From Marsupella aquatica (taxonomy: Eukaryota > Plantae > Marchantiophyta): a stretch of DNA of 64,000 nt. A program made the translations under genes and the position numbers. Shown one piece after another: positions 1 to 64,000 of the stretch. Positions within the stretch are counted from its first letter, which is position 1; every line of letters starts with the position of its first letter. Under the pieces are notes generated by a model, which saw nothing but the letters and a program-made list of their open reading frames with translations, made no database searches and was not told the origin of the DNA. The stretch is from the NCBI GenBank assembly GCA_973895155.1, contig OZ316893.1, positions 1 through 64,000 of the forward strand, read 5' to 3'.

Positions 1-1100
1 AAAACTGGGGGCCACCCTCACCCTCAACCCCCATGGAACCCCTCCCCCACCCTCACCCCCAGCTCGTTACACCCCCAATGCTACAGTAGGGTTGCACACG
101 CCCCCATGTGCACGCATCCCCAAAACTGGGGGCCACCCTCACCCTCAACCCCCATGGAACCCCTCCCCCACCCTCACCCCCAGCTCGTTACACCCCCAAT
201 GCTACAGTAGGGTTGCACACGCCCCCATGTGCACGCATCCCCAAAACTGGGGGCCACCCTCACCCTCAACCCCCATGGAACCCCTCCCCCACCCTCACCC
301 CCAGCTCGTTACACCCCCAATGCTACAGTAGGGTTGCACACGCCCCCATGTGCACGCACCCCCAAAACTGGGGGCCACCCTCAACCCCCATGGAACCCCT
401 CCCCCACCCTCACCCCCAGCTCGTTACACCCCCAATGCTACAGTAGGGTTGTACACGCCCCCATGTGCACGCATCCCCAAAACTGGGGGCCACCCTCACC
501 CTCAACCCCCATGGAACCCCTCCCCCACCCTCACCCCCAGCTCGTTACACCCCCAATGCTATAGTAGGGTTGCACACGCCCCCATGTGCACGCACCCCCA
601 AAACTGGGGGCCACCCTCACCCTCAACCCCCATGGAACCCCTCCCCCACCCTCACCCCCAGCTCGTTACACCCCCAATGCTACAGTAGGGTTGCACACGC
701 CCCCATGTGCACGCATCCCCAAAACTGGGGGCCACCCTCACCCTCAACCCCCATGGAACCCCTCCCCCACCCTCACCCCCAGCTTGTTACACCCCCAATG
801 CTCAATTAGGGTTGCACACGCCCCCATGTGCACGCACCCCCAAAACTGGGGGCCACCCTCACCCTCAACCCCCATGGAACCCCTCCCCCACCCTCACCCC
901 CAGCTCGTTACACCCCCAATGCTCAATTAGGGTTGCACACGCCCCCATGTGCACGCACCCCCAAAACTGGGGGCCACCCTCAACCCCCATGGAACCCCTC
1001 CCCCACCCTCACCCCCAGCTCGTTACACCCCCAAAAGCTACAGTAGGGTGGCACTCGCCCCCTGGTACACGCACCCCGAAAATTGGGGGGTACCCCCACC
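1..1100. repeat. 121-bp C-rich tandem satellite (about 9 units, begins before the window)
   Basis: Unit starts (aaaactgggggccaccctc) at 1,122,243,364,479,600,721,842,963. Period is 121 bp; the units at 364 and 963 lack 6 bp. The last unit diverges into unique sequence. Confidence 0.97.
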
Positions 1101-1238
1101 CCTAGCCCCTCCAAAATGCGCACACAACAAACTGGGGGTCAAACTCACCCCCAATATTCGATAATCATACCAGTACTTAAAAAACTGGTATGCCACATGT
1201 GAAAACTGGGGATGACACTCTAAACCCTAAACCCTAAA
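991..1238 (+). repeat. 248-bp direct repeat, left copy (degenerate satellite unit + unique end + telomeric repeats)
   Basis: Matches 41534-41781 with one mismatch seen (tagcccct vs tagcccat). Ends ...ggggatgacactctaaaccctaaaccctaaa. Confidence 0.95.
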
Positions 1239-1674
1239 CCCCTAAACCCCTAAACCCTAAACCCAAAACCCAACCCTCAACCCAACCCTCAACCCTCAAC
1301 CCTCCTCCCAACCTCAACCCTCAACCCTAAACCCTCCTCCCAACCTCCCCATCCCAACCCCAACACACAACTCCCTAAACACCACACTCCTCTCAACCTC
1401 CCCATCCCAACCCCCTCAACCCCCCTCACTGTCAACCTCCTAAACCCAACTCAACACACACCTCCCCCAAAACACTCCTCTCAACCTCCCCATCCCAGCC
1501 CCACAACTCCCTCAACTTCCCCAACCCATCTCCAACACACAACTCCCTCAACCCCCCACCCCCCAAAACACTCCTCTCAACCTCCCCATCCCAACCCCAA
1601 CACACAACTCCCTCAACCCCCCACACTCTCAACCTCCTAATCCCAACTCAACACAGAACTCCCTAAACCCTAAA
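1219..1674 (+). repeat. Interstitial telomeric tract (CCCTAAA) grading into degenerate C-rich telomere-like repeats
   Basis: ctaaaccctaaaccctaaacccctaaa... then CCCTCAA/CCCAAC variants, closed by ccctaaaccctaaa at 1661-1674. Confidence 0.9.
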
Positions 1675-3330
1675 GCTGCAAAAGACTTTAATTGGAAATG
1701 TTATGGGAGTGCGGGATTACAAGTGAGCCACCATGAATGCTAGTGGTGTATGAATACTTCAAAAATAATGTTATGGGAGCCTACGGTAACCAGCCGTAAG
1801 TAACCCTAATCAATACTAGCGGAGTTTAAAGGCTTTAATAATAATGTTGTGGGAGTCCAAATGTTGAAACGTCAAGACCGTGCAGTGCATGTAGGAGACC
1901 GTGCACTAGGCTCCCTGAAATGGCCAGAAGACCGGCCTCATTGCACGCGCAGTGAGGAGAAGATATGTACAGGTTGCACGAAAATGTATATATATGTACA
2001 GGCCTCATTGCACGCGCTGTGCAGAGAAGATATATACAGCTCCCTAAAACCCTGAAATGGCCTGAAGACCGGCCTCATTGCACGCGCTGTGCAGAGAAGA
2101 TATATACAGGCGTAGGCTGAGGAGCAGCAACAACGGGAGGAAGCTGAATTACAACACCTGGCATTACGGGCCCAAGAGTTTGAGGCGGATCGGGTATAGA
2201 CCCGAGTGTGGATTAGCATTGAGTCTAGAAAGTAAATAATATATCACAACTGTACAGAGTGAATTAGTTCTAATCAGGAAGCCTGGTCTTCTTTAATTTG
2301 TATCTCATTTCCCACGTCCAAAATTGAATGGTGACACATTTGATGCTAACGGAGTTTAAAGGTTTCAACATGAAAGCTATGGGAGTCTACGGTTTAACCG
2401 GAAATGTTATGGGAGCCTCCACTTTAACCGGAAATGTTGTGGGAGTCCATATGCTGAAACTTGGAGACATACCATGCATCGCATGTGAGACACAGCCTTT
2501 ACATAAGAGTCTTGTATGGTGGGTTGGACACTGAAGGTGATTTGGGTCCTAGGAGTGTCTGAATGGAGTTGCAACACAGATGGAGGTGAGTAGCAAGGCA
2601 TGAATACCGCAACCATGGATGTTGTACAGAAGACAAGCTCCATCACTGCAAACTCGGCCTGAAACCATGCCACTGCCACCAGTAAGCATAAAAAATGCAA
2701 CCATTCGAAAACGCCTTCGCTCAAAGACTGCATCCGACAATGACTCGAATCCATCACTTGCTGCAATTATTGACGACGTCAGTACGCCATCCAAGCGACG
2801 CAAGATTCAGGACCCTAAACCACCAGTAAGCATAAAAAACGTAACCATTCGGAAACGCCTTCGCTCAAAGACTGCATCCGACAATGACTCTAATCCATCA
2901 CTTGCTGCAATTATTGACGACGTCAGTACACCATCCAAGCAACGCAAGATTCAAGACGTAGAAGGGAATTTGGAGGTGGCGAGCACTGTAAAGGACCAGA
3001 TTGAAGGCCAGCGACGGGAATTCTCAAAGGCCAAATGAATGCTTCCCGACAAAAATACCAACCCAACAATAATGCAGAAGGGAATTTGAAGGTGACAAGC
3101 ACATTAAGGAACCAGATTGAAGGCTGGTACAGGAATTCTAGAAGCATTGACCAAGCTTTGTTTCCTTTGTATTTCTCACGAACCTAATTGAATGGTGACA
3201 CTTTTGATGGTAACGGAGTCCAATGGTTTCAACATGAATGTTATAGCTGCAAAAGACTTTAATTGGAAATGTTATGGGAGTGCGGCATTACAAGTGAGTC
3301 GCCATGAATGCTAGTGGTGTATGAACACTT
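1674..3330. repeat. 86-bp direct repeat (1674-1759 / 3245-3330) plus dispersed AATGTTRTGGGAG motifs
   Basis: agctgcaaaagactttaattggaaatgttatgggagtgcgg... occurs twice. Core motif at ~1697,1767,1843,2403,2433,3268. Confidence 0.85.
2619..3038 (+). other. Short ORF containing a 144-bp (48-aa) tandem duplication; function unknown
   Basis: PPVSIKNxTIRKRLRSKTASDNDSNPSLAAIIDDVSTPSKxRKIQD occurs twice (nt 2676 and 2820). The duplication is certain; coding status is not. Confidence 0.4.
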
Positions 3331-4139
3331 AAAAAAAAATTGTAGAAGAACAGTAGGGTCTTTTGAATCCAATTTTTGGAATATTCCATCTTTATAGGGG
3401 TTAATTTTATTTTTTTAAACTTTCATTTTAGGGGGTCCAAGGCCTAAAAACATCGCAGGTGATGGGGAGGTCCCCATATAGTGAGACCCCCGAGGCTGTG
3501 CGGAGAAGATATGTACAGATTGCCTCAACAATTTAAATTAAGAGGACTTGTGATGTTAGACACGCCCATGGAGGAGTTGCGAAGTGAAGGTGGGCAAAAG
3601 GAGAGCAAAGGAGAGCAAAAGGGTGAAATAAGGGAAGAAGACACACAGGGTGGGGTCTGATGGCCATGGAGTCAGTCATGGGTGGAGGTGTGGGCAGTTC
3701 ATGGGGCAGTTAGGCGCTGCCACGGTCTGGCCAGTGTGGAGAGGCCTGGGAAAGGAAGGGGAGAGGGAGAAAGGGTAGGACAGGTATTTAAGAGGGATTG
3801 AAGAGAGTCAAGAGGGGCCAAGACTGATAAATAACCACCATTGGCCTCCATACATGCAACAACCAACCAAGCTTCCTTCCCCAAAGGAAGAAAAGCCCCA
3901 CCACACAATCACCAACCAAAAAACAAATATGACCTCTTAAAAAACACAAAATGGCAACAAACGTTCCAAAAACTGTCTCCCCACCTCCTAAAAAACATTA
4001 ATATGGAAAGAGGGAAAACCTTTCCAAAAATGAAAAAAAATAACTCACTTTGGTCATCCGCCTTTCTCCATCCCTAGCCATCATGCTATACCTATCTGAT
4101 TAAGTGTAGGCTGTACCTATATAACTTGCACATCCTGTA

Positions 4140-4440
4140 CCACTATCAAATGTACTCATATGAATTGTACTAACTGTCTACTCTTGAGACAAGTACTCTT
4201 AATAAACATTTGCTTTGGTTTATAGCTTGCCCCCATTTTCAGATAATTCACTCTATCAAATGGACTCATATGAAATCTACTAGCTACACTTGAGCCACAT
4301 ACTCTTATACATTTGCTTTAGTTTATAGCCTGCCCCATTTTCAGATAATTCACTCTATCAAATGGACTCATATGAATTGTACTCATTACACTTGAGAGGC
4401 CTCCGCATACTTAGAAATGGACTCATATGAATTGTAGAGA
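4140..4440. repeat. Short local duplications
   Basis: tgccccattttcagataattcactctatcaaatggactcatatgaa occurs twice (second copy exact, first with one extra c); actcatatgaa core occurs four times. Confidence 0.75.
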
Positions 4441-6009
4441 ACAAATGAGAAGGATATCATGGATTCACTCCAAAAAGCTAGTTTGTATATGGACCACATA
4501 GTACTCTTTTTGGCTGGATTGAATATTATAGAGGTTAAGATAAGATTAAGAATCTGAGAGAATAAATTTGGAAACCTATGATGGACTCCCTCCAAAAGCT
4601 AGACTGTAAACAAAGGAGTAACTGTCTCTGTTTTGGCAGCATTGGAAATTATTGTGGTTGATCTATGTTTGGTTAGACTAAAGGCCCAAATAATTGTCCT
4701 ACCAACTAAGCCTAGGAAAAGCATACACTGGGACAGGGTTATAAGACTTCTCCTCTCTAACTTATGAATTCCTGGTATTTGAGAAATAATTGGCCGTGGT
4801 GGGTGTGAACTTTGAGTCGCCACCTTCCCCATCTAAGGAAAATACAACTCAAGTTGAAAAACATCGAGAAAATGATGGTCCACATTGATTTCTCTTTGTA
4901 AGTTTTCGCACCTGCAATTGATCTGAAGCCAATCAAGAATGCGTTCTTGACTTTTCGGCGATGGGAAGTCTTCCTAAAGAAGTTTGTACAGAAATATGTA
5001 CCAATGAGAGAGAAGCGGAATTGATGCTCAGTCCAATAAATATAGTGAAAATATTCCCACGAATGATTACAGGCTAGTATTCGCACTGCTCTTGCCATCA
5101 AACCTGTGGGATATATATCATTGCTTCTTGTTCGGTGCTCCGTGAGATACCATGTACAACTCGACTCCCGACGTCGATGCTCTTTGAGAACCAATTTGGA
5201 TTTCCATTAGACCTCCGCAGCTTCTTGCTGGCTAGTGAAGACCGCGAAGTTACAATGCAGTTATTGTACGTAGAGCCTTAAGATTGTCATGGCTGAAGTT
5301 TCCAGACTTTAAAACGGTATGTTCCACTCCCCCGGTAAGCTTCTCTAGCTGCTTTACTTTGTTGGTTTGGTGACCATCGACAACAAGATGTGAGCAATCC
5401 GACGTTTTGCAACTCCATCATTAAGTTAGAAGACAATTGCTTGCGTTTCCTCTGATAGTTGTTCAATTCGTAAGTGGCTCCTCCCATGAGTAGCGAACTA
5501 CCTACCTTCAAGGTATCCCAAAAATCTAACTCTGACTCTTAGGCAGTCTATCCAATCATGTAAGGCTACCAGTAAACAAGACTTCAATTATTCTCTTGGG
5601 AGCGTTTAGGGTGCCATCCGATCCAGCCACCGACCTTGTTACCTCGCATGACGAAACCTACAAGCTCGCAACCCCGATCCACATGGCTGCGGAGTCCGAT
5701 TTCAGTTGAAGATTTCATTCCGATTTCATTCCGAGGTGATCTAAAGAAATCTGTGATAATTGGCTTCACCGGCATAAAATAGTCATAGAGAGGCTAGATC
5801 GAACGTCCTTATGGCTAAGTTCAATGGCGCAGCGTAAGCAAGTCTGTCAAAAGTGTCCACTGATTCATCCAGTACGTGTAGCTCGTCAATTAATGTCTGC
5901 GTAATTAAAATCTACATTTCTCAGGATCTCCTTGCAACTTAACCAGTTACAGACGCTTGATCACACAAAAGAAAGCATACTCGCGTGCTTAACTCCATCA
6001 AATTCTGCC

Positions 6010-7230
6010 CAGTGATCTGAAGGCCCACTCTGCAATTTAAGTTTCTTGATATCGCGGACTCATCGACTAAAAGTGACAGTGCCTGTGCGATAACCGGCCA
6101 AACATCACAGAAGGCAGCCAATTCTATCCATGAGATGATTCGAAGTAGATGTGCGAACTCCAGTGTTGATGAAACAGCTGAAATGATGTCAGGACAAAAC
6201 GTAGTTAAGTAACTTAAGGAGCCAATTTGGAAAGTTGCGCCAAAGGACACATTTCTGGAGACATTGGATCATAACATAATTCTGCAAATTGCAGTTATGA
6301 ACAGGATACAATCTTGACAAGGGGCTGCACAAAACATTTTGTATGAGTTCCTGAATTTCTTGATCGACAACTATGCGTCACAACTACAAATACCTTCTGA
6401 ATAACTCGAAGTGCAAGTGTATGCAAAGTTGATGGTACAGTCATATCTTGCACAACTGCAAAAACTCCCTCGAAGATATTGTCGCTAGCTTCTATACCGC
6501 AGAATACTTGTGGGACCAACTTGCTTAAACATTTCAGAGCTACAGCACGGACATTCATTCAAGGGTCACCGGCAATATAAGTAGGTAGGACATCCACCTG
6601 AAAGTACCAGGAAGTATTTTAGTGAAGCTTAGCCTTACAAATTGTCAATGTGGCTCAATTGGAAGAGTATAACGGAAAATCGTGCTATATGGGAGAGGCG
6701 AGTTGTACCTGGTTCCCCATAATAACACTGGACCCAGCGGCAAGCATTGTGAGAGATACGAGCATAGTGTTACAATCTCATCAAGAGGGTATCTTAGCAA
6801 TATGCACCTTCCCATCTGCAGGTCGGAACGTCGAACTTAGCACCTTTCTTTCCATCACTTACATATTACAATTTTCCACGTGAGCCACTCTAAAGTACAC
6901 CTTGCAAAGCAAAGAAGGCAAATTCTTTTAACATCCGTGAGGTCGCACATCACAACAATCCAAACTACACAAAGACCTAACCCAGCTGAACCGGTTCCAA
7001 TCTCACCAAAGCTGAAGTATGGTAACCAAAACAAGAAACGTAGCCCTGCCATGTCCCCGAGAAGTTTAGTCTGGGCATAGTACTGACCTCAAAAGCTTGC
7101 AGAGAAAGCACAGATGAGTTACCAAGCCTGGCAAAGAGGCGAACTGCCAACACTTTCACCTTAGCGTACATTCTCTGGTCCCTCGTAGAGAACCCATGCT
7201 GACAAGACAAGTCTTATCTCTGTCATTTCA
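6010..7230 (-). pseudogene. Intron-containing fragment of an Integrator subunit 7-like (ARM/HEAT) gene
   Basis: Successive exons KVLAVRLFARLGNSSVLSLQAFE / MGRCILL..LVSLTMLAAGSSVIMGNQ / VDVL...VRAVALKCLSKL resemble plant INTS7 (from memory). GT-AG introns, a frameshift and a stop are present. Confidence 0.55.
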
Positions 7231-7332
7231 GAAAATGCACGTCAAGTGTTAGGGGGTGTCGAGTATGTTATATTACAGCAATTTTTTTGTGAATTCTTCA
7301 CTTTCAGGATGGTTTTCAAGTAGTCTATACTT

Positions 7333-7860
7333 TCGTACCAGGAACATCTCTGCCTTCTTTCTCGATTGAAGGCGGACCACTCCGGTGGTAGATGCACACA
7401 TGTCACCTTCCACTCTGACTGGTTTGTCAACTTCCTCTGACGTACTATTATCAGGAGCTCTGTAAAATGATGCATTATCCTCAACTGCTACTTTCTCTAA
7501 GCTCTTGCTCTCTGTTTCATGCAATTGCTCTTCATTCCTATCTACTAGTTCAGCATTCCCATTCACAGATCCTAGTCTACTGCTGCCATTCTTCTTCACG
7601 GTTGGTTTATCAGAGATTCCATTTACATGACCGAAAGAAACATCTGCTTGTTGTGGTCGCTTACGAGCCTCTAGGACGTCCGCCCTTGGAATGCCTGGAC
7701 TACTCGGGGTCCATCTATTTGTAGGTCCAGCAATATTTCCATTCAGGAGACCCAATCCATTGCTTGGCGGGGATGAATTCACAATTGGTTTACCTATCCT
7801 ATTAGAGAAAAACATTGCAGGCACCTTACGCCGCTTATTTGCACATCACCTTAAACCGTT
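7333..7860 (-). pseudogene. NADK2: Internal fragment of chloroplast NAD kinase 2
   Basis: VEGDMCASTTGVVRLQSRKKAEMFLVR is the characteristic NADK2 motif preceding the kinase domain. Similarity stops abruptly after it. Confidence 0.8.
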
Positions 7861-7865
7861 TAGGG

Positions 7866-10690
7866 CTTTGTGATGTGCAAATAAGACCAAGTTTGATGAT
7901 GGGAAGAACTTCGTCTTCAGGGAAAAGGCGAAGCTTCGGGTCAACACAGAAAAGGACCCGACCTTCGTCCAGCAGAGCACGAACAAAATCACTCAATATT
8001 ACAACATCATCTTCCATATACTCTACGGGCCGTCTTCCTGTAACAAGCTCCAGTAGCAAAACTCCAAACCCATACACATCGCACTTCTCTGTAATTTTCA
8101 GGCTTTGACATGCAAACTCTGGTGCCATATAGCCCAAGGCACTCTGCATTTTACTGCTCATCACGTAGGAGTCCAGCTTTGGTAGAAGCTTGGCGAGAGA
8201 GTAATCTGATAGACGTGCCTCGTACTCTTCATCGAGTAGAATATTGGGATTTCACATCGTAATGTCATAATGTATGAGTTGTGGGGTACATCCATGGTGA
8301 AGGTGAGCAAGCCCGTTAGCTGTACCTAGGGCAATCTTTAAATCTCACGCGCCAGCTCAATGGGGGCTCATCTTCTCGCCTTTCGTGCAGTTGGCTGTAC
8401 AAGTTACCATTCTGGAGGTAGTCATAGACCAGAAGCTGTAGTTGCTCTGTCCAGTAATAGCCTTGCAAGCTTACAAGATGTGGGTGCCTAACATTTCCGA
8501 GCATATGAACGACCTTTTCAAAATCGTCGCGGGTCTTAACAAGCCTCCCCACCATCAGCTTCTTCATAGCAACAGTCTCGCCATGCGCCAAAACGGCTTT
8601 GAACACGGTTCCAAAACCGCCCCTGCCAATCTCACAGTCTTTGTTGAATATTGCGTGTGTGCTTGTCATCCAGTAATCCGACTTGGGGTCACTTTTCCGA
8701 GTGAACATCACCAATTTCCCCATTGCCATCTCAGCGGTATTTGGAGATTGAGGATCGCTGTCGACGGTGCAGACATTCAACCTGCGCCTCGTCTGGGTGT
8801 ACATGTTTAATAGAGTGACCATAATCACTCCCAAAGCAATAGCCGCTGCAGCCGAAATAGACGTAATAGCCAAGACGCTCAATATAGTCTGACTTCTCTT
8901 GCTCTTGAACAGGGGAGAGAGGCCTCCTGGCTGTGAATTCGGGTCGTTTGGATTTATGATGAGTGGGTTGGGAAATGTTGAACACGAGAGGTTGATAGCT
9001 GATCCACAGAGCCCCGTATCCTGGTCAAACACAAAGGTGTTCGTATGATTAAAGACACCACCAGTGGGTATAGGACCCTGCAATTGATTATGAGAGACGT
9101 TTATCGCTTGAAGATTTTGCAGTTGGCCCAGATCGTCTGGTATCTGTCCCGTAAAGAAATTGATCGAGAGGTCCAGAAACTCCAGGTTTACGAGCCGGCC
9201 TAATTCGTTCGGAATCGGTCCTGTCAAATTGTTTTGAGCAATATTCAAGTCTACAAGAGAAGTCGCATTGCCAAGCTCGCCTGGCAAGGAGCCATTGAGA
9301 AAATTGCCATTAAGCCGCAATATTCGAGTTGAAGGAGCGTTTCCTAAGCTGGCGGGAATGGTGCCGATCACATAGTTGTCGCTGAGGTCAAGGACAGCCA
9401 GAAAAGGCAGAGAATCGAAGTCAATTGGAACATACGACGCTAGCATGTTTCCGGATAAGCTCAAATAGTGGAGGCTGGAGCAGGACGAAAGATTGGGGGG
9501 AACAGCACCGGAAAGGCCATTGTGAGATAGGTCCAGCCACTGTAGATTTTGACAGCCGCCATTTGAAGAGTAATCGGGAACACCTCCAGTGAAGAAATTG
9601 TTGGACAGACGGATCACCCGCGGAAGAGTAGTCAGCTTGAGGGGAATGTTCCCAGTGAGGTTATTCCAACTGAGGTCGATGGTCTCCAGCGTCTGCAGGG
9701 ACCGGAAAGACGAAGGGATCTGGCCTCCAAATTGGTTCCCAGCCAAATTGAGCGATGTCAAACATATCATGTTGAAGAGCCAAGACGGGATGCTACCGGA
9801 TAAATAGTTCCAACCCAAGTCAAAGTACGGAGAGAAACCTCAAGTTGCCCAGCTGGAGTGGCAGCTCGCCAGAGAAGTGGTTCGAGTTCAGAACGAGTTC
9901 CTGCAGGAGCCCACAGTTGCCAAGCTCTGAGGGGACTTGCCCTGAAAAGCCATTTCCCTGGAGACTCAGGGAAGTCAGATTGGTCAAGAAACCAACACCC
10001 ACTGGAATTTGGCTTGAGAGAGAATTGTAGGAAAGGTCCATAGTTTGCAAACCTGCCAGAGAAAGAATTAGAAGAGAAGTTCAGTTCCTGCAGTTCCAAG
10101 CAAGAGCCAACAGAGAGAGGTATCGGGCCCTTAAGCCGGTTATTAGCCACAGAGATGTACCGCAAGCTCTGGCAATCGTTTGAAAAGATCTGCGGAGGGA
10201 GTGGTCCCGAGAGACCATTATTGGACAGATCAAGGGAGTAGAGGCTTCCAGCATTGCCAAATTCAGACGGTATGGTACCGCTGAGGGCGTTGTGACTAAA
10301 GTTCATCGATCCCAGCTTTGGAATCTGGGCAAGCTCTGGGTTGATGATGCCGGAGAAGTTGTTATAAGCCAAGTTGACACTCTCCAGCTAGTCTAGCTTC
10401 AGCAGAGCTCTCCCGATTGACCCCAAAAGAGAGAGTCCTACCAGATTCAACTGTGTGACTCTGCCACTGCTCGGTCTGCAGATAACTCCGTTCCACTTGC
10501 ATGGGTTGGAGTCGTTGTCATTCCAAGAACTAAGCACCGAGTTGGGATCGCTTGAAAACAAGCAGAGCCATTACATCGTCGCTGATGAGCGGCACTGCCC
10601 CTGTGCTTGCCACTCCGCCAAGAAGTAAATGCACCAGACATGAAACCCATAGCTAGCCTCCAGTCGCTGCCCGGACGTTTTTACAATGCT
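7866..10690 (-). pseudogene. LRR receptor-like kinase pseudogene (IRK/PXC2-type)
   Basis: Signal peptide, DDVMALLVFK..WNDDDSNPCKW cap, plant LRRs, TM segment, EIGRGGFGTVFKA, QSALGYMAPEFACQSLKITEKCDVYGFG. Several frameshifts/stops; C-terminus truncated after CTSQ. Confidence 0.92.
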
Positions 10691-10989
10691 GTGAAATAGG
10701 TGAATACGGAGACCTCCGAGCAATAGGACGTGATTTCCTCAAGAGCGCCATTTCTGCGTTTGTTGATGACTCTCTCATGATTGGATCAAATGATCCCTCA
10801 TCAGCTGCAGAATTGGCAACAAGCTGCTGTGGCGCTGCTCTCCTTTGTACTGCGCGTGGGAAGACCGAAATCTAGCGACATTTTCAAACCATGTATTGTG
10901 CAGCCGTTATGAGCAACTCGCATCCTTTGCTCACGAATTAACTGTCTCCTGTCACGCCCACGGTTTTGCTGCTGAACTCTGCAGTTTCA

Positions 10990-11208
10990 AACGTGGAGCT
11001 GGGTGAACTGGCCGCTAACAAGCTTTTCAAGTTGGAACCCGGTAAGCCCTATACATATGTGCTGCTCTCCAATATCTATGCTGCAGCTGGGAAGTGGAAG
11101 AAGGTGTCATCTGTGCGCACTATGATGCAACAGAGAGGTGTTCGGAAGGAGCCTGGACGTAGCTGGATCGAAGTTCATAACAAGATCCATGAATTTGTGG
11201 TGGGGGAT
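10990..11208 (+). pseudogene. PLS-class PPR protein E/E+ domain fragment
   Basis: NVELGELAANKLFKLEP..YVLLSNIYAAAGKW..VRKEPGRSWIEVHNKIHEFVVGD. No PPR array before it and no DYW domain after it. Confidence 0.88.
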
Positions 11209-13828
11209 ACACATCAAACATTGCAAACATTTAGTAAATCACCGATCTGAGTGGGTTAGGGTTATATAGTATAATAGCCTGAGAAATTGTATGTTTCTAC
11301 TTAGACGGGCCCACATGACCACTGGACACGAGCTTCACAGAGCACACATGGAATCTGATGTCAGTAAGGCCCTTTTCTATTATAACTAACCTACCGCTAA
11401 TTGGTCAAGTCTAAATTGTGCTAGAATGGAAGAAGACTGATCATAACGCTTGTGCTTTTCAGTGAGTATCGACCCAATTAAACAAGCATCTTTCAAGGAA
11501 TGAACGAAATCTCTCAAATGAATCAGAGCAATGAGTGAGTTGCTGCGATTCTTCTTCCTTCAAAGTCCCTACATATTGCTTTTTTATGTGAAGCTACCAC
11601 TACCCGACATATGGACAGGGGCCCTAAGGCACTTTCTGTCGGCCTCGTTTCCACCAGGCTGCTCCTACTTGGATGTCAATGTCTACCAAGGTGATTGCAG
11701 TGGTGATGCCATAGACCCTAATCTGTCACTCCGAATAATGTTGGACCCAGCAAAGCTGAGCTTAGAATAAACAATTGGGCAGCAACAGGCGTTTGATACC
11801 CAACGACGATTGGAATGGATTGAATGCCTCTCTCCTCTCCTCTCCTCTCCTCTCCTTGTCTCTGCTGCTGCCTTTTGAGCTGCAATCGGAAGCGCTTCAT
11901 CTTTCTTCGAGAACTCTGGCGATAGTTCACATTTTGACCCGAAGCTGCCCTGACGAGATGTCAAGATCTCTCTGGTTTGAGAGTCGAATGACGGATTGTG
12001 AATGAGTGAGTTGACAAAGATCCACAAATGATTTTTGACCTGAAACGACTTCACCATCATGTGAGCCTTCCGAATCATAATGAAGTCCTTCCAAAACATC
12101 AAACACATTAGTCTTCAGGATGTCAAAGTGTTCCCTGAAGAGCTTCTCGGTTTCCTCTTCAAATTTAGTTGCTGCAAACTTCCGAGCAAGTTTGAGCATC
12201 TGCCGTACATTATCTACTCCTAATCGTTGGCAAAGCTCAGCCTCGCAAAACTCAGCGTCGATGATTAATTAGCATCTAGAACAAATTGGAAGGGATATCT
12301 AGTGAAGGCCGATCGCGATGTAGCAGTGATGACAAAACAACGTTGTAGGTCCTGTTTGGAGGCCAATTCAACGACAGTGGTTTGTATCAGCCCATCAAAA
12401 GCGGAATAATGATCAGCGGAGGTTAACTATTTTTGTAAATTTGTAGCAGGTCCTAGTACAGAACCATAGTGCTGAAAGTTGCCCTTTCTTTCCCGGGGGG
12501 ACATTTATGACAGGACGTGATTGTTTCTCTCACCTAGAGATAGCCGATGGCATCACAATCGCTCTGGTGCTCCAGCCAAGCACAGCTCCTTGTTCCCAGA
12601 GCTACTGTCCAGAGTGCAAACTTACGTCGTGGCAGTCCTAGTGTGAACCAACCTTGATCAGGCCCCAAGAAAGCTGACAGAGCGGCTACATACTGAGGCT
12701 TGATTCCAAGCTATGCAAATCTTGCACTTATGTGAGCATGCTTTGTCCCAGATGGGAACTCTGCCCTCTGGGTCCGGCCCCGTAGCACCTGCTTGTCCCA
12801 GCTGTTTATCGAACTGTCCCCATTGCCCATTTGATCCGGCACTGTACAGCTGTAGCCCCTTTTCCTCCTTGCCCCCGCACTTTCGAATTGCAGCTCGAAT
12901 GAATGTGCACCGACTGAGCAGCCAGGTGGATCAAATCAGCTTTAGTATTATGTCAGTCTTTGCCTGCTGTTGCTCCCTTTGGCTCAGCATCCAAAGCTGC
13001 TGACTACCTCGGGCTTGTTTGATAGTAGGTAGGCATGGGGTCACTGCGAGTTGTTGTACTGTCCTGTATACTTTAGTGGCGCACCTCCTACCAAAGTATC
13101 ATGTCTTTCCCCTGCTCAAATCGGCTAAGGTTCTGTACCATAGCATCCGTCTATCATCGGTATCAAGTTCTAATCACATTGGCTTGCTACAACATTACTC
13201 CGACAAGTCTCAGTGACCCAACAGCATCGCGATCCCTAACTACTCCGCCAAATTTTCCAAAGCTCAGCACAGTATTGACTTTACACGTGACCTCTTAAGC
13301 AAACCATTCATTCCTGTAGACTCAAGCAACCGATGCTCAGAGTCTCATCGCCTTCGCAGATCATTGGGGGGCAACAAACCACCGGCAGCACTTGAGAGAT
13401 AGAAGGGATGCATGCCGACGCGGGAGCTCAATCACCACTGAACAGCCCCGCCTGGCATCACCATTCTCTGGCTCGTGGGGTCCCGCCTTCATTTCTTCAT
13501 CGTTTTGCTTCTCGTTGGACTATCGCAGCTTGAGTTTTTCAATTGGGCTTGTTACCAGTCTTGTCGTCTTGAGCTTCATCGAGGAGTCTCTAACATGTGT
13601 ACTTGCGCTCGTCTGGTTAGATCGACTTTGTATCGACTGCTGCTGCCAACAGATCCTTGTGGTGAGTTCTCCCTTCTCTAGTTCGAATGTAATATCTTCC
13701 CTCCATTCTGTTGTGCCTCCCCCTAGAGTCCTGTGGGCAGGATAGAGATGGATCCTCCGAGCTTGTATAGGAGGAGAGATTGATGGACAATGGTTCAATT
13801 AGCAAAGAGGCGATTTGATCGCATGCGT

Positions 13829-14050
13829 AAGTATGCAGAGAATGATGTCATTGTCCCGGCAAAGTTAAAAGAGTTTCTGAACGCAGAGCAAGGTGAAACC
13901 GAGGTTACATTGGGTGATGCCGAGAAGATCATCAATGAGCAGATGGCTCACGAGAATACGATATTGATGAAAGCGAAGCACTCCTTCACATTGGATGCAT
14001 TCCTCCGGTACCTTCTCGACCCGGTTGTCAACATTGCTTACTTAAACAAG
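13829..14050 (+). pseudogene. Phosphoinositide phospholipase C EF-hand exon fragment
   Basis: KYAENDV...LKEFLNAEQGE...DAEKII...FTLDAFLRYLLD followed by a GT donor at 14051. No X/Y domain exons were found. Confidence 0.75.
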
Positions 14051-14475
14051 GTGAGACGAAACTAGATGCGTCAATTTTTCCGTTTCTCATGTCTCGAGTA
14101 AGGCACGAATTAGAGTGGAGCCAATCCAGTACTTCACGGTGAATTCTAGCACACTATTGTGGCTGCGGTAGTAGGCAGATCGGTGCAGATTGACTTGTGT
14201 GTTCCGACAATGAGTGATTCTATAAAGCTGTGAAGAGGGTCTATATATGGCGGATCTTTATAGGTACGGATGGCTCATAGGCAGTTTTGTTGACTTTCGT
14301 GGTCGGAAGCTGCCTTCAATCTGTCCCGAGATAAGGCTGAGAAATGCTTGCCATATTCAGGGGAAACTAGGTTCTCATTGTGTGTAAATTAAGGCTTCAA
14401 GAAAAAATGACTAGTCTTGAGGGCTATAGTTCAATTTTTATTGATCATTGATCTGAGGTTTTGTCCTTCTTCTAC

Positions 14476-14575
14476 ATTGCAGGATGTTGTGCATCTATAG
14501 TGAGAAATAATTATATCTCGTCATTGAGTTTGATGACCTGGACTTCAAGAGGCATGGACTTCTCCCCACATTTTG
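14476..14575 (+). pseudogene. Decayed single exon of a CDKA-type cyclin-dependent kinase
   Basis: Reads [30 protein letters not shown] across frameshifts, versus CDKA [28 protein letters not shown]. Confidence 0.65.
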
Positions 14576-14791
14576 AAATTACATTCTGGTGGGTGCAATA
14601 GGTCCAATTTATATGTGCGGTGCAACGTTACATTGAAAAACCTCAATTGGTGCTTCTACTAGAGCAAGGTTGAGGTGAGCCGGGGAGTTGGAGTTTCTAT
14701 CTAATCTTTGCAATTCATATTTCAATGAGATCTGTGCAGACACATTGACCGTGTATTTTTCTACAAGTTTTATTCTTCAAAAATCCAAAAA

Positions 14792-16433
14792 ATGACATTT
14801 CCACAACCCACTCAAGTAAGTAACATAATATCTATTTTTTTCAATCATTTTTAAAAAAATTATTAATATAATAGACATTATGGATTTAAGTAACTAAAAA
14901 ATATTATATTATTACAAGTTTATATTAATTTTTTAATCAAAATTCTGATTGGTAATAAATATTTACTATATTTAATAGTGTAACAGTTTTATTTAAAAAG
15001 TTTGGAAAACAATTTGATTAGTACTGACACAAAAATGCAATTTGACAATTTTGCAGATGCTCCATAAACGAAGGGAGAGGAGAAAAAATGAAAATAAATT
15101 TCATGAATATGGCGCCGAATTTTCTATCATAACATTTTGTTCAATATGGGATTATCTAAGCAAATTATGTGAATCTAAACAACAATTTATTTTATATTGG
15201 ATTTTAAAAAATGAAAATATTTTTGTATATTTTGTTACACACATTTTACAAATAAATGTGTCCAATTTTTCAAGAGCTAAATTTTTGAATGGGTATAACA
15301 ACTGCAGAAGTGCAATTTCACCAATTCTCCCTCTTCAAACACTTCAACAAACCGAGAAAATCTTTCATCATCATCAACAGAGACAAAAATTGCCTCCACT
15401 ATTGAAAAAATTCATGGGAAAATTTCACATCCTTAACCTATCCCAACTCCGTACCTTACAAGTAGAGAGGGTAGCTTCTTGTAAAGTTGACAATACATTC
15501 TCTTCAACACAAGTAGAAGTGCAACAAATATCAAAATCACAACTGAAAAAATTGACTGGAGTGATAATGGGAAATTGGAATGAAGACATGACTAAAACCA
15601 ATCATAGTAATCTTACATTCACATTTGAGCGTTATCCATCAAATTTTCTAGTGATAGAGAAATCTGAAAATATTGTTTACTTTTACGACAAGTCAGGGAA
15701 AAAGCCTTGGCTTGTAGCAATGCTTATGCACCAACAAATATTGGGAGTGACAACATTACAATTCATTCGAAAACTTTTGAGTGCATTGTTTGTTGCTCAT
15801 TCTCCATTTCAAAGAGGCGAGGGGAAAAAAGCTTTTGACAGCTTCATGACAGGATATGGTCCTTGGAATAGCAGTTACATGGGTGGCCGTTTGACTTATT
15901 ACACACACCAGAAGAAGATGAATACCATTTTCGATGATTGCCTTGATGTCAAAGATTTTGAGAAGTGGATCGATAAATATTCACATATTGAACTTATGGA
16001 TATTATATTGGGGCTTTATATGTGGTGGTGCCCAGAGATGATAGAGTGTTTTTTGGAATACTCTCATCCGTACTTACTATCATCTGATGGTGACAAATAT
16101 CATGGAAGTGAAGAGCAGATAGGGGAGAATGTTAGACCTAGTACTTACCAATTATATATAAGTGAGGATTATTGTGTGCAAACACATGCTGATGATGATG
16201 CAACTGACTTCACCTTAGCGTATGCTAGTCATCCTGACCATTTCCTTTCAGCAATCGATTTTGTAATTCCAGAGTATGGAATTCGATTGCCAATTAGAGA
16301 TGGAAATCTATTTGCATTTCGGAGCGATGTTGTTCATGGTACAGGCTTTAGAATGAAAACATCGAATCCTGCATATGTTGGAGCTATTACCGTGAATAAA
16401 AACCTCAGCAGACTGATGCAAAAATTACATTAA
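14792..16433 (+). CDS. TET/JBP-like 2OG-Fe(II) dioxygenase, copy 1 (probable 8-codon exon 14792-14815, intron 14816-15056, main exon 15057-16433)
   Basis: Intact ORF. THADDD (His at 16185)...FVIPEYGIRLPIRDGNLFAFRSDVVHGT (His at 16335) gives an HxD..H triad in a DSBH pattern. A GTAAGT...TTGCAG phase-0 intron joins in frame. Confidence 0.7.
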
Positions 16434-17330
16434 AATTATTGTGTAGATGTGCTCTCCCGGGGCAAGCTGAGAGCGCTTGGAGGGGCTACTCAAAGTGGTG
16501 AGTGCTCGTAGGGTGGAGATGACACCATGGTCATTTTGGATTTAGCCTGGTCATCATTATATTTGGTATTGAAATTCAGATTCTGACGTCATTTTAGCGA
16601 TTCTTTCAAGAAGAGTAAGGGTTTGGCATAATCTCGTTGAAAAATGGAATGTTGTCATCATGACTTTGCAATATTGGGCATGTTGAGGTGTGAAAGGTAA
16701 GGCATGTTACTTGTTATGGGGGTGATATATTGAAATGGGGAGGTTTTGCAAGATAGAAGAACTCAAATAAATCAACTCAAAGGTGGAATTGACATGATCA
16801 GCACACGTACCCTTGAGAGTAACAAACACTTTGATGATGAGGCACCAACCACAAGTTGCAAACCCCAAAGGACAAGGGTGGGTGTGGATGTCCGGAAAAT
16901 GGTCTTATTCTTGTGGGGTTAGTGGTATGCATTCATTGTATGACTTTGTAGAAGAAACATACAGGCAACTTCACCTTGTTTAGTAAATCACCCTTATTGG
17001 GCTTGTTACTTGCTTCCCATGGGCTGAAGATACAACTGTAGAGATTCTATATAGGTGGGCATCCAAACTCATCAAGGGCATAGTTACACTTGATTTGCGT
17101 GAACACCTCCAGTCATCAAATTATTGAATGTTGTCCAAACTAATCTTCTAAGCCATTTTGGTTTGCCATGACACAACCCATGCAGACCATTGAAATAAGC
17201 ACATGTGAAACTGATTTTTTTGAATACCCTGTCTGATTCTTGTAGGCCCGCTTGTAGGTCCATTACAAGGAGAGTGAATTGCAGAATTGGCCATTGTTTC
17301 TAACGGGTCTGGAAGGCTTGACAAGGTTAG

Positions 17331-17990
17331 TACATCTTAACACTTGCATTTTATGATTGACATGAGGGCATTCCAGCACTCATGTTGCAAGGCAGGGGGC
17401 TGTTTCACCTGGATTCAATTATGATAAGAATTACATATAAAAGTAGTTCTAAAGGAAGAATTAAATTCACATCCTTTATTGCCTCCTATTATTTTCACCT
17501 TCCCATGTACTTGTTTCGTCTTAGGGTATCACAATATTTCTGGGGGCGGTGGTGGTTGGAAAAGGTTGGCACATTTTGACACTTGCATTTAACAATTGAG
17601 ATAAGGGCATTCCGGCACTCATGTTGCAAGGCAGGGGGCTGTTTGACCCGGAGTCAATCATACAAAAATTATATATAAAAGTAGAAAAAAAAAAAACCAA
17701 ATTCACATCCTACATTTCCTCCTACTGTTTTCCCTCTCCTGCTTGTTTCTATTATGGTATCATATTATTTCTAAAGAAGGAGGGGGGCAGCTCAAAAAAG
17801 TTAATATATCTTGACACTTACATTTTAATGATTGAGATGAGGGCATTCCGGCACTCATGTTGCAAGGCAGGGGGCTGTTTGACCCGGACTCAATCATACA
17901 AGAATTACATATAAAAGTAGAAAAGAAAAACCAAATTCACATTCTACATTTCCTCCTACTATTTTCACTTTCTTACTTGTTTCTATTATA
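17331..17990. repeat. Three tandem ~238-bp diverged repeats
   Basis: gggcattccRgcactcatgttgcaaggcagggggctgttt recurs in units starting at ~17331, 17571 and 17806. Confidence 0.88.
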
Positions 17991-20622
17991 GTTGTAGTTT
18001 GCCAGAGAGAACCAAAAGCACACTTTTATGTCTCTAAACTTTTATGAACCCTAAAGTTCCACTGACCATTTGTCTTATGAATCTATACAACACAGCGGTG
18101 TTATATGAATTCACATGGTCCGAGAATTCCCAAGATTACAGGGATTTATGAAAATATACATTTTGACTAGGATGACAAAGATTTAGAGTAAAGAATTCTT
18201 TATTTTCACACAAAGTGCATTTTGGAATGACATGGGAGTTTAAAAGTTTACATGGATATCCTCTACGAATGCATGATTCTTTCAACATCCCATCCGAGCT
18301 TATGACTCTTTTTGGTCTTTCGCCGTGGTTTAAAAAGCAAAAGCCAACGCCCGCTGAATGACTCCCTTTTTGCTAAAAGACGTTAAAACAAAAGCTCAAT
18401 TTAGTCAATTGACACATTAGCTGTCCGCTATAAAGTTGGATTGCACGACATCACGAGTGACGTGTTTACCATGTTTTGGGAGCTATTCCTTCACAGTAGC
18501 TGTAACCTTCTCCCAAGCCTGGTGGGTTGTGTTGTTGAGAGATCGCTACTACTACAGTACTCGTTCTGTTGACGGACGATCAGCTGGGCAGGAAAGCAAG
18601 GAGCGATACAAATCAGACTTTGAGATTTGTAACTCGATTCTGACCTCTGTGTCAATTAGTAACATTTGGCAGTACTATCTGCGGGTTTCCTTCTCAAGCT
18701 ATCACCAATGGAGAAATCGAGTCGTTGGTCAGTCTGTTTTACTGGACCATTGCACCTTCATTCGCCGGTGCCCCATGATCAGAAACCAGCGTCAATTGTA
18801 TCAGAATTTGTGAAATCAAGATCTAAAGTGCCTTGGTCCTCTTAAAGCGACAGGTTGCCAACCAGCTTTCATAGCAGATCGGAAGGAAAAATTGAACTAA
18901 GTCTGCCTCACTGAAGGTGCATGTTTACGGATTTTACACGTCTTGCCTCTACCACTTCTGTTGACATTTTGTCCTAGCTCAGTGACTGAGGTAGACTTGT
19001 GATGATATCCGAAACTCTATGTTAAGTGTATGCGGAAAAGAGATAGTCCTATGAATATCTTAAGAACGTCCTTGAACTAAAGGACATGAGGGGCATTTTG
19101 ACTAAAGCTTTGTACAGATCATTTAGAGTAGGTCCATATCAATAGACATAAGTTTACGGCTGGAGTTAGTAGCCATTCGGATTAATACAACACGGCACCT
19201 TAGGCATACTCCAAATCCCACCTTGTAATTTTACTGGAGACCCCAGTTTTGATCAGGTTGACGGCACTTTGTCTAGCTACTCAATTGATTCAGAGCCCTA
19301 CACCAGCTTGCCAATTTGTGATGGCATAAATGAAGGAATTTTGCGTCCTCATCGGCCGCTGCAGTCTAGCTCGTCTACCAGCAAGACAAGCGCGAACCAT
19401 ACTTACACCAATAGGTTCAGATCCATGATTTAGGAAAATAACCTTTTTTGGGAAGCGTTCGCGGCACCAGATGGGACCCGGCCCCATGCCTATCGATCTC
19501 ATGAGTGCCTCTGTAATTATTTGCCTTGTTTTGAGCTGTCACTTACATAATCGTACTGTCTGGAGTCTCCAGACAAGAAGTTTTGTTTGATTTGCCTTGT
19601 TTTGAGCTGAGGCAAGAATCGTACCCACATCTTAATTTCAATGAAGAGCAGATTGAGACTCTGCAATAATACTGCAAGAAGTCGCCCACGTACGAAAGGT
19701 TGTTCTGAAATTGGCTAGTGACCGAGTTCCAGTAATAATGATTCAACTTAGATTACAAACGTTATAGACGAGGAGAGAAGTAGTTTTCACCGCATTCTGC
19801 AGACCACGACCGACCTAATCTGAAACGTCGAGGCTCTTATTCACAATGAGGAGTAATCCCCAAAATCAGGCAGCTTGAAATCTGAAACCTTGGATAATAA
19901 GTGGGCTGCTATGGCAGTATAGTGTTGACAACACCTCAGAAACACAGACCTCTAAATCTTGTGGAGATGAAAGCACCGACTGATTTCTCACATGGTAAGG
20001 GACTCCATTAATCTTAATAAACGATCATGATATGGCCAGGAACTAAACTGTAGCAGAAGATAGTTTATTGCGTTGATCTTTATGCACCACCAAGCCAGTA
20101 GCATCTTCTAAACCAAGTCAACTGGATAGAAAGTTGGAATTAGGTCCAGAACATTATTTTGTAGCTAAACAAAAACAATTACGACACAGGAGCACATATC
20201 CACCATCATTTCTTATGTTTTCCTAAATTGCCATCTACAGAAAATATCGTAGATGTCCCTAGCCCTCATATGCAGAAGGCATTCACGAAATCACATTCCA
20301 TTTCCAATGACAAGAGCACAGCTTATAGGGAAGAGTACAACTGCAGCAGCTCGAAACAACCTAGACAGACATTGAAGGAGAAGTATTTCGCCCCGTACAG
20401 AGTGCGCATTTACACATTGGAGATTCGAGAAGAATTTTGATCTCGAAATACTTCACACTATTGTGTCATGTTGGTCATGCCAATTTGCACCTTGCTGCAA
20501 ATGCATGGCTGGCTGCTGGCGCGGCCAAATAGAAAGGGGGAGTGTTGGGTAGACATTAGTCGTATGCGGGTGCTCATCTTGCTCTAAGATAGAGGCGATG
20601 GGGCAAGGGTAGGCGCTGAGGT

Positions 20623-21265
20623 ATGATTAACAAAATATCGAAGCGCCTGCCGATTTGCAACAAAGGGAGTAATGGGCCGAATGACCCCAATGAACCAGGA
20701 TCTGTAGGCGCCTCAACAACTGGAGGGGTTGGACCTGCAGCTCTGGCCCCAGCCCCGGCTGCTGCATATTTAGTTAATCTGCTGCGGGAGCTAGGGCTGC
20801 TGTAGGCCCCAGTAGCAGGAATAACGCTTTGATCAACGGCATCGGTACCCCAAGATTTGGACCAGGAAAGGAGAAGTTGTTACCAAACTTGACTCACAAT
20901 GGTTGAGGTCCCTTTTTCTATCCTCTGCCTGCTTTCAAAGACCTTCCAAATTCTGACAGGCAGAACTTGTTCATTAACAGCTCCATCTTTGCTGTTACAC
21001 TTTTGACTTCACTGACCCGACAAAGAATGTCAATGACAAAGAGATTAAGAAGCAAACCTTAGTGGAGCTGATGGAAGATGCGACATCGGGAACAGGGAAG
21101 TTCACGGAGGCTGTGTTCGAAGATATCACCAAAATGCATGTAACAAGCCTGTTTCGTACGCTACCCCCCTCCTCTCATGAAAATACCGGAGTTGATAACT
21201 TTGATCCCAAAGAGGAGGATCCAACCTTAGAACCGGCATGGCCCCATCTTCAAATACTGTACGAG
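20623..21265 (+). pseudogene. 5' fragment of PP2A B' (B56) regulatory subunit
   Basis: PLPAFKDLPNSDRQNLFI, LCCYTFDFTDPTKN..KEIKKQTLVEL, LFRTLPP..EEDPTLEPAWPHLQILYE. Contains frameshifts/stop and is truncated. Confidence 0.88.
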
Positions 21266-21783
21266 GTATGTATTTGAAGTCAATTTACAGGATATCAATG
21301 AAGTCAAAAGCGGGCACTTCGGGTTTCAGCCCGGATCGCTCAGCTTGAGCATAGAATGCACTCAGTTACAGCAGTCAAATCTCTGTGGCTAGACGTACTA
21401 CGAGTGCTGAATCTGCACTTCAATGTAGCCGCTTCGGTGAGCGTCCGAGGTCCACACTTTGAAGCATTCAGCTCCACTGGCGCACAATAAGAGGCACGAC
21501 AAATCTAATTACTTTTGAACAATCTAACTCTCTCAAAAGCGGGACTTCTAGGCAATGGATCATCAAGGTTTAATTCACTCTCCACAAGGTGCATGATCTT
21601 GCAACTTGGTCAGCACACTCTTCGGTTCAATCCCCCCAAGACTTTGGGTCTGCTTAGCTTGGTCGGGATGCCCGATCCTACATCCTATTGTTATATGTTG
21701 TTTCTTTGGCGTCTAGGTACCGTGGTTTCCCCATATGGATTGATCTGGGCCTTTCTCCCCTGACTCTCGGCCTTTGGCACTGA

Positions 21784-22022
21784 AGCAAAAGTTTTGGCCT
21801 TTTCTTGCCTCCTCAGCTCAACCTCCCCCTCTCACCCACCCCTTCCTGAAAGGAAAAAAAATTCACACATCAGGAGAGTCCGTAAAGCAGGTCAGTTGTA
21901 AGAAAGAGAAAAAGCTTAGCAAAAGTTTTGGCCTTTGATTGCCTCTCAACCTCCCCCTGCCACCCACCCTTCCCGAACGAAAGAAAAATTCACACATCAG
22001 GAGAGTCCGTAAAGCAGGTCAG
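21784..22022. repeat. Two-copy ~130-bp duplication
   Basis: agcaaaagttttggccttt...cacacatcaggagagtccgtaaagcaggtcag occurs twice. Confidence 0.8.
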
Positions 22023-23439
22023 CTTGTCAGCTGTAAGAGAGAGAAATATTGTTAGTATATAGGATTTATGTTGGCCCTATGAAGGTGGGTCAAAGGTGTG
22101 CATTGCGCCTAGCTAGGGTGCCTGTAAGACGCATGTGTAATGGTGGAATGCAATTCTATACATATTATTTTTGAGGCTAAGGGGGTGGGACAAGGTGGCT
22201 GCACAGAGCCTGTCATTATGTTATCAGTATGCTCATCATCTTTCCTCTCCAGCCTTCTGCTGCTATGCTTGGGAAGCCTGGGATTCCCTTTCGGGTTGTT
22301 ATGTTGTTTTGGACTAAGATAATCCAATGAAGGTAAACGACAGAACAAGAAGATGATATTTCTAGGAGAAGCTCCGTGCATGCACAATGGGTTAAAGAGT
22401 GGAGATTCGGACACAGGAGGCCGGGGAGAAGGACCCTGAAAATCGGGAATCGGCAAAGGAAATGTAAACACAAGCAGCGTTGTGCTAGAGCAGCGGCCAG
22501 ATTTGCTTCTTTAAATAGAAGGCAGTAGAAAGGGAAGGGGGGGATGTAATCAAATTCGCGGCAGCTTCATTCGGTGGGCCACATTGGCTGACAATTGTTT
22601 TTTGAAACCGCGGACTTGAGATTTAGTTGGCTTCAATGTGCTGGGCACTTAAGATCGACCTTGGAGCTTCAAAAGTAGAAATTGGGATGTATGAGCTGCA
22701 ATTGCCAAAATGCGTATGAGCTGCAATTGCTAAACTGCGTCTTGTTGATTGATCACTCTACTATAGAGGCCGCCTTCAGTATATTGACCCCACGTCAGTA
22801 CAGTGCTCGCTAAAATGATTAGAGACTACAAACATATAAAGACAAATAATGCCACTCAATTGACGACAATCTTTATTTTTGGTTCTTTTGTTTGTACACC
22901 AACAACTGATTCATAGATCCACAATTTCATCATTATTGTAATGCAAGGTACACGGGCCGTACCAATCCGGCAGAAGTACATCTTGGTTCGTCTAAGCAAC
23001 TATCCTTTCGTTCTCGGTTGACTAACCCCTATCTGCATTTCAGCGCACTGAGACCATTCTTGGTCCGTCTAAGGAACTATCTTCTTGCTCTCGCTTGACT
23101 AGTCCTTATCAGTATGTGCATCCACTGAGACATTGCTTGTGGAGAGAGCATTTGCTTTGAACTAGATCAAACAGAGTACTAAAGCTCTATTATTGAACTT
23201 CAAGGAATTCTCGTGGTTCAAGCATCGTCAGAATGAGCTGAAAATTCAAATACAGCTCTGGAAATAAATGAGTAACAACATCAATTGACACAGCTGTGCA
23301 TGTAACTCGGGCAACTGCAATGAACATTACTGAGAGCTAATAAGTCTTCTGAAGGACTAGATTTCACTTTTGTCAGCTGCGGCTAGGATGTTGTACTTCT
23401 CCGCCCGGACCGCCCGGGTCTCCGCCTCTCTTGGGTGTG

Positions 23440-23560
23440 TTAGATATTTCTCTTCTTGTCGGTACTTGAGTCATTTGACCACCGGCATCAATGAAGGCAG
23501 CAACTGCAGCCATCGCTGCTCCGGCTCCCAGTCCCACAGGTATTCTGCCAGCTCTCAAGG
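23440..23560 (-). pseudogene. C-terminal fragment of a Tim17/22/23-family (OEP16-3/B14.7-like) gene
   Basis: RAGRIPVGLGAGAAMAAVAAFIDAGGQMT resembles the IP.AI.AGA.LA.TSA.ID.GGQTT end of OEP16-3 (from memory). Confidence 0.5.
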
Positions 23561-23810
23561 CCTAGAATAGAACCAGCCAAAACAAACTTGAGAGGGGACA
23601 AAAACAGCAACCCTTAATCAGCGCTAACCTCTGTTAGGGTATATGCTCAAGCCTAGAATAGAACCAGCCAAAACAAACTTGAGAGAGACAAAAACAGCAA
23701 CCTCTGTTACGTATATGCTCAAGCCTAGAATAGAACCAGCCAAAACAAACTTGAGAGGGGACAAAAACAGCAACCCTTAATCAGCGCTAGCCTTTGTTAG
23801 GTATATGCTC
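23561..23810. repeat. Three tandem 70-90-bp repeats
   Basis: gcctagaatagaaccagccaaaacaaacttgagag occurs three times. Confidence 0.9.
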
Positions 23811-24146
23811 CCAGCAGGGACATTACCTTGTTATTTTGGGGGGCGGTTTGTCTTTCTGGCTACTTTAATTAGCGGTGTTGTGCTGGGGATAACCGGGGAC
23901 ATAGATTGGTTAGGACAAGGCACTTGATACTCACTAGCATAATCTTAATTAAACTAACAAAACTCCACGAGGCAAGCATGACCTTCTTTCTCAGATCAGG
24001 TTTAGGTAGCACGAAGTCACTACAATTTCTGCATGTGTAGCACAAGATTAATCATATATATACTACTAGTTAGCGGGGATCAATTGTACAGGCTTCATTA
24101 GTATCTCACTTGGAATCAGACTTGGGTGGCATAATAGCGGTACAAT

Positions 24147-24343
24147 ACTATGTGCTTCGGTAGCTTAATATGATCGATAGAGTTTGTACCATTGGCGAGA
24201 GGTGCTCGCCTACTATGTGCTTCTGTAGCTTATGATCGATAGAGTTTGTACCATCAGCAAGAGGTGCTCGCGGAGGTGCTCGCCTACTATGTGCTTCTGT
24301 AGCCTATGATCGATAGAGTTTGTACCATCAGCAAGAGGTGCTC
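24147..24343. repeat. Three tandem ~65-bp repeats
   Basis: tactatgtgcttc...tatgatcgatagagtttgtaccat...gaggtgctcg occurs three times. Confidence 0.88.
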
Positions 24344-25845
24344 GTCGTCGTTGTAGTATGTTGGCAGGCATATATTTCTGTTGCTCCCGACATTTGCAGA
24401 ATTTTAAGATACTCGTACCAGTTGATAGTGGGAGTTGTAGACAACGTTCCTTTGGAACTCACAGGCACTTCTAGCTCGTTCATCAGCGGGCCAGCAAGCC
24501 AGCCAGCCACGCCGTCGTCAACTGAGAGAGGTAATTCAATTTCTCCGTGAACCTTGTGCATTGATAAAAATGACACTGCTATCTTCCCTCACTCTTGCTC
24601 AGCTAAAGACCGGGAAATATATAGGGGGGTCATTTCTACCTGAAGCTTTTGAATTGATAAACGGTAATCCGTCTGTGCTCTCTCGATCCCCTGAATCTTG
24701 CTTTGACAAACAATGCTTGTTTCTCGGGGTGCAATCTTGGTTTGGTTGAAGACGAAGATGACGTTTACTTGTGGCAAGCACATCATGCATCATTTGAATT
24801 GCGGCTTCGTCTGCTGCCTTTTTGTCCCTTTTCCTTATCCTGTGGAGGATTTCCCTGTAAATGAGGACCAAGCGTGCGTTGCTGGGTTCGTTGGTGGAAT
24901 AACAAAAGAGAAAGGGAGAGACACGGGACAATTTGTAGATATCCTGTCCTTGAGTCACTCATGCCCTACGGTCGTGTTTCTGTTTCTCGATTGTGGTCTT
25001 GCTCTGTCTGACTCTTACCTGGTTGAGCTTTCTATCGAATTCCCCTACTTCCCTGGACTTTGTAATTTTATTCAACAGCAATTTATTCTCTCCAGTTGCA
25101 ATAGCTGCATCCAGATCCTTTCAAAGATCGCATACTCGTTTTGGGCTGCATTAGATTTTAGGCTTTCTTGTGCGAGTATGCCTACCAGTCGAGCTCCCAG
25201 TTCTTTGTTTGTTGGACTAAGTCCGACGCAAGTGATACTGATCTTCCCCGGCCAGTCTTTCGATTTCTTCCTTGAGGGAATTGTGTAAAACGAACAGTAT
25301 TTTGCTCGCGGAATGCTGCAGCAGAATCTTTGGTGGGTATATGTCTGGTGCTGGAAATTTCATTGCCTCTAGGTCAATGTACAGGAATTGGAGTGTAATC
25401 AAACGACAAACTGAGAGGTCTGTGTGTCATCTATGTGGTCTTTGGCAGTCTGTGACGCTCTTGTCTTCCTTCTTCCGTGTCTTCGGTCTGTCTGTGGAAT
25501 TGACGATGTTTAAGCCCGACATGCTGATTGAACTGAGGTCATTTGCAATAGCAATTTCTTGATTTTCCCCTTGTAAATTGACTTGCATTGAAATCGTGGT
25601 GCTTCAATCCTAGTCTACTTCTAATCTTCTTCCGTAACAGCCTTTCTCGGGCAGCCTTTTGTAGTAGTATTCAACCAACGAGCACCTGCACGAGAAACTG
25701 AGAAAGTGCTGTGGATGAAGTACTGTAGTTGATTAGATGCTTCTGGGAGTTTGCAATAATTGTCCAAACTTGTCCAAACCCACTTCACCACAATGAAAAC
25801 AATGTAGATAAGCGTGAAATCTTGGCAGCTCTCTAGACAATCTCA

Positions 25846-26169
<324 letters not shown>

Positions 26170-27401
26170 TTATAAATCAAATCTTCTCCCCACACTTCAG
26201 GGACTTTGCAATCTGTTCCAACGCAAAGGACCCTGGTGAGCTCAGCTCAACTCAGTGGGGCCGCAGCATAAGTAGAAGGTCCTTCATTGATCTTCTAGCT
26301 CCCAACACTTCAGGCACTTTGCATGAGTCTCGTCGTAGTAGTACGTACCCGTAAATTGTGGCGCTTGATTCAATTGTTGAGTTATATGGCATTCTGGAGC
26401 TTTACTTCTCCTTCTCAACAAGCGGGGTTGCACACCAACTTTGCCACAACACTTGCTACCACCCATCAACAAGCTAGTTGATTTTGAGCACAACCTTTAC
26501 ATGGTATGCTTCTTAGTTGGTATTTTTGAAATGTCTTTTAATTGGAAGTTCACACCCATTGATTCAGTCCTTAGATTGATTTTTGGTAGGGTGCAGCTCA
26601 TATAGAATTAGTGATACAATGATTGTTTCTTTCACGTTCCTAACCTCACAGAGTTTACTTTAGTCTCTTTTGGATACCCTGTTACAATCTACAAAGTAGT
26701 TATTTGCTTTTAGGTAAACATTTGTCTTGCATGTCATTTGTACTTTGCTAGGTTGGAAGTCTAAATGCTAACACTTTGGCAACAATAGGTTCCAGTTTCC
26801 TATGTTAAATGTGTACAGTCAGAAGGGAGCCAGAGTATATTCTTAAGGGCTTTTGTTCTTCAAGGACTTACTGCAAGCAAGTGAAACTTGTTAGTTAAGT
26901 ACAAGCTCATTTTGGCATTAATTTGATGTTTGTTTGCAATCAGCTCAAGTTGCTACGTGGAGCCCCAAATACTAACCTAGAAGTTGGGAAATCATACTTG
27001 AATTTCGTTTATTTTCTCTAAGGTGAGTTCCTACTATCATTTATTTGTTTTAAGTATAATTCATGAAGGACATGGAAAAATAAAATAAAGCAAAGAAAAT
27101 ATAAGTATTTTAAAACAAATATTGACTATATTTTTCTACTTATTATCTTATGAATTTGCCTAACATATGTATTATAAAACTAAACAATTGACTTTATTTT
27201 GAAATATATATCTGGCATGCTTTTCTGATTATTGTTATTTAATAGTTCCAGATAGTTTGGCCGGAGATATGTATTTTGAAATATGTATCTGGCATACTTT
27301 TCTGGTTATTGTTATTTAATAGTTCCAGATAGTTTGACTGGAGATATGTATTTTGAAATAAATATCTGTATAAATTAAAGTATGTTTTTGGAATTTTTCA
27401 G

Positions 27402-28844
27402 ATGGCAAAACGAAAGTTTTGGAAAGTGAACAAACAAATGAAGGAAGATGGCAAATATGAGTATGAGAAAATGAAATTTGCAATGGACGTTTTCATTCAA
27501 ATTTTTTCAGCGATCATGATATTGCATCCACGTTCACAAAAGTTTGCCATGTTATTTCTTCTTCAAGAAGATAATATTTTTCAAGCATTTGTACAAAATG
27601 TATTGAATATTAAACATACTGTATCGAAAGCAATGATATATAATGCTTACTATAGATTTAAAGAAATTGGACCACCAAAAACCTTTACTTCTTGCGCATG
27701 GGAGAATATCTGTGATATTCTCGATCATCATTATTCTTTAGATTCAGTACCCTATAGTATAAGAAAATACATCCATTTTCTTAGGTCATCTACCTATATT
27801 GAAGAGTGTGTAAAAAGAGAAAAAAATATGCTAGAGAAAAAAGAAATGGTGTTTGAAAAAATTATTTCCCAATTTTGGTGGGGAAATGTGAATCCAATGG
27901 AATTAGTGCAAGGATTTTGGGGAAGAGTTGATGATGAAGGTGAATGTTTTTATCGCTTAGAATTAGAAAAAACATTACAAATACTTTCTAGAAGAAAAAA
28001 CAAAGGGAAAGAAATTGAAATTGAAGAGGCACCTATATATAGGGAGCTTCCAATTTCTTACGTTGAAATCCAAAAAACAAAACAGGTTACGGAGATCTAT
28101 GATAAAATCTCAAGTGAGCTAGTGGGTATCCATATTCGCCCTAAAGATGTTCATAAATCTTTTACTATATTGATACGAACTTATCTTAAAGATCTTTTTT
28201 GTGCTCATCCAAGTTCAAAAAGATCTAAAACTAGAGCATCCTATATGAGTGAAATGGTGGGGTTCGGTCCATTTCACCATACATGGACACCTGGAAAAAA
28301 TGTTACATCTTTCTACACTCATAGTAATAAGTTAGTAAAAGCTTCAAAACCTTTAAAAGATTTTGGTAGATTTATTGATCGATTTGCACATGGGGCTGTG
28401 GTAGAAATTTTAATGTCTATGTGGTTTAGATATTATCCTACGTTATTACATACTTTTCTTAGATGTTGTAACCCTTACTTAGAAACTTCCCAATATATTA
28501 AGGAAGGTGTTGAGATACCATTTTTTGATAAGCACATGAAGAAGGGACCTCCTGCTTATCAACTATTCATTACTAGAGATTATTGTTCACGTTTTCATGT
28601 GGACAATGATAGGACAGAGTGGACACTAGCATATACTAGTCACCCTGATGAACATATTTCACCAGTTGATTTTGTATTTGCCAAACATGGATTTATATTA
28701 CCTTTGCATAATGGTGATTTATTTGCATTCAAAGGCAAACATCTCCATGGTATGGCTTTTAGAAAACCAACAGAAAATCCTGCATATATTGCAGCTTTAG
28801 TTATGAATAGTGGCTTAGGACAATTATTAAATAGAATAGAGTAA
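27402..28844 (+). CDS. TET/JBP-like 2OG-Fe(II) dioxygenase, copy 2 (480 aa), preceded by a probable 5'UTR intron 27023-27401
   Basis: FHVDND (His at 28596)...FVFAKHGFILPLHNGDLFAFKGKHLHGM (His at 28746). Same 50-aa His spacing as copy 1 and alignable to it at both ends. TTTCAG|ATG acceptor. Confidence 0.72.
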   Translation: MAKRKFWKVNKQMKEDGKYEYEKMKFAMDVFIQIFSAIMILHPRSQKFAMLFLLQEDNIFQAFVQNVLNIKHTVSKAMIYNAYYRFKEIGPPKTFTSCAWENICDILDHHYSLDSVPYSIRKYIHFLRSSTYIEECVKREKNMLEKKEMVFEKIISQFWWGNVNPMELVQGFWGRVDDEGECFYRLELEKTLQILSRRKNKGKEIEIEEAPIYRELPISYVEIQKTKQVTEIYDKISSELVGIHIRPKDVHKSFTILIRTYLKDLFCAHPSSKRSKTRASYMSEMVGFGPFHHTWTPGKNVTSFYTHSNKLVKASKPLKDFGRFIDRFAHGAVVEILMSMWFRYYPTLLHTFLRCCNPYLETSQYIKEGVEIPFFDKHMKKGPPAYQLFITRDYCSRFHVDNDRTEWTLAYTSHPDEHISPVDFVFAKHGFILPLHNGDLFAFKGKHLHGMAFRKPTENPAYIAALVMNSGLGQLLNRIE

Positions 28845-31104
28845 ATTAGATATGTTTCAGGTATCATGAAACAAACTTTAATGTATCTTTTTAGAAACAA
28901 TTATGAAATTTATTAAATATGTATTTAATATTTGGACCAATTTAGTTTAGGATTGTAATTGTAATATAAATACTTATGTTTGACAAAATCTTTATGTATA
29001 TTGACTTACTTTAGAAAATAATTTACAACTCTTATAGCTCTAGAAGTTAATAGGCCTAGGGTAGAGTAGGTAAAATCTATAAGGCAAAACTAACACACCC
29101 AAATAAATCAAAATTATCCCACCTTATGTAGATAATTTGCGTAGCCAGAGGCCTTTATTGGGTCAGCCTACTCAGGCACCAACTATATATGCAGCCCAAA
29201 TGCCAACTCTACAGTCCAAATAGGTTAATTGGCTAGTTAATGCTACAAACTTTCCATGACCTTGGGTGGAGGGTTTGAAGACCTTTGGTGGAGGGCTTGA
29301 AGGGGTTTAGGGAGATTTAAACCAAGGAGAAGTAGGGCAAGTTTCGGGATGTGTTTGTATTTCAGGTGTCTGATGCTCATAATTAGACCATCCTCAGTCC
29401 AAGCGGGGACATTAAAACTCTCCTTCTCAATTAAAAGCCTGTGATGCAGCAGGCTATGAATGGGCTATGACCATAGAAAACACATTAGAAATTGTCAGAA
29501 TTGCAAATCAAAGACAATGTCCAACGTCATGGTTGTAAATCAACGTTGTTTTTAGGCACAAAATAAGCATCAACTCTGCGCTGCCCTATCCTGTGCTTTA
29601 CTGCTCTCCATCCATGGCCGTTCTCAATTGAAGAAGCATCGAGACGATCAACCCAGATGTTTAGAGAAAAAGGAGGCATACTCTGTACTATGATTACTGC
29701 TTCTTTATTACCGGTCGACTACTGTCAATCCATATTTGATGCTACATGTTTTGCAGCACAAGAGCTCTCCTTAGGGTCACTGTTTGTTAGTGTCATCCAT
29801 GCCTCCCGGGTAGTAGATGTGCTGTGTGTTGATCTCCTGAACGGGGCGCACATTTGGCATAAGCCGCAGGAACATCACAAACCAAAAGTCCGTCATATCA
29901 TTTCGATTGCACCAATTTCATTTGATCAGGGTTAACTCTTCAATTTGATAACAGGCTCCATAACTACCAACCAGAAGCCAAGTGTCAATCTCTTCTTGTG
30001 AAAAACAAGTGAATGCTCACCTCAAGGGTCTTGCCGTCTCCACGACTGTAGCGTGGGCAGAGTGGTAGTAAATTTTGGCAGAGACATCCACGGTTCCTCG
30101 TCGATGTCTACGGAGCTCTGGTTGGCTCCCTCGCTGCATTTGTTCCATTCTCTAGACAACTCTCCCTAGTGAGCAGGCCCATTGGGCCCTTCACTATAAT
30201 CTCATTCGATATCTGGACCGACACAAGACCCCCCAAAAATCAATGATGTGTGGAACCACTATGGCATTGAACTCGAACCGAGCTTTGATGGTGAGTACGC
30301 TCTGCAAAGTCTGAAGAAAAGAAGTTTACTGTGAATGTACCTGATTTGGTCAGCACAGATTGTAAACCAGATGAAAATAGCCCCGAGAGGTTGGACTGTC
30401 GGACAGGGGCCGGGGGCTGTCGTCTCTTAATGCTCTCAAAATTGTTTCACTCTTTGGTGAATTATAGGTGAAGCAAGATACAACACAGAGTCCTCAAGAG
30501 TATTTTGAGCCTGGTCCAATGTGAGCTGGAAAATCGCTTGGTTCCGTGGGGGCAAAGTAGAGTAATGTTATTAGTTAATAGAGGATTTAGACGGTTATCA
30601 TATGCTTCAATTGTTACGAGCTTATTTGCATTAGACAAGCACAAAGAGAGCGTTGCAAATGGTCTCTCGCTTAATTCTTTGGCAAAAACAGAGTCAATTT
30701 TGACTATCATATATTTTATTCTGAGGTTTGGTTTTGTTCTCTCTCAATGCGTGATCATCAATGGTTTGATTCACCTTTGACGGTTGTTTCACGAAGACGA
30801 TTGAAAGTTTATGTATTGAGGTGAATGTGGCAACCCCAATTGCTCTACAGATCTGGTATTCTGCTGAAGAAACCATTCATGCCGTCAAAACCTGACAAGT
30901 CACAAGTTTAGGGTCATCATTTATTTTGGTACTGTTGTGAATGTCTGTTTCAAGGAGATTACAATTGAATTTGCTCTCCTGACACAGCAACTGAAGCGCA
31001 ATATATATATTCCTAGATTAGTTGATCTTGAACGCAAAAGTCTCCTTTTTGGATAGCCTACATGTTCAAATGAAACAGAAACAAAGGGTACGTAGTTTGA
31101 GACT

Positions 31105-32452
31105 CTAGATCATAGACCCTTGCTCTGGGCACTGCGGCTGAGACAAAGCAGGCTTAAGGATGAAGTCGGTGATGATCTCCAGAATGAAGGATTGCCTGTC
31201 TTTACCAGCGGGTAGAATGGCCCCGAGATGCCCATGATCCCTGAAGATAGCCTGAGACAATACCCTGCACAGATTCCAACCGCTATTTGACCGCCAATGT
31301 AGAATGGCACCTGTGGTGTACAGCATTGCAATTGACCCCTGGGTTTAGTGCAATCCATCATCTGTTGTTGATTTGACTTGATCTCGATCCTCTACGACCC
31401 CGTACCCAACTTCCACTAAAGAATATGCTTGATGGAAAGATTGCTTATCTAGGCAAGCATTCTGGCAAAAGCACTCACATCTTTCCAGGGAAAATGCCGC
31501 ACAGTTGCAAAGGCAACGGTGACCGAAGGATTCAAGTGTGCACCTGAAATGTGACCCACTGCATATATCATGTTCATGACAACAATCCCAAAAGATAAAG
31601 ACATGCCCACATGCGTCACGGCTCCATTGATCGAGCTTCGCATCCACTACCGCAGATCCACAATCAGTGAACACCAGGATGAAAGTAGCAATGATTTCTG
31701 CTCCAACCTGCTTCAATACAAGGATTTCTCCTGGTTAGCTGGTGAGATTGGCCGTTGGCATTGTTCTCCTCAAGGGATGTGGTCTTCACTCACTTATTGC
31801 ATTGACCCCATTGAGGATGTCTACGTTCAGATTCATTTCGTTCGTATAAGCTTCAAAGGAATGTTATTTAGCTTCCCAACAGCAATACTGCGGACAGTAT
31901 CACAAGCTCCCAAGTATTAATCGGGATTAATTACAAGGACTTATGTGAGGACTGGGTAGAGGGGTCCATGACATTCATTTGAAACTTTTAAAAAAGCCTG
32001 TAGTAGTCCTCACCGAGAAGTTCGGAGCGAGTGCTTTCAATGCAGCATGCAAGCCAAAAAAGATTAATGTGCGAGGAAGAGGTTCCAAGATGTGGTAATT
32101 GCCAAAAAGATGAGAGATCTTGAGAAACTATGCTACTACAAAAACAAGCTAGCATAGTACAGAGATGAAATTTATCAGTGTGCAACCGGTAGTAGGAACT
32201 TACCTTTCGCATAAGACATGTATATGGCAATTTCAAGGATCCCAAATATCCACACCCTGGTTGTTCGTCTGCGAGAGGCATATCGACGGTCTGGTCAAGG
32301 GGAGAATTCTCAAATCGCTGGCTCAATGACGGATGTTTTGCTGCAGCAGGAGGAACGTCAGTTGGAACACGGGTATCGTTCCCCAACACATAATGGTCCT
32401 TGGCTTGCAGTTTTGCTCTTCCTGCCATCTGGTCGTTCGAATGATCTGCCAT
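31105..32452 (-). pseudogene. NIP-subfamily aquaporin pseudogene (5' exons only)
   Basis: VGAEIIATFILVF, MIYAVGHISGAHLNPSVTVAFATVRHFPWK, VPFYI. Introns retained; frameshifts; second NPA box absent. Confidence 0.9.
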
Positions 32453-33643
32453 TTTTCTGGCTGCAAACAGATTGTCGTCTGCTTACAAGTAGTTCTGGCA
32501 CCTGCAGCACGTACGTACCGGCACCTAACGATGATCCTCTACCGTTACATACATTGACATCCTTAATTGGAAGGAGCCAGACAGTGCAGCAACCCCACTA
32601 CTGTGAACTTGTTAACCCGTGAAGAAGTAATTCTGGCTCGTTCAACTTGGGATGTCAGAACAGGACTGCAATATAGGTCATGCACATGCGTGCACAATTG
32701 TAAGAGAGCAACGATGAAGAAAGCTGAAGCTTCATTGATTGCGGAATCCCACAAATCGATCACCACACAAACCTATTCTCTAATGAGACAACCAGTCATT
32801 CTCAATCCTGATATCTCTCACACTAGCACACTTCGCCCCTTGTAACATTCGATTGTGCTGACAGGTCTAGCTAGGCAGCAAGTATCACAATCACCACTTC
32901 CACATTTGTGACTTCTAGTCGGTCCCTCCCTCTGTCTGAGACCATAAAACTTAGCATGTAGACCCCAGTTGCCACCATGATTTCACAACCCTTCTATATT
33001 CCCAACCTCTGTCAGCCCTTGCACTCTCTAGCTCCATTTGGGACCCTTTTTGAAAAGTGGGAACAAAGATTGAAGACTACTTCTGCCCCCCTTGGGGCCT
33101 CTCTCCTCGACCAGTGAGAAGAAGGACAAGACAAAGTTTAGGGTGGAGAATGAATACTGCACATCAAAGCACCGAGAGGGGGGGGGGGGGAACGGAGCAG
33201 AGAAATAAACTCAGTGATTTAGTTTTCACAGGCCTGCCAAGGCAAGATGCATGAAACAAGCTCTCTAATACCATGATGAATTTTGAATACTTTACTCAAC
33301 TTGATCATCCCACGTAAAGTTAACAAGAAATAGCTTTGCCCCAAACTGACTCCTAAGTCACAAAATAGGAGTAGGAAATAATCTGGGTCTAACAAAGCAT
33401 ATCCTATTTAAACTTCAAACAGCTAGAGAGAGCTGACCTGCATGCCAATGTGATCTACATTAAGAAACCGAAGCTAAAGTATGGATCTCTCCCCTGAAAC
33501 TTTCCCACCGAACACCATACTTCCATCTAAGTAGTCTGATATTCATTTCACCCTTCATCTCCTGAACTTCACTTTTGAAATCTTCCAAGTAATTTACCAC
33601 ACTGTCCGGCCTCTATAAGAATTCTTCTCAATTCTCTGATTGA

Positions 33644-36600
33644 TCACCGAAATTCAGGATACTTGATCCTCACAATGGTTGCTACAAGACGCATAAAATT
33701 GTTGCCCAGAGCCTCAGGACTTGTAGACACAACCCATTCACACAGCTCCTGGTCACTTTTCCCTTTGATTTCAGGAATTGCTCGGAATAAATCGCTCTGT
33801 ATGTTATCAAATCGCCATGCCTTCCACACAAAAAGCCGCAATCTCTCTCCTGATTCATCTTCACACTGATCTCCATACAGCCCTTCATGAAATCTCATCC
33901 CACTAGGCTGGTGTGGGAAGTGACACTTGAAACAAGTGTCTGGTCGAGAAGGAAACTTGTTATCGCAATTTGCACGGTTGTGTGTTCCTAGACACTTCAC
34001 ACATCGTCCCCGTACATAAGGACATTGCAAAATACCATGAGGAACACTCTTTGAGAGGGGACTCCAACACATCAAGCACTTTTTCCTATCCCCAGCAAAT
34101 TTACGGATGATACAAATCTTATTCATGGCTTCGTCAATTCTTTGTTTGATGAGTGTTGGTCGAGCTCTTGCCACAACCGTGGTTGTGGTTCCTTTGCCTT
34201 GGGATGATCCGAGTGATGATGCTGGTGTTGTTCTTTCACCTGGTGCTGTAACCCTAACACTCTGTCCTCCTTGTATGTTTTGGGAGATGCTCCCCTGAGA
34301 TACAATTTCAACCACTTCTGACCTAGCTTGTGATAATTCTTCGGCCTCATATTCCATTGGTAGTTCCTGATTGTCTGCTGCTTGGGAGCATATGTCACAA
34401 GGAATTGCATCCGGGATGAGGTAACACATCTGTGGCTTACCATCAACGCTAGCATGTAGTGCAAAGCGACGACACATTTTTGTCTCCTCAATCCATTTGT
34501 TTGGAATCTTGAAGTTGGAGTCCATCCTCAAGGCCTCATTGCGGTAGCTGGAGTTAGAAACAACAGTGCTTATTGCTAATAAACCATCACGCCCAGCTCG
34601 GCCAGATTCCTGATGAAATTGCTCAAAGGACCTGAAATTACCTCTGTGAATTACAAGTCTGATTGACTTGTAATTATAGCCAGAACCAATGACCCCAGTT
34701 GCCACCATGATTTCACAACCCTTCGACTCCCACTTCTTCAAGGTTTTCACGGTGTCTGCTGTGCTACATCCTGCATGCAAAAATGTACAGCACAAGTTCC
34801 TGGCTTCGAGTAGCTTTGCCATCTCTTGGACTTCATCTCTTGTTAGGCAATAGACAATGGCCCGGTCATGAACCAGGCTAGATCTCTTCCAATCTTGAAG
34901 CTGTCTAACTATTTCTCCATCCATGTCAGGCACTTCCACAACCATGTATCGGATGTTTGGCCTAACAGTAGAAGAACGAACCCAATGTAATCTTGAACCC
35001 AAAGTCAGTTCGATATCAGATTGTTGTGTGGGTGGTAATGTCGCTGTTAATCCTATAATTTGACAGGGAACTTTCATTAGAGAAATCAGATTTCTCATTT
35101 TTGGACGGAAATGACACTGTAGTGTATGAATCTCATCAAAAACAATCGAATGCAATCTTTGTGTAGCTTGCAAGTGGTTTGCAAAGACACCAAATGTATC
35201 TGAATCAGCTGCAGTCACGATAGATACAAAAACAATTGCAGGTGTTACTCCTATCCCGAGTGCAAATCCACTTGTAAACACAGTGTGACCAATTCCTGCT
35301 TTTCTGCATTCAGATAAGTGACCCGATATGAGAGATTTGAATGGGACTACCACAATCACTGTTTTGTCCATCAATGTGGAAGGGGCCATGAAAATCAATG
35401 ACTTTCCTGTTCCAGTGGGAAGTACAGTTACAAAATCCACAGTGTTTTCAATAGCCAAAGCAACAGAGATTGCTTGTTCAGTTGACCTCCACCTTTTGTG
35501 ACCCAACTTGTGTAGAGCTATGGAAGCTCTTATACTTGTGTCGTGACAGATGTGCAGTGCCGAATCAACATCTCCCACAACTGATGTTGATGGTTCTCCA
35601 TAGGCAGGGCAATAAACAACCCTTGTCTTGCTTGGAACATGATCAATTTCAAGCTCAATGTCATGACGTGGACGTAGAACAGTAGTGGTTCTTGGAAAAG
35701 GATCTAGTGTGACTTCCCTGCAACCTGTTGTTGAGCTATCCAGATGAATCAATCTTGGGGACTTATCCGAAAGATTAAGCAATGCATGCCACTTATCTGT
35801 AAATATTCGGAATGCTCTCAAGAGATGTCCATCAATAGCTCTTAAATCTTTTACACTTTGAGCATAATGATGTCCCATTGTAGCTGTTGTATGTCCACCT
35901 GCCACATCTACAATATCATCAAGATCTTGAGTGCGTTGGTCTCGAATCTTTTCTGAAAAAAATGCTGCTAGGTGTCGGTATTCTGAAAGCCCGAATGTGA
36001 CTCCACAACGCTTAAAGAAATTGTTGTGTATGCTCTTGGAAAGATCATGTGCATCTTGCTTTTTATCCATATCAACGAACCAACAATCATCATAATTACG
36101 GGCAACCTCCTTTCCCCATATTTTCTGTGCAACATAAGATTGTGTAGGCCTCACCAAACAAAAGTATACCAGAAACAGAGTTCTTAAAGAACTTGGAAGA
36201 AACCGTATAAGTGGTTTCATTGGAGCACCTGTATTTGCACCTTTATGATAGGTTTGAAAGAGCGCTATTGTATGATGCTCTAACAATTTTGTTGTTGGAT
36301 CATCATCTGGGCCTGCTGTTGCCCAATAAAATGACCTCTCGCTTGTGGCTGTGTTGCGAATCAAGAAACTGTTGTACTCTTCGCCCCTTGCTGGTAGACC
36401 GGCAGTGAAATGTATAAGCAGATTCAATTTTTCTTGTAAATCAGAGCAAGCAGTCATCCACTTATAAAGTGTGATATCATTCCAAATGACATCATTTCGA
36501 TCTGTCCGCCCGAGAATAAAGTGTCCTCTAATCTTAGGATCAACAAACAAGTGTGTTAGTAGATCGAGGCCATGTTGCTGAAGAATCCGGTTGCGAGGAT

Positions 36601-38605
36601 CTATGACAAAGTTGTACCCAACTTCTGTGTTGTTGACATCGTCGTAAATAGCACGACTCTCCTTAAGTAATTTGTCAACCCAATCTGTTCGGAGACCAAG
36701 AAGCACATCACAATTTAAAATTGAGTGGGCTTCTTGAATAATAGCATGCACCATATCTCGAAAATTGTCGATTGTAATAGATTCACCATCAACTAGACAT
36801 GCTGTATTATTGGCATTCAATGGTACTAGTCTTGGCCATACTGGAGTCCCTGCAGTAATCCTATTTGCCAAGCGCAGAGATTGCGATACAATAGTAAATG
36901 GAGTAGGTAGTGCTATGTCACTTAAATATTGAAGAAGTCGATCAGCTTCTTCATTAAGAATGGTGCTTGGGTTTTTATGCCAAAAACATTGTGCAAGGTG
37001 CATCAAAATGGTCACCCTAGCCCAATATTTGAGTATCGCCATTGGTTGTGTAAGATGACGAACATGCCAAAATGAATACTCTTCTGCTTCTGGACTGTGG
37101 CCAACTTTTATGAGTGAATGTAAAATAAGAAACCGAGTGAAAATACAGTTCGCTGCTCTTCCTGCTTCAAGTGTTGCAGGCATCTTTGGAGTCCAAAGAT
37201 GAATCAACACATTATGTAGAACAGCTAAATCAACATTGTCAATAGAATTGTCATCTAATTCATTGAGTTGACTCATGAATTTTTGAAGAGCAATTTCCAT
37301 TTCTTCTCTGTTTGTTTGAAAAACATGAATGTCCGAACTAAGCTCATTAGAAGATGATCGAAGCAAGCAGAGAATGAATTCTGTGATTATATCACAGTAC
37401 CTACTCCTTGATGATTTTGAGTTCAATTGATTGAATCCCACTGCAACATCATCATTGATATTTGTCTTCTCCACTAGTCTTCTCAATCTGTAATCCACCT
37501 CTTTAAGAACCAAATCTTGTACATTGTTCATGTAGATAGTCACCACTTGACTGACATATGAGAGTGGAGATTTGCCCTGCTTTGGTGGTGGGAGCATCTG
37601 TGCTTTCACCTGCAAAAATGGTACCCCTTTTGGCATGAATTGGGCCGCAAGCTCATGCCATTTAGACTGTGCTAGCCATGGAGTTAGCTCAGCAATTGGA
37701 GGTAGAAGTTCTAACCGCAAAGACTGAAAATGGTCATCAAACTCCTTTGTGATTATAGCCCTCAAACTTTTAGATTGCAAGTGACAGTCATCCCCATCGA
37801 GATTGAGATTGTGATGTTGAACACCAAAGTATTTGAGGCCTATAACACGATCTGAGAGGATTTGAACTTGGCATTCACTCTTCACATTGACATAGGACAA
37901 CTCAGGATGTTTTCTCAAACGATGATTGGACATTGACCTTTTCTCCCCACAATAGTAGATGCATTGTTTGCAAGAAAAGCCGTGTCGAATGACAACACCT
38001 GGTACTGGAGAAAGCAATGCAGCTGGTGGATCTCTTGTATATGGTAATATGGATGTATCATCCATGCTTGTAAAAGAGAACTGTTGTAAGCTCCTCAATA
38101 GTTGATGACTGTCGTAGTCTGATGCTATTCGATGACACCTTGATTTCTCCCGTTGATGCTTTTGAACATGATGAATGATATTGATATTTTCATTGTATAT
38201 GAGTACCGAATGACACTCTATACATACAAGGAAAACCAATTCCTCATGACGAACAACGCAGAGATTAACACTTCTCAAGATCTCTGGTGTACCAGAATGA
38301 TCTGGTGTAATGCACAATCCTTCATTAACCGCCAAGTCGTGTGGATCAACAAATCTTTCGACTTGATTAACATGGATTGTGTCATAGTGTCGGCGAAGAC
38401 TATCGCCACGTGTGTAATACTGAGAACACATATTATCGGGGCATGCGAACATCCCATTTTCAGACTTGTGGAGGATCTCCACAGTGCCATCGCAATGCTT
38501 GAATTTGAACGTCATCCTGTGCTCAAAACGTTTGTGAGCATCTCTTGCTCTTGCTGATTGAAAAATCTGCTCACACGCACTACATGGAAAAATGGTTGTC
38601 TCCAT
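33644..38605 (-). CDS. 1653-aa Zn-finger/DUF3505-like + tyrosine-recombinase-like + RecQ helicase fusion (telomere-linked-helicase type)
   Basis: Two N-terminal C2H2 fingers, then CxxC..H..H blocks. Recombinase-like motifs GLPAR(740)GEE, YHK(788), YR(877)H, GGH(905)..Y(914). Helicase motifs PTGTGK(1068)S, DE(I)H at 1157, TATLPP, Q(1332)ESGRAGRDG. RQC CRR..C..CDIC and C-terminal Cys/His knuckles. Confidence 0.92.
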   Translation of the reverse strand: METTIFPCSACEQIFQSARARDAHKRFEHRMTFKFKHCDGTVEILHKSENGMFACPDNMCSQYYTRGDSLRRHYDTIHVNQVERFVDPHDLAVNEGLCITPDHSGTPEILRSVNLCVVRHEELVFLVCIECHSVLIYNENINIIHHVQKHQREKSRCHRIASDYDSHQLLRSLQQFSFTSMDDTSILPYTRDPPAALLSPVPGVVIRHGFSCKQCIYYCGEKRSMSNHRLRKHPELSYVNVKSECQVQILSDRVIGLKYFGVQHHNLNLDGDDCHLQSKSLRAIITKEFDDHFQSLRLELLPPIAELTPWLAQSKWHELAAQFMPKGVPFLQVKAQMLPPPKQGKSPLSYVSQVVTIYMNNVQDLVLKEVDYRLRRLVEKTNINDDVAVGFNQLNSKSSRSRYCDIITEFILCLLRSSSNELSSDIHVFQTNREEMEIALQKFMSQLNELDDNSIDNVDLAVLHNVLIHLWTPKMPATLEAGRAANCIFTRFLILHSLIKVGHSPEAEEYSFWHVRHLTQPMAILKYWARVTILMHLAQCFWHKNPSTILNEEADRLLQYLSDIALPTPFTIVSQSLRLANRITAGTPVWPRLVPLNANNTACLVDGESITIDNFRDMVHAIIQEAHSILNCDVLLGLRTDWVDKLLKESRAIYDDVNNTEVGYNFVIDPRNRILQQHGLDLLTHLFVDPKIRGHFILGRTDRNDVIWNDITLYKWMTACSDLQEKLNLLIHFTAGLPARGEEYNSFLIRNTATSERSFYWATAGPDDDPTTKLLEHHTIALFQTYHKGANTGAPMKPLIRFLPSSLRTLFLVYFCLVRPTQSYVAQKIWGKEVARNYDDCWFVDMDKKQDAHDLSKSIHNNFFKRCGVTFGLSEYRHLAAFFSEKIRDQRTQDLDDIVDVAGGHTTATMGHHYAQSVKDLRAIDGHLLRAFRIFTDKWHALLNLSDKSPRLIHLDSSTTGCREVTLDPFPRTTTVLRPRHDIELEIDHVPSKTRVVYCPAYGEPSTSVVGDVDSALHICHDTSIRASIALHKLGHKRWRSTEQAISVALAIENTVDFVTVLPTGTGKSLIFMAPSTLMDKTVIVVVPFKSLISGHLSECRKAGIGHTVFTSGFALGIGVTPAIVFVSIVTAADSDTFGVFANHLQATQRLHSIVFDEIHTLQCHFRPKMRNLISLMKVPCQIIGLTATLPPTQQSDIELTLGSRLHWVRSSTVRPNIRYMVVEVPDMDGEIVRQLQDWKRSSLVHDRAIVYCLTRDEVQEMAKLLEARNLCCTFLHAGCSTADTVKTLKKWESKGCEIMVATGVIGSGYNYKSIRLVIHRGNFRSFEQFHQESGRAGRDGLLAISTVVSNSSYRNEALRMDSNFKIPNKWIEETKMCRRFALHASVDGKPQMCYLIPDAIPCDICSQAADNQELPMEYEAEELSQARSEVVEIVSQGSISQNIQGGQSVRVTAPGERTTPASSLGSSQGKGTTTTVVARARPTLIKQRIDEAMNKICIIRKFAGDRKKCLMCWSPLSKSVPHGILQCPYVRGRCVKCLGTHNRANCDNKFPSRPDTCFKCHFPHQPSGMRFHEGLYGDQCEDESGERLRLFVWKAWRFDNIQSDLFRAIPEIKGKSDQELCEWVVSTSPEALGNNFMRLVATIVRIKYPEFR

Positions 38606-39328
38606 CGATCCTACACATCAATGTCACAAGCTCGTGCCATAAATCGCCATGTACTATCGGGAATAGATTACAAGAAGCGCAGGAATAGATTACAGGAAGC
38701 TCATGCAAGTGTTCTTTGTCTCTAGTATCTACCAAGCTACTGAACTCTCAAGCATAGTTATAATTGAGCTTGCGCTTGAGTTCTGATCATGATGTTACAA
38801 GGTAGTCTATTGGAGTTCAGTTCTCTGTAAAAAATTCAGAGCAATGTAATAAACTAAAACCGTAAAGATTTGGAGTCTGAAGACATCAATGTAAAGCTAA
38901 TAAATGTGTGCACAAAAATAGATAATCATTGCATGGCCAGCTATGCAGTCAACCCCCAGAGCACAACTGACAGCTACATGCCCAATGCATTTTGCATACA
39001 TATATAGATTCAAAATCATAATCCCATGCATATATTCGCATTTGTTAAGAGAATTTAAGGAATTATGTCCTTCATGAATTAAAGCTTGTCCCAATAGATT
39101 ACTTTTATTTAATTTACCTGACAAAATATTATGGGGCTTGGAAGCTTGTAGAATGATTCTGTTCAATTCCCAAAGGTAGATTATCGCAGTTCAACTTGCC
39201 GCCGACATTTGCAAAGTGACTAGCTGCAACCACTGTGTAATGCGATACATGTGGGCAACCACTGTATAATGTGATGTGGCAACTCTACCATCTAATGAAG
39301 ACAAAATGCTTGAACTAAGGACATCAAT

Positions 39329-40800
39329 GTTTGGTTGTAGATTGGGTTAGGAAATGTGGGTTGTGGCATGGGTTTAGGGTCTTATGTTGGGAGTTGAGAA
39401 AGACTGGAGTTACAAAATTTGGTGTGGTGTTGGGGCTGAGGGGGTTGGGAGTTGTGTGTTGGGGATTGAGGGGTTGTGGGTTCAAGGGGAAGTTGTGTCT
39501 TGGGTTGGGTAGGTTGAGAGTTGTATGTTGGGGAGCTTGGTTGCAGATTGGGTTAGGAAATTTGGGTTGTGGCATGGGTTGGGGGAGATGTGTTGGGGGT
39601 TGAGAAAGTCTGGAGTTAGGGAGTTAATTTGTTGTAGAGTTGGGTGTTGGGGGTTAAGGGATTCATTTGGGGAGTTGTGTCTTGGGTTGGGTAGGTTGAG
39701 AATTCTGTGTTGGGAGTTGAGTAAGTTGGGGAGTTTGGTTGTAGGTTAGGTTAGGAAATGTGGGTTGTGGCATGGGTTGGGGGAGATGTGTTGGGGGTTG
39801 AGAAAGTTTGGAGTTAGGGAGTTAATTTGTTGTAGAGTTGGGTGTTGGGGGTTGAGGGATTCATTTGGGGAGTTGTGTCTTGGGTTGGGTAGGTTGAGAG
39901 ATTTGTGTTGGGAGTTAACACAGTTTGGAGTTACAAAATTTGGTGTTGTGTTGGGGTGTGAGGGGGTTGGGAGTTGTGTGTTGGGGATTGAGGGGTGTTG
40001 GGGATTGTTGGGTGTTGGGGGTTGAGGGATTGGAAGTTGTGTCTTGGGTTGGGTAGATAGATAGTTGTATGTTGGGGGTTAAGGGAGTTGGGGAGTTATG
40101 TGTTTATCGGTTGAAGGAGTTTGGAGTTTGGTTGTGGGTGGGGGTTGACATTGTGGGTTGGGGGAGTCGTGGGTTGGGGATTGAGGGGTTGTGGGTTCAA
40201 GGGGAAGTTGTGTCTTGGGTTGGGTAGGTTGAGAGTTGTGTGTTGGGAGTTGAGTGAGTTGGGGAGTTTGGTTGTGGGTTGTGGCATGGGTTGGGGGAGA
40301 TGTGTTGGGGGTTGAGAAAGTCTGGAGTTAGGGATTTAATTTGTTGTAGAGTTGGGTGTTGGGGGTTGAGGGATTCATTTGGGGAGTTGTGTCTTGGGTT
40401 GGGTAGGTTGAGAGATTTATGTTGGGAGTTGAGAAAGTTTGGAGTTACAAAATTTGGTGTAGTGTTGGGGGGCTGAGGGGGTTGGGAGTTGTGTGTTGGG
40501 GATTAAGGGGTTGTGGGTTCAAGGGGAAGTTGTGTCTTGGGTTGGGTAGGTTGAGAGTTGTGTGTTGGGGGTTGAGTGAGTTGGGGATTTAATTTGTTGT
40601 AGAGTTGGGTGTTGGGGGTTCAGGGATTGGAAGTTGTGTCTTGGGTTGGGTAGGTAGACAGTTGTATGTTGGGGGTTGAGGGAGTTGGGGAGTTATGTGT
40701 TGGAGGTTGAAGGAGTTTGGAGTTTGGTTGTGGGTGGGGGTTGACATTGTGGGTTGGGGGAGTTGTGGGTTGGGAGTTGCCGGGGAAGTTGTTTGTTGGG
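39329..40800 (+). repeat. G/T-rich degenerate telomere-like block with ~130-200-bp higher-order repeats
   Basis: GGGTTG/GGGAGTTGTGTGTTGGGG motifs; the block tgtggcatgggttgggggagatgtg... recurs at ~39568, 39766 and 40280. Confidence 0.92.
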
Positions 40801-40814
40801 ATAGAGACAACCAT

Positions 40815-41390
40815 GTTGTAAAAGATGGACAAGAAAGATGATAAAGAAAATCCAACACAAAAGGGAAAATCAACACTAAACCTTTGAACCTTTGATCCCT
40901 GAGTATAGACAGCCACAACAAGGGCAGACTGACACATTGGGCAGTCAGTTGTAAAAGATGGACAAGGAAGATGATAAAGAAAAGCCAACACTTAGTCTAG
41001 AAAGAGGGGAAATTCAGAGAAAATCTGGACTGTCAATAAGAAGAGATAGATGGGCAAGATCATGTGCAAGGACTTCAATTCAATCCAATCTTCAATGGAA
41101 AATCCCAGTTCTTACAATATACGGTTAACATAATTATGTATACAAATCATCATTCCTGCTTATATGTCACAAGTATCTCCTCGACAAGACAAGTCAACAA
41201 TAAATATCAACCTGCTTATCCGCCACAAGTATCTCCTCGATAGGACAAGCCAACAATAAATATCAACCGTGAAAAGTCAAAAATAAATGTTAGCCGTGGA
41301 AAGTACCTCCTTGACACGACAAGTCAACAATAAATATCAGCCATCGAAACAATAAATATTAGCATGGAAAGTCAACAATGAATGTTGGCC
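40815..41390. repeat. Short subterminal repeats
   Basis: gttgtaaaagatggacaagRaagatgataaagaaaa occurs twice; gacaagYcaacaataaatatca occurs three times. Confidence 0.75.
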
Positions 41391-41533
41391 GTGGATTTTA
41401 AATGAACGGGCCAGATGCTTGTATACACACGACCACACCATCTTCTTCACGACCGCCACTACACTTGTTACAGGCCTCCAAAACAGCCACACAGCCGCTG
41501 CACTACGGCCGTAATGCGCCGATAATATATATA

Positions 41534-41781
41534 GGAACCCCTCCCCCACCCTCACCCCCAGCTCGTTACACCCCCAAAAGCTACAGTAGGGTGGCACTCG
41601 CCCCCTGGTACACGCACCCCGAAAATTGGGGGGTACCCCCACCCCTAGCCCATCCAAAATGCGCACACAACAAACTGGGGGTCAAACTCACCCCCAATAT
41701 TCGATAATCATACCAGTACTTAAAAAACTGGTATGCCACATGTGAAAACTGGGGATGACACTCTAAACCCTAAACCCTAAA
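41534..41781 (+). repeat. 248-bp direct repeat, right copy
   Basis: Near-identical to 991-1238, including the telomeric tail. Confidence 0.95.
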
Positions 41782-41837
41782 CTGATGGACCACTTCGAAA
41801 ACAAGGGGCGAGAACTCGGGGCCAAACTCGGGGCGAG

Positions 41838-41861
41838 AAACCCTAAACCCTAAACCCTAAA
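41838..41861 (+). repeat. Short (CCCTAAA)3 telomeric tract
   Basis: aaaccctaaaccctaaaccctaaa. Confidence 0.9.
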
Positions 41862-42005
41862 GATCCAAAATCCCACATTCCAAGTGTGAGGGCCGCCTCC
41901 TGGTCCTGATCCTAAGTCTAAACTTGGAGATCAGCGCCCCCCTGCCCACTCACGCCTCCTACCTCCACGTCCGCCCTTCCTAAAAGGAACGGCGCCCTTG
42001 CACCA

Positions 42006-43650
42006 TCACGACACCGGTGGTGGATCCTCAATGGACGCCCCCAACGCTCCCTCCGCAACCACTGCCGTTGGTCCGTCCTCTGACAGATTACCTGCCTCTG
42101 ACCGAGTCAACTTTTCATTGGCCTGACTGGGCCCACCCTCGGCTTCGGCTTCGGCTTCAGCTTCGGCCACGGCCTCCAACACGGCTACAGTCTCCCCGGC
42201 CTGCTCAAGAGGTGGATCTGGGATACCGGCCTCGTTATTGAGAAGTTCGGCTTGGGCCGCGCCATCCCCACCTTTGGTGATAGTGGGATCTACTACCGCA
42301 TTCATGCTGGAGGTTGGTACCGGTTTTACTACAGCTTGAGGGGTCGAATAACCTCCGGACCCCGAAGGTTTCCGCTTCTTCTTCTTCACTACCTCTATAG
42401 CCGGTTCCTTCCCCTTGCCGCCAACGTCCGGCACCGGGCCGTGTGTCATGGCTGGTCCTTCGGCAATTACCACCCCTAGTAACTGGTTTGCCCCAATGGG
42501 AGATGGACCTGATGCAGCTAAGCATTTAAATACTGCGGCTTGTTTCTTCAGCCGCTCTGTTTGGTTGTCGGCCCGCCGCTGTAGGTTCTCCATCTTCCTC
42601 GTGACTTCCTCCAACTCCTCCTGGGTCTCATCCAGGTCCTTACGTGCCTCCTCCAGCTTGTTCTTGGCTTCCTCCAATTCCCTGTGGGCTTCCTCCAATT
42701 CCTTCTTGGTGGTAGCCCTCTCCTCCTGGGTTGCTCTTAGCTCCTTGTCGAGCTCCGCTACGACCTCAGACTCCATGTTATTCATCTTGGCATAAGTCTG
42801 GTCGAGCTGGGCGTCCTTCTCCCGCAGGTTGGCCTTGAAGCTGGCCGTCAAGGACGCAAGCTCCTGCTGTAGCGCAATAATCCCTTGATAGGATTTCCCT
42901 AACTCAGCCTCCTTCTGCTCAAGGGCTCTGTGGATGACCTCGAGCTCCCCCTTCAACGCCCTCTCCCTTCTCTGAGTCTCCGCCGTGACCCGGTTATTGG
43001 CTGCTATATGGGCCTCCTCTGCGTCTCTCAGCTCCTTCTTCCACTTCTCCCTCTCCTTGATTGCGTCGGCCAATGCTCCCTGGGTCTAAGTCAGTTTATC
43101 CTTGATAATCTGATTATCAGCCTGCGCGGTATCCAACTGCCCCTGCATGATGTTCAGCTCATGCCGCTTAATCCGCAGTTCATCTTGGGCTTTCTTGGCC
43201 ACCCTTAGATCTTCAATCTCGGCTTCCATCCTCCTAAGCCGCCGGATGACCTCGTCCTTCTTGCTTCTCTCTAAAGCCACCGCTTCTTCTAATTGGTGCT
43301 TCTCTAACTGCTCCCTCTGGAAAAAGGGTCCTACCTCCAACTCCTCCCCAAAGATGCTGAGCGCAAGTTCCCCACACATCTCACCATAATCCATGGCTCT
43401 ATTTTTAGCGTAGGTGGAGTAATTAGAAGTGATCGGCATTGCCCATCGCGGCCTCTGCTCCCAAGCCATCTTGCGGATCTCTTCAATCGTGGCTAGAGGT
43501 TTGCTTCCTTTTTTGGCTAGCCGCCTGATGTCCTCCGGCCAATCTCCTCCTGGCAAATCCTTTTCCCTAGCCAGGGCTGCCTTTTCTGCTTCCCTAAGTC
43601 GCTCCTGAAATTTCTATGCCGTCTGCTTTATGCCGTCAAATCTCGGGGGA
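42006..43650 (-). pseudogene. Coiled-coil, TE-associated-type ORF broken by two TAG stops
   Basis: ORFs 43614-, 43086-43556 and 42006-43073 share one frame separated by single TAG codons. Long heptad-rich E/K segment and a GKGKEP motif. Confidence 0.55.
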
Positions 43651-46600
43651 GCAACATTTGGTGGGGGAGACTTGGGAGGGTGTGGACGAGGTATATTTGA
43701 AGTTGGCAGAACTAGGAGACCATTTGTACTGTTGCTATATGGCTTAGTTGTATATTTTGGAGTGCACTGCTTGTATGGATCTCTAATTTTAATGGAGACA
43801 CGAGCAGCGCTGATTTGTCTCAACTTTGTTTTGTACCATCCACACTAGTGGGAAATCTGAACGTTTCTTTCAAATTGGGACCGACGAGGAACTTACGAAG
43901 TTTTTCAATCGACATGCAATTCTCATATTTTTCATAGTCTCTAGCTTTACAAATGTAGCAACGCCTTAATCGAGTTGGGCACACTGACTGTGTATGTGTT
44001 TGTGTTCAGCTAATTCGAAGAGTACATGCACTTCTGGTGAACGCTCATCCGGATGAAAGTAAAGATGAAGAAAGCACCTGGGATAAAGATCAACATCGTG
44101 ATGCTGATGCTAAAGCTGTTCCGGACTTTTATTACCCTACTTGGCCAACAAAGCAAGAGAACTGAAGTGATGACTAAATCCCTTGGAGGCCGACCAGGAG
44201 TTGCAACGTAAAGGTAGTGCGCCAGGTGAAGGAAGTAGGGTCACGAAAGGCAAATATCGATGATGTATCTCAATTCTGCGGGAATTGCATCCAAACGTGA
44301 TTATAGTTTATCTGGAACAGTTGGAAGTTTTTGAGTTCTGATTCATACCAAAGTCGTGAGATCTTTTGAATGACAGAAAATGTAGTTTTTCTATCAGGTG
44401 CTCTGTCCCAAATGTGCAAGTTACTCCAAGCTTTTAAGGAGTACTTAGTGCCTACACCGGGATTTTTGGTGTTTAGTGTACCAGAGTACTATAGGATGCT
44501 TCGTTTTCTCAAAATCTTGGGGGAAGGGCAATTCAAGTGGATAATTGTCCCACATATTTTTTATGCAGAAGAATTGGCATCGAGGCAGGACCGCTTCATA
44601 CAACTTTAATGAAGCCAATTTCGTCAGTCTGGCATATTCAGGTTTCTGCCCTGAAATGTGTACTTAGTGTTGACATAGAGTCAGAGAAGGCCCTACATAC
44701 ATACAGAGAAGGCCACTTTGTTGTTAAACCAGAAATGCCTTCTTCGTTGTCTAAACGTCTTGTTGGTACCTTTTTAACTCTTTAATATGCTAGGTGACTC
44801 ACTAATGGGGTACGAGAAATTCATTTTTTAATGTCCTCGGCTGGATGCGATGACAATTTAGCGGGCTGAATGAAGTTGATCAAACTGAGGGCATTGCTCG
44901 TACAGAGATGCAAGGTCAACATTTTGTTGTAAGGCAACAACGTATGGTAGAATTTCGACAATCTTTTTCAGGAACAAGAACAAATTTAGGGGACTGAGAA
45001 ACGTAAAATACATCCCTCCATTTTATATGTGTATCTCCCTCCCCAGATTGTGACATGTGACTCCTATTCATGACCACGGCAAAGGAATATGCTGACTTGA
45101 AGGAAATTATTCAGAGGCACAAGGTTCAGAGGGAGGGGAAGGAGGAGGAGGAGGAGGAGAAGAGGAAGAAGAGGAAGAAGAAGTGGAGAAGGGAGAGGAG
45201 GCTGCAAGTCCTATGCAACCTGAGCCTAAGAAAATGAAGAAGCTAAGAGTCCTAACCCCAGGAATTTACATTCCTAAGGGGACAAAGAGGAAGAAGAAGA
45301 GTCCTTTTTGGAAAAAGGACTATTATGTGGAGAAAAGATATGAATCCTAAATGTTGAAATTCTTTTACGCTTGTTGACGATTAGGTCTTTTGTAAACTCT
45401 CTGTGGCTGAGCTTTGTATATTAACCTTGTTGAGGCACTCACTAAGTTGTTTGAAAGCACATAAGACCCTGAAAATGAGCCATGGTGTTGAGAGAGCTGT
45501 GAATACGCGAATAGCTGGCCTCGGGGTCAGCCTCGACCCTACTATCACGAGATCAGTCCCTATTGCAGGGCCACTACGGAACTATTTCTACTTTGTTTGA
45601 GCTCAAATTTAGTGCGGTTGAGGGGAAGAACCTGGGTGTTTGACAAAGTGTCGGCAAACGAGAAGGAGGCAAAAGGGGTGGGGACTAACGGAGCAGGCCG
45701 TTTGGTGCAAAATTGACTAAGAAGCGCGATGGGCGACGATCTGTTGAACGAGATGGGGGTGATGGGTCGGGAGGTAGAGTAGGGGTTGCAACAGCGGGAG
45801 GAAGTGAGCAGCTGCATGGCTACGACGATGAAGTTTGCCTTTAGGGCGTCAAAGCTGAAGTTTTTTGCTTCTGGACCGCCTCAATTTTCAAGAGGTGACC
45901 ATGGCAAGCGGCGGAGCGAGGAAGGAAGAGGGTGGGCAGGTGAGGACAATAATGTGGTGTTTGTGACGGGGTTCGATGAGTAGGGTCTCATGGGAAAGGA
46001 TTCCTAAATAGGGTTAGGAGGAGCGAGAGTGATTCCCATTGTTGCTGACATTGTACTACGCAGTGTGACCGATTTCTCTCTCACAATTCTGACTTTAATG
46101 GCTTAGGATTCCAACCTAAATCCCTCGTGAGCCTCATGCAAACCCCTCCCCTCACAGGCCTGATGTTACTATTTTTGTAGTCTGCAAGATGTCCGGAGCG
46201 TTTCTTCCTCTTCTGCCGACCTTCATACAAACATAAACAAGAGGACTCAAACTTTTTCTTGGAACTGACCTTCTGGAATCGTGAAGAGAAAACAATTTTG
46301 TCTTGTTGTTTGGATGCGAGCCTTCCCAAGCCTATCGCAAAGTCCTTCCCTCCCAGGTCCGATGATGCGAGTGTTATTTGTTCATAAACGTGTTTGTGCC
46401 CCCTCTTCTTAACTCAAAGCTTTGTCTCTTCTAGAGCTGTCAAGTTGTAAGTTAGCATAAAATCGATTACGAGTTGATTGGCAAAATATTTCTTGTATGA
46501 CACCTGGCATATACTTGTCAGCAATCATTCAGAGCTTGTCATCATTTGCTATTGGAGTTTTCTTCGAGCGACTTCTTAATTGTAGTGGTCGTAAGTTACA

Positions 46601-48990
46601 ATCACGTTAGGCCCGATTGTCATACGAAAGGTGAATTGTGCGGATGCTCAATTCCCCTGGATTGTCACATGGGGCTATCCCCGTGCTCACTTCCATTTGC
46701 CAATAGCATTGTGGAAACTTATGATACCACTATCCCTGTCCATTCATCTTCAAATGTAAATTTAGATAGCTTGTCGACCTCAGCATCCCTACAAGTTGTT
46801 TTAACCAGCCAGATTAATTATTCCATGTGCACGTGGAATTCATTGTTCATTGGACAATTTTTCCTGATAAAATGTCAATCGCTGAATATATTCGGGAGCC
46901 GAACAGACCACAGGTCTAGTATTTTTTGACGCCCTAAATACCTAGTGAATTTTCATTATCTTTGTAGGCTACGGACTGATGCCCAGTACATTTCTTTTTG
47001 TACATTTGAAAGTCATGAAGTCTTAATTCTGAAATACTCTCTATTCTTGTCGTTTTGGTCCAATAGCCTTCATCGGAAGGCCCCTCTTAAATTTAGGATC
47101 TCTTTTTGTATGATTGAGACTTTTAACTCATGCTTCTATAGTCAAGAAAGTAGTTACAACATCTTGCTGCTCAGCCAACATGAATTAGAGGAGCAAAAGG
47201 ACCCTCTAGCCCAAACTTTTCTTTTGGTAAATAGGGTGAATGAAAATACTGTGAGTAGATGATTGATGGACTGAATTTGTAATGCAGTTGTTAAGGCTCC
47301 ACTTTTGTAATCGTCTTGTCGGGTGGACTCGTCAAAAGGTCGTGGCCCTAGTCTTTCTACCCACTAAGCACAATCCTCAGTAGGAGAGGATGTCAATTTG
47401 TAGTCGAAAAGAGAATCATAGATTGCTGAAGCAGCAGCGGAGTCTGGGCCAACGCTTCATCTGTGCCCTTTAGGCACCATCTATTGACTTTTTGTGGTTG
47501 TAGCTGAGGGACGGCAGGGGAGAGTAACTCGGGGGGTTGAGCCTAATATATGTAGTAGAGCACAATGGTGACCGCTCTCTAACAAGTGTGCAAGGTATGC
47601 ATTAGGTGTTCGACCATCCTCATTAAGTAAAGCAGTTATGTTGGGATTTTCCAATATGTTCATATCGTTATGTAGCATCTACATAGAGCAAAATATGATA
47701 ACTAAGCCAAGTGTCAATGAGTTTCAGACTTGACCAAGCCTTTACTTCAAATGTCTTAACACATGACATTTTGAAGAAATAGACCACTGAGTCATGTGTT
47801 TTGTAACCCGATCTACTCAGGCTGAATGATCTTGTTCGCGTTATCTGGGGGGAAATGTGGTTCTTGAGGAAGCATCTGGCATATGGCTGCTAGTGTCAAG
47901 AGAGAATGTAAGTTAAGATCATGATTACTATCCTAGACTGGGTAGCAGACACCACAAGGAATGGTTCTGTGAATGAAAGCACAACATCATAACGCTTTTC
48001 TCCATACTTATGGATTATTGCCTCTTTGGCAACTACCTTGGGTCGAGTTACAAAACAAATATCTTCCAATGAGAAAGAAATAGGAGGTTCATCGGAGAGA
48101 AGTTTGTTGAGATCCATCTCAATATAAGATGAAGATTGTGCAAGCCCAATCCTGCCCGTAAATTAACTACATAAGGATATACAAGTGGCTCTATTGAATT
48201 TAATACTATAGTTGCAAATGCTTCTCCAAAGTAAAAAGTCATATGCTGACACATTATCTCTTTTTGGAGTACATGAATTCTAATAAGGAAAGGATTAGGG
48301 AGAGGAAGAACAGGTACTGGTCTGGGCATTCTTGTACTATAAAATATTTCATCCAACTAATATTCATTCTAATGACAAGATATAGAATCATTCAAGGAAA
48401 AAGATCATTCATTCAAACAAATACCATGTATTGAGTTAACTTTATGTCCATACATGCAGGTGTTTATCTTAATAGGTTTATCTTCTTTTGAATGAAAACA
48501 CTATCTGAAGGTCCAATGCATACAAATTATCACTGACCGAGCTAAGCTCCAAGCCAACGTGCATGCGTGGGTCTACTTCATAAGCTTAGGGTTTCACCCA
48601 AAATGAGCATATGATGTTAAGGTATTGTTGAGCACTTTCCAACTCTTTAGAACTTAATAACCATCTCCTATCAAATGATAACACTTTCTGAAGGTCCAAC
48701 TCATACAAAATATCCCTAACCAAACCGAAGCTCTAAGCAAGCGTGTATGAGTGGGTCTACTTCATAAGGATTATATTCATAGAAGAAGTCATCAAGTCCA
48801 ATGGATTCTTAAGGTTTCACAACTTAGTTGATGAAAATGGAGAGTGAGGGAAGAGAGCCCCTCTCCTCTTTATTTATAGTGCTCACACCTCAAGCACACA
48901 GATCAAGCATGGCACACGGATGGAAGCCATGTGTCACATATCCAAGGCAAGTAAGTGTGCTAGTACTGTAGTTACATGAGTGAAGCAAAT

Positions 48991-49150
48991 GTAGCATGCA
49001 TACTGTAGATCGTATACTGTAGCATGCACACTGTAGGTCGTACACTATAGCATGCATACTATAGATCGTACACTATAGCATGCACATTGTAGGTCGTGCA
49101 CTGTAGCATGCACACTATAGACCGTACACTGTAGCATGCACACTGTACAC
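48991..49150. repeat. 28-bp minisatellite (~5.5 units)
   Basis: tgtagcatgcaYactRtagRtcgtacac repeated. Confidence 0.9.
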
Positions 49151-52100
49151 ATGCATATTATGCGAGAATTTAAACTAATATTCTATACTAATAAGCTATA
49201 ATTATGAGGATCTGACTAAATAAAAAATCCTCACGATATCGTACTCTCTTATTGTTTGTTTCTTCCTCTACTTCCCTCCATGGTTCTTTCCCCAATCGGG
49301 GCTCCCTTTGCGCAACATCCATTGTCATTGCCAGAATTGAATTATGCTGGTTATCTCTCCTCGCACACTCCAATCCTCCCGCCTTGAAAATTTTGTTGAG
49401 CATGGCCATTTGTGTATGTGTTACACAATTTTTGGATATTGACTAATTATTCTTTCTCACACTTGCTGAACTATGTAGAAATCATAGGGTTGAAGTTTAT
49501 GAATGTGTGTGTATCATGTCCTACCCTTCCCCCTTGGTGCTTATTGCGTGTTTGCAATTGATTTCTTGTTTGCTCTATTATCCTTAGGAACTTACGTTCT
49601 TAAGTGTATGGTACGTGCGGGGATATGTGTATACTCTTAAGTTTTTTGGACATGATTCCTTAAATCTGTCATTATTTTTTAGATCACTTTTTGTCTGATG
49701 TTAGTACCTTCTTTCGGTTTCTGTTATTTTTCTGTTCGCATCTTTTAATTTGCTCATGACTTTCACTCTGACTATCACTCTTTTTTAAAAATCTTTTTTA
49801 CTTGGTTTCGTATCTTTCTACTTACCTTTCTGCTACGTCGTGTCTTTGTCATTTTGTTTGTCAGTGATTCTTTCCTTCTCATCCTATCATGTTCTTGTTT
49901 CTTCATTATTCTTGAGAGATCCTATGCATTTGTAATTCTACCTTTCATGTTCTTCTCTACTTCCTCGTGCTTCCTGGCTAATCTGACACCCTTGTTGTAT
50001 GCTTGGGCACTGTTTACTGACATACTTTACTACTTTTCTTGATCACCCTTCTTTGACATACTGCTCTTTAGTCAGAGTTCCTAGTGCTTATGAGCATCCT
50101 CTTGTTTCTGAGTTCCTCCATCAATTGGCGTACTTCACTTTGGTTAGAATTTCTGGTATGTGTGTCTGTCAACCTGTCTTATACTACTTGCTTTAGTTTC
50201 TTGGATAATCATTCTTTTTCTGTTTACTGGTCATTTTTCGGTATTCTTGTTTCTATTTATCTTTTCTTGATTGCTCCTTTCCCTCCACCCTTCTTGTTTC
50301 ATGTGTTAGAATTGTAGCTTCTGTTTCATGCGTTCTCATTGCCTGAATTCTCCGCGTGCTCCTTACCTACTTCTTTGTCAATATTTTCACCTCCGAATTA
50401 CTATTGTCGGAGATTGCATTGTCCTTTGATCCATCTGAGCATGCAGTGATAGTTCATGGATGCATACTATTTACAGTGCATTTTACTCGAGAGAAACCTA
50501 AATCCAAATTTAGAGATTTCAGTGGTGAATTCTACTTTTTATTTATAGAGTGTGGGTACTTATCTGTGGCCCAAGAATTGGGTCTGTTGGCTTGATGTGT
50601 GTGACTCGAGTTTGAACATGCTCGAATAGTCAGTCGTGTTGTTATTGACTTCTATGTTTATTGCCTCACTCCCCGCTCCTTCATATTGCCTGTCTTTGCT
50701 CGACGTTTTCCAATGCACTACCATCTCTCCACCATCCCAACTCTCCTCCATCCCATCTCTCCCCAAGGTCACCAAACATATTCCATCTCTTTACCATCGC
50801 TCCGCTGCCTTCTGGAATTATCCATTCAAGGTCAATCATTAGTAACTCGATACTTAAGCTATATATAGCTACGGCCACATTTCTCCTTCAGTTATCTAGA
50901 TTAAATATGAATATGTATCTTTTATTCTAGTTTTAATTTTTATTGTTTTAATTTCTTTTCCTTTTGCTGAAATGGGTCACCTGGAAAAAGGACAACTCTT
51001 TTGAAGGGGGTAAATAAGAGGGGAAAAATAATTGTTAAAAAATTAAAAAATTGTATTCTTCAGCTGGAAGAGGGACTACTCTTTTAGAGATGGATTTCAA
51101 AAATAATAATAATAAACTTTTGGTTTTATAAATCTTTGTTAAAAAGGGTCTTTGTTTTTATCTTTTTTCTTGCAAGAGGGGGAGAACACTGTAATTTGAG
51201 GGAGTTTCTTTGACATTTTTCTATTTTTGCACCAATGAAATCAACAGCGGGATGCAAAGCTCTCCAAAAAAGCTCATGAAAGAAGACCCAAAAGTCCATG
51301 TTTACATCATTTGAATTGTGCCCAGAGTTATATTATGTTGATCAAAACTACCAAGTAGGACCTGACAGAGTTGGGGCTCAAAATGGAGCTTCTCACTTCC
51401 GGATATTGTATAATGAAATAAAATTAATACCTATTGAGGGCATAAATTGTGTTCAACTTCACTCTATTGTTGTAGAGTTACCAAATTGTAGACAAGATTG
51501 CAAGACCTTGGTAGGGCTGGTGGTCATCTTATACCCTGATTTGTGGTTTAACTTGTTTAACACACCTAGAAGCTATGTAATAGTTCAGCCTTTGTGACTA
51601 ACCCCCTCGGTCACGGGCTTAGTTTAATAGCTTTTTAGACCAAATCAAGGTCCATTTTGGGGGTTAAATTGCTCAATATACTACAACTTAGTTTCATAGC
51701 ATTGGTCGCGCACTCTAGTGTGTGTGGAAGCCTAAAAGCTATTAGAAACTGATTTCATAGAGGTTTTTAGATTTTATGCTGAAACAAGTGATTAGAAAGC
51801 AGTTGTTTTACAATTTACGGACGTAGTTTTGGAAGTAGCCAAAGATTTGGGGCATGGATAGGGAACTACTATTCAGAATTGGATGATTATTTATCCTTTT
51901 GGGATTTTTGCTTATAGCTTACACCATCTTTCAGAAGATCTCTTGTGTGAAACCACTGAGGAAAATGAAGATATGAAGAGTGCATAGGAATTGACTAATG
52001 TTGTAAAAGTGTTATTTCTGGCAATACATAGTTGAGGAGGCTTTAGATGCATTTGTGGTAAATAATGAAAATTCTCCTGAATTTGATGCTTCAATTATAG

Positions 52101-55100
52101 ATATCATTAAGCAGAGAAAAGATCCAGCAAATGTTATGGAGACTTTAAGTGAATTTTCTTTTATTGAAAAGTGACGGTCTGAGAGAAATTATATTTCTCA
52201 TCCTAATGATTGTCAATCCAAAGACAAGTCAGAAAGAGAGCTTTGGATCAGATTTTATGAGGTCACTTTGAAAACCAGCTTTTCAGATGATTTTCGGAAA
52301 TGGGTACACTTGGGTTACTGATGTTGAAGGGTGTTGATGCAATTGTCAGAAGAAAAGCAATAAGTCAAAGCAAAAGGCTTCTTCAGGCAGCCAAGAAAGG
52401 CAAAAGTAGGAATTTGCTGTTTAAACCAGAGAACCATTTCGGTATCCAATAGATTTATTATGGAGCAATCATGTGGGATTGACTTATTTTATCTGCAAAG
52501 TTTTTGCGAGATTTTTTAAAAAAGTCCTTAAGGGGTTTTCACAAGAAAATATTGAGGATTGACCTTGGCGGCGGTGTCATGAAGTTCGTGGGCGATGTCG
52601 GGAAAGCTTGGGCTTCTGTCTGTCGGAAGAATAATGCGCGTACTATGTGCTAATAAAATACTACGATCATTACCCGAAAATGCTTAATTATCATGGGAAC
52701 AACAAATGGAACCGGGGATGAAGTGATCATGGTGTATGCTGACTCCTCAAAGTTTCTAATGATAAATGCTCAAAACTCGGTCTTTCGGCGACATATCACT
52801 CAAACATTACAATCTATACTAAAATTAGACCTAGAAACTCTATTAAGGTCCATCTTCTGGTTAAAAATCACAGTACAGATTTTTTGAATATAGAAAATTC
52901 ACCTATGATTATCGACTTCCTTTGAATCCTAACATGCAAATCAAGTATTTGTTATCCTATCACCCCTCAAAGGTTCGAGTCAAAATTTTATCTTGATCAA
53001 TAATTATAAAGAGAAATGTGAGACCTATGTAGATTGCAGGCTATGAAGATCCTTTCACTATTACCATATTATATATCTTACATAAAAATAGATACACCCT
53101 TGAAACTTTTTCCTAGGCATGACATAGCTTCTTGTCTATCTCCAAGAAAAATTTCAATTATGCATCTTATTCTAGAAAAACATGACAAACGATATTCAAA
53201 CTCAACAAAATATGGTTCTATTTGAGTATAATCTAAATTGTTAAGTCATCATAACTTTCTAGCATTTGTACCTAAATCAAGTGATTCCAAAAGAAAAGTT
53301 TGTGTGCTCATCAAGGTGATCAAAGTTATAATACTATCTCTCCAAGAAAGATAGACCACAATGATTTTCTATATAGAAAAACCTTCACTACTTACTAAAT
53401 TCCTAACAATATCAAATTTCTAGTTTCTAAGCACATTCTATGAATTCTCATACTTTCCACACTACTCTTGCACATAGAATTGGAATAATGAAGAAAAATC
53501 ACCATGCCCCCCAAGGGTTAGGCCTCTTATTTATAGTGCTTTGGAGGGATAATGACTCACCTCTTTGGTACACACGGTCCAATAATATTTGAACATGTAA
53601 TCAATAAGATGTTTGGATGCTATTGGACATGTTTCCATGCTTATCCTCCTTTCGACACCTAATTGGCCATGTGTTTGATTCTAAATGGTCATGCAACCAT
53701 GCAAGGTCTTTTTACACATGCATGTCATATATCCCTATATATTTTGCTATGTCACAAGTCTAGTGGAAAAGTAAAACCACCTAGTAGGTTTATACTCTAG
53801 TTTATGATACTTATTCCTGTAGCCCACAATACTTTATTTAGAAGTGCTTTGTCATCACTCTAATCCATCATAGGATGCCTAAATTTTGTAACTAGGCATG
53901 ATGAATCACCAACCTTCACACCCAAACTAGTTACTATGTTAAAACGTAAAAACATATAACCCATTTATGTGCATATGTAAGTGTGGATAAGAACAAAGGT
54001 TGTGCGGATTCTTCAACCTCCCGAAAGAGTTGCACACCAAAATGATGGACAATGAATTGCCAAAATGAATTTTCTTCATAACCCGAAACTAAAATTTAAC
54101 GTGATTCGGAAATCCAATTGGCGCCCCGTGCACTCCGTCCATTGCTGCTTTCTTGCCTTCGAGTTGTTGCTTCCTCCTCTCGTTCCTTGTCTCTTTATGA
54201 ATTGGCAACCCGCTACAAGCATAGATACCCAACTTATGGTCTTATTTGTCATCTTAAGTTGAGATGTTGCAACCCCAAAATATACCCGTGTAACTTAAGT
54301 GTAATGTGTGCACCAAAGTTACCACGACAACGGGTTGTAGGTGTAAAGTTTATTTTTTTGCTTCCTTTGTTTGCCATCGCTGCCATTGCCGCTCGGAAGG
54401 AAGGAATGAGACACTCTTTTGCTTCTTTGCATTTTGTCTTCAGTTGATTTTGCTTATTGTGCTATCGATTCCCGGTCTCGCTTGCTAAGCTCCCGAGTCT
54501 TGATTCCTCTTGAGTTGGATCTTTACTTCCATCAGCTCACCATTGTTGTGTTGCCTTACAAGACGATCAATCCAAGGCCATTCGTAGTATTCTGTTCTTT
54601 CTGTCTTGTTCGTGAAGTGCGGGGAAGGTGCGGGGCTTGGGTGAGACTTTGAGGTTGTCGCCAGCTTGAGGCACTGAGGTGGGCGAGATTGCATTGGCTA
54701 CAAGTGGAGGGTCCACATTTGAATTTTTTGAAGTTTTGTTTGGTTTTGTCAAGGTGTGCAACTCTAACTGTTTGAGGCATTTTGAAGATTGTGTTGCAGC
54801 GCGCACTTGGGCTTGGATGCTTAGTTGTAGTATTTGGGAAGTTAAAAGTAATAGTTTTCCCTCAAAGATCACCCACGGTTCGTGTGGAGGGTAGATTGTT
54901 GTAGTTTTTGCTGCTATGAAATTAAGTATTGTTGAATTCTTGTGCCTTTGGTGGATTGTATTGACTTACTCTGGTAGATTCCCTTTGGAGGATTGTATTG
55001 ACTTGCCTCTAGTGGATTGTATTCTGTAGTGCCTGATATTTTTAACTTTTTTGCTCAAAATCAAAGGACCAGAAGACTTTGGTGTCCTAAGGTAATTATG

Positions 55101-56032
55101 GCAAAGGACAAATTGGCACAAGATGTTGTCCTCTAAAGGTTGCACGTCCCATGAAGAAGATGTTATCACTCAGAATATGAAAAAAACGATTGATACATTT
55201 CTCATATCCATGACATTTGATGGGATGAAATTTATGTCCTTTGATCCTCAGGTAACAACTAAGACTATTGTCAAATGTTTGTCTCAAGCTGAGAGGATAG
55301 TCATTGACCTTGAAATTGGTTCTAGAGATGCTATGGTGGTTGGTGAAAGTGTGGCGTGAAACAATTTATATGTTTAGAGTGAGCTTTCATTACATTGGTC
55401 GCGCATTCTAATGTGTGTGTCAGCCTATAAGCTATTGGAAATTGATTTCATATAAGTTTTTAGATCTTATGTTGGAATAAGTGAATACAAAGACGTAATT
55501 TTGGAAGCACATAAACTAAAATAAATAAATAATAAAGTTTTAATTTAAAAAATATAATATTTAAAGATTGGAATGTAAAATAAAAATTTTAAAAAATTAT
55601 AGATATGAATAATATTTTTTGGTCTTTTTATTAATGTTTTTTTTGTAAAAATCTATCTAATTTTTTGTTTACGATAACAACTCTTACGTATGTAGGATTT
55701 GATGTTGGAATTTTATATCCTGTTCCATAGACAATGTTATTACGAAATGAAAATAAATAATCATTTCTAATAGGTAATAATATTCTATATTCTACAATAA
55801 CAAAATTTTCAAAAGAAATTTTGATATCAGGATAACTAAGATAACTTAAATAAATTATACTATATTATAATCAACATGAGTTTGTACACAATGATCTTTA
55901 CTAATATATAATTAATAAACACTGAGATCTTTATATTTTAGTGCTTCATCAAATATATTTATTTTATAATTGTTTGAACTTAAATAAAAGATGAGAATCA
56001 TCTAAAAAACGCTGTAATATTTGTGAACATAA

Positions 56033-58821
56033 TCACATGTAAAGGTTCACGGCAAAGGAATATGCTGACTTGCCTGCTACGATGTCTAGAACTGCCTCTA
56101 GAAATGGTACAGGAAAAGGGTCTTTTATAGTGGCCGCATTTAACTTTCTGAAATCAATACACACTCTTAGCTTCCCGTTTTTCTTTGGAACTACGACTAT
56201 CGGAGATAACCATGTGTAACGATTAACGGGTTCAATAAATTTGGCGTCGAGGAGTCTCTGTATCTCCTCTTTTACCTTCTCTGCGTAGTTGGGGTTCATC
56301 CGATATCGTTGGGTCTGTACCGGAACCGATCCTGGTACAAGTTGGATTCGGTGTACACCAATTGATTCTGGTACTCCTTTTAGCTCTGTGTAATCCCAGG
56401 CAAATACATCCCGAAAATCTGTAAGTAGTGCAATCAATTCCTGTTTATGCCTTGGGGAAAGGTGCTTCCCAATTTTCACTTCCCGTGGCCGTTCGGTATC
56501 ACCCAAATCGATCCTCTGAATGTGTTCTTCTTCCGTGGCTCCCCACCCTACTACCTTCTCTGGTACGGTGCCGAGGGTGATTTGCGCTGTTTCTTCCTTC
56601 AAAGGACATTCTTGAATTCCTTGTGGGTCTATATGTTTGAACAGGTCCTTCCTCAAATCATGGTTCATCTTCTCTCTGGTCATCCCTTGTATCTCATCCA
56701 ACTTGACGACTTCCACATCAGAAATCGGTACAAGGTCTGGGCGGCATTTCAGATAAGTTTCTTCTTCATCCTCGTTCAACCCTTCCGCCCAATTCAGAGT
56801 GCAAACCCGGGCCTTTGGTGGTGTCCCGTCTTTGATCGCCTTCGTCCTGATTTTGAAGGTCTCCCCCCTGTGTTCGATCTTGATGTAGTCCTTCTCTTCC
56901 CCCCAATGTTGTTTCACCTTGGCTTGTCTTAGCCAAGGTCGCCCCAACAACATCGGTTGCCCTCTGGTAGAGTCTGCTTCTCTCAAGACTACTACCCCTA
57001 AATTATACTTGATACCTGAAATCAGCATCGGTAAGTCTGGTACGTAACCCAGTGGATGACAGCTGCTCTGGTCGGCCATCACCAGGTTAAATGGTGCAGG
57101 TAAAAGCTTAACCCTTCCCAACTGTCTATAAGTCTGCTCGCTCATGAGGTTAACGGCTGATCCTCCGTCTAGTAGTACATTTTTAAGCTTGATGCCCCTC
57201 ACACTTATCTGGACTATGGCCCCCTTATCAATTAATGGAATCTTACCTGCCTGGTACAGTGGTACCCCTGGAAGTGTGGTGGGGCTGATTCTGCCCACTA
57301 ATTTTCTCATTACCGCTTCCTTGCACTGGGTGCTAACTGGAACAATTCTTCAATGGTAAGGTCAACTCGTGTCTTTGAAATGAGTTGCACCAGTTTATCC
57401 ACTATTCGCTTGTTTGCTTCTGCTGGGGTAATAGGTGGTTCTTCCTCCCCTGGAAGCTGCCCCGTTTCTTGGTCGAAACCACCCATTGTCACTCCTTGTC
57501 CCAGGATCTCTGCCTCGGGTTCTGCGTATGGCTCTGAACGCATTAATCGTTCAGGTCGTGGCAGAATCTTGTCTTGTTGTTGGTGGCGAATCTCTTCCGC
57601 CGTATCTCGTGTGGTGGCGTCCATCTGGCTCCAATTGAACCCGACTTCTGCTCCTGGTGGATTTACTGGATTTGAAACCTCCGGTTGCCCTTGAGATCTG
57701 GTCACCACATTCGTGGATACCTGCATAGTATTCACGGGTGCTGGGGCTTTCCCCGCTATTTCTTCTTTTTCCTTCATGTGCTTCATCCATAATTCACAAT
57801 CGGGCCCCCTGATGTGACCGGTTAGTCGGCAGTAATAGCAAATCGGTGGGTATTTAGTACCACCATCCTTATAGGGCCTTCGGTTTGCATTACGATCCGG
57901 ATTGTAATATCTTTGACTACTTTCCATCCTATCCCCATCTTGTTTGCTTGTTCCTACCTGATTTACACCTAGGCTAGGTTTCTTTTTAAAAGGATTCTGG
58001 TTGCATTCCTGAGTAGTATGTCCAGGCCTCATATGTATTTCACAGAATTTTTGAGTACTAAGCTCGCTTCGCTCTCGGTTTTCCTTGACTTCTACTTTAG
58101 AAGGTTCTGTTTTCCGGTTAACCCTCTCTTCATCCTTACTGCTTTCGTTCTTTTCCTGGTTAAGCATCTGAGTAATGCCTTCTAGTCGTATTAATCTTTT
58201 CTCATATTTGTCAGCATTAGAAGTGGGATTTTGTTCTACCACTGTGACTAGACTTCCCTTTACAGCCTTTCTCATCCAGCTAATTCGCTGCCCGTTGGAC
58301 GGTTTGTTAGTTAATCGCCTCATTGTTACCTTTAACCGTCCAATATAGTTCTGTACTGGTTCTCCTTTCTTCTGAGTCATGTTCTGCAGAATGCTATACA
58401 AATCAGATTCTTCCTTAGCCCTTCTGTAATGATCTAAGAATTCTTTTGAAAACTCAGGCCAAGTTTTGAAATGGTCAGCTGGGTATTGAGTGTACCATAC
58501 AAAAGCCTCTTTGTCCAGTGAGCTGGGAAACAGCTCTAATCGAGCTATGTCATTCTGTTCGTGGTTAGCTCTGAGCATTTCTTCGAAACGTGCTAAGTGG
58601 GTATCGGCATCTTCATCAGGTGCTCCCTTGAACATGGGTATTTTAACCCTTCTGGTAGGAGCCAATCTCGAACTACTGCCAGCTCCTTGGTGGGTTTTAA
58701 GTCTTTCCATGGCTTCTTCCAGGGTTTCTTCGACCTTATCTTGAGTTCTTGAAGTCTCGATTCGTTCTTCGACCTCAAGTCTGAGTCTGCCTTCTTGGAA
58801 AGGTTCAAACTCCTCTGCCAT
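56033..58821 (-). mobile_element. Truncated Ty3/Gypsy retrotransposon: gag (57310-58821) and protease + N-terminal RT (56033-57310)
   Basis: Retrotrans_gag (LFPSSLDKEAFVWY), Zn knuckles CEIH..GH..C and CYYC..GH..C, protease LLDGGSAVN, RT SPIVVVPKKNGKLRVCIDFRKLN..KDPFPVP. Cut before the RT catalytic motifs. Confidence 0.92.
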
Positions 58822-59272
58822 TTCTCCTTGGAGTCAGCGATGCTGGAGCTAAGTGTTGAGGTAGTCGAGTTCCGCGACTTGCTCCCCCCCTTTAAAAATG
58901 GTCACGTCCGCGTGACCTAAGTAAACGTTCGAGCACGCCTAGACCAACTTAGGTCTAGAATTTTTTTTATAAGATAACCATTGGTTTGCCCATTAGGCTG
59001 ATGCAAACCAGGTTGGTGTGCGCATTCCAAACTTAGGAAATTCCAAACCTATCCCACTTATCCAAGTAGGATGCCAGTCCAATCGGGTAAGCTAACTCCA
59101 AACTCATTGGACCCCATGTTCTCCCCTTAGGGTACTCCCCTTTAGTTCAAACTAGCCCGCCCACAGATGTAAGGCGGGCACCATCAACTTCCACTCGCAA
59201 AAAGCAAATCGGCCGCCCAACAACCTCTAGCTCCAACGCAATCCAACTTTACTCTCAAGAGGCCGAGAGGAG

Positions 59273-59299
59273 TTTAGGGTTTAGGGTTTAGGGTTTAGG
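59273..59299 (+). repeat. (TTTAGGG)~4 tract in the chromovirus 3' region
   Basis: tttagggtttagggtttagggtttagg. Confidence 0.9.
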
Positions 59300-60982
59300 A
59301 TACAACTCACAAAGGTAGCTACAGCTGCCTGTACCAGTTCACAATGGCGGTAAACCGCTTCGCTTACGATAGCTTCCAAGGATCTCAGAGGCATTACTCA
59401 AATTTTCCTCCGGTTCCCAAGTACTCTCGGCTTGATCATAGCCAGCCCACTTAACCAAATACTCTAAGATTTGCCTTCCCAACTTGCGTTTGTAACGGTG
59501 GTCCAGAATTGCCTCCACCTCAAACTCCTCCGCGTCCTCCACCAGCATGGCGTACGGACGCAAGACTTGATCCCGGTTGGGATCATCGTCTTTGACAAAC
59601 TTCTTGAGTCGGCTAACATGGTAGCTCTTGCCCACGCCCATTTCTTTGGGTGTCTCCAACACCACCGAAACCGGATTATCCTTGTGGGCCCATCGTATGA
59701 TACGATAGGGCCCCGCATATCTGGGAGCCAGCTTCCTACTTATGTTCCCGTGGTATTGCTCAGGTCTCAACTGTAACCAGACGCTCTCCCCAATTTCAAA
59801 GCTTACCTGGCGTCGATGTTTATCCCCTTGTTCCTTGTACCGACTTTGGGCAAGGGTCATCCCCTTGGTAGCCGCTTCCACAACTAGGCGCCGTTCTCGA
59901 ATAAAATTGTCCGCAGAAGGAACCAAGCCAAGCTTCCGGATTTATGAACCAGGAGGGCGCCCTCGGCATCCTCCCGGTGGCCAATACAAACGGCGCAAAC
60001 CCCTTCGCCGAATGCTTGGTCGAGTTATACCTGAACTCGGCCATTGTTAAGTGTTTTGCCCAATCCTTTTGATTGGCCATCACAAAGTGACGCAAGTAGT
60101 CCTCCAAGATACCATTAACCCGTTCCGTTTGGCCATCTGTTTCATGATGATACGCTGATCCCCTTGTCAGGTTTGTTCCGGATAACCGGAACAACGCCTT
60201 CCAGAAATGACCTGTGAACTTGGTATCACGGTCGGACAGGATATGCAACGGCAATCCCCATAGTCGGAAGACATTGTCAAATACTAGACAGACAACTTCC
60301 TTGGCTGACACCATTTTCGTAGTCGACAAGAAATACGCCATCTTGGAAAAACAATCCACAATTGTTAAGATGGAGTTACTGCCGTGGGACTCAGGTAACC
60401 CAACAATGAAGTCCATGGAGATTGACTCCCATGGAGCCGCAGCGACTGGTAAGGGTTGTAGAAGTCCTCCTTTTGCCCTATAAACCGTTCGGTTTTTTGG
60501 CATGAGTAACAACTTTGCACGTGGTGAAGAACCGATTGCTTTATGTCCGGCCAATACACATCTCTAGACATGCTGTGATACGTAGCAGTTTGTGCGCCAT
60601 GCCCTCCCCAGGGCGAGTCGTGGTACTTTTGCAGAACCTCTAACCTTAGAGACTCTGGGATGTACACACGCCTTTGTTTGTACCGCCATAACTGGACATT
60701 ATGTGTATCCAACCCCAAAGATACGTGCCTCACCCTGCCTTGGCTACCCCCATTGCTTTGCCATTCCTTGGCTAACCTGTCATCCTCATACGCTTGGGCC
60801 AAAACCTTAGGCCACTCGGATTCAATCATTATGATCCCATTGACCCGATGATGGTCCTTACGTGATAACGCGTCAGCTGCCGTATTTGTCTTCCCTTGAA
60901 CGTGGCGGACTTCAAAGTCAAAATCCGCCAAGAACATCTGCCAGCGCATTTCCTTGGGGTTCAGTCTTGGCTTAGAACTGAA

Positions 60983-61339
60983 GGTGGAAAGCAAGATTGA
61001 GGGGTACCAAAAAGTGCAAAAAGGACTTGGATTTGCTCTCATAGTCCTCATTAAAAAAGGAGGTTAGCAAGGAGTAAATTAAAGATTGACACACTTCCTC
61101 AAAGGTTGGACACACTTCCTCAAAGTTGGACACACTTCCTAAAAGTTTGGTACACTTCCTCAAAGATGGGGCACACTTCCAAAGATCTAGGTTAAATGAT
61201 AGCCTTTGATGTGCCAAAATAAGATCACAACCCTTGAGTGTAACACCCCCCAATTTATTGCAAAATTCACTAGGACTCACTCCTTTTGGTGGAGACTTTG
61301 GAGATCCTTTTTATGTACCCCTCAATCATGCTTTCCACC
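60983..61339. mobile_element. 357-bp MITE inserted in the chromovirus RNase H
   Basis: 25-bp TIRs GGTGGAAAGCAWGATTGAGGGGTAC. Flanks TGAA/TAAA (4-bp TSD, one mismatch). Removing it restores the frame ..GYFSSKPRLNP. Internal ~21-bp repeats. Confidence 0.88.
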
Positions 61340-62274
61340 TAAAGTACCCCGCCGACGAGCTATCTGTGTGGATTATCACCTTGGGACCGTTCTTAAGGTA
61401 AATTTCCCACTTCTTCAACGCATAGATCACCGCATACATTTCCCTTTCCGGCGTGATCCAATGATTTTCCAACTTACATGACTCGAAGGCCACCGGGCGC
61501 CCATCTTGGTGAAGACAGGCGCCAATGGCGTAATCACTTGCGTCTGTCCAAATCTCGAACGGTTTCCCCATCTCAGGTAACTTTAGAACTGGCGGCGTTA
61601 TCATTAGCCGCTTAAGTTCTAGGAATGCTAACTCGCAATCCTTTGTCCACACAAACACTTTGTTTTTCAACGTTAGCGCATTTAGGGGCCTTGCGATCCT
61701 CGCATAGTCTTTCATGTATCTCCGATAGAACCCCGTAAAACCCAAGAAGGCCCTAACCTGCCTTACATTGGACGGGCGCTCCCATTCTTTGATGTCCTTA
61801 AGCTTGTCTTGACTAGGTGTAATCCCCTCCGGGGTAAAGGTATGGCCGAGGAACTGAATCTCATTCATCGCAAACTCGCACTTGCTAGGTTTAGCAAAGA
61901 GACGAGCCTTACAAAGGCGAGAGAACACTTCTCTGAGCAACTGCTCGTGTTCCTCCAACATTGTCGAGTAGATTAGGATGTCGTCTATAAAGACGACCAC
62001 TCCTTGGTCTAACAAGTCATGAAAGATGGTATTCATCATCTTCATGAACGTTGCGGTTGCATTACACAACCCGAACGGCATAACCAAAAATTTGTAGGAT
62101 CCGAACCTTGTGCGCATTGCGGTCTTATACTTGGATCCCTTAGCCATGCGGATCTGGTAATAACCAGACCGCAAGTCTACCTTTGAAAACTTCTTAGCCC
62201 CGGAGAGGCAATCGAAGAGATCATCCATATGAGGTAACGGGTACTTGTTCTTTACCGTTTGCTTATTGAGGGCC

Positions 62275-64000
62275 GGTGGAAAGCATGATTGAGGGGTACA
62301 TAAAAAGGATCTCCAAAGTCTCCACCAAAAGGAGTGAGTCCTAGTGAATTTTGCAATAAATTGGGGGGTGTTACACTCAAGGGCCAAGATGTAGAAGGGT
62401 CAAATCTAAGGCTGGATTTGAATATGAATGAAAGATGCATTAAGTATTCATTTGGACTGGTTGAAGTACAGTCTATGTGCCTAATTCCTATCTTGGACTT
62501 TAGCAAGGACGACGTTTAAATGTTCTCCTTGGATCCCGTGTCATTTAATGGAGCAAGTTGCGGCTCGTAGTGTGTTTGAATACAAGGACTCAAAGTCGAT
62601 GCTTTTGAAAATAAGGACTGAAGTGGGCAAGGACTCATAGTCGATGTTTGAAATTGATCGAGCGCGCGCGGATTTTGTTACTTAGATTAGAAGCACAAGT
62701 TCTAGTCAGAATGGTCGTGGGACGGGCACACACCAACAGCAAAGGGCTCCTATCTTGCGGATGGCTATGGTGGTCTCGGATTACTCATCAAAGGATCTCT
62801 CATCTTGGATCTCGATCTTGGATCTCTCATCTCTCATCTCGGATCTCGGATCTCTCATCTCGGATTTACAGCAATGCATCTTGGAGATTGAGGAGCACTA
62901 TGATTGAAGCGTTGGTGGACCTTGGGCGATTGTTGAGCTTTGCCATGGTGCTCGCAGGATCAAATGGGTACGCAAGTTTAGAAGTATTAGCCTAGTATCA
63001 AGTAGAATCTGAATGCTCCTGATGCTCCGCAGCCCACTTTCAATACCTCCCAAGTTCTGTCCAGTACTTGATGCGATGCCTCACATTGGATGGCTACTCT
63101 TCCTGAAGTCCACGATGCCCTAGCAAGAGAGAGATCAGAAAGGCGAAACCTTAGCAGACGCAAGTCCTATTGTAATAGGCAGCAACGGAACACCCATGGA
63201 CAATCGATTGCACATGGTGGTAATAGTAACGATGTGGCTGGACAGGGATTGTTGGAAGATGCGCGAAACAAATGCCAGCAAATGATTTCATCTGCTGAGA
63301 ATGAAGCGAGTAGAATTTGTGCGGAGGCTTCCCAAGAGGCTACCGACATCATAGTGAATGCAAGTACACAAGCTACTAGCATCCTAGAGTCTGCACATTT
63401 ACAATGTGACAATTTGATACAAAGAAGACACATTCTCCGCAATCGCATAGGGCGTCAAGAAGCACGTCTTTGGTCCATACATCATGGGCAACTTCTTCGT
63501 GAGAGCATGCATGGCCAATCTTCAGAGCTGCAGCGGGAGAGTTCAGCTTCGAGGCAAGCAAACTGTCAATCCTCTGCTTCAACAGAATTTAGAGCACGAG
63601 ATGCTCAAAGGAAGCGAGCATCATACTGGGAGAAGAAGGGTAATACACGCACAGACGCCCGACAATGTGAGTCTGCTGGTGATTTAGAAGACAAATTGAA
63701 TTCCAATAGGGGAAGACGAAGTGTTCAGTCTCAGGTGTCTATGGCGGTGACATCCATCTTGAGTAGATTGGACAAATTTAATTTGTCTGCAAGGAAGCTA
63801 TTTTTCACTAAGTTTATGCTCCATCCTTCCTTGATGAAGTACCTCCCTGCAGTTTTTGGCACTCGTCGGAGAGATGTAGCGATACTTGCTGCAGTTGCTG
63901 ACCTAAAGAATTGCTTGCAAAAAGTGAAGACTGCAAAGCGGAAAGACCATCTAGGTGCAAAGCAGATCTTGACAGTTGCATTGGCAGGCCAGGCGACAGT
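62275..64000 (+). mobile_element. Left end of a larger DNA transposon related to the MITE
   Basis: 62275-62383 is the reverse complement of MITE 61231-61339 (109 bp, including the TIR). It interrupts the RT just before ALNKQT. Confidence 0.65.
63090..64000 (+). CDS. Open ORF (>300 aa) running off the window; possible transposase N-terminus
   Basis: Manual translation MATLPEVHDALARE...LAGQAT shows no stop from ATG 63090 to the window end. It is absent from the ORF track because it lacks a stop. Confidence 0.6.
   Translation, partial: MATLPEVHDALARERSERRNLSRRKSYCNRQQRNTHGQSIAHGGNSNDVAGQGLLEDARNKCQQMISSAENEASRICAEASQEATDIIVNASTQATSILESAHLQCDNLIQRRHILRNRIGRQEARLWSIHHGQLLRESMHGQSSELQRESSASRQANCQSSASTEFRARDAQRKRASYWEKKGNTRTDARQCESAGDLEDKLNSNRGRRSVQSQVSMAVTSILSRLDKFNLSARKLFFTKFMLHPSLMKYLPAVFGTRRRDVAILAAVADLKNCLQKVKTAKRKDHLGAKQILTVALAGQAT

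Follow-up and report, generated by a model that had tools for sequence, protein, structure and literature searches.

The window analysed here, the first 64,000 bp of contig OZ316893.1 of Marsupella aquatica, is best read as harbouring a giant, recombinase-driven mobile element of the TLH type, which would extend from 1220 to 41763 within a telomere-like tract; we put the probability of this reading at roughly 0.5. Both junctions touch CCCTAAA repeats, and the DNA between them holds a disordered set of host gene fragments together with two intact TET-like ORFs (Table 1). The initial annotation had likewise proposed a giant element, and its recombinase-helicase call, the position of that gene as the first, the cargo-like interior and, in run X1, a terminus beside telomere-type repeats all speak for it, while the TLH layout of the gene and the abundance of the satellite had escaped it. 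Counted against a single element are that the contigs mapped showed neither an empty site nor a circle nor a further full-length copy, the excess depth of the terminus in X1, the X3 contigs that lead into satellite and a TET-like piece outside the proposed boundaries (55631-55990), and further the few telomeric (3/58) and missing TET-like (0/58) relatives, the null results of Foldseek and Pfam, a lost HxxR histidine and an absent arginine.

Table 1. Features located in the window, with strand and distinguishing remarks.
Feature	Position	Strand	Remarks
121-bp satellite array	1..1101	+	9.2 copies, 94% matches; runs off the window
Left 249-bp repeat copy	991..1239	+	Last satellite unit, 118-bp terminus, 20 bp of CCCTAAA repeat
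CCCTAAA repeats decaying to C-rich array	1220..1670	+	CCCTCAA and CCCCAACAC motifs; likely left end of the element
Host gene piece (ORF)	7276..7845	-	No Pfam match above cut-off
LRR receptor-like kinase, nearly full-length, frameshifted	7838..10570	-	LRRNT_2, LRR and kinase matches
PPR protein piece, E motif	10942..11247	+	PF20431, E 4e-22
Topoisomerase II piece (~60 aa)	within 11686..12268	-	PF00204, E 5e-8
Weak BTB/SPOP-like piece	within 11686..12268	-	SPOP, E 0.39; other frame, adjoins topoisomerase II piece
Phospholipase C EF-hand piece	13784..14062	+	PF09279, E 3e-7
TET-like ORF 1, intact, intronless	15057..16433	+	458 aa; HxD...H; 35% GC
PP2A B56 regulatory subunit piece	20978..21274	+	PF01603, E 2e-26
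Zinc-knuckle gene piece	25846..26169	-	PF13917, E 9e-8
TET-like ORF 2, intact, intronless	27402..28844	+	480 aa; HxD...H; 32% GC
Aquaporin (MIP) piece, two frames	31348..31734	-	PF00230, E 1e-12 and E 0.016
Likely 34-bp filler copy	32961..32994		Exact copy of 34691-34724
Recombinase-helicase gene, TLH-type, intact, intronless	33644..38605	-	1,653 aa, stop-free ORF
G-rich telomere-like tandem array	39329..40790	+	Upstream of recombinase-helicase gene
Right 249-bp repeat copy	41534..41782	+	Proposed element end 41762/41763, then ~3 CCCTAAA units
Third TET-like piece, broken	55631-55990		Outside the proposed element

The predicted recombinase-helicase gene

The 1,653-aa ORF is the first from the right end and reads inward (38605-33644), just as had been claimed for it, and the protein carries in order C2H2/OrsD zinc fingers, a predicted tyrosine recombinase, DEAD and Helicase_C domains of the RecQ type, and a Cys-rich C-terminus. 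The OrsD/DUF3505 match (E 3e-7) covers residues ~120-233, with further CxxC...H...H motifs visible at the N-terminus, and the helicase is matched by Pfam DEAD (E 7e-17) and Helicase_C (E 2e-15). The helicase sequence contains the motif QESGRAGRDG, which we take to be that of RecQ, and one homologue of the protein has been named RecQ by its source.

The resemblance to recombinases was found by the structural aligner alone: no Pfam recombinase family matched any of 43 aligned homologous domains (E 0.05), a profile search of PDB sequences found no recombinases, and Foldseek gave no match for the domain model. This model (pLDDT 86.7), aligned with VIA against 48,161 chains, returned tyrosine recombinases or integrases in all of its top 9 rows (Z 7.7-10.5), the best match reaching Z 10.5 with an rmsd of 3.2 over 163 residues and XerH reaching Z 9.4 over 264 residues, and XerH, Cre and IntI align with the modelled domain over 257-264 residues. 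The predicted catalytic set is R740, K788, R877, H905 and Y914, kept among 120 homologous domains in 119, 120, 117, 115 and 116 cases, respectively; these domains do not conserve the His of the HxxR motif. Judged from the model, the domain with R-K-R-H-Y folds like Xer/Cre recombinases and is a predicted tyrosine recombinase with putative catalysis; the fold and the conserved active-site residues support the recombinase-helicase call of the initial annotation.

As far as layout can tell, and by layout rather than by alignment to named TLH proteins, the gene belongs with the fungal TLH family: both have C2H2 fingers at the N-terminus, a RecQ-type helicase immediately preceded by a conserved domain, and C-terminal Cys/His motifs. 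The conserved domain stands in the position of the TLH domain (~250 aa, upstream of the helicase) and is common to basidiomycete OrsD-helicase proteins, no named TLH protein being among the homologues returned; for the middle domain of fungal TLH proteins, the parts of the literature consulted give no published function. Fungal TLH genes are described as preceded by telomere-like repeats, as sharply bounded on their upstream side and as pointing with the 3′ end towards the telomere (PMC1635262, in part). Here, too, telomere-like repeats precede the start and the 3′ end lies along the G-strand direction of telomere repeats, the G-rich array at 39329-40790, 0.7-2.2 kb upstream of the gene, standing where fungal TLH genes have their helicase-associated repeats (PMC1635262, in part). 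TLH genes are recorded in 5/5 homokaryons of one Agaricus variety and 0/4 of the other (excerpts of PMC7473861). In contrast to the fungal genes, the copy in the window comes from a land plant and has 32 kb of cargo behind it.

The read and contig mapping of runs X1, X3, X5 and X6 covered 32000-44500. In X1, a single 4,607-bp contig shows 4 differences over a span that takes in most of the gene and 700 bp upstream of it. There is likely more than one gene copy, since both alleles at 37826 occur in X3, while at 35217 the window is matched by none of X1, X3 and X5. Run X6, which bears the same species label as X1 and has no cover over most of the gene and terminus, was considered as a case of presence/absence and set aside because its listed pieces are ~5-10% diverged, flank included.

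The repeated terminus and its satellite

The junction of GGGGATGACACT with CTAAACCCTAAA, which the initial annotation had described as duplicated, has exactly two occurrences on the + strand (1208-1231 and 41751-41774), and the spacing of 40,543 bp between the repeat copies was likewise borne out. The full repeat measures 249 bp (991-1239 and 41534-41782) and is identical at 248/249 positions, the sole mismatch lying at 1109/41652. The satellite array at 1..1101 belongs to the left neighbour, and its last unit plus 118 bp constitute the repeated terminus; this last unit is 99.6% like 41534-41645, compared with 85-88% for the satellite units. At the right junction the telomeric tract is 20 bp long (~3 units), and at the left ~45 bp of near-perfect repeat decays over ~450 bp. 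CTAAA is present at both junctions, although it is part of any telomere repeat, and a hairpin lies inside the right 249-bp copy ~30 bp before the junction. Rfam gave no match.

Contig depth is high at the right terminus copy in both X1 and X3. In X1 it amounts to 4,869 for the terminus against 182 for the gene, a ~27-fold excess in a measure that gives no true copy number; one contig contributes 4,621 of the 4,869 depth units and continues into a longer telomere-type tract, so that, within the dominant X1 contig, the terminus abuts telomere-type repeats as had been expected. In X3, on the other hand, 145 contigs go from the terminus into satellite and not into the upstream DNA of the gene. Because it ends a 121-bp satellite array far commoner than the gene, the terminus may be that of many non-autonomous copies or of a separate repeat.

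The latter possibility leads to a mosaic explanation, the main rival reading, which we consider less likely but worth weighing: the gene would lie in a smaller TLH element (~8-9 kb, 33.6-41.5 kb) within a region rich in repeats, the 249-bp pieces would be a separate, abundant satellite-ended repeat, possibly Helitron-like, and this repeat or general repair would have captured the host pieces and TET-like genes. The depth ratio in X1 and the course of most X3 contigs favour it, and the 99.6% identity of the repeats fits a homogeneous terminus family and needs no shared event, since at 1109/41652 the majority base is found in the left copy. Similar G-run and CCCTAAA motifs occur in loci L045 and L053, and a broken TET-like piece stands outside the proposed element. 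Helitrons begin with TC, end in a hairpin plus CTRR and insert between A and T; here a hairpin and a CTAA (CTRR) do lie at the junction, ~30 bp apart, but the T target base after CTRR and the TC start are absent at both junctions, the next base being A in each and no TC standing at 1224. Capture of gene fragments and tandem copies are Helitron traits (10.1101/2025.11.13.688278, in part) and fungal Helitrons carry TET genes (PMC12730594, in part), yet no Pfam match to RepHel (HUH plus Pif1) was found in the ORFs scanned, although non-autonomous Helitrons lack RepHel too.

What the mosaic leaves unexplained is a pair of related inverted arrays 38 kb apart. The array at 1220-1670 is related, in inverted orientation, to that at 39329-40790, the two sharing 22 14-mer positions, whereas 300 shuffles reached no more than 6 (dinucleotide) or 11 (trinucleotide). 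Related inverted arrays near both ends thus support, at the sequence level, the reading as one unit.

One element with 249-bp direct repeats, the alternative that the initial annotation had named with a repeat length of 248 bp, would arise if a circle bearing the terminus integrated by homologous recombination at a terminus-plus-telomere junction, so that the left neighbour would be the target, not a second inserted element, and 249 bp would be duplicated. The repeat takes in exactly 20 telomeric bases and diverges on both sides with 1 mismatch in 249, targets are abundant, and the same recombinase could form the circle. We nevertheless hold this to be improbable: copies of a homogeneous family would be highly alike in any case, a length of 249 bp is far above the 4-6 bp repeats given for Cryptons (PMC13465315, in part), and in this window alone the outcome looks the same as a head-to-tail insertion.

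Three joints (41536-41838, 41852-40964 and 41862-41518) hint at sister copies that have other terminal pieces beside telomere repeats; they were given no weight because repeats are involved and at least one has a 25-letter side.

Host gene pieces and TET-like ORFs in the interior

At least nine broken host gene pieces had been proposed for the interior, and seven of nine have Pfam matches above the curated cut-off, namely to LRR receptor kinase, PPR E motif, topoisomerase II/gyrase B, PI-PLC EF-hand, PP2A B56, zf-CCHC_3 and MIP. The other two stand less firmly, the BTB/SPOP-like match being weak and the piece at 7276..7845 presumably resembling chloroplast NAD kinase 2; the zinc-knuckle piece may be CXIP4-like. 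Seven host gene families thus fall within ~32 kb, against none above cut-off among 110 ORFs of the right flank (43.6-55.4 kb), a weak contrast that nonetheless tells against the mosaic. No reverse transcriptase (RT) was matched among the interior ORFs scanned, RT being found only in a Gypsy element beyond 59 kb.

The two ORFs announced as dioxygenases are indeed intact and paralogous (26% identity, E 6e-56), with the iron triad motif reading HAD...H in ORF 1 and HVD...H in ORF 2, but their identity as dioxygenases, and as TET-like ones, is weakly supported from sequence. Pfam gave one sub-threshold match for ORF 2 (PF20515, E 0.12), and Atlas feature matches pointed to the PF20515 cluster (0.90) and the Tet_JBP cluster (0.88) within a range of 0.88-0.92 and at a low recognition score. 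The TET-like ORF had no homologue, no PDB sequence match and no viral locus in the searches run, and its structure model (pLDDT 34) is unusable. Neither ORF has an arginine 10-15 residues after the second His, where TETs bind 2-oxoglutarate. In each region the five longest inverted repeats listed include no convincing TIR pair around either gene, and hence no nested TIR transposon was identified. It is generally held that TET enzymes are missing from land plants.

Relatives and host

The closest relative of the 1,653-aa protein comes from the liverwort Calypogeia fissa (62%), in which a second homologue lies on a 46.8-Mb contig, whereas the named distant homologues are basidiomycete. In a midpoint-rooted tree of 110 domains and 262 columns, which left out nine near-duplicate cluster members and short domains, the window and C. 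fissa pair with support 0.996 within a 15-member clade (0.974) that is free of the five named fungal proteins. Since most tree members have no known host, we make no claim of fungus-to-plant transfer. Related metagenome loci number 58, in 40 groups at 98% identity; many are 75-95% alike, most are broken or partial and several have common upstream DNA, so that by sequence they behave like a repeat family. At least 2 tandem perfect TTTAGGG/CCCTAAA units occur in only 3/58 of these loci and a TET-like match in 0/58, all being short contigs of distant relatives. Loci L036 and L037 share an upstream boundary with no telomeric repeats beside it, and viral contigs contained no relative of the recombinase-helicase.

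The stretch might also not move by its own enzyme. It could instead be a subtelomeric segment spread by ectopic recombination, with a TLH protein that helps to maintain chromosome ends; contamination with fungal DNA or a misassembly would be the least likely variant. The usual view of TLH genes is that they serve telomere maintenance in duplicated subtelomeres (PMC1635262; 10.1101/2024.02.27.582403; both in part), the named distant homologues are basidiomycete, and none of the contig pieces listed for 32000-44500 spans the whole interval. However, a predicted recombinase active site conserved in full, the many dispersed and decayed relatives without telomeric repeats, the C. fissa pairing, the land-plant gene pieces around the gene and the 4,607-bp X1 contig make such a non-mobile origin very improbable. 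Because homologues exist in C. fissa and the gene lies among pieces of plant genes, fungal contamination was rejected.

Proposed mechanism and significance

Under the preferred reading of one TLH-type element, the zinc fingers would bind the inverted arrays and the recombinase would cut and rejoin at the element ends, giving a circle. Much as Cryptons and Starships use bases shared with their targets, this circle could insert into telomere-type repeats by way of the short string CTAAA. The helicase may open the G-rich repeats or drive copying, and insertion next to the end of another copy would produce the head-to-tail arrangement. The extra termini could come from non-autonomous relatives whose satellite arrays are longer, the TET-like genes might counter DNA methylation, and the cargo may have been acquired by template switching. 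As a wider proposal, to which we give somewhat less than an even chance, TLH genes would be the transposases of an unrecognised tyrosine-recombinase-helicase superfamily that homes to telomere-type repeats in fungi, protists and bryophytes, the window holding a recently active 40.5-kb member with TET-like anti-silencing genes and a large non-autonomous family sharing its end.

The function of TLH genes has been unsettled for about two decades, and now that the protein is seen to have a recombinase fold and a complete predicted active site, a single tyrosine mutant could put that function to the test. The present copy, being intact, in a land plant and provided with candidate ends and cargo, would be a usable substrate to show excision and target choice; the portion of the TLH literature consulted reports no land-plant copy. 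If the reading is true, bryophytes possess a cargo-capturing plant counterpart of Starships, a giant element with TET-like genes of its own by which pieces of host genes are shuffled, and a recombinase aimed at telomere repeats and moving 40 kb would be of interest as a tool.

Comparison with known mobile elements

Yeast Y′ elements measure 5-7 kb, carry no captured cargo and, as far as we are aware, have no known recombinase. They resemble the window in that a helicase gene faces the telomere and tandem units are split by telomeric repeats (PMC1635262, in part). Starships, reported from filamentous Dikarya (PMC13465315, in part), are alike, if the proposed end is right, in the inward-reading recombinase gene that comes first and in the tens of kb of cargo behind it. 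Starships also have short direct repeats at both ends and empty-site alleles; the window has CTAAA at its two junctions, a string that every telomere repeat contains. They differ in that here the recombinase is fused to zinc fingers and a helicase, the ends lie in telomere-type repeats, the cargo is mostly broken gene pieces and the host is a plant; neither the whole protein nor any of the 43 aligned homologous domains matched the DUF3435 captain (E 0.05). Cryptons share a DNA-based, tyrosine-recombinase way of life without long TIRs and possibly with short shared end bases, but they are simple one- or two-gene elements, in contrast to the helicase fusion and 40-kb span seen here. No DUF3504 or other Crypton family matched in the recombinase domain, and the literature consulted in part on Cryptons describes no helicase fusion.

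TATE of Leishmania is likewise a tyrosine-recombinase element, with tandem clusters and a fixed position in telomeric repeats (PMC6681497, in part). It is a retroelement with RT and RNase H, the hallmark of DIRS, VIPER and TATE, whereas neither was found in the interior ORFs scanned of the proposed element, which has a helicase and cargo. Fungal TET/JBP transposons (KDZ, Plavaka, hAT, EnSpm, Helitron and others) are, like the proposed element, mobile DNA with HxD...H dioxygenase genes, which in their case have been proposed to serve escape from methylation silencing (PMC12730594, in part). The 11 lineages listed use DDD/E or HUH enzymes and are all fungal (PMC12730594, in part), and the word recombinase is absent from the main text of that paper.

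Minor repeats

A 34-bp stretch inside the helicase gene recurs exactly in the DNA beyond its 3′ end, a copy that is likely a template-switch filler. The Gypsy element contains (TTTAGGG)4 at 59272-59299, which indicates that short telomere-type runs are not rare in this DNA.

Predicted recombinase-helicase gene and its relatives

The YR-RecQ gene is an open reading frame of 1,653 aa without stops, whose product matches OrsD/DUF3505, DEAD and Helicase_C in Pfam and has no match at residues ~240-1040. A homologue search with residues 280-960 retrieved 1,135 representatives (E <=0.001), and among the 120 of 171 stored homologues covering most of residues 691-960, a few near-duplicates included, the catalytic residues are retained in 119 (R740), 120 (K788), 117 (R877), 115 (H905) and 116 (Y914). 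The structure model of residues 280-960 (pLDDT 86.7) gave no Foldseek match; in a wide structural search, rows 1-9 were XerA, XerH, XerD, Cre, integron integrase and phage integrases (Z 10.5-7.7, three of the nine aligning across ~260 residues), with topoisomerase IB, Ndc10 and Flp ranked next. From this ranking and the retained R-K-R-H-Y residues, the middle domain is predicted to have the fold and catalytic set of a tyrosine recombinase. It bears no family name, because none of 43 aligned homologous domains has a match to a recombinase family in Pfam. A 34-bp exact copy of helicase-gene sequence lies 650 bp downstream of the gene (at 32961), suggesting template switching.

The overall layout of the gene matches that of fungal telomere-linked helicases (TLH), described as having C2H2 fingers and, ahead of the helicase, a "TLH domain" of ~250 residues, with no function assigned to the domain there (10.1101/2024.02.27.582403). 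In Magnaporthe TLH genes, telomere-like repeats lie directly upstream of the start with a sharp boundary, the gene 3′ end facing the telomere (PMC1635262), and the G-rich array in the window mirrors these upstream repeats. The TLH features open to testing, namely C2H2 fingers, a RecQ-type helicase core and upstream telomere-like repeats, are all present. Judging by position and context, its recombinase domain would correspond to the TLH domain, no named TLH protein being among the matches. The best match is a Calypogeia fissa protein (62% identity) and a further C. fissa homologue sits on a 46.8-Mb contig; the named distant homologues are basidiomycete. Together with a PPR E motif and an LRR kinase, the C. 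fissa homologues point to a liverwort-like host.

A metagenome scan yielded 58 YR-RecQ loci (40 groups at 98% identity) on contigs of 1-21 kb, distant relatives whose proteins are 30-50% identical; most of the loci are incomplete or disrupted. At the DNA level many resemble one another at 75-95%, and ~1.5-2 kb of upstream sequence is common to some, which is the pattern of a dispersed repeat family. At least two tandem perfect telomere units occur in 3 of these 58 loci and a TET-like match in none. Given such short contigs of distant relatives, a link to telomere repeats is thereby shown not to be general in this branch, but not to be missing from the window. At one locus, an ORF piece 2 kb from the YR-RecQ relative (L002, 14938-15375), which we take to resemble a Crinkler N-terminus, suggests a fungal or oomycete host.

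Proposed ends of the element and their abundance

The initial annotation had reported the junction of terminus and telomeric repeat twice, and indeed the 12-base end motif with CTAAACCCTAAA occurs exactly twice in the window (1208 and 41751), closing a 249-bp direct repeat. Its left copy consists of the final unit of the satellite array, then 118 bases of unique and 20 of telomeric sequence; the right copy has a single satellite unit only. Beyond the left copy, telomere-type repeats decay across ~450 bp, whereas the DNA beyond the right one is unrelated and contains another short run of CCCTAAA. A circle integrated by homologous recombination would leave such a 249-bp duplication, an explanation we consider unlikely. 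The true left end may be near 1676 instead of 1221.

Between the left tract and the right array in reverse complement, 22 14-mer and 11 16-mer positions are common, against maxima of 6 and 2 in 300 dinucleotide shuffles and 11 and 4 in 300 trinucleotide shuffles. Related inverted arrays at both ends look as recombinase or zinc-finger binding arms would be expected to look, and they count in favour of a single element.

Five public runs from three studies contain the stretch or part of it, and the window may derive from one of them. Runs X1, X3, X5 and X6 were aligned as contigs only, to 32000-44500, with the left junction and cargo outside this span. In X1, a single 4,607-bp contig (depth 182) spans most of the YR-RecQ gene and 700 bp upstream with four differences, two of them residue-changing (W513R and V1130E). 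Both alleles occur at position 37826 in X3, and X1, X3 and X5 are all unlike the window at 35217, which fits several near-identical copies, though a mixture of individuals could account for it as well.

Junction depth in X1 is 4,869, of which 4,621 comes from one contig carrying 14 extra telomere-type bases; the dominant X1 terminus therefore abuts telomere-type repeats. However, with X1 terminus depth ~27x that of the gene, and 145 X3 contigs running from 41534 into further satellite, the terminus is mostly unattached to the DNA upstream of the gene. Either many non-autonomous relatives have this end in common, or it forms a repeat distinct from the element. A smaller TLH element inside a mosaic made by a satellite-ended, possibly Helitron-like repeat is a less probable alternative.

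Putative cargo

Between the arrays, a scan of 222 short ORFs and the long ORFs found matches above Pfam cut-offs to seven host gene families, plus a weakly matching BTB-like piece, and we presume another piece to be NAD-kinase-like. All are broken, several below 100 codons, and some directly adjoin one another. The right flank (43.6-55.4 kb, 110 ORFs) gave no Pfam match above cut-off, a weak contrast with the interior.

The two claimed dioxygenase ORFs are intact, intronless and AT-rich, 26% identical and both with HxD...H, but their TET/JBP match is weak (Atlas; PF20515, E 0.12). No arginine was seen in them at what we take to be the 2-oxoglutarate-binding position of TETs, and a single-sequence structure model was not usable. 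A third, broken copy outside the proposed element, 51% identical to ORF 1 over 68 aa, adjoins a truncated Gypsy pol, and TET-like genes are therefore not exclusive to the element. In fungi, 11 transposon lineages carry TET genes, and a recombinase belongs to none of them (PMC12730594).

Proposed mechanism and classification

Gene, position, arrays, junction sequences and cargo are read here as a recombinase-driven element, with a probability of about one half. That the stretch is instead a non-mobile subtelomeric duplicate, or an artefact, seems very improbable. The element's protein would bind the arrays, and the element would be excised as a circle, with a few bases in common mediating its insertion into telomere-type repeats, as described for Cryptons and Starships (PMC13465315). 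The helicase may aid on G-rich DNA and the TET-like products might act against silencing. TATE is a tyrosine-recombinase element that can sit in tandem at a fixed position within telomere repeats (PMC6681497), and bryophyte telomeres are of the TTTAGGG type, with interstitial telomeric sequences also present in this group (PMC10856949). The proposed way of working is shared with Starships and Cryptons, whereas the defining protein tests of both were negative; if mobile, the element is a candidate new superfamily. A full-text search, most subscription papers lying outside it, found nothing linking telomere-linked helicase with tyrosine recombinase (and telomere), and titles, abstract openings and passages gave no published recombinase-RecQ element or plant TLH.

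Features of the window and of metagenome loci (L numbers)
Feature	Coordinates	Strand	Remarks
Satellite array, 121-bp unit	1-1101		9.2 copies
249-bp direct repeat	991-1239 / 41534-41782		1 mismatch
Left tract	1260-1675		
99-bp repeat	1671-1769 / 3242-3340		93%; just inside left end
45-bp family	1737-3251		four copies; just inside left end
144-bp tandem	2676-2957		in open frame; just inside left end
TET-like ORF 1	15057-16433	+	
Tandem array, 236-bp unit	17326-17989		
Tandem array, 72-91 bp	23560-23801		
Tandem array, 74-bp unit	24137-24344		
Tandem array, 77 bp	27195-27368		
TET-like ORF 2	27402-28844	+	
YR-RecQ gene	38605-33644	-	
G-rich array	39329-40790		
Second CCCTAAA run	41838-41862		
Very abundant other repeat, truncated	41882-43672		contig depth up to ~60,000 in X1; other copies have different DNA ahead of 41882
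Coiled-coil ORF	42006-43613	-	within abundant repeat
25-bp exact copy of Gypsy truncation-point sequence	45075-45099 / 56048-56072		11 kb apart; resembles 34-bp filler at 32961
Tandem array, 28 bp	48990-49147		
Broken TET-like copy	55631-55990	-	
Gypsy element 1	56033-58833	-	
(GTTTAGG)4	59272-59299		directly downstream of second Gypsy
Gypsy element 2	59339-62399	-	chromodomain
Perfect 109-bp inverted repeat	61231-61339 / 62275-62383		spacing 935 bp, in Gypsy pol region; likely inversion or assembly feature
G-run, short spacer, CCCTAAA repeats	L045 409-449; L053 690-737, 1510-1558		loosely resembles window terminus; upstream of truncated YR-RecQ pieces, orientation opposite to window's
Similar stretch	L038 151-385		76% similar
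YR-RecQ relative	L002 7881-13090		with introns, unlike intronless window gene

Follow-up and report, generated by a model that had tools for sequence, protein, structure and literature searches.

The window, the whole stretch of 64,000 nucleotides that was analysed, carries at 33644-38605 on the minus strand a gene that is a single intronless open reading frame (ORF). Its translation (P0001) has 1653 amino acids and zero internal stops, in agreement with the original prediction of a frame intact over 4.96 kb, and contigs from public sequencing runs cover positions 34695-39301 and 33882-34720 free of gaps (X1 records 6-7). The features of the gene are as follows.

33644..38605, minus strand: whole ORF, with zinc fingers, OrsD/DUF3505 region, predicted tyrosine-recombinase (YR) core-binding-like and catalytic domains, RecQ-like helicase, Zn-binding motif and C-terminal Cys/His cluster
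38372..38584, minus strand: two N-terminal C2H2-type zinc fingers, residues 8-29 and 55-78, by pattern match
37907..38248, minus strand: OrsD/DUF3505 region, residues 120-233 (Pfam PF12013, E 3e-07, above cut-off)
36857..37570, minus strand: helical domain, residues ~346-583, likely YR core-binding (CB) domain (model pLDDT 89)
35771..36835, minus strand: predicted YR catalytic domain, residues ~591-945, likely counterpart of the 'TLH domain' of telomere-linked helicases (structure match and hhalign)
36386..36388, minus strand: R740 (in GLPARGEE, from residue 736), pairs with XerD R148
36242..36244, minus strand: K788, where two beta-strands meet in a turn, probable counterpart of XerD K172
35975..35986, minus strand: S874-x-x-R877, the HxxR position; S874 pairs with XerD H244 and R877 with R247
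35891..35893, minus strand: H905, pairs with XerD H270
35864..35866, minus strand: Y914, predicted nucleophile, pairs with XerD Y279
34583..35476, minus strand: SF2 RecQ-like helicase core, residues 1044-1341 (Pfam DEAD 7e-17, Helicase_C 2e-15; motifs)
34388..34474, minus strand: RecQ-type Zn-binding motif CRR...C...CDIC, residues 1378-1406, by motif search
33863..34078, minus strand: C-terminal Cys/His cluster with three CxxC, residues 1510-1581, probable zinc knuckles as judged from sequence, with a putative function

The motif search found two further C2H2-like motifs within the OrsD region (residues 128-150 and 212-233), which gives four in the whole protein. The helicase core has the motifs PTGTGKS (1063), DEIH (1157), LTAT (1186) and QESGRAGRD (1332), the best PDB matches of the family profile are RECQL5, BLM, RECQ1 and RecQ, and the Zn-binding pattern is present in 23 of 37 long relatives. 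DEAD, Helicase_C, ResIII and OrsD are the only Pfam families above cut-off in P0001. Neither the RQC winged-helix nor the HRDC domain of canonical RecQ proteins (Sgs1/BLM/WRN) had a Pfam match in P0001, and no integrase family exceeded the Pfam cut-off; the databases label the relatives solely as helicases or hypothetical proteins. These annotations name no YR, as had been expected.

Tyrosine recombinases use the catalytic set R-K-HxxR-H/W-Y. The original prediction had placed YR-like residues upstream of the helicase, and R740, K788, S874, R877-H878, H905 and Y914 are all present there as it described. When the catalytic-domain model (AlphaFold, residues 560-960, pLDDT 88) was compared with 48,161 chains, the top 8 were all tyrosine recombinases. 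The best structural match was XerA 4a8e (Z 11.8, rmsd 3.1, 163 aligned residues, model 32-386 against chain 99-279; VIA-align), and the top Z values were XerA 11.8, XerH 10.5, XerD 10.3, XerA 10.2, XerD 10.0 and Cre 9.2. All 28 rows with Z of at least 5 were YRs, topoisomerases IB or YR-derived proteins, including 9rd5 and 9hjt_H under labels that we presume to be right, and the first unrelated row had Z 4.7. Bacterial topoisomerase IB reached Z 8.3, Ndc10 and a Zincore chain 6.0-6.6, and TelK 4.0. The comparison therefore recovered the predicted YR fold, although Foldseek of the same model against the PDB returned nothing at E<=0.001 (XerA 0.27, Cre 0.29).

Profile-profile alignment (hhalign) against 151 Xer and phage integrases gave a probability of 89.2 and an E of 2.2e-6 over 140 columns, the reversed-alignment control giving 0.25. 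It put R740, R877, H905 and Y914, four of the five catalytic residues, in register with XerD R148, R247, H270 and Y279; K788 lies between strands at model positions 220-227 and 238-243, yet was unpaired with XerD K172. The claim of a Ser at the usual HxxR His position held, since S874 pairs with XerD H244. H878, on the other hand, pairs with the non-catalytic XerD H248 and is Gln in 20 of 125 homologues, which corrects the original prediction on this residue. Sequence searches of the PDB found no match for P0001 (phmmer) and four for the family profile with no YR among them, and Pfam assigned no YR label to the 35 long relatives chosen from 150. For the CB-domain model, each of the six highest structural rows was the N-terminal domain of a YR-fold protein (Brujita Int 15-116, Z 5.5, rmsd 3.2, 101 aligned; XerA 9-98, Z 4.7; XerD 3-100, Z 4.3), with Z values (4.3-5.5) in the noise range for helical bundles, and a viral structure library had no match for this domain. 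The best viral structural neighbours include the Feldmannia-virus proteins B5LWN9 (E 1.1e-3) and FirrV-1-B4 (E 0.34), the latter a putative phaeovirus integrase (PMC2373305). In the ESM Atlas, the matches were clusters without a name, fungal for the most part, at 0.97 and, as a lead only, one bacterial cluster at 0.86 in which 17% of the members have Phage_integrase. The prediction from the model is that a complete tyrosine recombinase makes up the middle region of the ORF.

We then turned to 148 aligned homologues, which were gathered by similarity to the query, so that their overall conservation is partly circular; to judge from the alignment, this does not explain why the five catalytic columns rank among the 8 best conserved of 399. 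Among the spanning homologues, R740 was retained in 144/146, K788 in 143/146, R877 in 120/125, H905 in 115/123 and Y914 in 115/123, the nucleophile Tyr and both Arg thus being kept in 93-99%, and the five predicted residues occur all together in 111 of 122. Position 874 is His in 2/122 homologues and elsewhere mostly Ala, Ser, Asn, Arg or Gln. Because the HxxR His is replaced family-wide (by Ser here), the YR-fold enzyme is, on this alignment, non-canonical and outside the textbook R-H-R-Y tetrad. The YR and the helicase are joined in 56 of the 57 homologues that have a sufficiently long tail. Since the catalytic residues are conserved at about 25% overall identity, the alignment supports selection on the family; the four variants within the ORF (two silent, two changing) are too few for a selection test. 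Taken together, the model and the alignments support computationally that one polypeptide contains a YR-fold catalytic domain with conserved R-K-xxxR-H-Y and an intact SF2/RecQ-like helicase. The suggestion that one protein could both cut and join DNA and unwind it is partly upheld, at the level of the model, for the two domains in one chain, the chemistry and the unwinding being predictions.

The nearest relative of P0001 is a liverwort protein with 62% identity. P0001 also aligned with 'ATP-dependent DNA helicase tlh1' of Neolecta (P0136) at 24% over 1258 columns (pair E 1e-62), and the alignment is colinear through the region upstream of the helicase; the link to the TLH domain rests on this Neolecta annotation. 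The family has 1140 clusters at 50% identity (E<=0.001), its named members come from a liverwort, three basidiomycetes and Neolecta, and one liverwort has two divergent members. In a quick, unrooted helicase tree, a single branch (SH-aLRT 100) split 38 family sequences from 11 canonical RecQ controls. The OrsD/DUF3505 region also occurs in fungal subtelomeric helicases. By protein homology rather than by location, this unbroken ORF of a land plant belongs to the telomere-linked helicase (TLH) family. The earlier RecQ label had been given without recognition of this family. A search for relatives longer than P0001, limited to 1921-5000 residues, found none (weak evidence), and no genomic locus of a relative was recovered from metagenome or viral contigs. 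GCR1_C had no Pfam match in P0001. The captain of Starship elements is a DUF3435 tyrosine recombinase; P0001 gave no DUF3435 match at E<=0.5, nor did any of the 35 long relatives examined at E<=0.01.

The presence of TLH genes at the chromosome ends of fungi has been recognised for more than 20 years, and the available text of the two sources (PMC1635262; bioRxiv 10.1101/2024.02.27.582403) states their function as unknown, leaves the signature domain unassigned and gives a range of fungi and one choanoflagellate. As described in the same parts of these sources, the TLH proteins of M. oryzae (TLH1), S. pombe (tlh1/2), F. oxysporum and Monosiga share with P0001 the order of C2H2 fingers, conserved domain and RecQ-like core, and have a similar length (about 1550-1650 residues). 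Unlike the fungal genes, P0001 is in a land plant, is apparently single- or low-copy and has no telomere array in the window; and whereas the TLH domain has no assigned function in the text available, the corresponding region of P0001 is identified here, from the model, as a YR. A literature search that reached few subscription papers found no published naming of a YR in TLH proteins and no published description of a YR-RecQ helicase fusion in eukaryotic transposons, Cryptons or plants.

Around the gene is a ~40-kb mosaic made up of host gene fragments and repeats, unlike the surroundings of an ordinary gene. The neighbouring fragments had been described as decayed, which is true of some only, as two nearby paralogous ORFs (463 and 480 residues) are likewise open. 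Sequencing depth over the ORF, measured as summed contig depth and hence a rough proxy, equalled that of the flanks in four runs (182-210 in X1, against 18,000-61,000 over the neighbouring repeat), a fifth run with a word share of 0.15 being left out of the evidence. With a depth like that of the flanks, nothing here points to amplification. The window has no second copy of the gene, although a 34-nt piece of the ORF is copied 1.7 kb downstream, and the CpG observed/expected ratio shows host-like depletion (0.48 in the ORF, 0.49 in the flank, 0.66-0.70 in neighbouring repeats). The gene appears to be present in one copy or few and to be stranded among a mosaic of pieces of host genes. We judged a fungal contaminant improbable, as contigs from the runs connect the ORF with its two flanks at comparable depth and plant gene fragments lie in the window; no one contig spans the stretch in this argument, and one run is possibly the window's own source. 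None of the public runs listed as holding the sequence was an RNA dataset.

Element ends were sought in the flanks. The longest flank-to-flank matches (10 nt direct, 11 nt inverted) equalled the shuffled values (median 11), YR-type core sites numbered 3 on the left against 4.6 expected and 0 on the right against 0.6 expected, and palindromic core sites were not in excess in the flanks. A perfect 17-nt inverted pair (27057/39065) was rejected as terminal inverted repeats because a match this long arises in 7 of 100 shuffles; no target duplication was visible by eye. A 249-bp direct repeat (991-1239/41534-41782, 99.6%) was rejected as the boundary of a giant element, since it lies within a very-high-depth repeat, for which a pair of copies at a distance of 40 kb is to be expected independently of the YR gene. 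The window has no terminal telomere array; TTTAGGG pairs at 1218-1674 and 41761-41861 are in or beside the high-depth repeat, and those at 59273-59300 are at the edge of Ty3 ORFs. Recent activity of this copy is unsupported because element ends are missing, the depth is flank-like and the site is not visibly telomeric. Of the two possibilities raised by the original prediction, selection therefore finds support at the level of the family, and recent activity does not, given the flank-like depth and the lack of a second copy and of terminal repeats.

On the structural model and the homologues, the protein is likely to drive a mobile DNA element of a little-known kind, rather than to serve as a repair helicase of the ordinary sort. 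In the reading that we favour as probable, it would act as recombinase for a Crypton-like DNA element that mobilises itself and has its helicase built in, the ORF being a TLH member with a YR predicted to be complete. Binding to short sites at the element's ends would fall to the zinc fingers and the core-binding domain. Y914, activated by R740, K788, R877 and H905, would then cut one strand and hold a 3'-phosphotyrosine, a step suggested by the fold, the conservation and established YR chemistry. From the phosphotyrosine intermediate the fused 3'-to-5' RecQ-type motor would unwind onward, or else drive its branch migration, and strand exchange would free a circle, which would insert into a short target at another place. 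For fungi that target would be telomeric repeats, which would account for the TLH units known there, with telomere repeats at their flanks and in arrays. A large family with scattered hosts, and with two divergent members in one liverwort, is as expected of a mobile element. In Fusarium, TLH units have telomere repeats on both sides and are single or arrayed, according to the available text of bioRxiv 10.1101/2024.02.27.582403, as circle integration would give. Against the mobile-element reading stand the missing element ends, the flank-like depth, the family-wide absence of the HxxR His, the lack of a significant Foldseek match, the PDB sequence searches without a YR, the unpaired K788 and the CB Z values in the noise range.

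The protein shares the catalytic fold of Xer, Cre and lambda-Int (XerA 4a8e, XerH 5jjv, XerD 1a0p, Cre; Z 9-12) with a likely CB domain upstream, and the R, xxxR, H and Y of XerD pair with it residue for residue; it differs in its replaced HxxR His, large insertions, fused zinc fingers and SF2 helicase, and eukaryotic host. Crypton DNA transposons are eukaryotic, encode a YR, have no long terminal repeats and have a proposed circle intermediate, as described in the available text of Kojima and Jurka 2011 (PMC3212892), the main text of which has no occurrence of the word helicase. In contrast to P0001 with its fused helicase, their layout is a YR with or without GCR1_C; that text gives GCR1_C, absent from P0001, for CryptonF, retention of R-H-R-Y, and 4-6-bp terminal repeats, whereas P0001 is represented here by a single copy. 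It also describes domesticated Crypton derivatives as losing the catalytic set (PMC3212892), unlike the P0001 family. RecQ-type helicases occur in DDE transposons such as KolobokH (PMC9587614), which encodes the helicase downstream of its transposase domain, and in AcademH (PMC9587614 and PMC10799480); by the accessible parts of these papers, their catalysis is that of a DDE transposase with terminal inverted repeats, not of a YR. The gene resembles Starships (see also 10.1101/2025.11.13.688278) in that a YR gene lies near the edge of a long cargo-like region and points inward, but it has no DUF3435 Pfam match, a fused helicase and a plant host, and no link to the mosaic borders is implied. 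We regard as doubtful, though worth stating, a stronger version in which TLH genes are the engines of unrecognised cross-kingdom DNA transposons, a mirror image of Helitrons, and the plant gene is a live source copy. The YR would make a 3'-phosphotyrosine and the fused 3'-to-5' RecQ motor would peel off that strand, a second cut would close a single-stranded circle to be pasted into telomere repeats (fungi) or internal sites (plants), and the plant gene might be the 'captain' of the adjoining ~40-kb gene-fragment mosaic.

The set R-K-R-H-Y is also that of topoisomerase IB. An active YR-fold domain could accordingly serve as a topoisomerase-IB-like swivel or junction resolver for its own helicase, in host recombination or telomere rescue, with passive subtelomeric spread and a perhaps domesticated plant copy, which we consider unlikely. 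It would fit the invariant five residues without the YR HxxR His and the Z of 8.3 for bacterial topoisomerase IB, but Xer-type recombinases outscore that enzyme by more than 3 Z units and YR N-terminal domains head the structural matches of the helical domain upstream (with Z in the noise range). RecQ-topoisomerase fusions do exist, P0183, named 'DNA topoisomerase III', having DEAD, Helicase_C and topoisomerase Pfams. The S. pombe tlh genes are induced and help the recovery of telomerase-less cells, as cited in the available text of bioRxiv 10.1101/2024.02.27.582403, while at Magnaporthe ends the TLH regions are dispensable and most copies broken in the account accessible in PMC1635262. The plant copy is intact with flank-like depth and host-like CpG depletion (0.48 vs 0.49 in the flank), as a domesticated gene might be, but lies amid fragment mosaics and repeats without an ordinary gene neighbourhood.

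Telomere resolvases also deviate at the HxxR His, which counts for a telomere-resolvase-like (protelomerase-like) enzyme that would make or open hairpin ends, coupled to unwinding, and so build linear mini-elements or heal chromosome ends; we hold this to be very improbable. TelK reached Z 4.0 against 11.8 for XerA, palindromic core sites beside the gene are not in excess and the plant locus has no terminal telomere array in the window, although the fungal relatives are telomeric. According to the abstract of PMC5388405, Borrelia ResT is one protein with two activities, a phosphoryl transfer of the YR/topoisomerase-IB kind and an ATP-dependent 3'-5' unwinding that is compared with that of RecQ, a combination predicted for P0001; ResT is a bacterial hairpin-telomere enzyme, a relative of TelK, and that abstract mentions no separate SF2 domain. 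The least probable alternative is a YR-derived DNA-binding clamp without recombination activity, as in Ndc10 and QRICH1, the plant copy being cargo of a larger fragment-collecting element. The matches to Ndc10 and the Zincore chain, the position inside the mosaic and the copied 34-nt piece of the ORF would suit it, but this family keeps the nucleophile Tyr and the two Arg, which are gone from the domesticated derivatives that are known, and cargo capture, possible for the plant copy, leaves the conservation of the family unexplained.

If the TLH domain is a YR-fold catalytic domain with a conserved nucleophile, the question of its function becomes one of a single-mutation test. The plant copy, with a full reading frame and intact recombinase and helicase motifs, offers a direct substrate for biochemistry, and its place in a land plant, away from any visible telomere, is evidence of a putative element without a fixed tie to telomeres. 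If true, our proposal would recast the 'telomere maintenance helicases' as possible telomere-targeting mobile elements.

The open reading frame (ORF) at 33644-38605 on the minus strand consisted of 1653 codons without a stop, so the frame was as intact as originally predicted, and every residue named in that prediction was found at its position in the encoded protein (P0001). A Pfam search of P0001 found no integrase family and identified the following domains:

aa 120-233, OrsD/DUF3505
aa 1044-1194, DEAD
aa 1246-1341, Helicase_C

P0001 also had four C2H2-like motifs in its N-terminal part, and helicase motifs I, II, III and VI and the RecQ-type zinc motif were unbroken. As read from the sequence, a single polypeptide joins an unbroken RecQ-like motor to zinc fingers and to a domain with a conserved R-K-xxxR-H-Y set.

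The AlphaFold2 model of aa 560-960, built from 93 sequences, had a pLDDT of 87.8 and a pTM of 0.88. Foldseek of this model against the PDB returned nothing significant, with XerA first (E 0.27) and Cre second (E 0.29). In the viral structure library, a Feldmannia virus protein was on top (E 1.1e-3), and FirrV-1-B4, described in the available text of PMC2373305 as a putative phaeovirus integrase, was at rank 20. VIA-align, an exhaustive structural search, placed XerA best (Z 11.8, rmsd 3.1, 163 aligned), followed by XerH (10.5), XerD (10.3), XerA (10.2), XerD (10.0) and Cre (9.2). Each of the 28 rows at Z 5 or above was a tyrosine recombinase (YR), a type IB topoisomerase or a YR-derived protein, two of them under labels that we presume to be correct; unrelated rows started at Z 4.7, and TelK had 4.0. 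The YR-derived proteins among them included Ndc10 and QRICH1, which are described as Crypton-derived in the part of PMC3212892 consulted. When the profile of the homologue family was compared with 151 Xer/phage-integrase sequences, hhalign gave a probability of 89.2 (E 2.2e-6; the reversed control scored 0.25) and paired R740/S874/R877/H905/Y914 with R148/H244/R247/H270/Y279 of XerD; the pairing of K788 with K172 was absent from this alignment. The YR fold proposed originally was therefore backed by VIA-align and hhalign, but not by Foldseek, and we predict that the middle domain of P0001 adopts it. The fold is probably accompanied by its own core-binding domain: a second model (aa 280-600, pLDDT 89) had YR-fold N-terminal domains as its top six matches, which is suggestive of such a domain, at Z values (4.3-5.5) within the noise range for helical bundles.

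A phmmer search with aa 360-1000 yielded 1140 cluster representatives (E<=0.001), and conservation was counted in the best 150 of them, 148 of which passed the domain filter. The top match among these 150 was a protein of the liverwort Calypogeia fissa, with 62% identity over the YR region. Among the spanning homologues of the best 150 of 1140, R740 and E743 were each kept in 144/146, K788 in 143/146, R757 in 141/146, R877 in 120/125, and H905 and Y914 each in 115/123. The five proposed catalytic residues (R740, K788, R877, H905 and Y914) ranked within the top 8 of 399 columns by conservation, and their joint retention in 111 of the 122 sequences covering 740-914 agreed with the original assignment. 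Position 874, the His site of HxxR, was His in only 2/122. Of the homologues that extend 350 residues or more past the Tyr, 56 of 57 carried the helicase. A Pfam scan of 35 chosen long relatives found DEAD and/or Helicase_C in 32, OrsD in 20, and an integrase or DUF3435 family in none. Judged by these sequences, the predicted recombinase and the helicase are kept together across a large family.

An identity look-up gave organism names for 6 of 30 proteins, and the named relatives were from Calypogeia (two), Ceratobasidium, Marasmiellus, Leucocoprinus and Neolecta. The Neolecta protein is annotated as 'ATP-dependent DNA helicase tlh1', and P0001 aligned with it colinearly (24% over 1258 columns). 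In a quick helicase tree, 38 family members stood apart from 11 RecQ controls (SH-aLRT 100). In a quick YR-domain tree of the 122/149 rows of at least 300 aa, P0001 paired with the liverwort protein (support 100) within a 15-row group (98) that included the second liverwort protein. No named fungal protein was in this group, and because 12 of its 15 rows had no names, a direction of transfer cannot be claimed.

According to the text available from bioRxiv 10.1101/2024.02.27.582403, telomere-linked helicase (TLH) proteins have C2H2 motifs, a 'TLH domain' of ~250 residues without assigned function, and RecQ motifs. Reports cover fungi and one choanoflagellate, and in 2006 none were found beyond fungi, as far as PMC1635262 was available. 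Fungal subtelomeres hold DUF3505-helicase genes, and the term 'recombinase' is absent from the accessible parts of 10.1101/2023.02.05.527183 and PMC5576322. Targeted searches outside subscription papers and preprint supplements found no assignment of a YR to TLH proteins, and the portions seen of PMC11296320, PMC11890097, PMC9940879 and 10.1101/2025.11.13.688278 describe no YR-helicase fusion. DDE transposons with RecQ helicases, KolobokH and AcademH, are described in the sections seen of PMC9587614, PMC10799480 and PMC3627910; in these the helicase accompanies a DDE enzyme, whereas a YR fold is predicted in P0001. We classify P0001 as a TLH-family member by protein homology, not by location, and, on the modelled fold and the residues, as a non-canonical YR.

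The window is DNA of a land plant: it contained an LRR receptor-kinase ORF, fragments of PPR, PP2A-B56, PI-PLC and aquaporin genes, a Ty3 chromovirus-type element and TTTAGGG motifs. The helicase ORF was close to the right-hand border of a ~40-kb host gene-fragment mosaic. The surrounding features were:

1-1239, 121-bp tandem array of 9 copies, then CCCTAAA motifs
~7000-33600, short pieces of host genes, oriented both ways (LRR receptor kinase, PPR E motif, gyrase B/topoisomerase II, PI-PLC EF-hand, PP2A B56, CCHC knuckle, aquaporin)
15042-16433 (463 aa) and 27402-28844 (480 aa), plus strand, AT-rich paralogous ORFs, open, inside the mosaic
41272-43927, very high-depth repeat with two coiled-coil ORFs
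56033-62387, minus strand, fragmented Ty3/chromovirus-type retrotransposon (gag, RT, RNase H, integrase, chromodomain)

The ~7000-33600 mosaic resembles what a fragment-capturing element would carry. Its two paralogous ORFs shared 26% identity (E 1e-55) and had no meaningful Pfam match and no PDB sequence match; the conserved C-terminal part of both contains an HxD...H pattern that we take to resemble that of TET/JBP-type 2-oxoglutarate/Fe(II) dioxygenases. In each, an in-frame ATG is preceded by CAG, a possible splice acceptor. The last 249 bp of 1-1239 recurred at 41534-41782 (99.6%), at the start of the very high-depth repeat. Degenerate telomere-like tracts at 1220-1690 and 39330-40790, C-rich/G-rich, inverted, 65-71% alike and of low complexity, flank the mosaic on both sides and may be subterminal repeats belonging to a large element. 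The Ty3 element has a 109-bp perfect inverted duplication (61231-61339/62275-62383). No terminal telomere array was present in the window, and both flank-to-flank repeats around the ORF and YR-type core sites in its flanks were at chance level. The 17-nt inverted pair 27057-27073/39065-39081, perfect and with 12 kb between its arms, was rejected, as no target duplication was seen and 7/100 shuffles equalled it.

The stretch was present in four public runs from two studies. Contigs of one run (X1) were gap-free over 34695-39301 and 33882-34720, and run contigs joined both flanks to the ORF. The helicase coding piece at 34691-34724 (aa 1294-1305) has an exact 34-nt copy at 32961-32994, 1.7 kb downstream; since run contigs break at both copies, the duplication is real. 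Among the variant rows listed (a 20-kb stretch, mostly one repeat, with 545 further rows beyond these), at least four base differences fell in the ORF, two silent and two changing. Residue 1130 is Val in the window, which may be an error or a rare allele, because all four runs read Glu and 16/17 aligned relatives have Glu or Asp. Just past the stop codon, at 33534-33603, two other runs (X2 and X3) each had a low-depth contig that departs from the window in about 10 places and may come from a related, diverged sequence at another site in the genome. X1 depth, which is not copy number, was 182-210 over the ORF, 200-322 on its left side and 18,000-61,000 over the 41272-43927 repeat, so the ORF had no sign of amplification. 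While the original prediction was largely right on the protein, its suggestion of recent activity was unsupported, as ORF depth was flank-like and no second ORF copy was found in the window. The observed/expected CpG ratio was 0.48 in the ORF, 0.49 in the flank and 0.66-0.70 in neighbouring repeats; this depletion, similar to that of the flank and stronger than that of the repeats, is consistent with a gene that has long been in a plant lineage with DNA methylation and was not newly imported.

We consider it fairly likely that Y914 would form a 3'-phosphotyrosine at the element ends, that the 3'-to-5' motor would unwind or branch-migrate this intermediate, and that the element would move via a circle, as put forward for Cryptons (PMC3212892, in part). 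In Fusarium, TLH units occur in arrays and are bordered on either side by telomere repeats, as reported in the available text of bioRxiv 10.1101/2024.02.27.582403; this is the remnant expected of circle integration into telomere repeats. The main rival, a topoisomerase-IB-like swivel for host recombination, agrees with the missing HxxR His and with one RecQ-topoisomerase fusion among the controls, but Xer scored more than 3 Z units above topoisomerase IB, and we regard this rival as unlikely. ResT, itself capable of 3'-5' unwinding (PMC5388405, in part), sets a precedent for a resolvase-like role; fold support for that role was weak, making it quite improbable. Least probable is an inactive clamp, as Tyr and Arg are retained in 93-99%. 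With this unbroken gene and a single point mutant, the function of TLH genes, a question of long standing, becomes testable.
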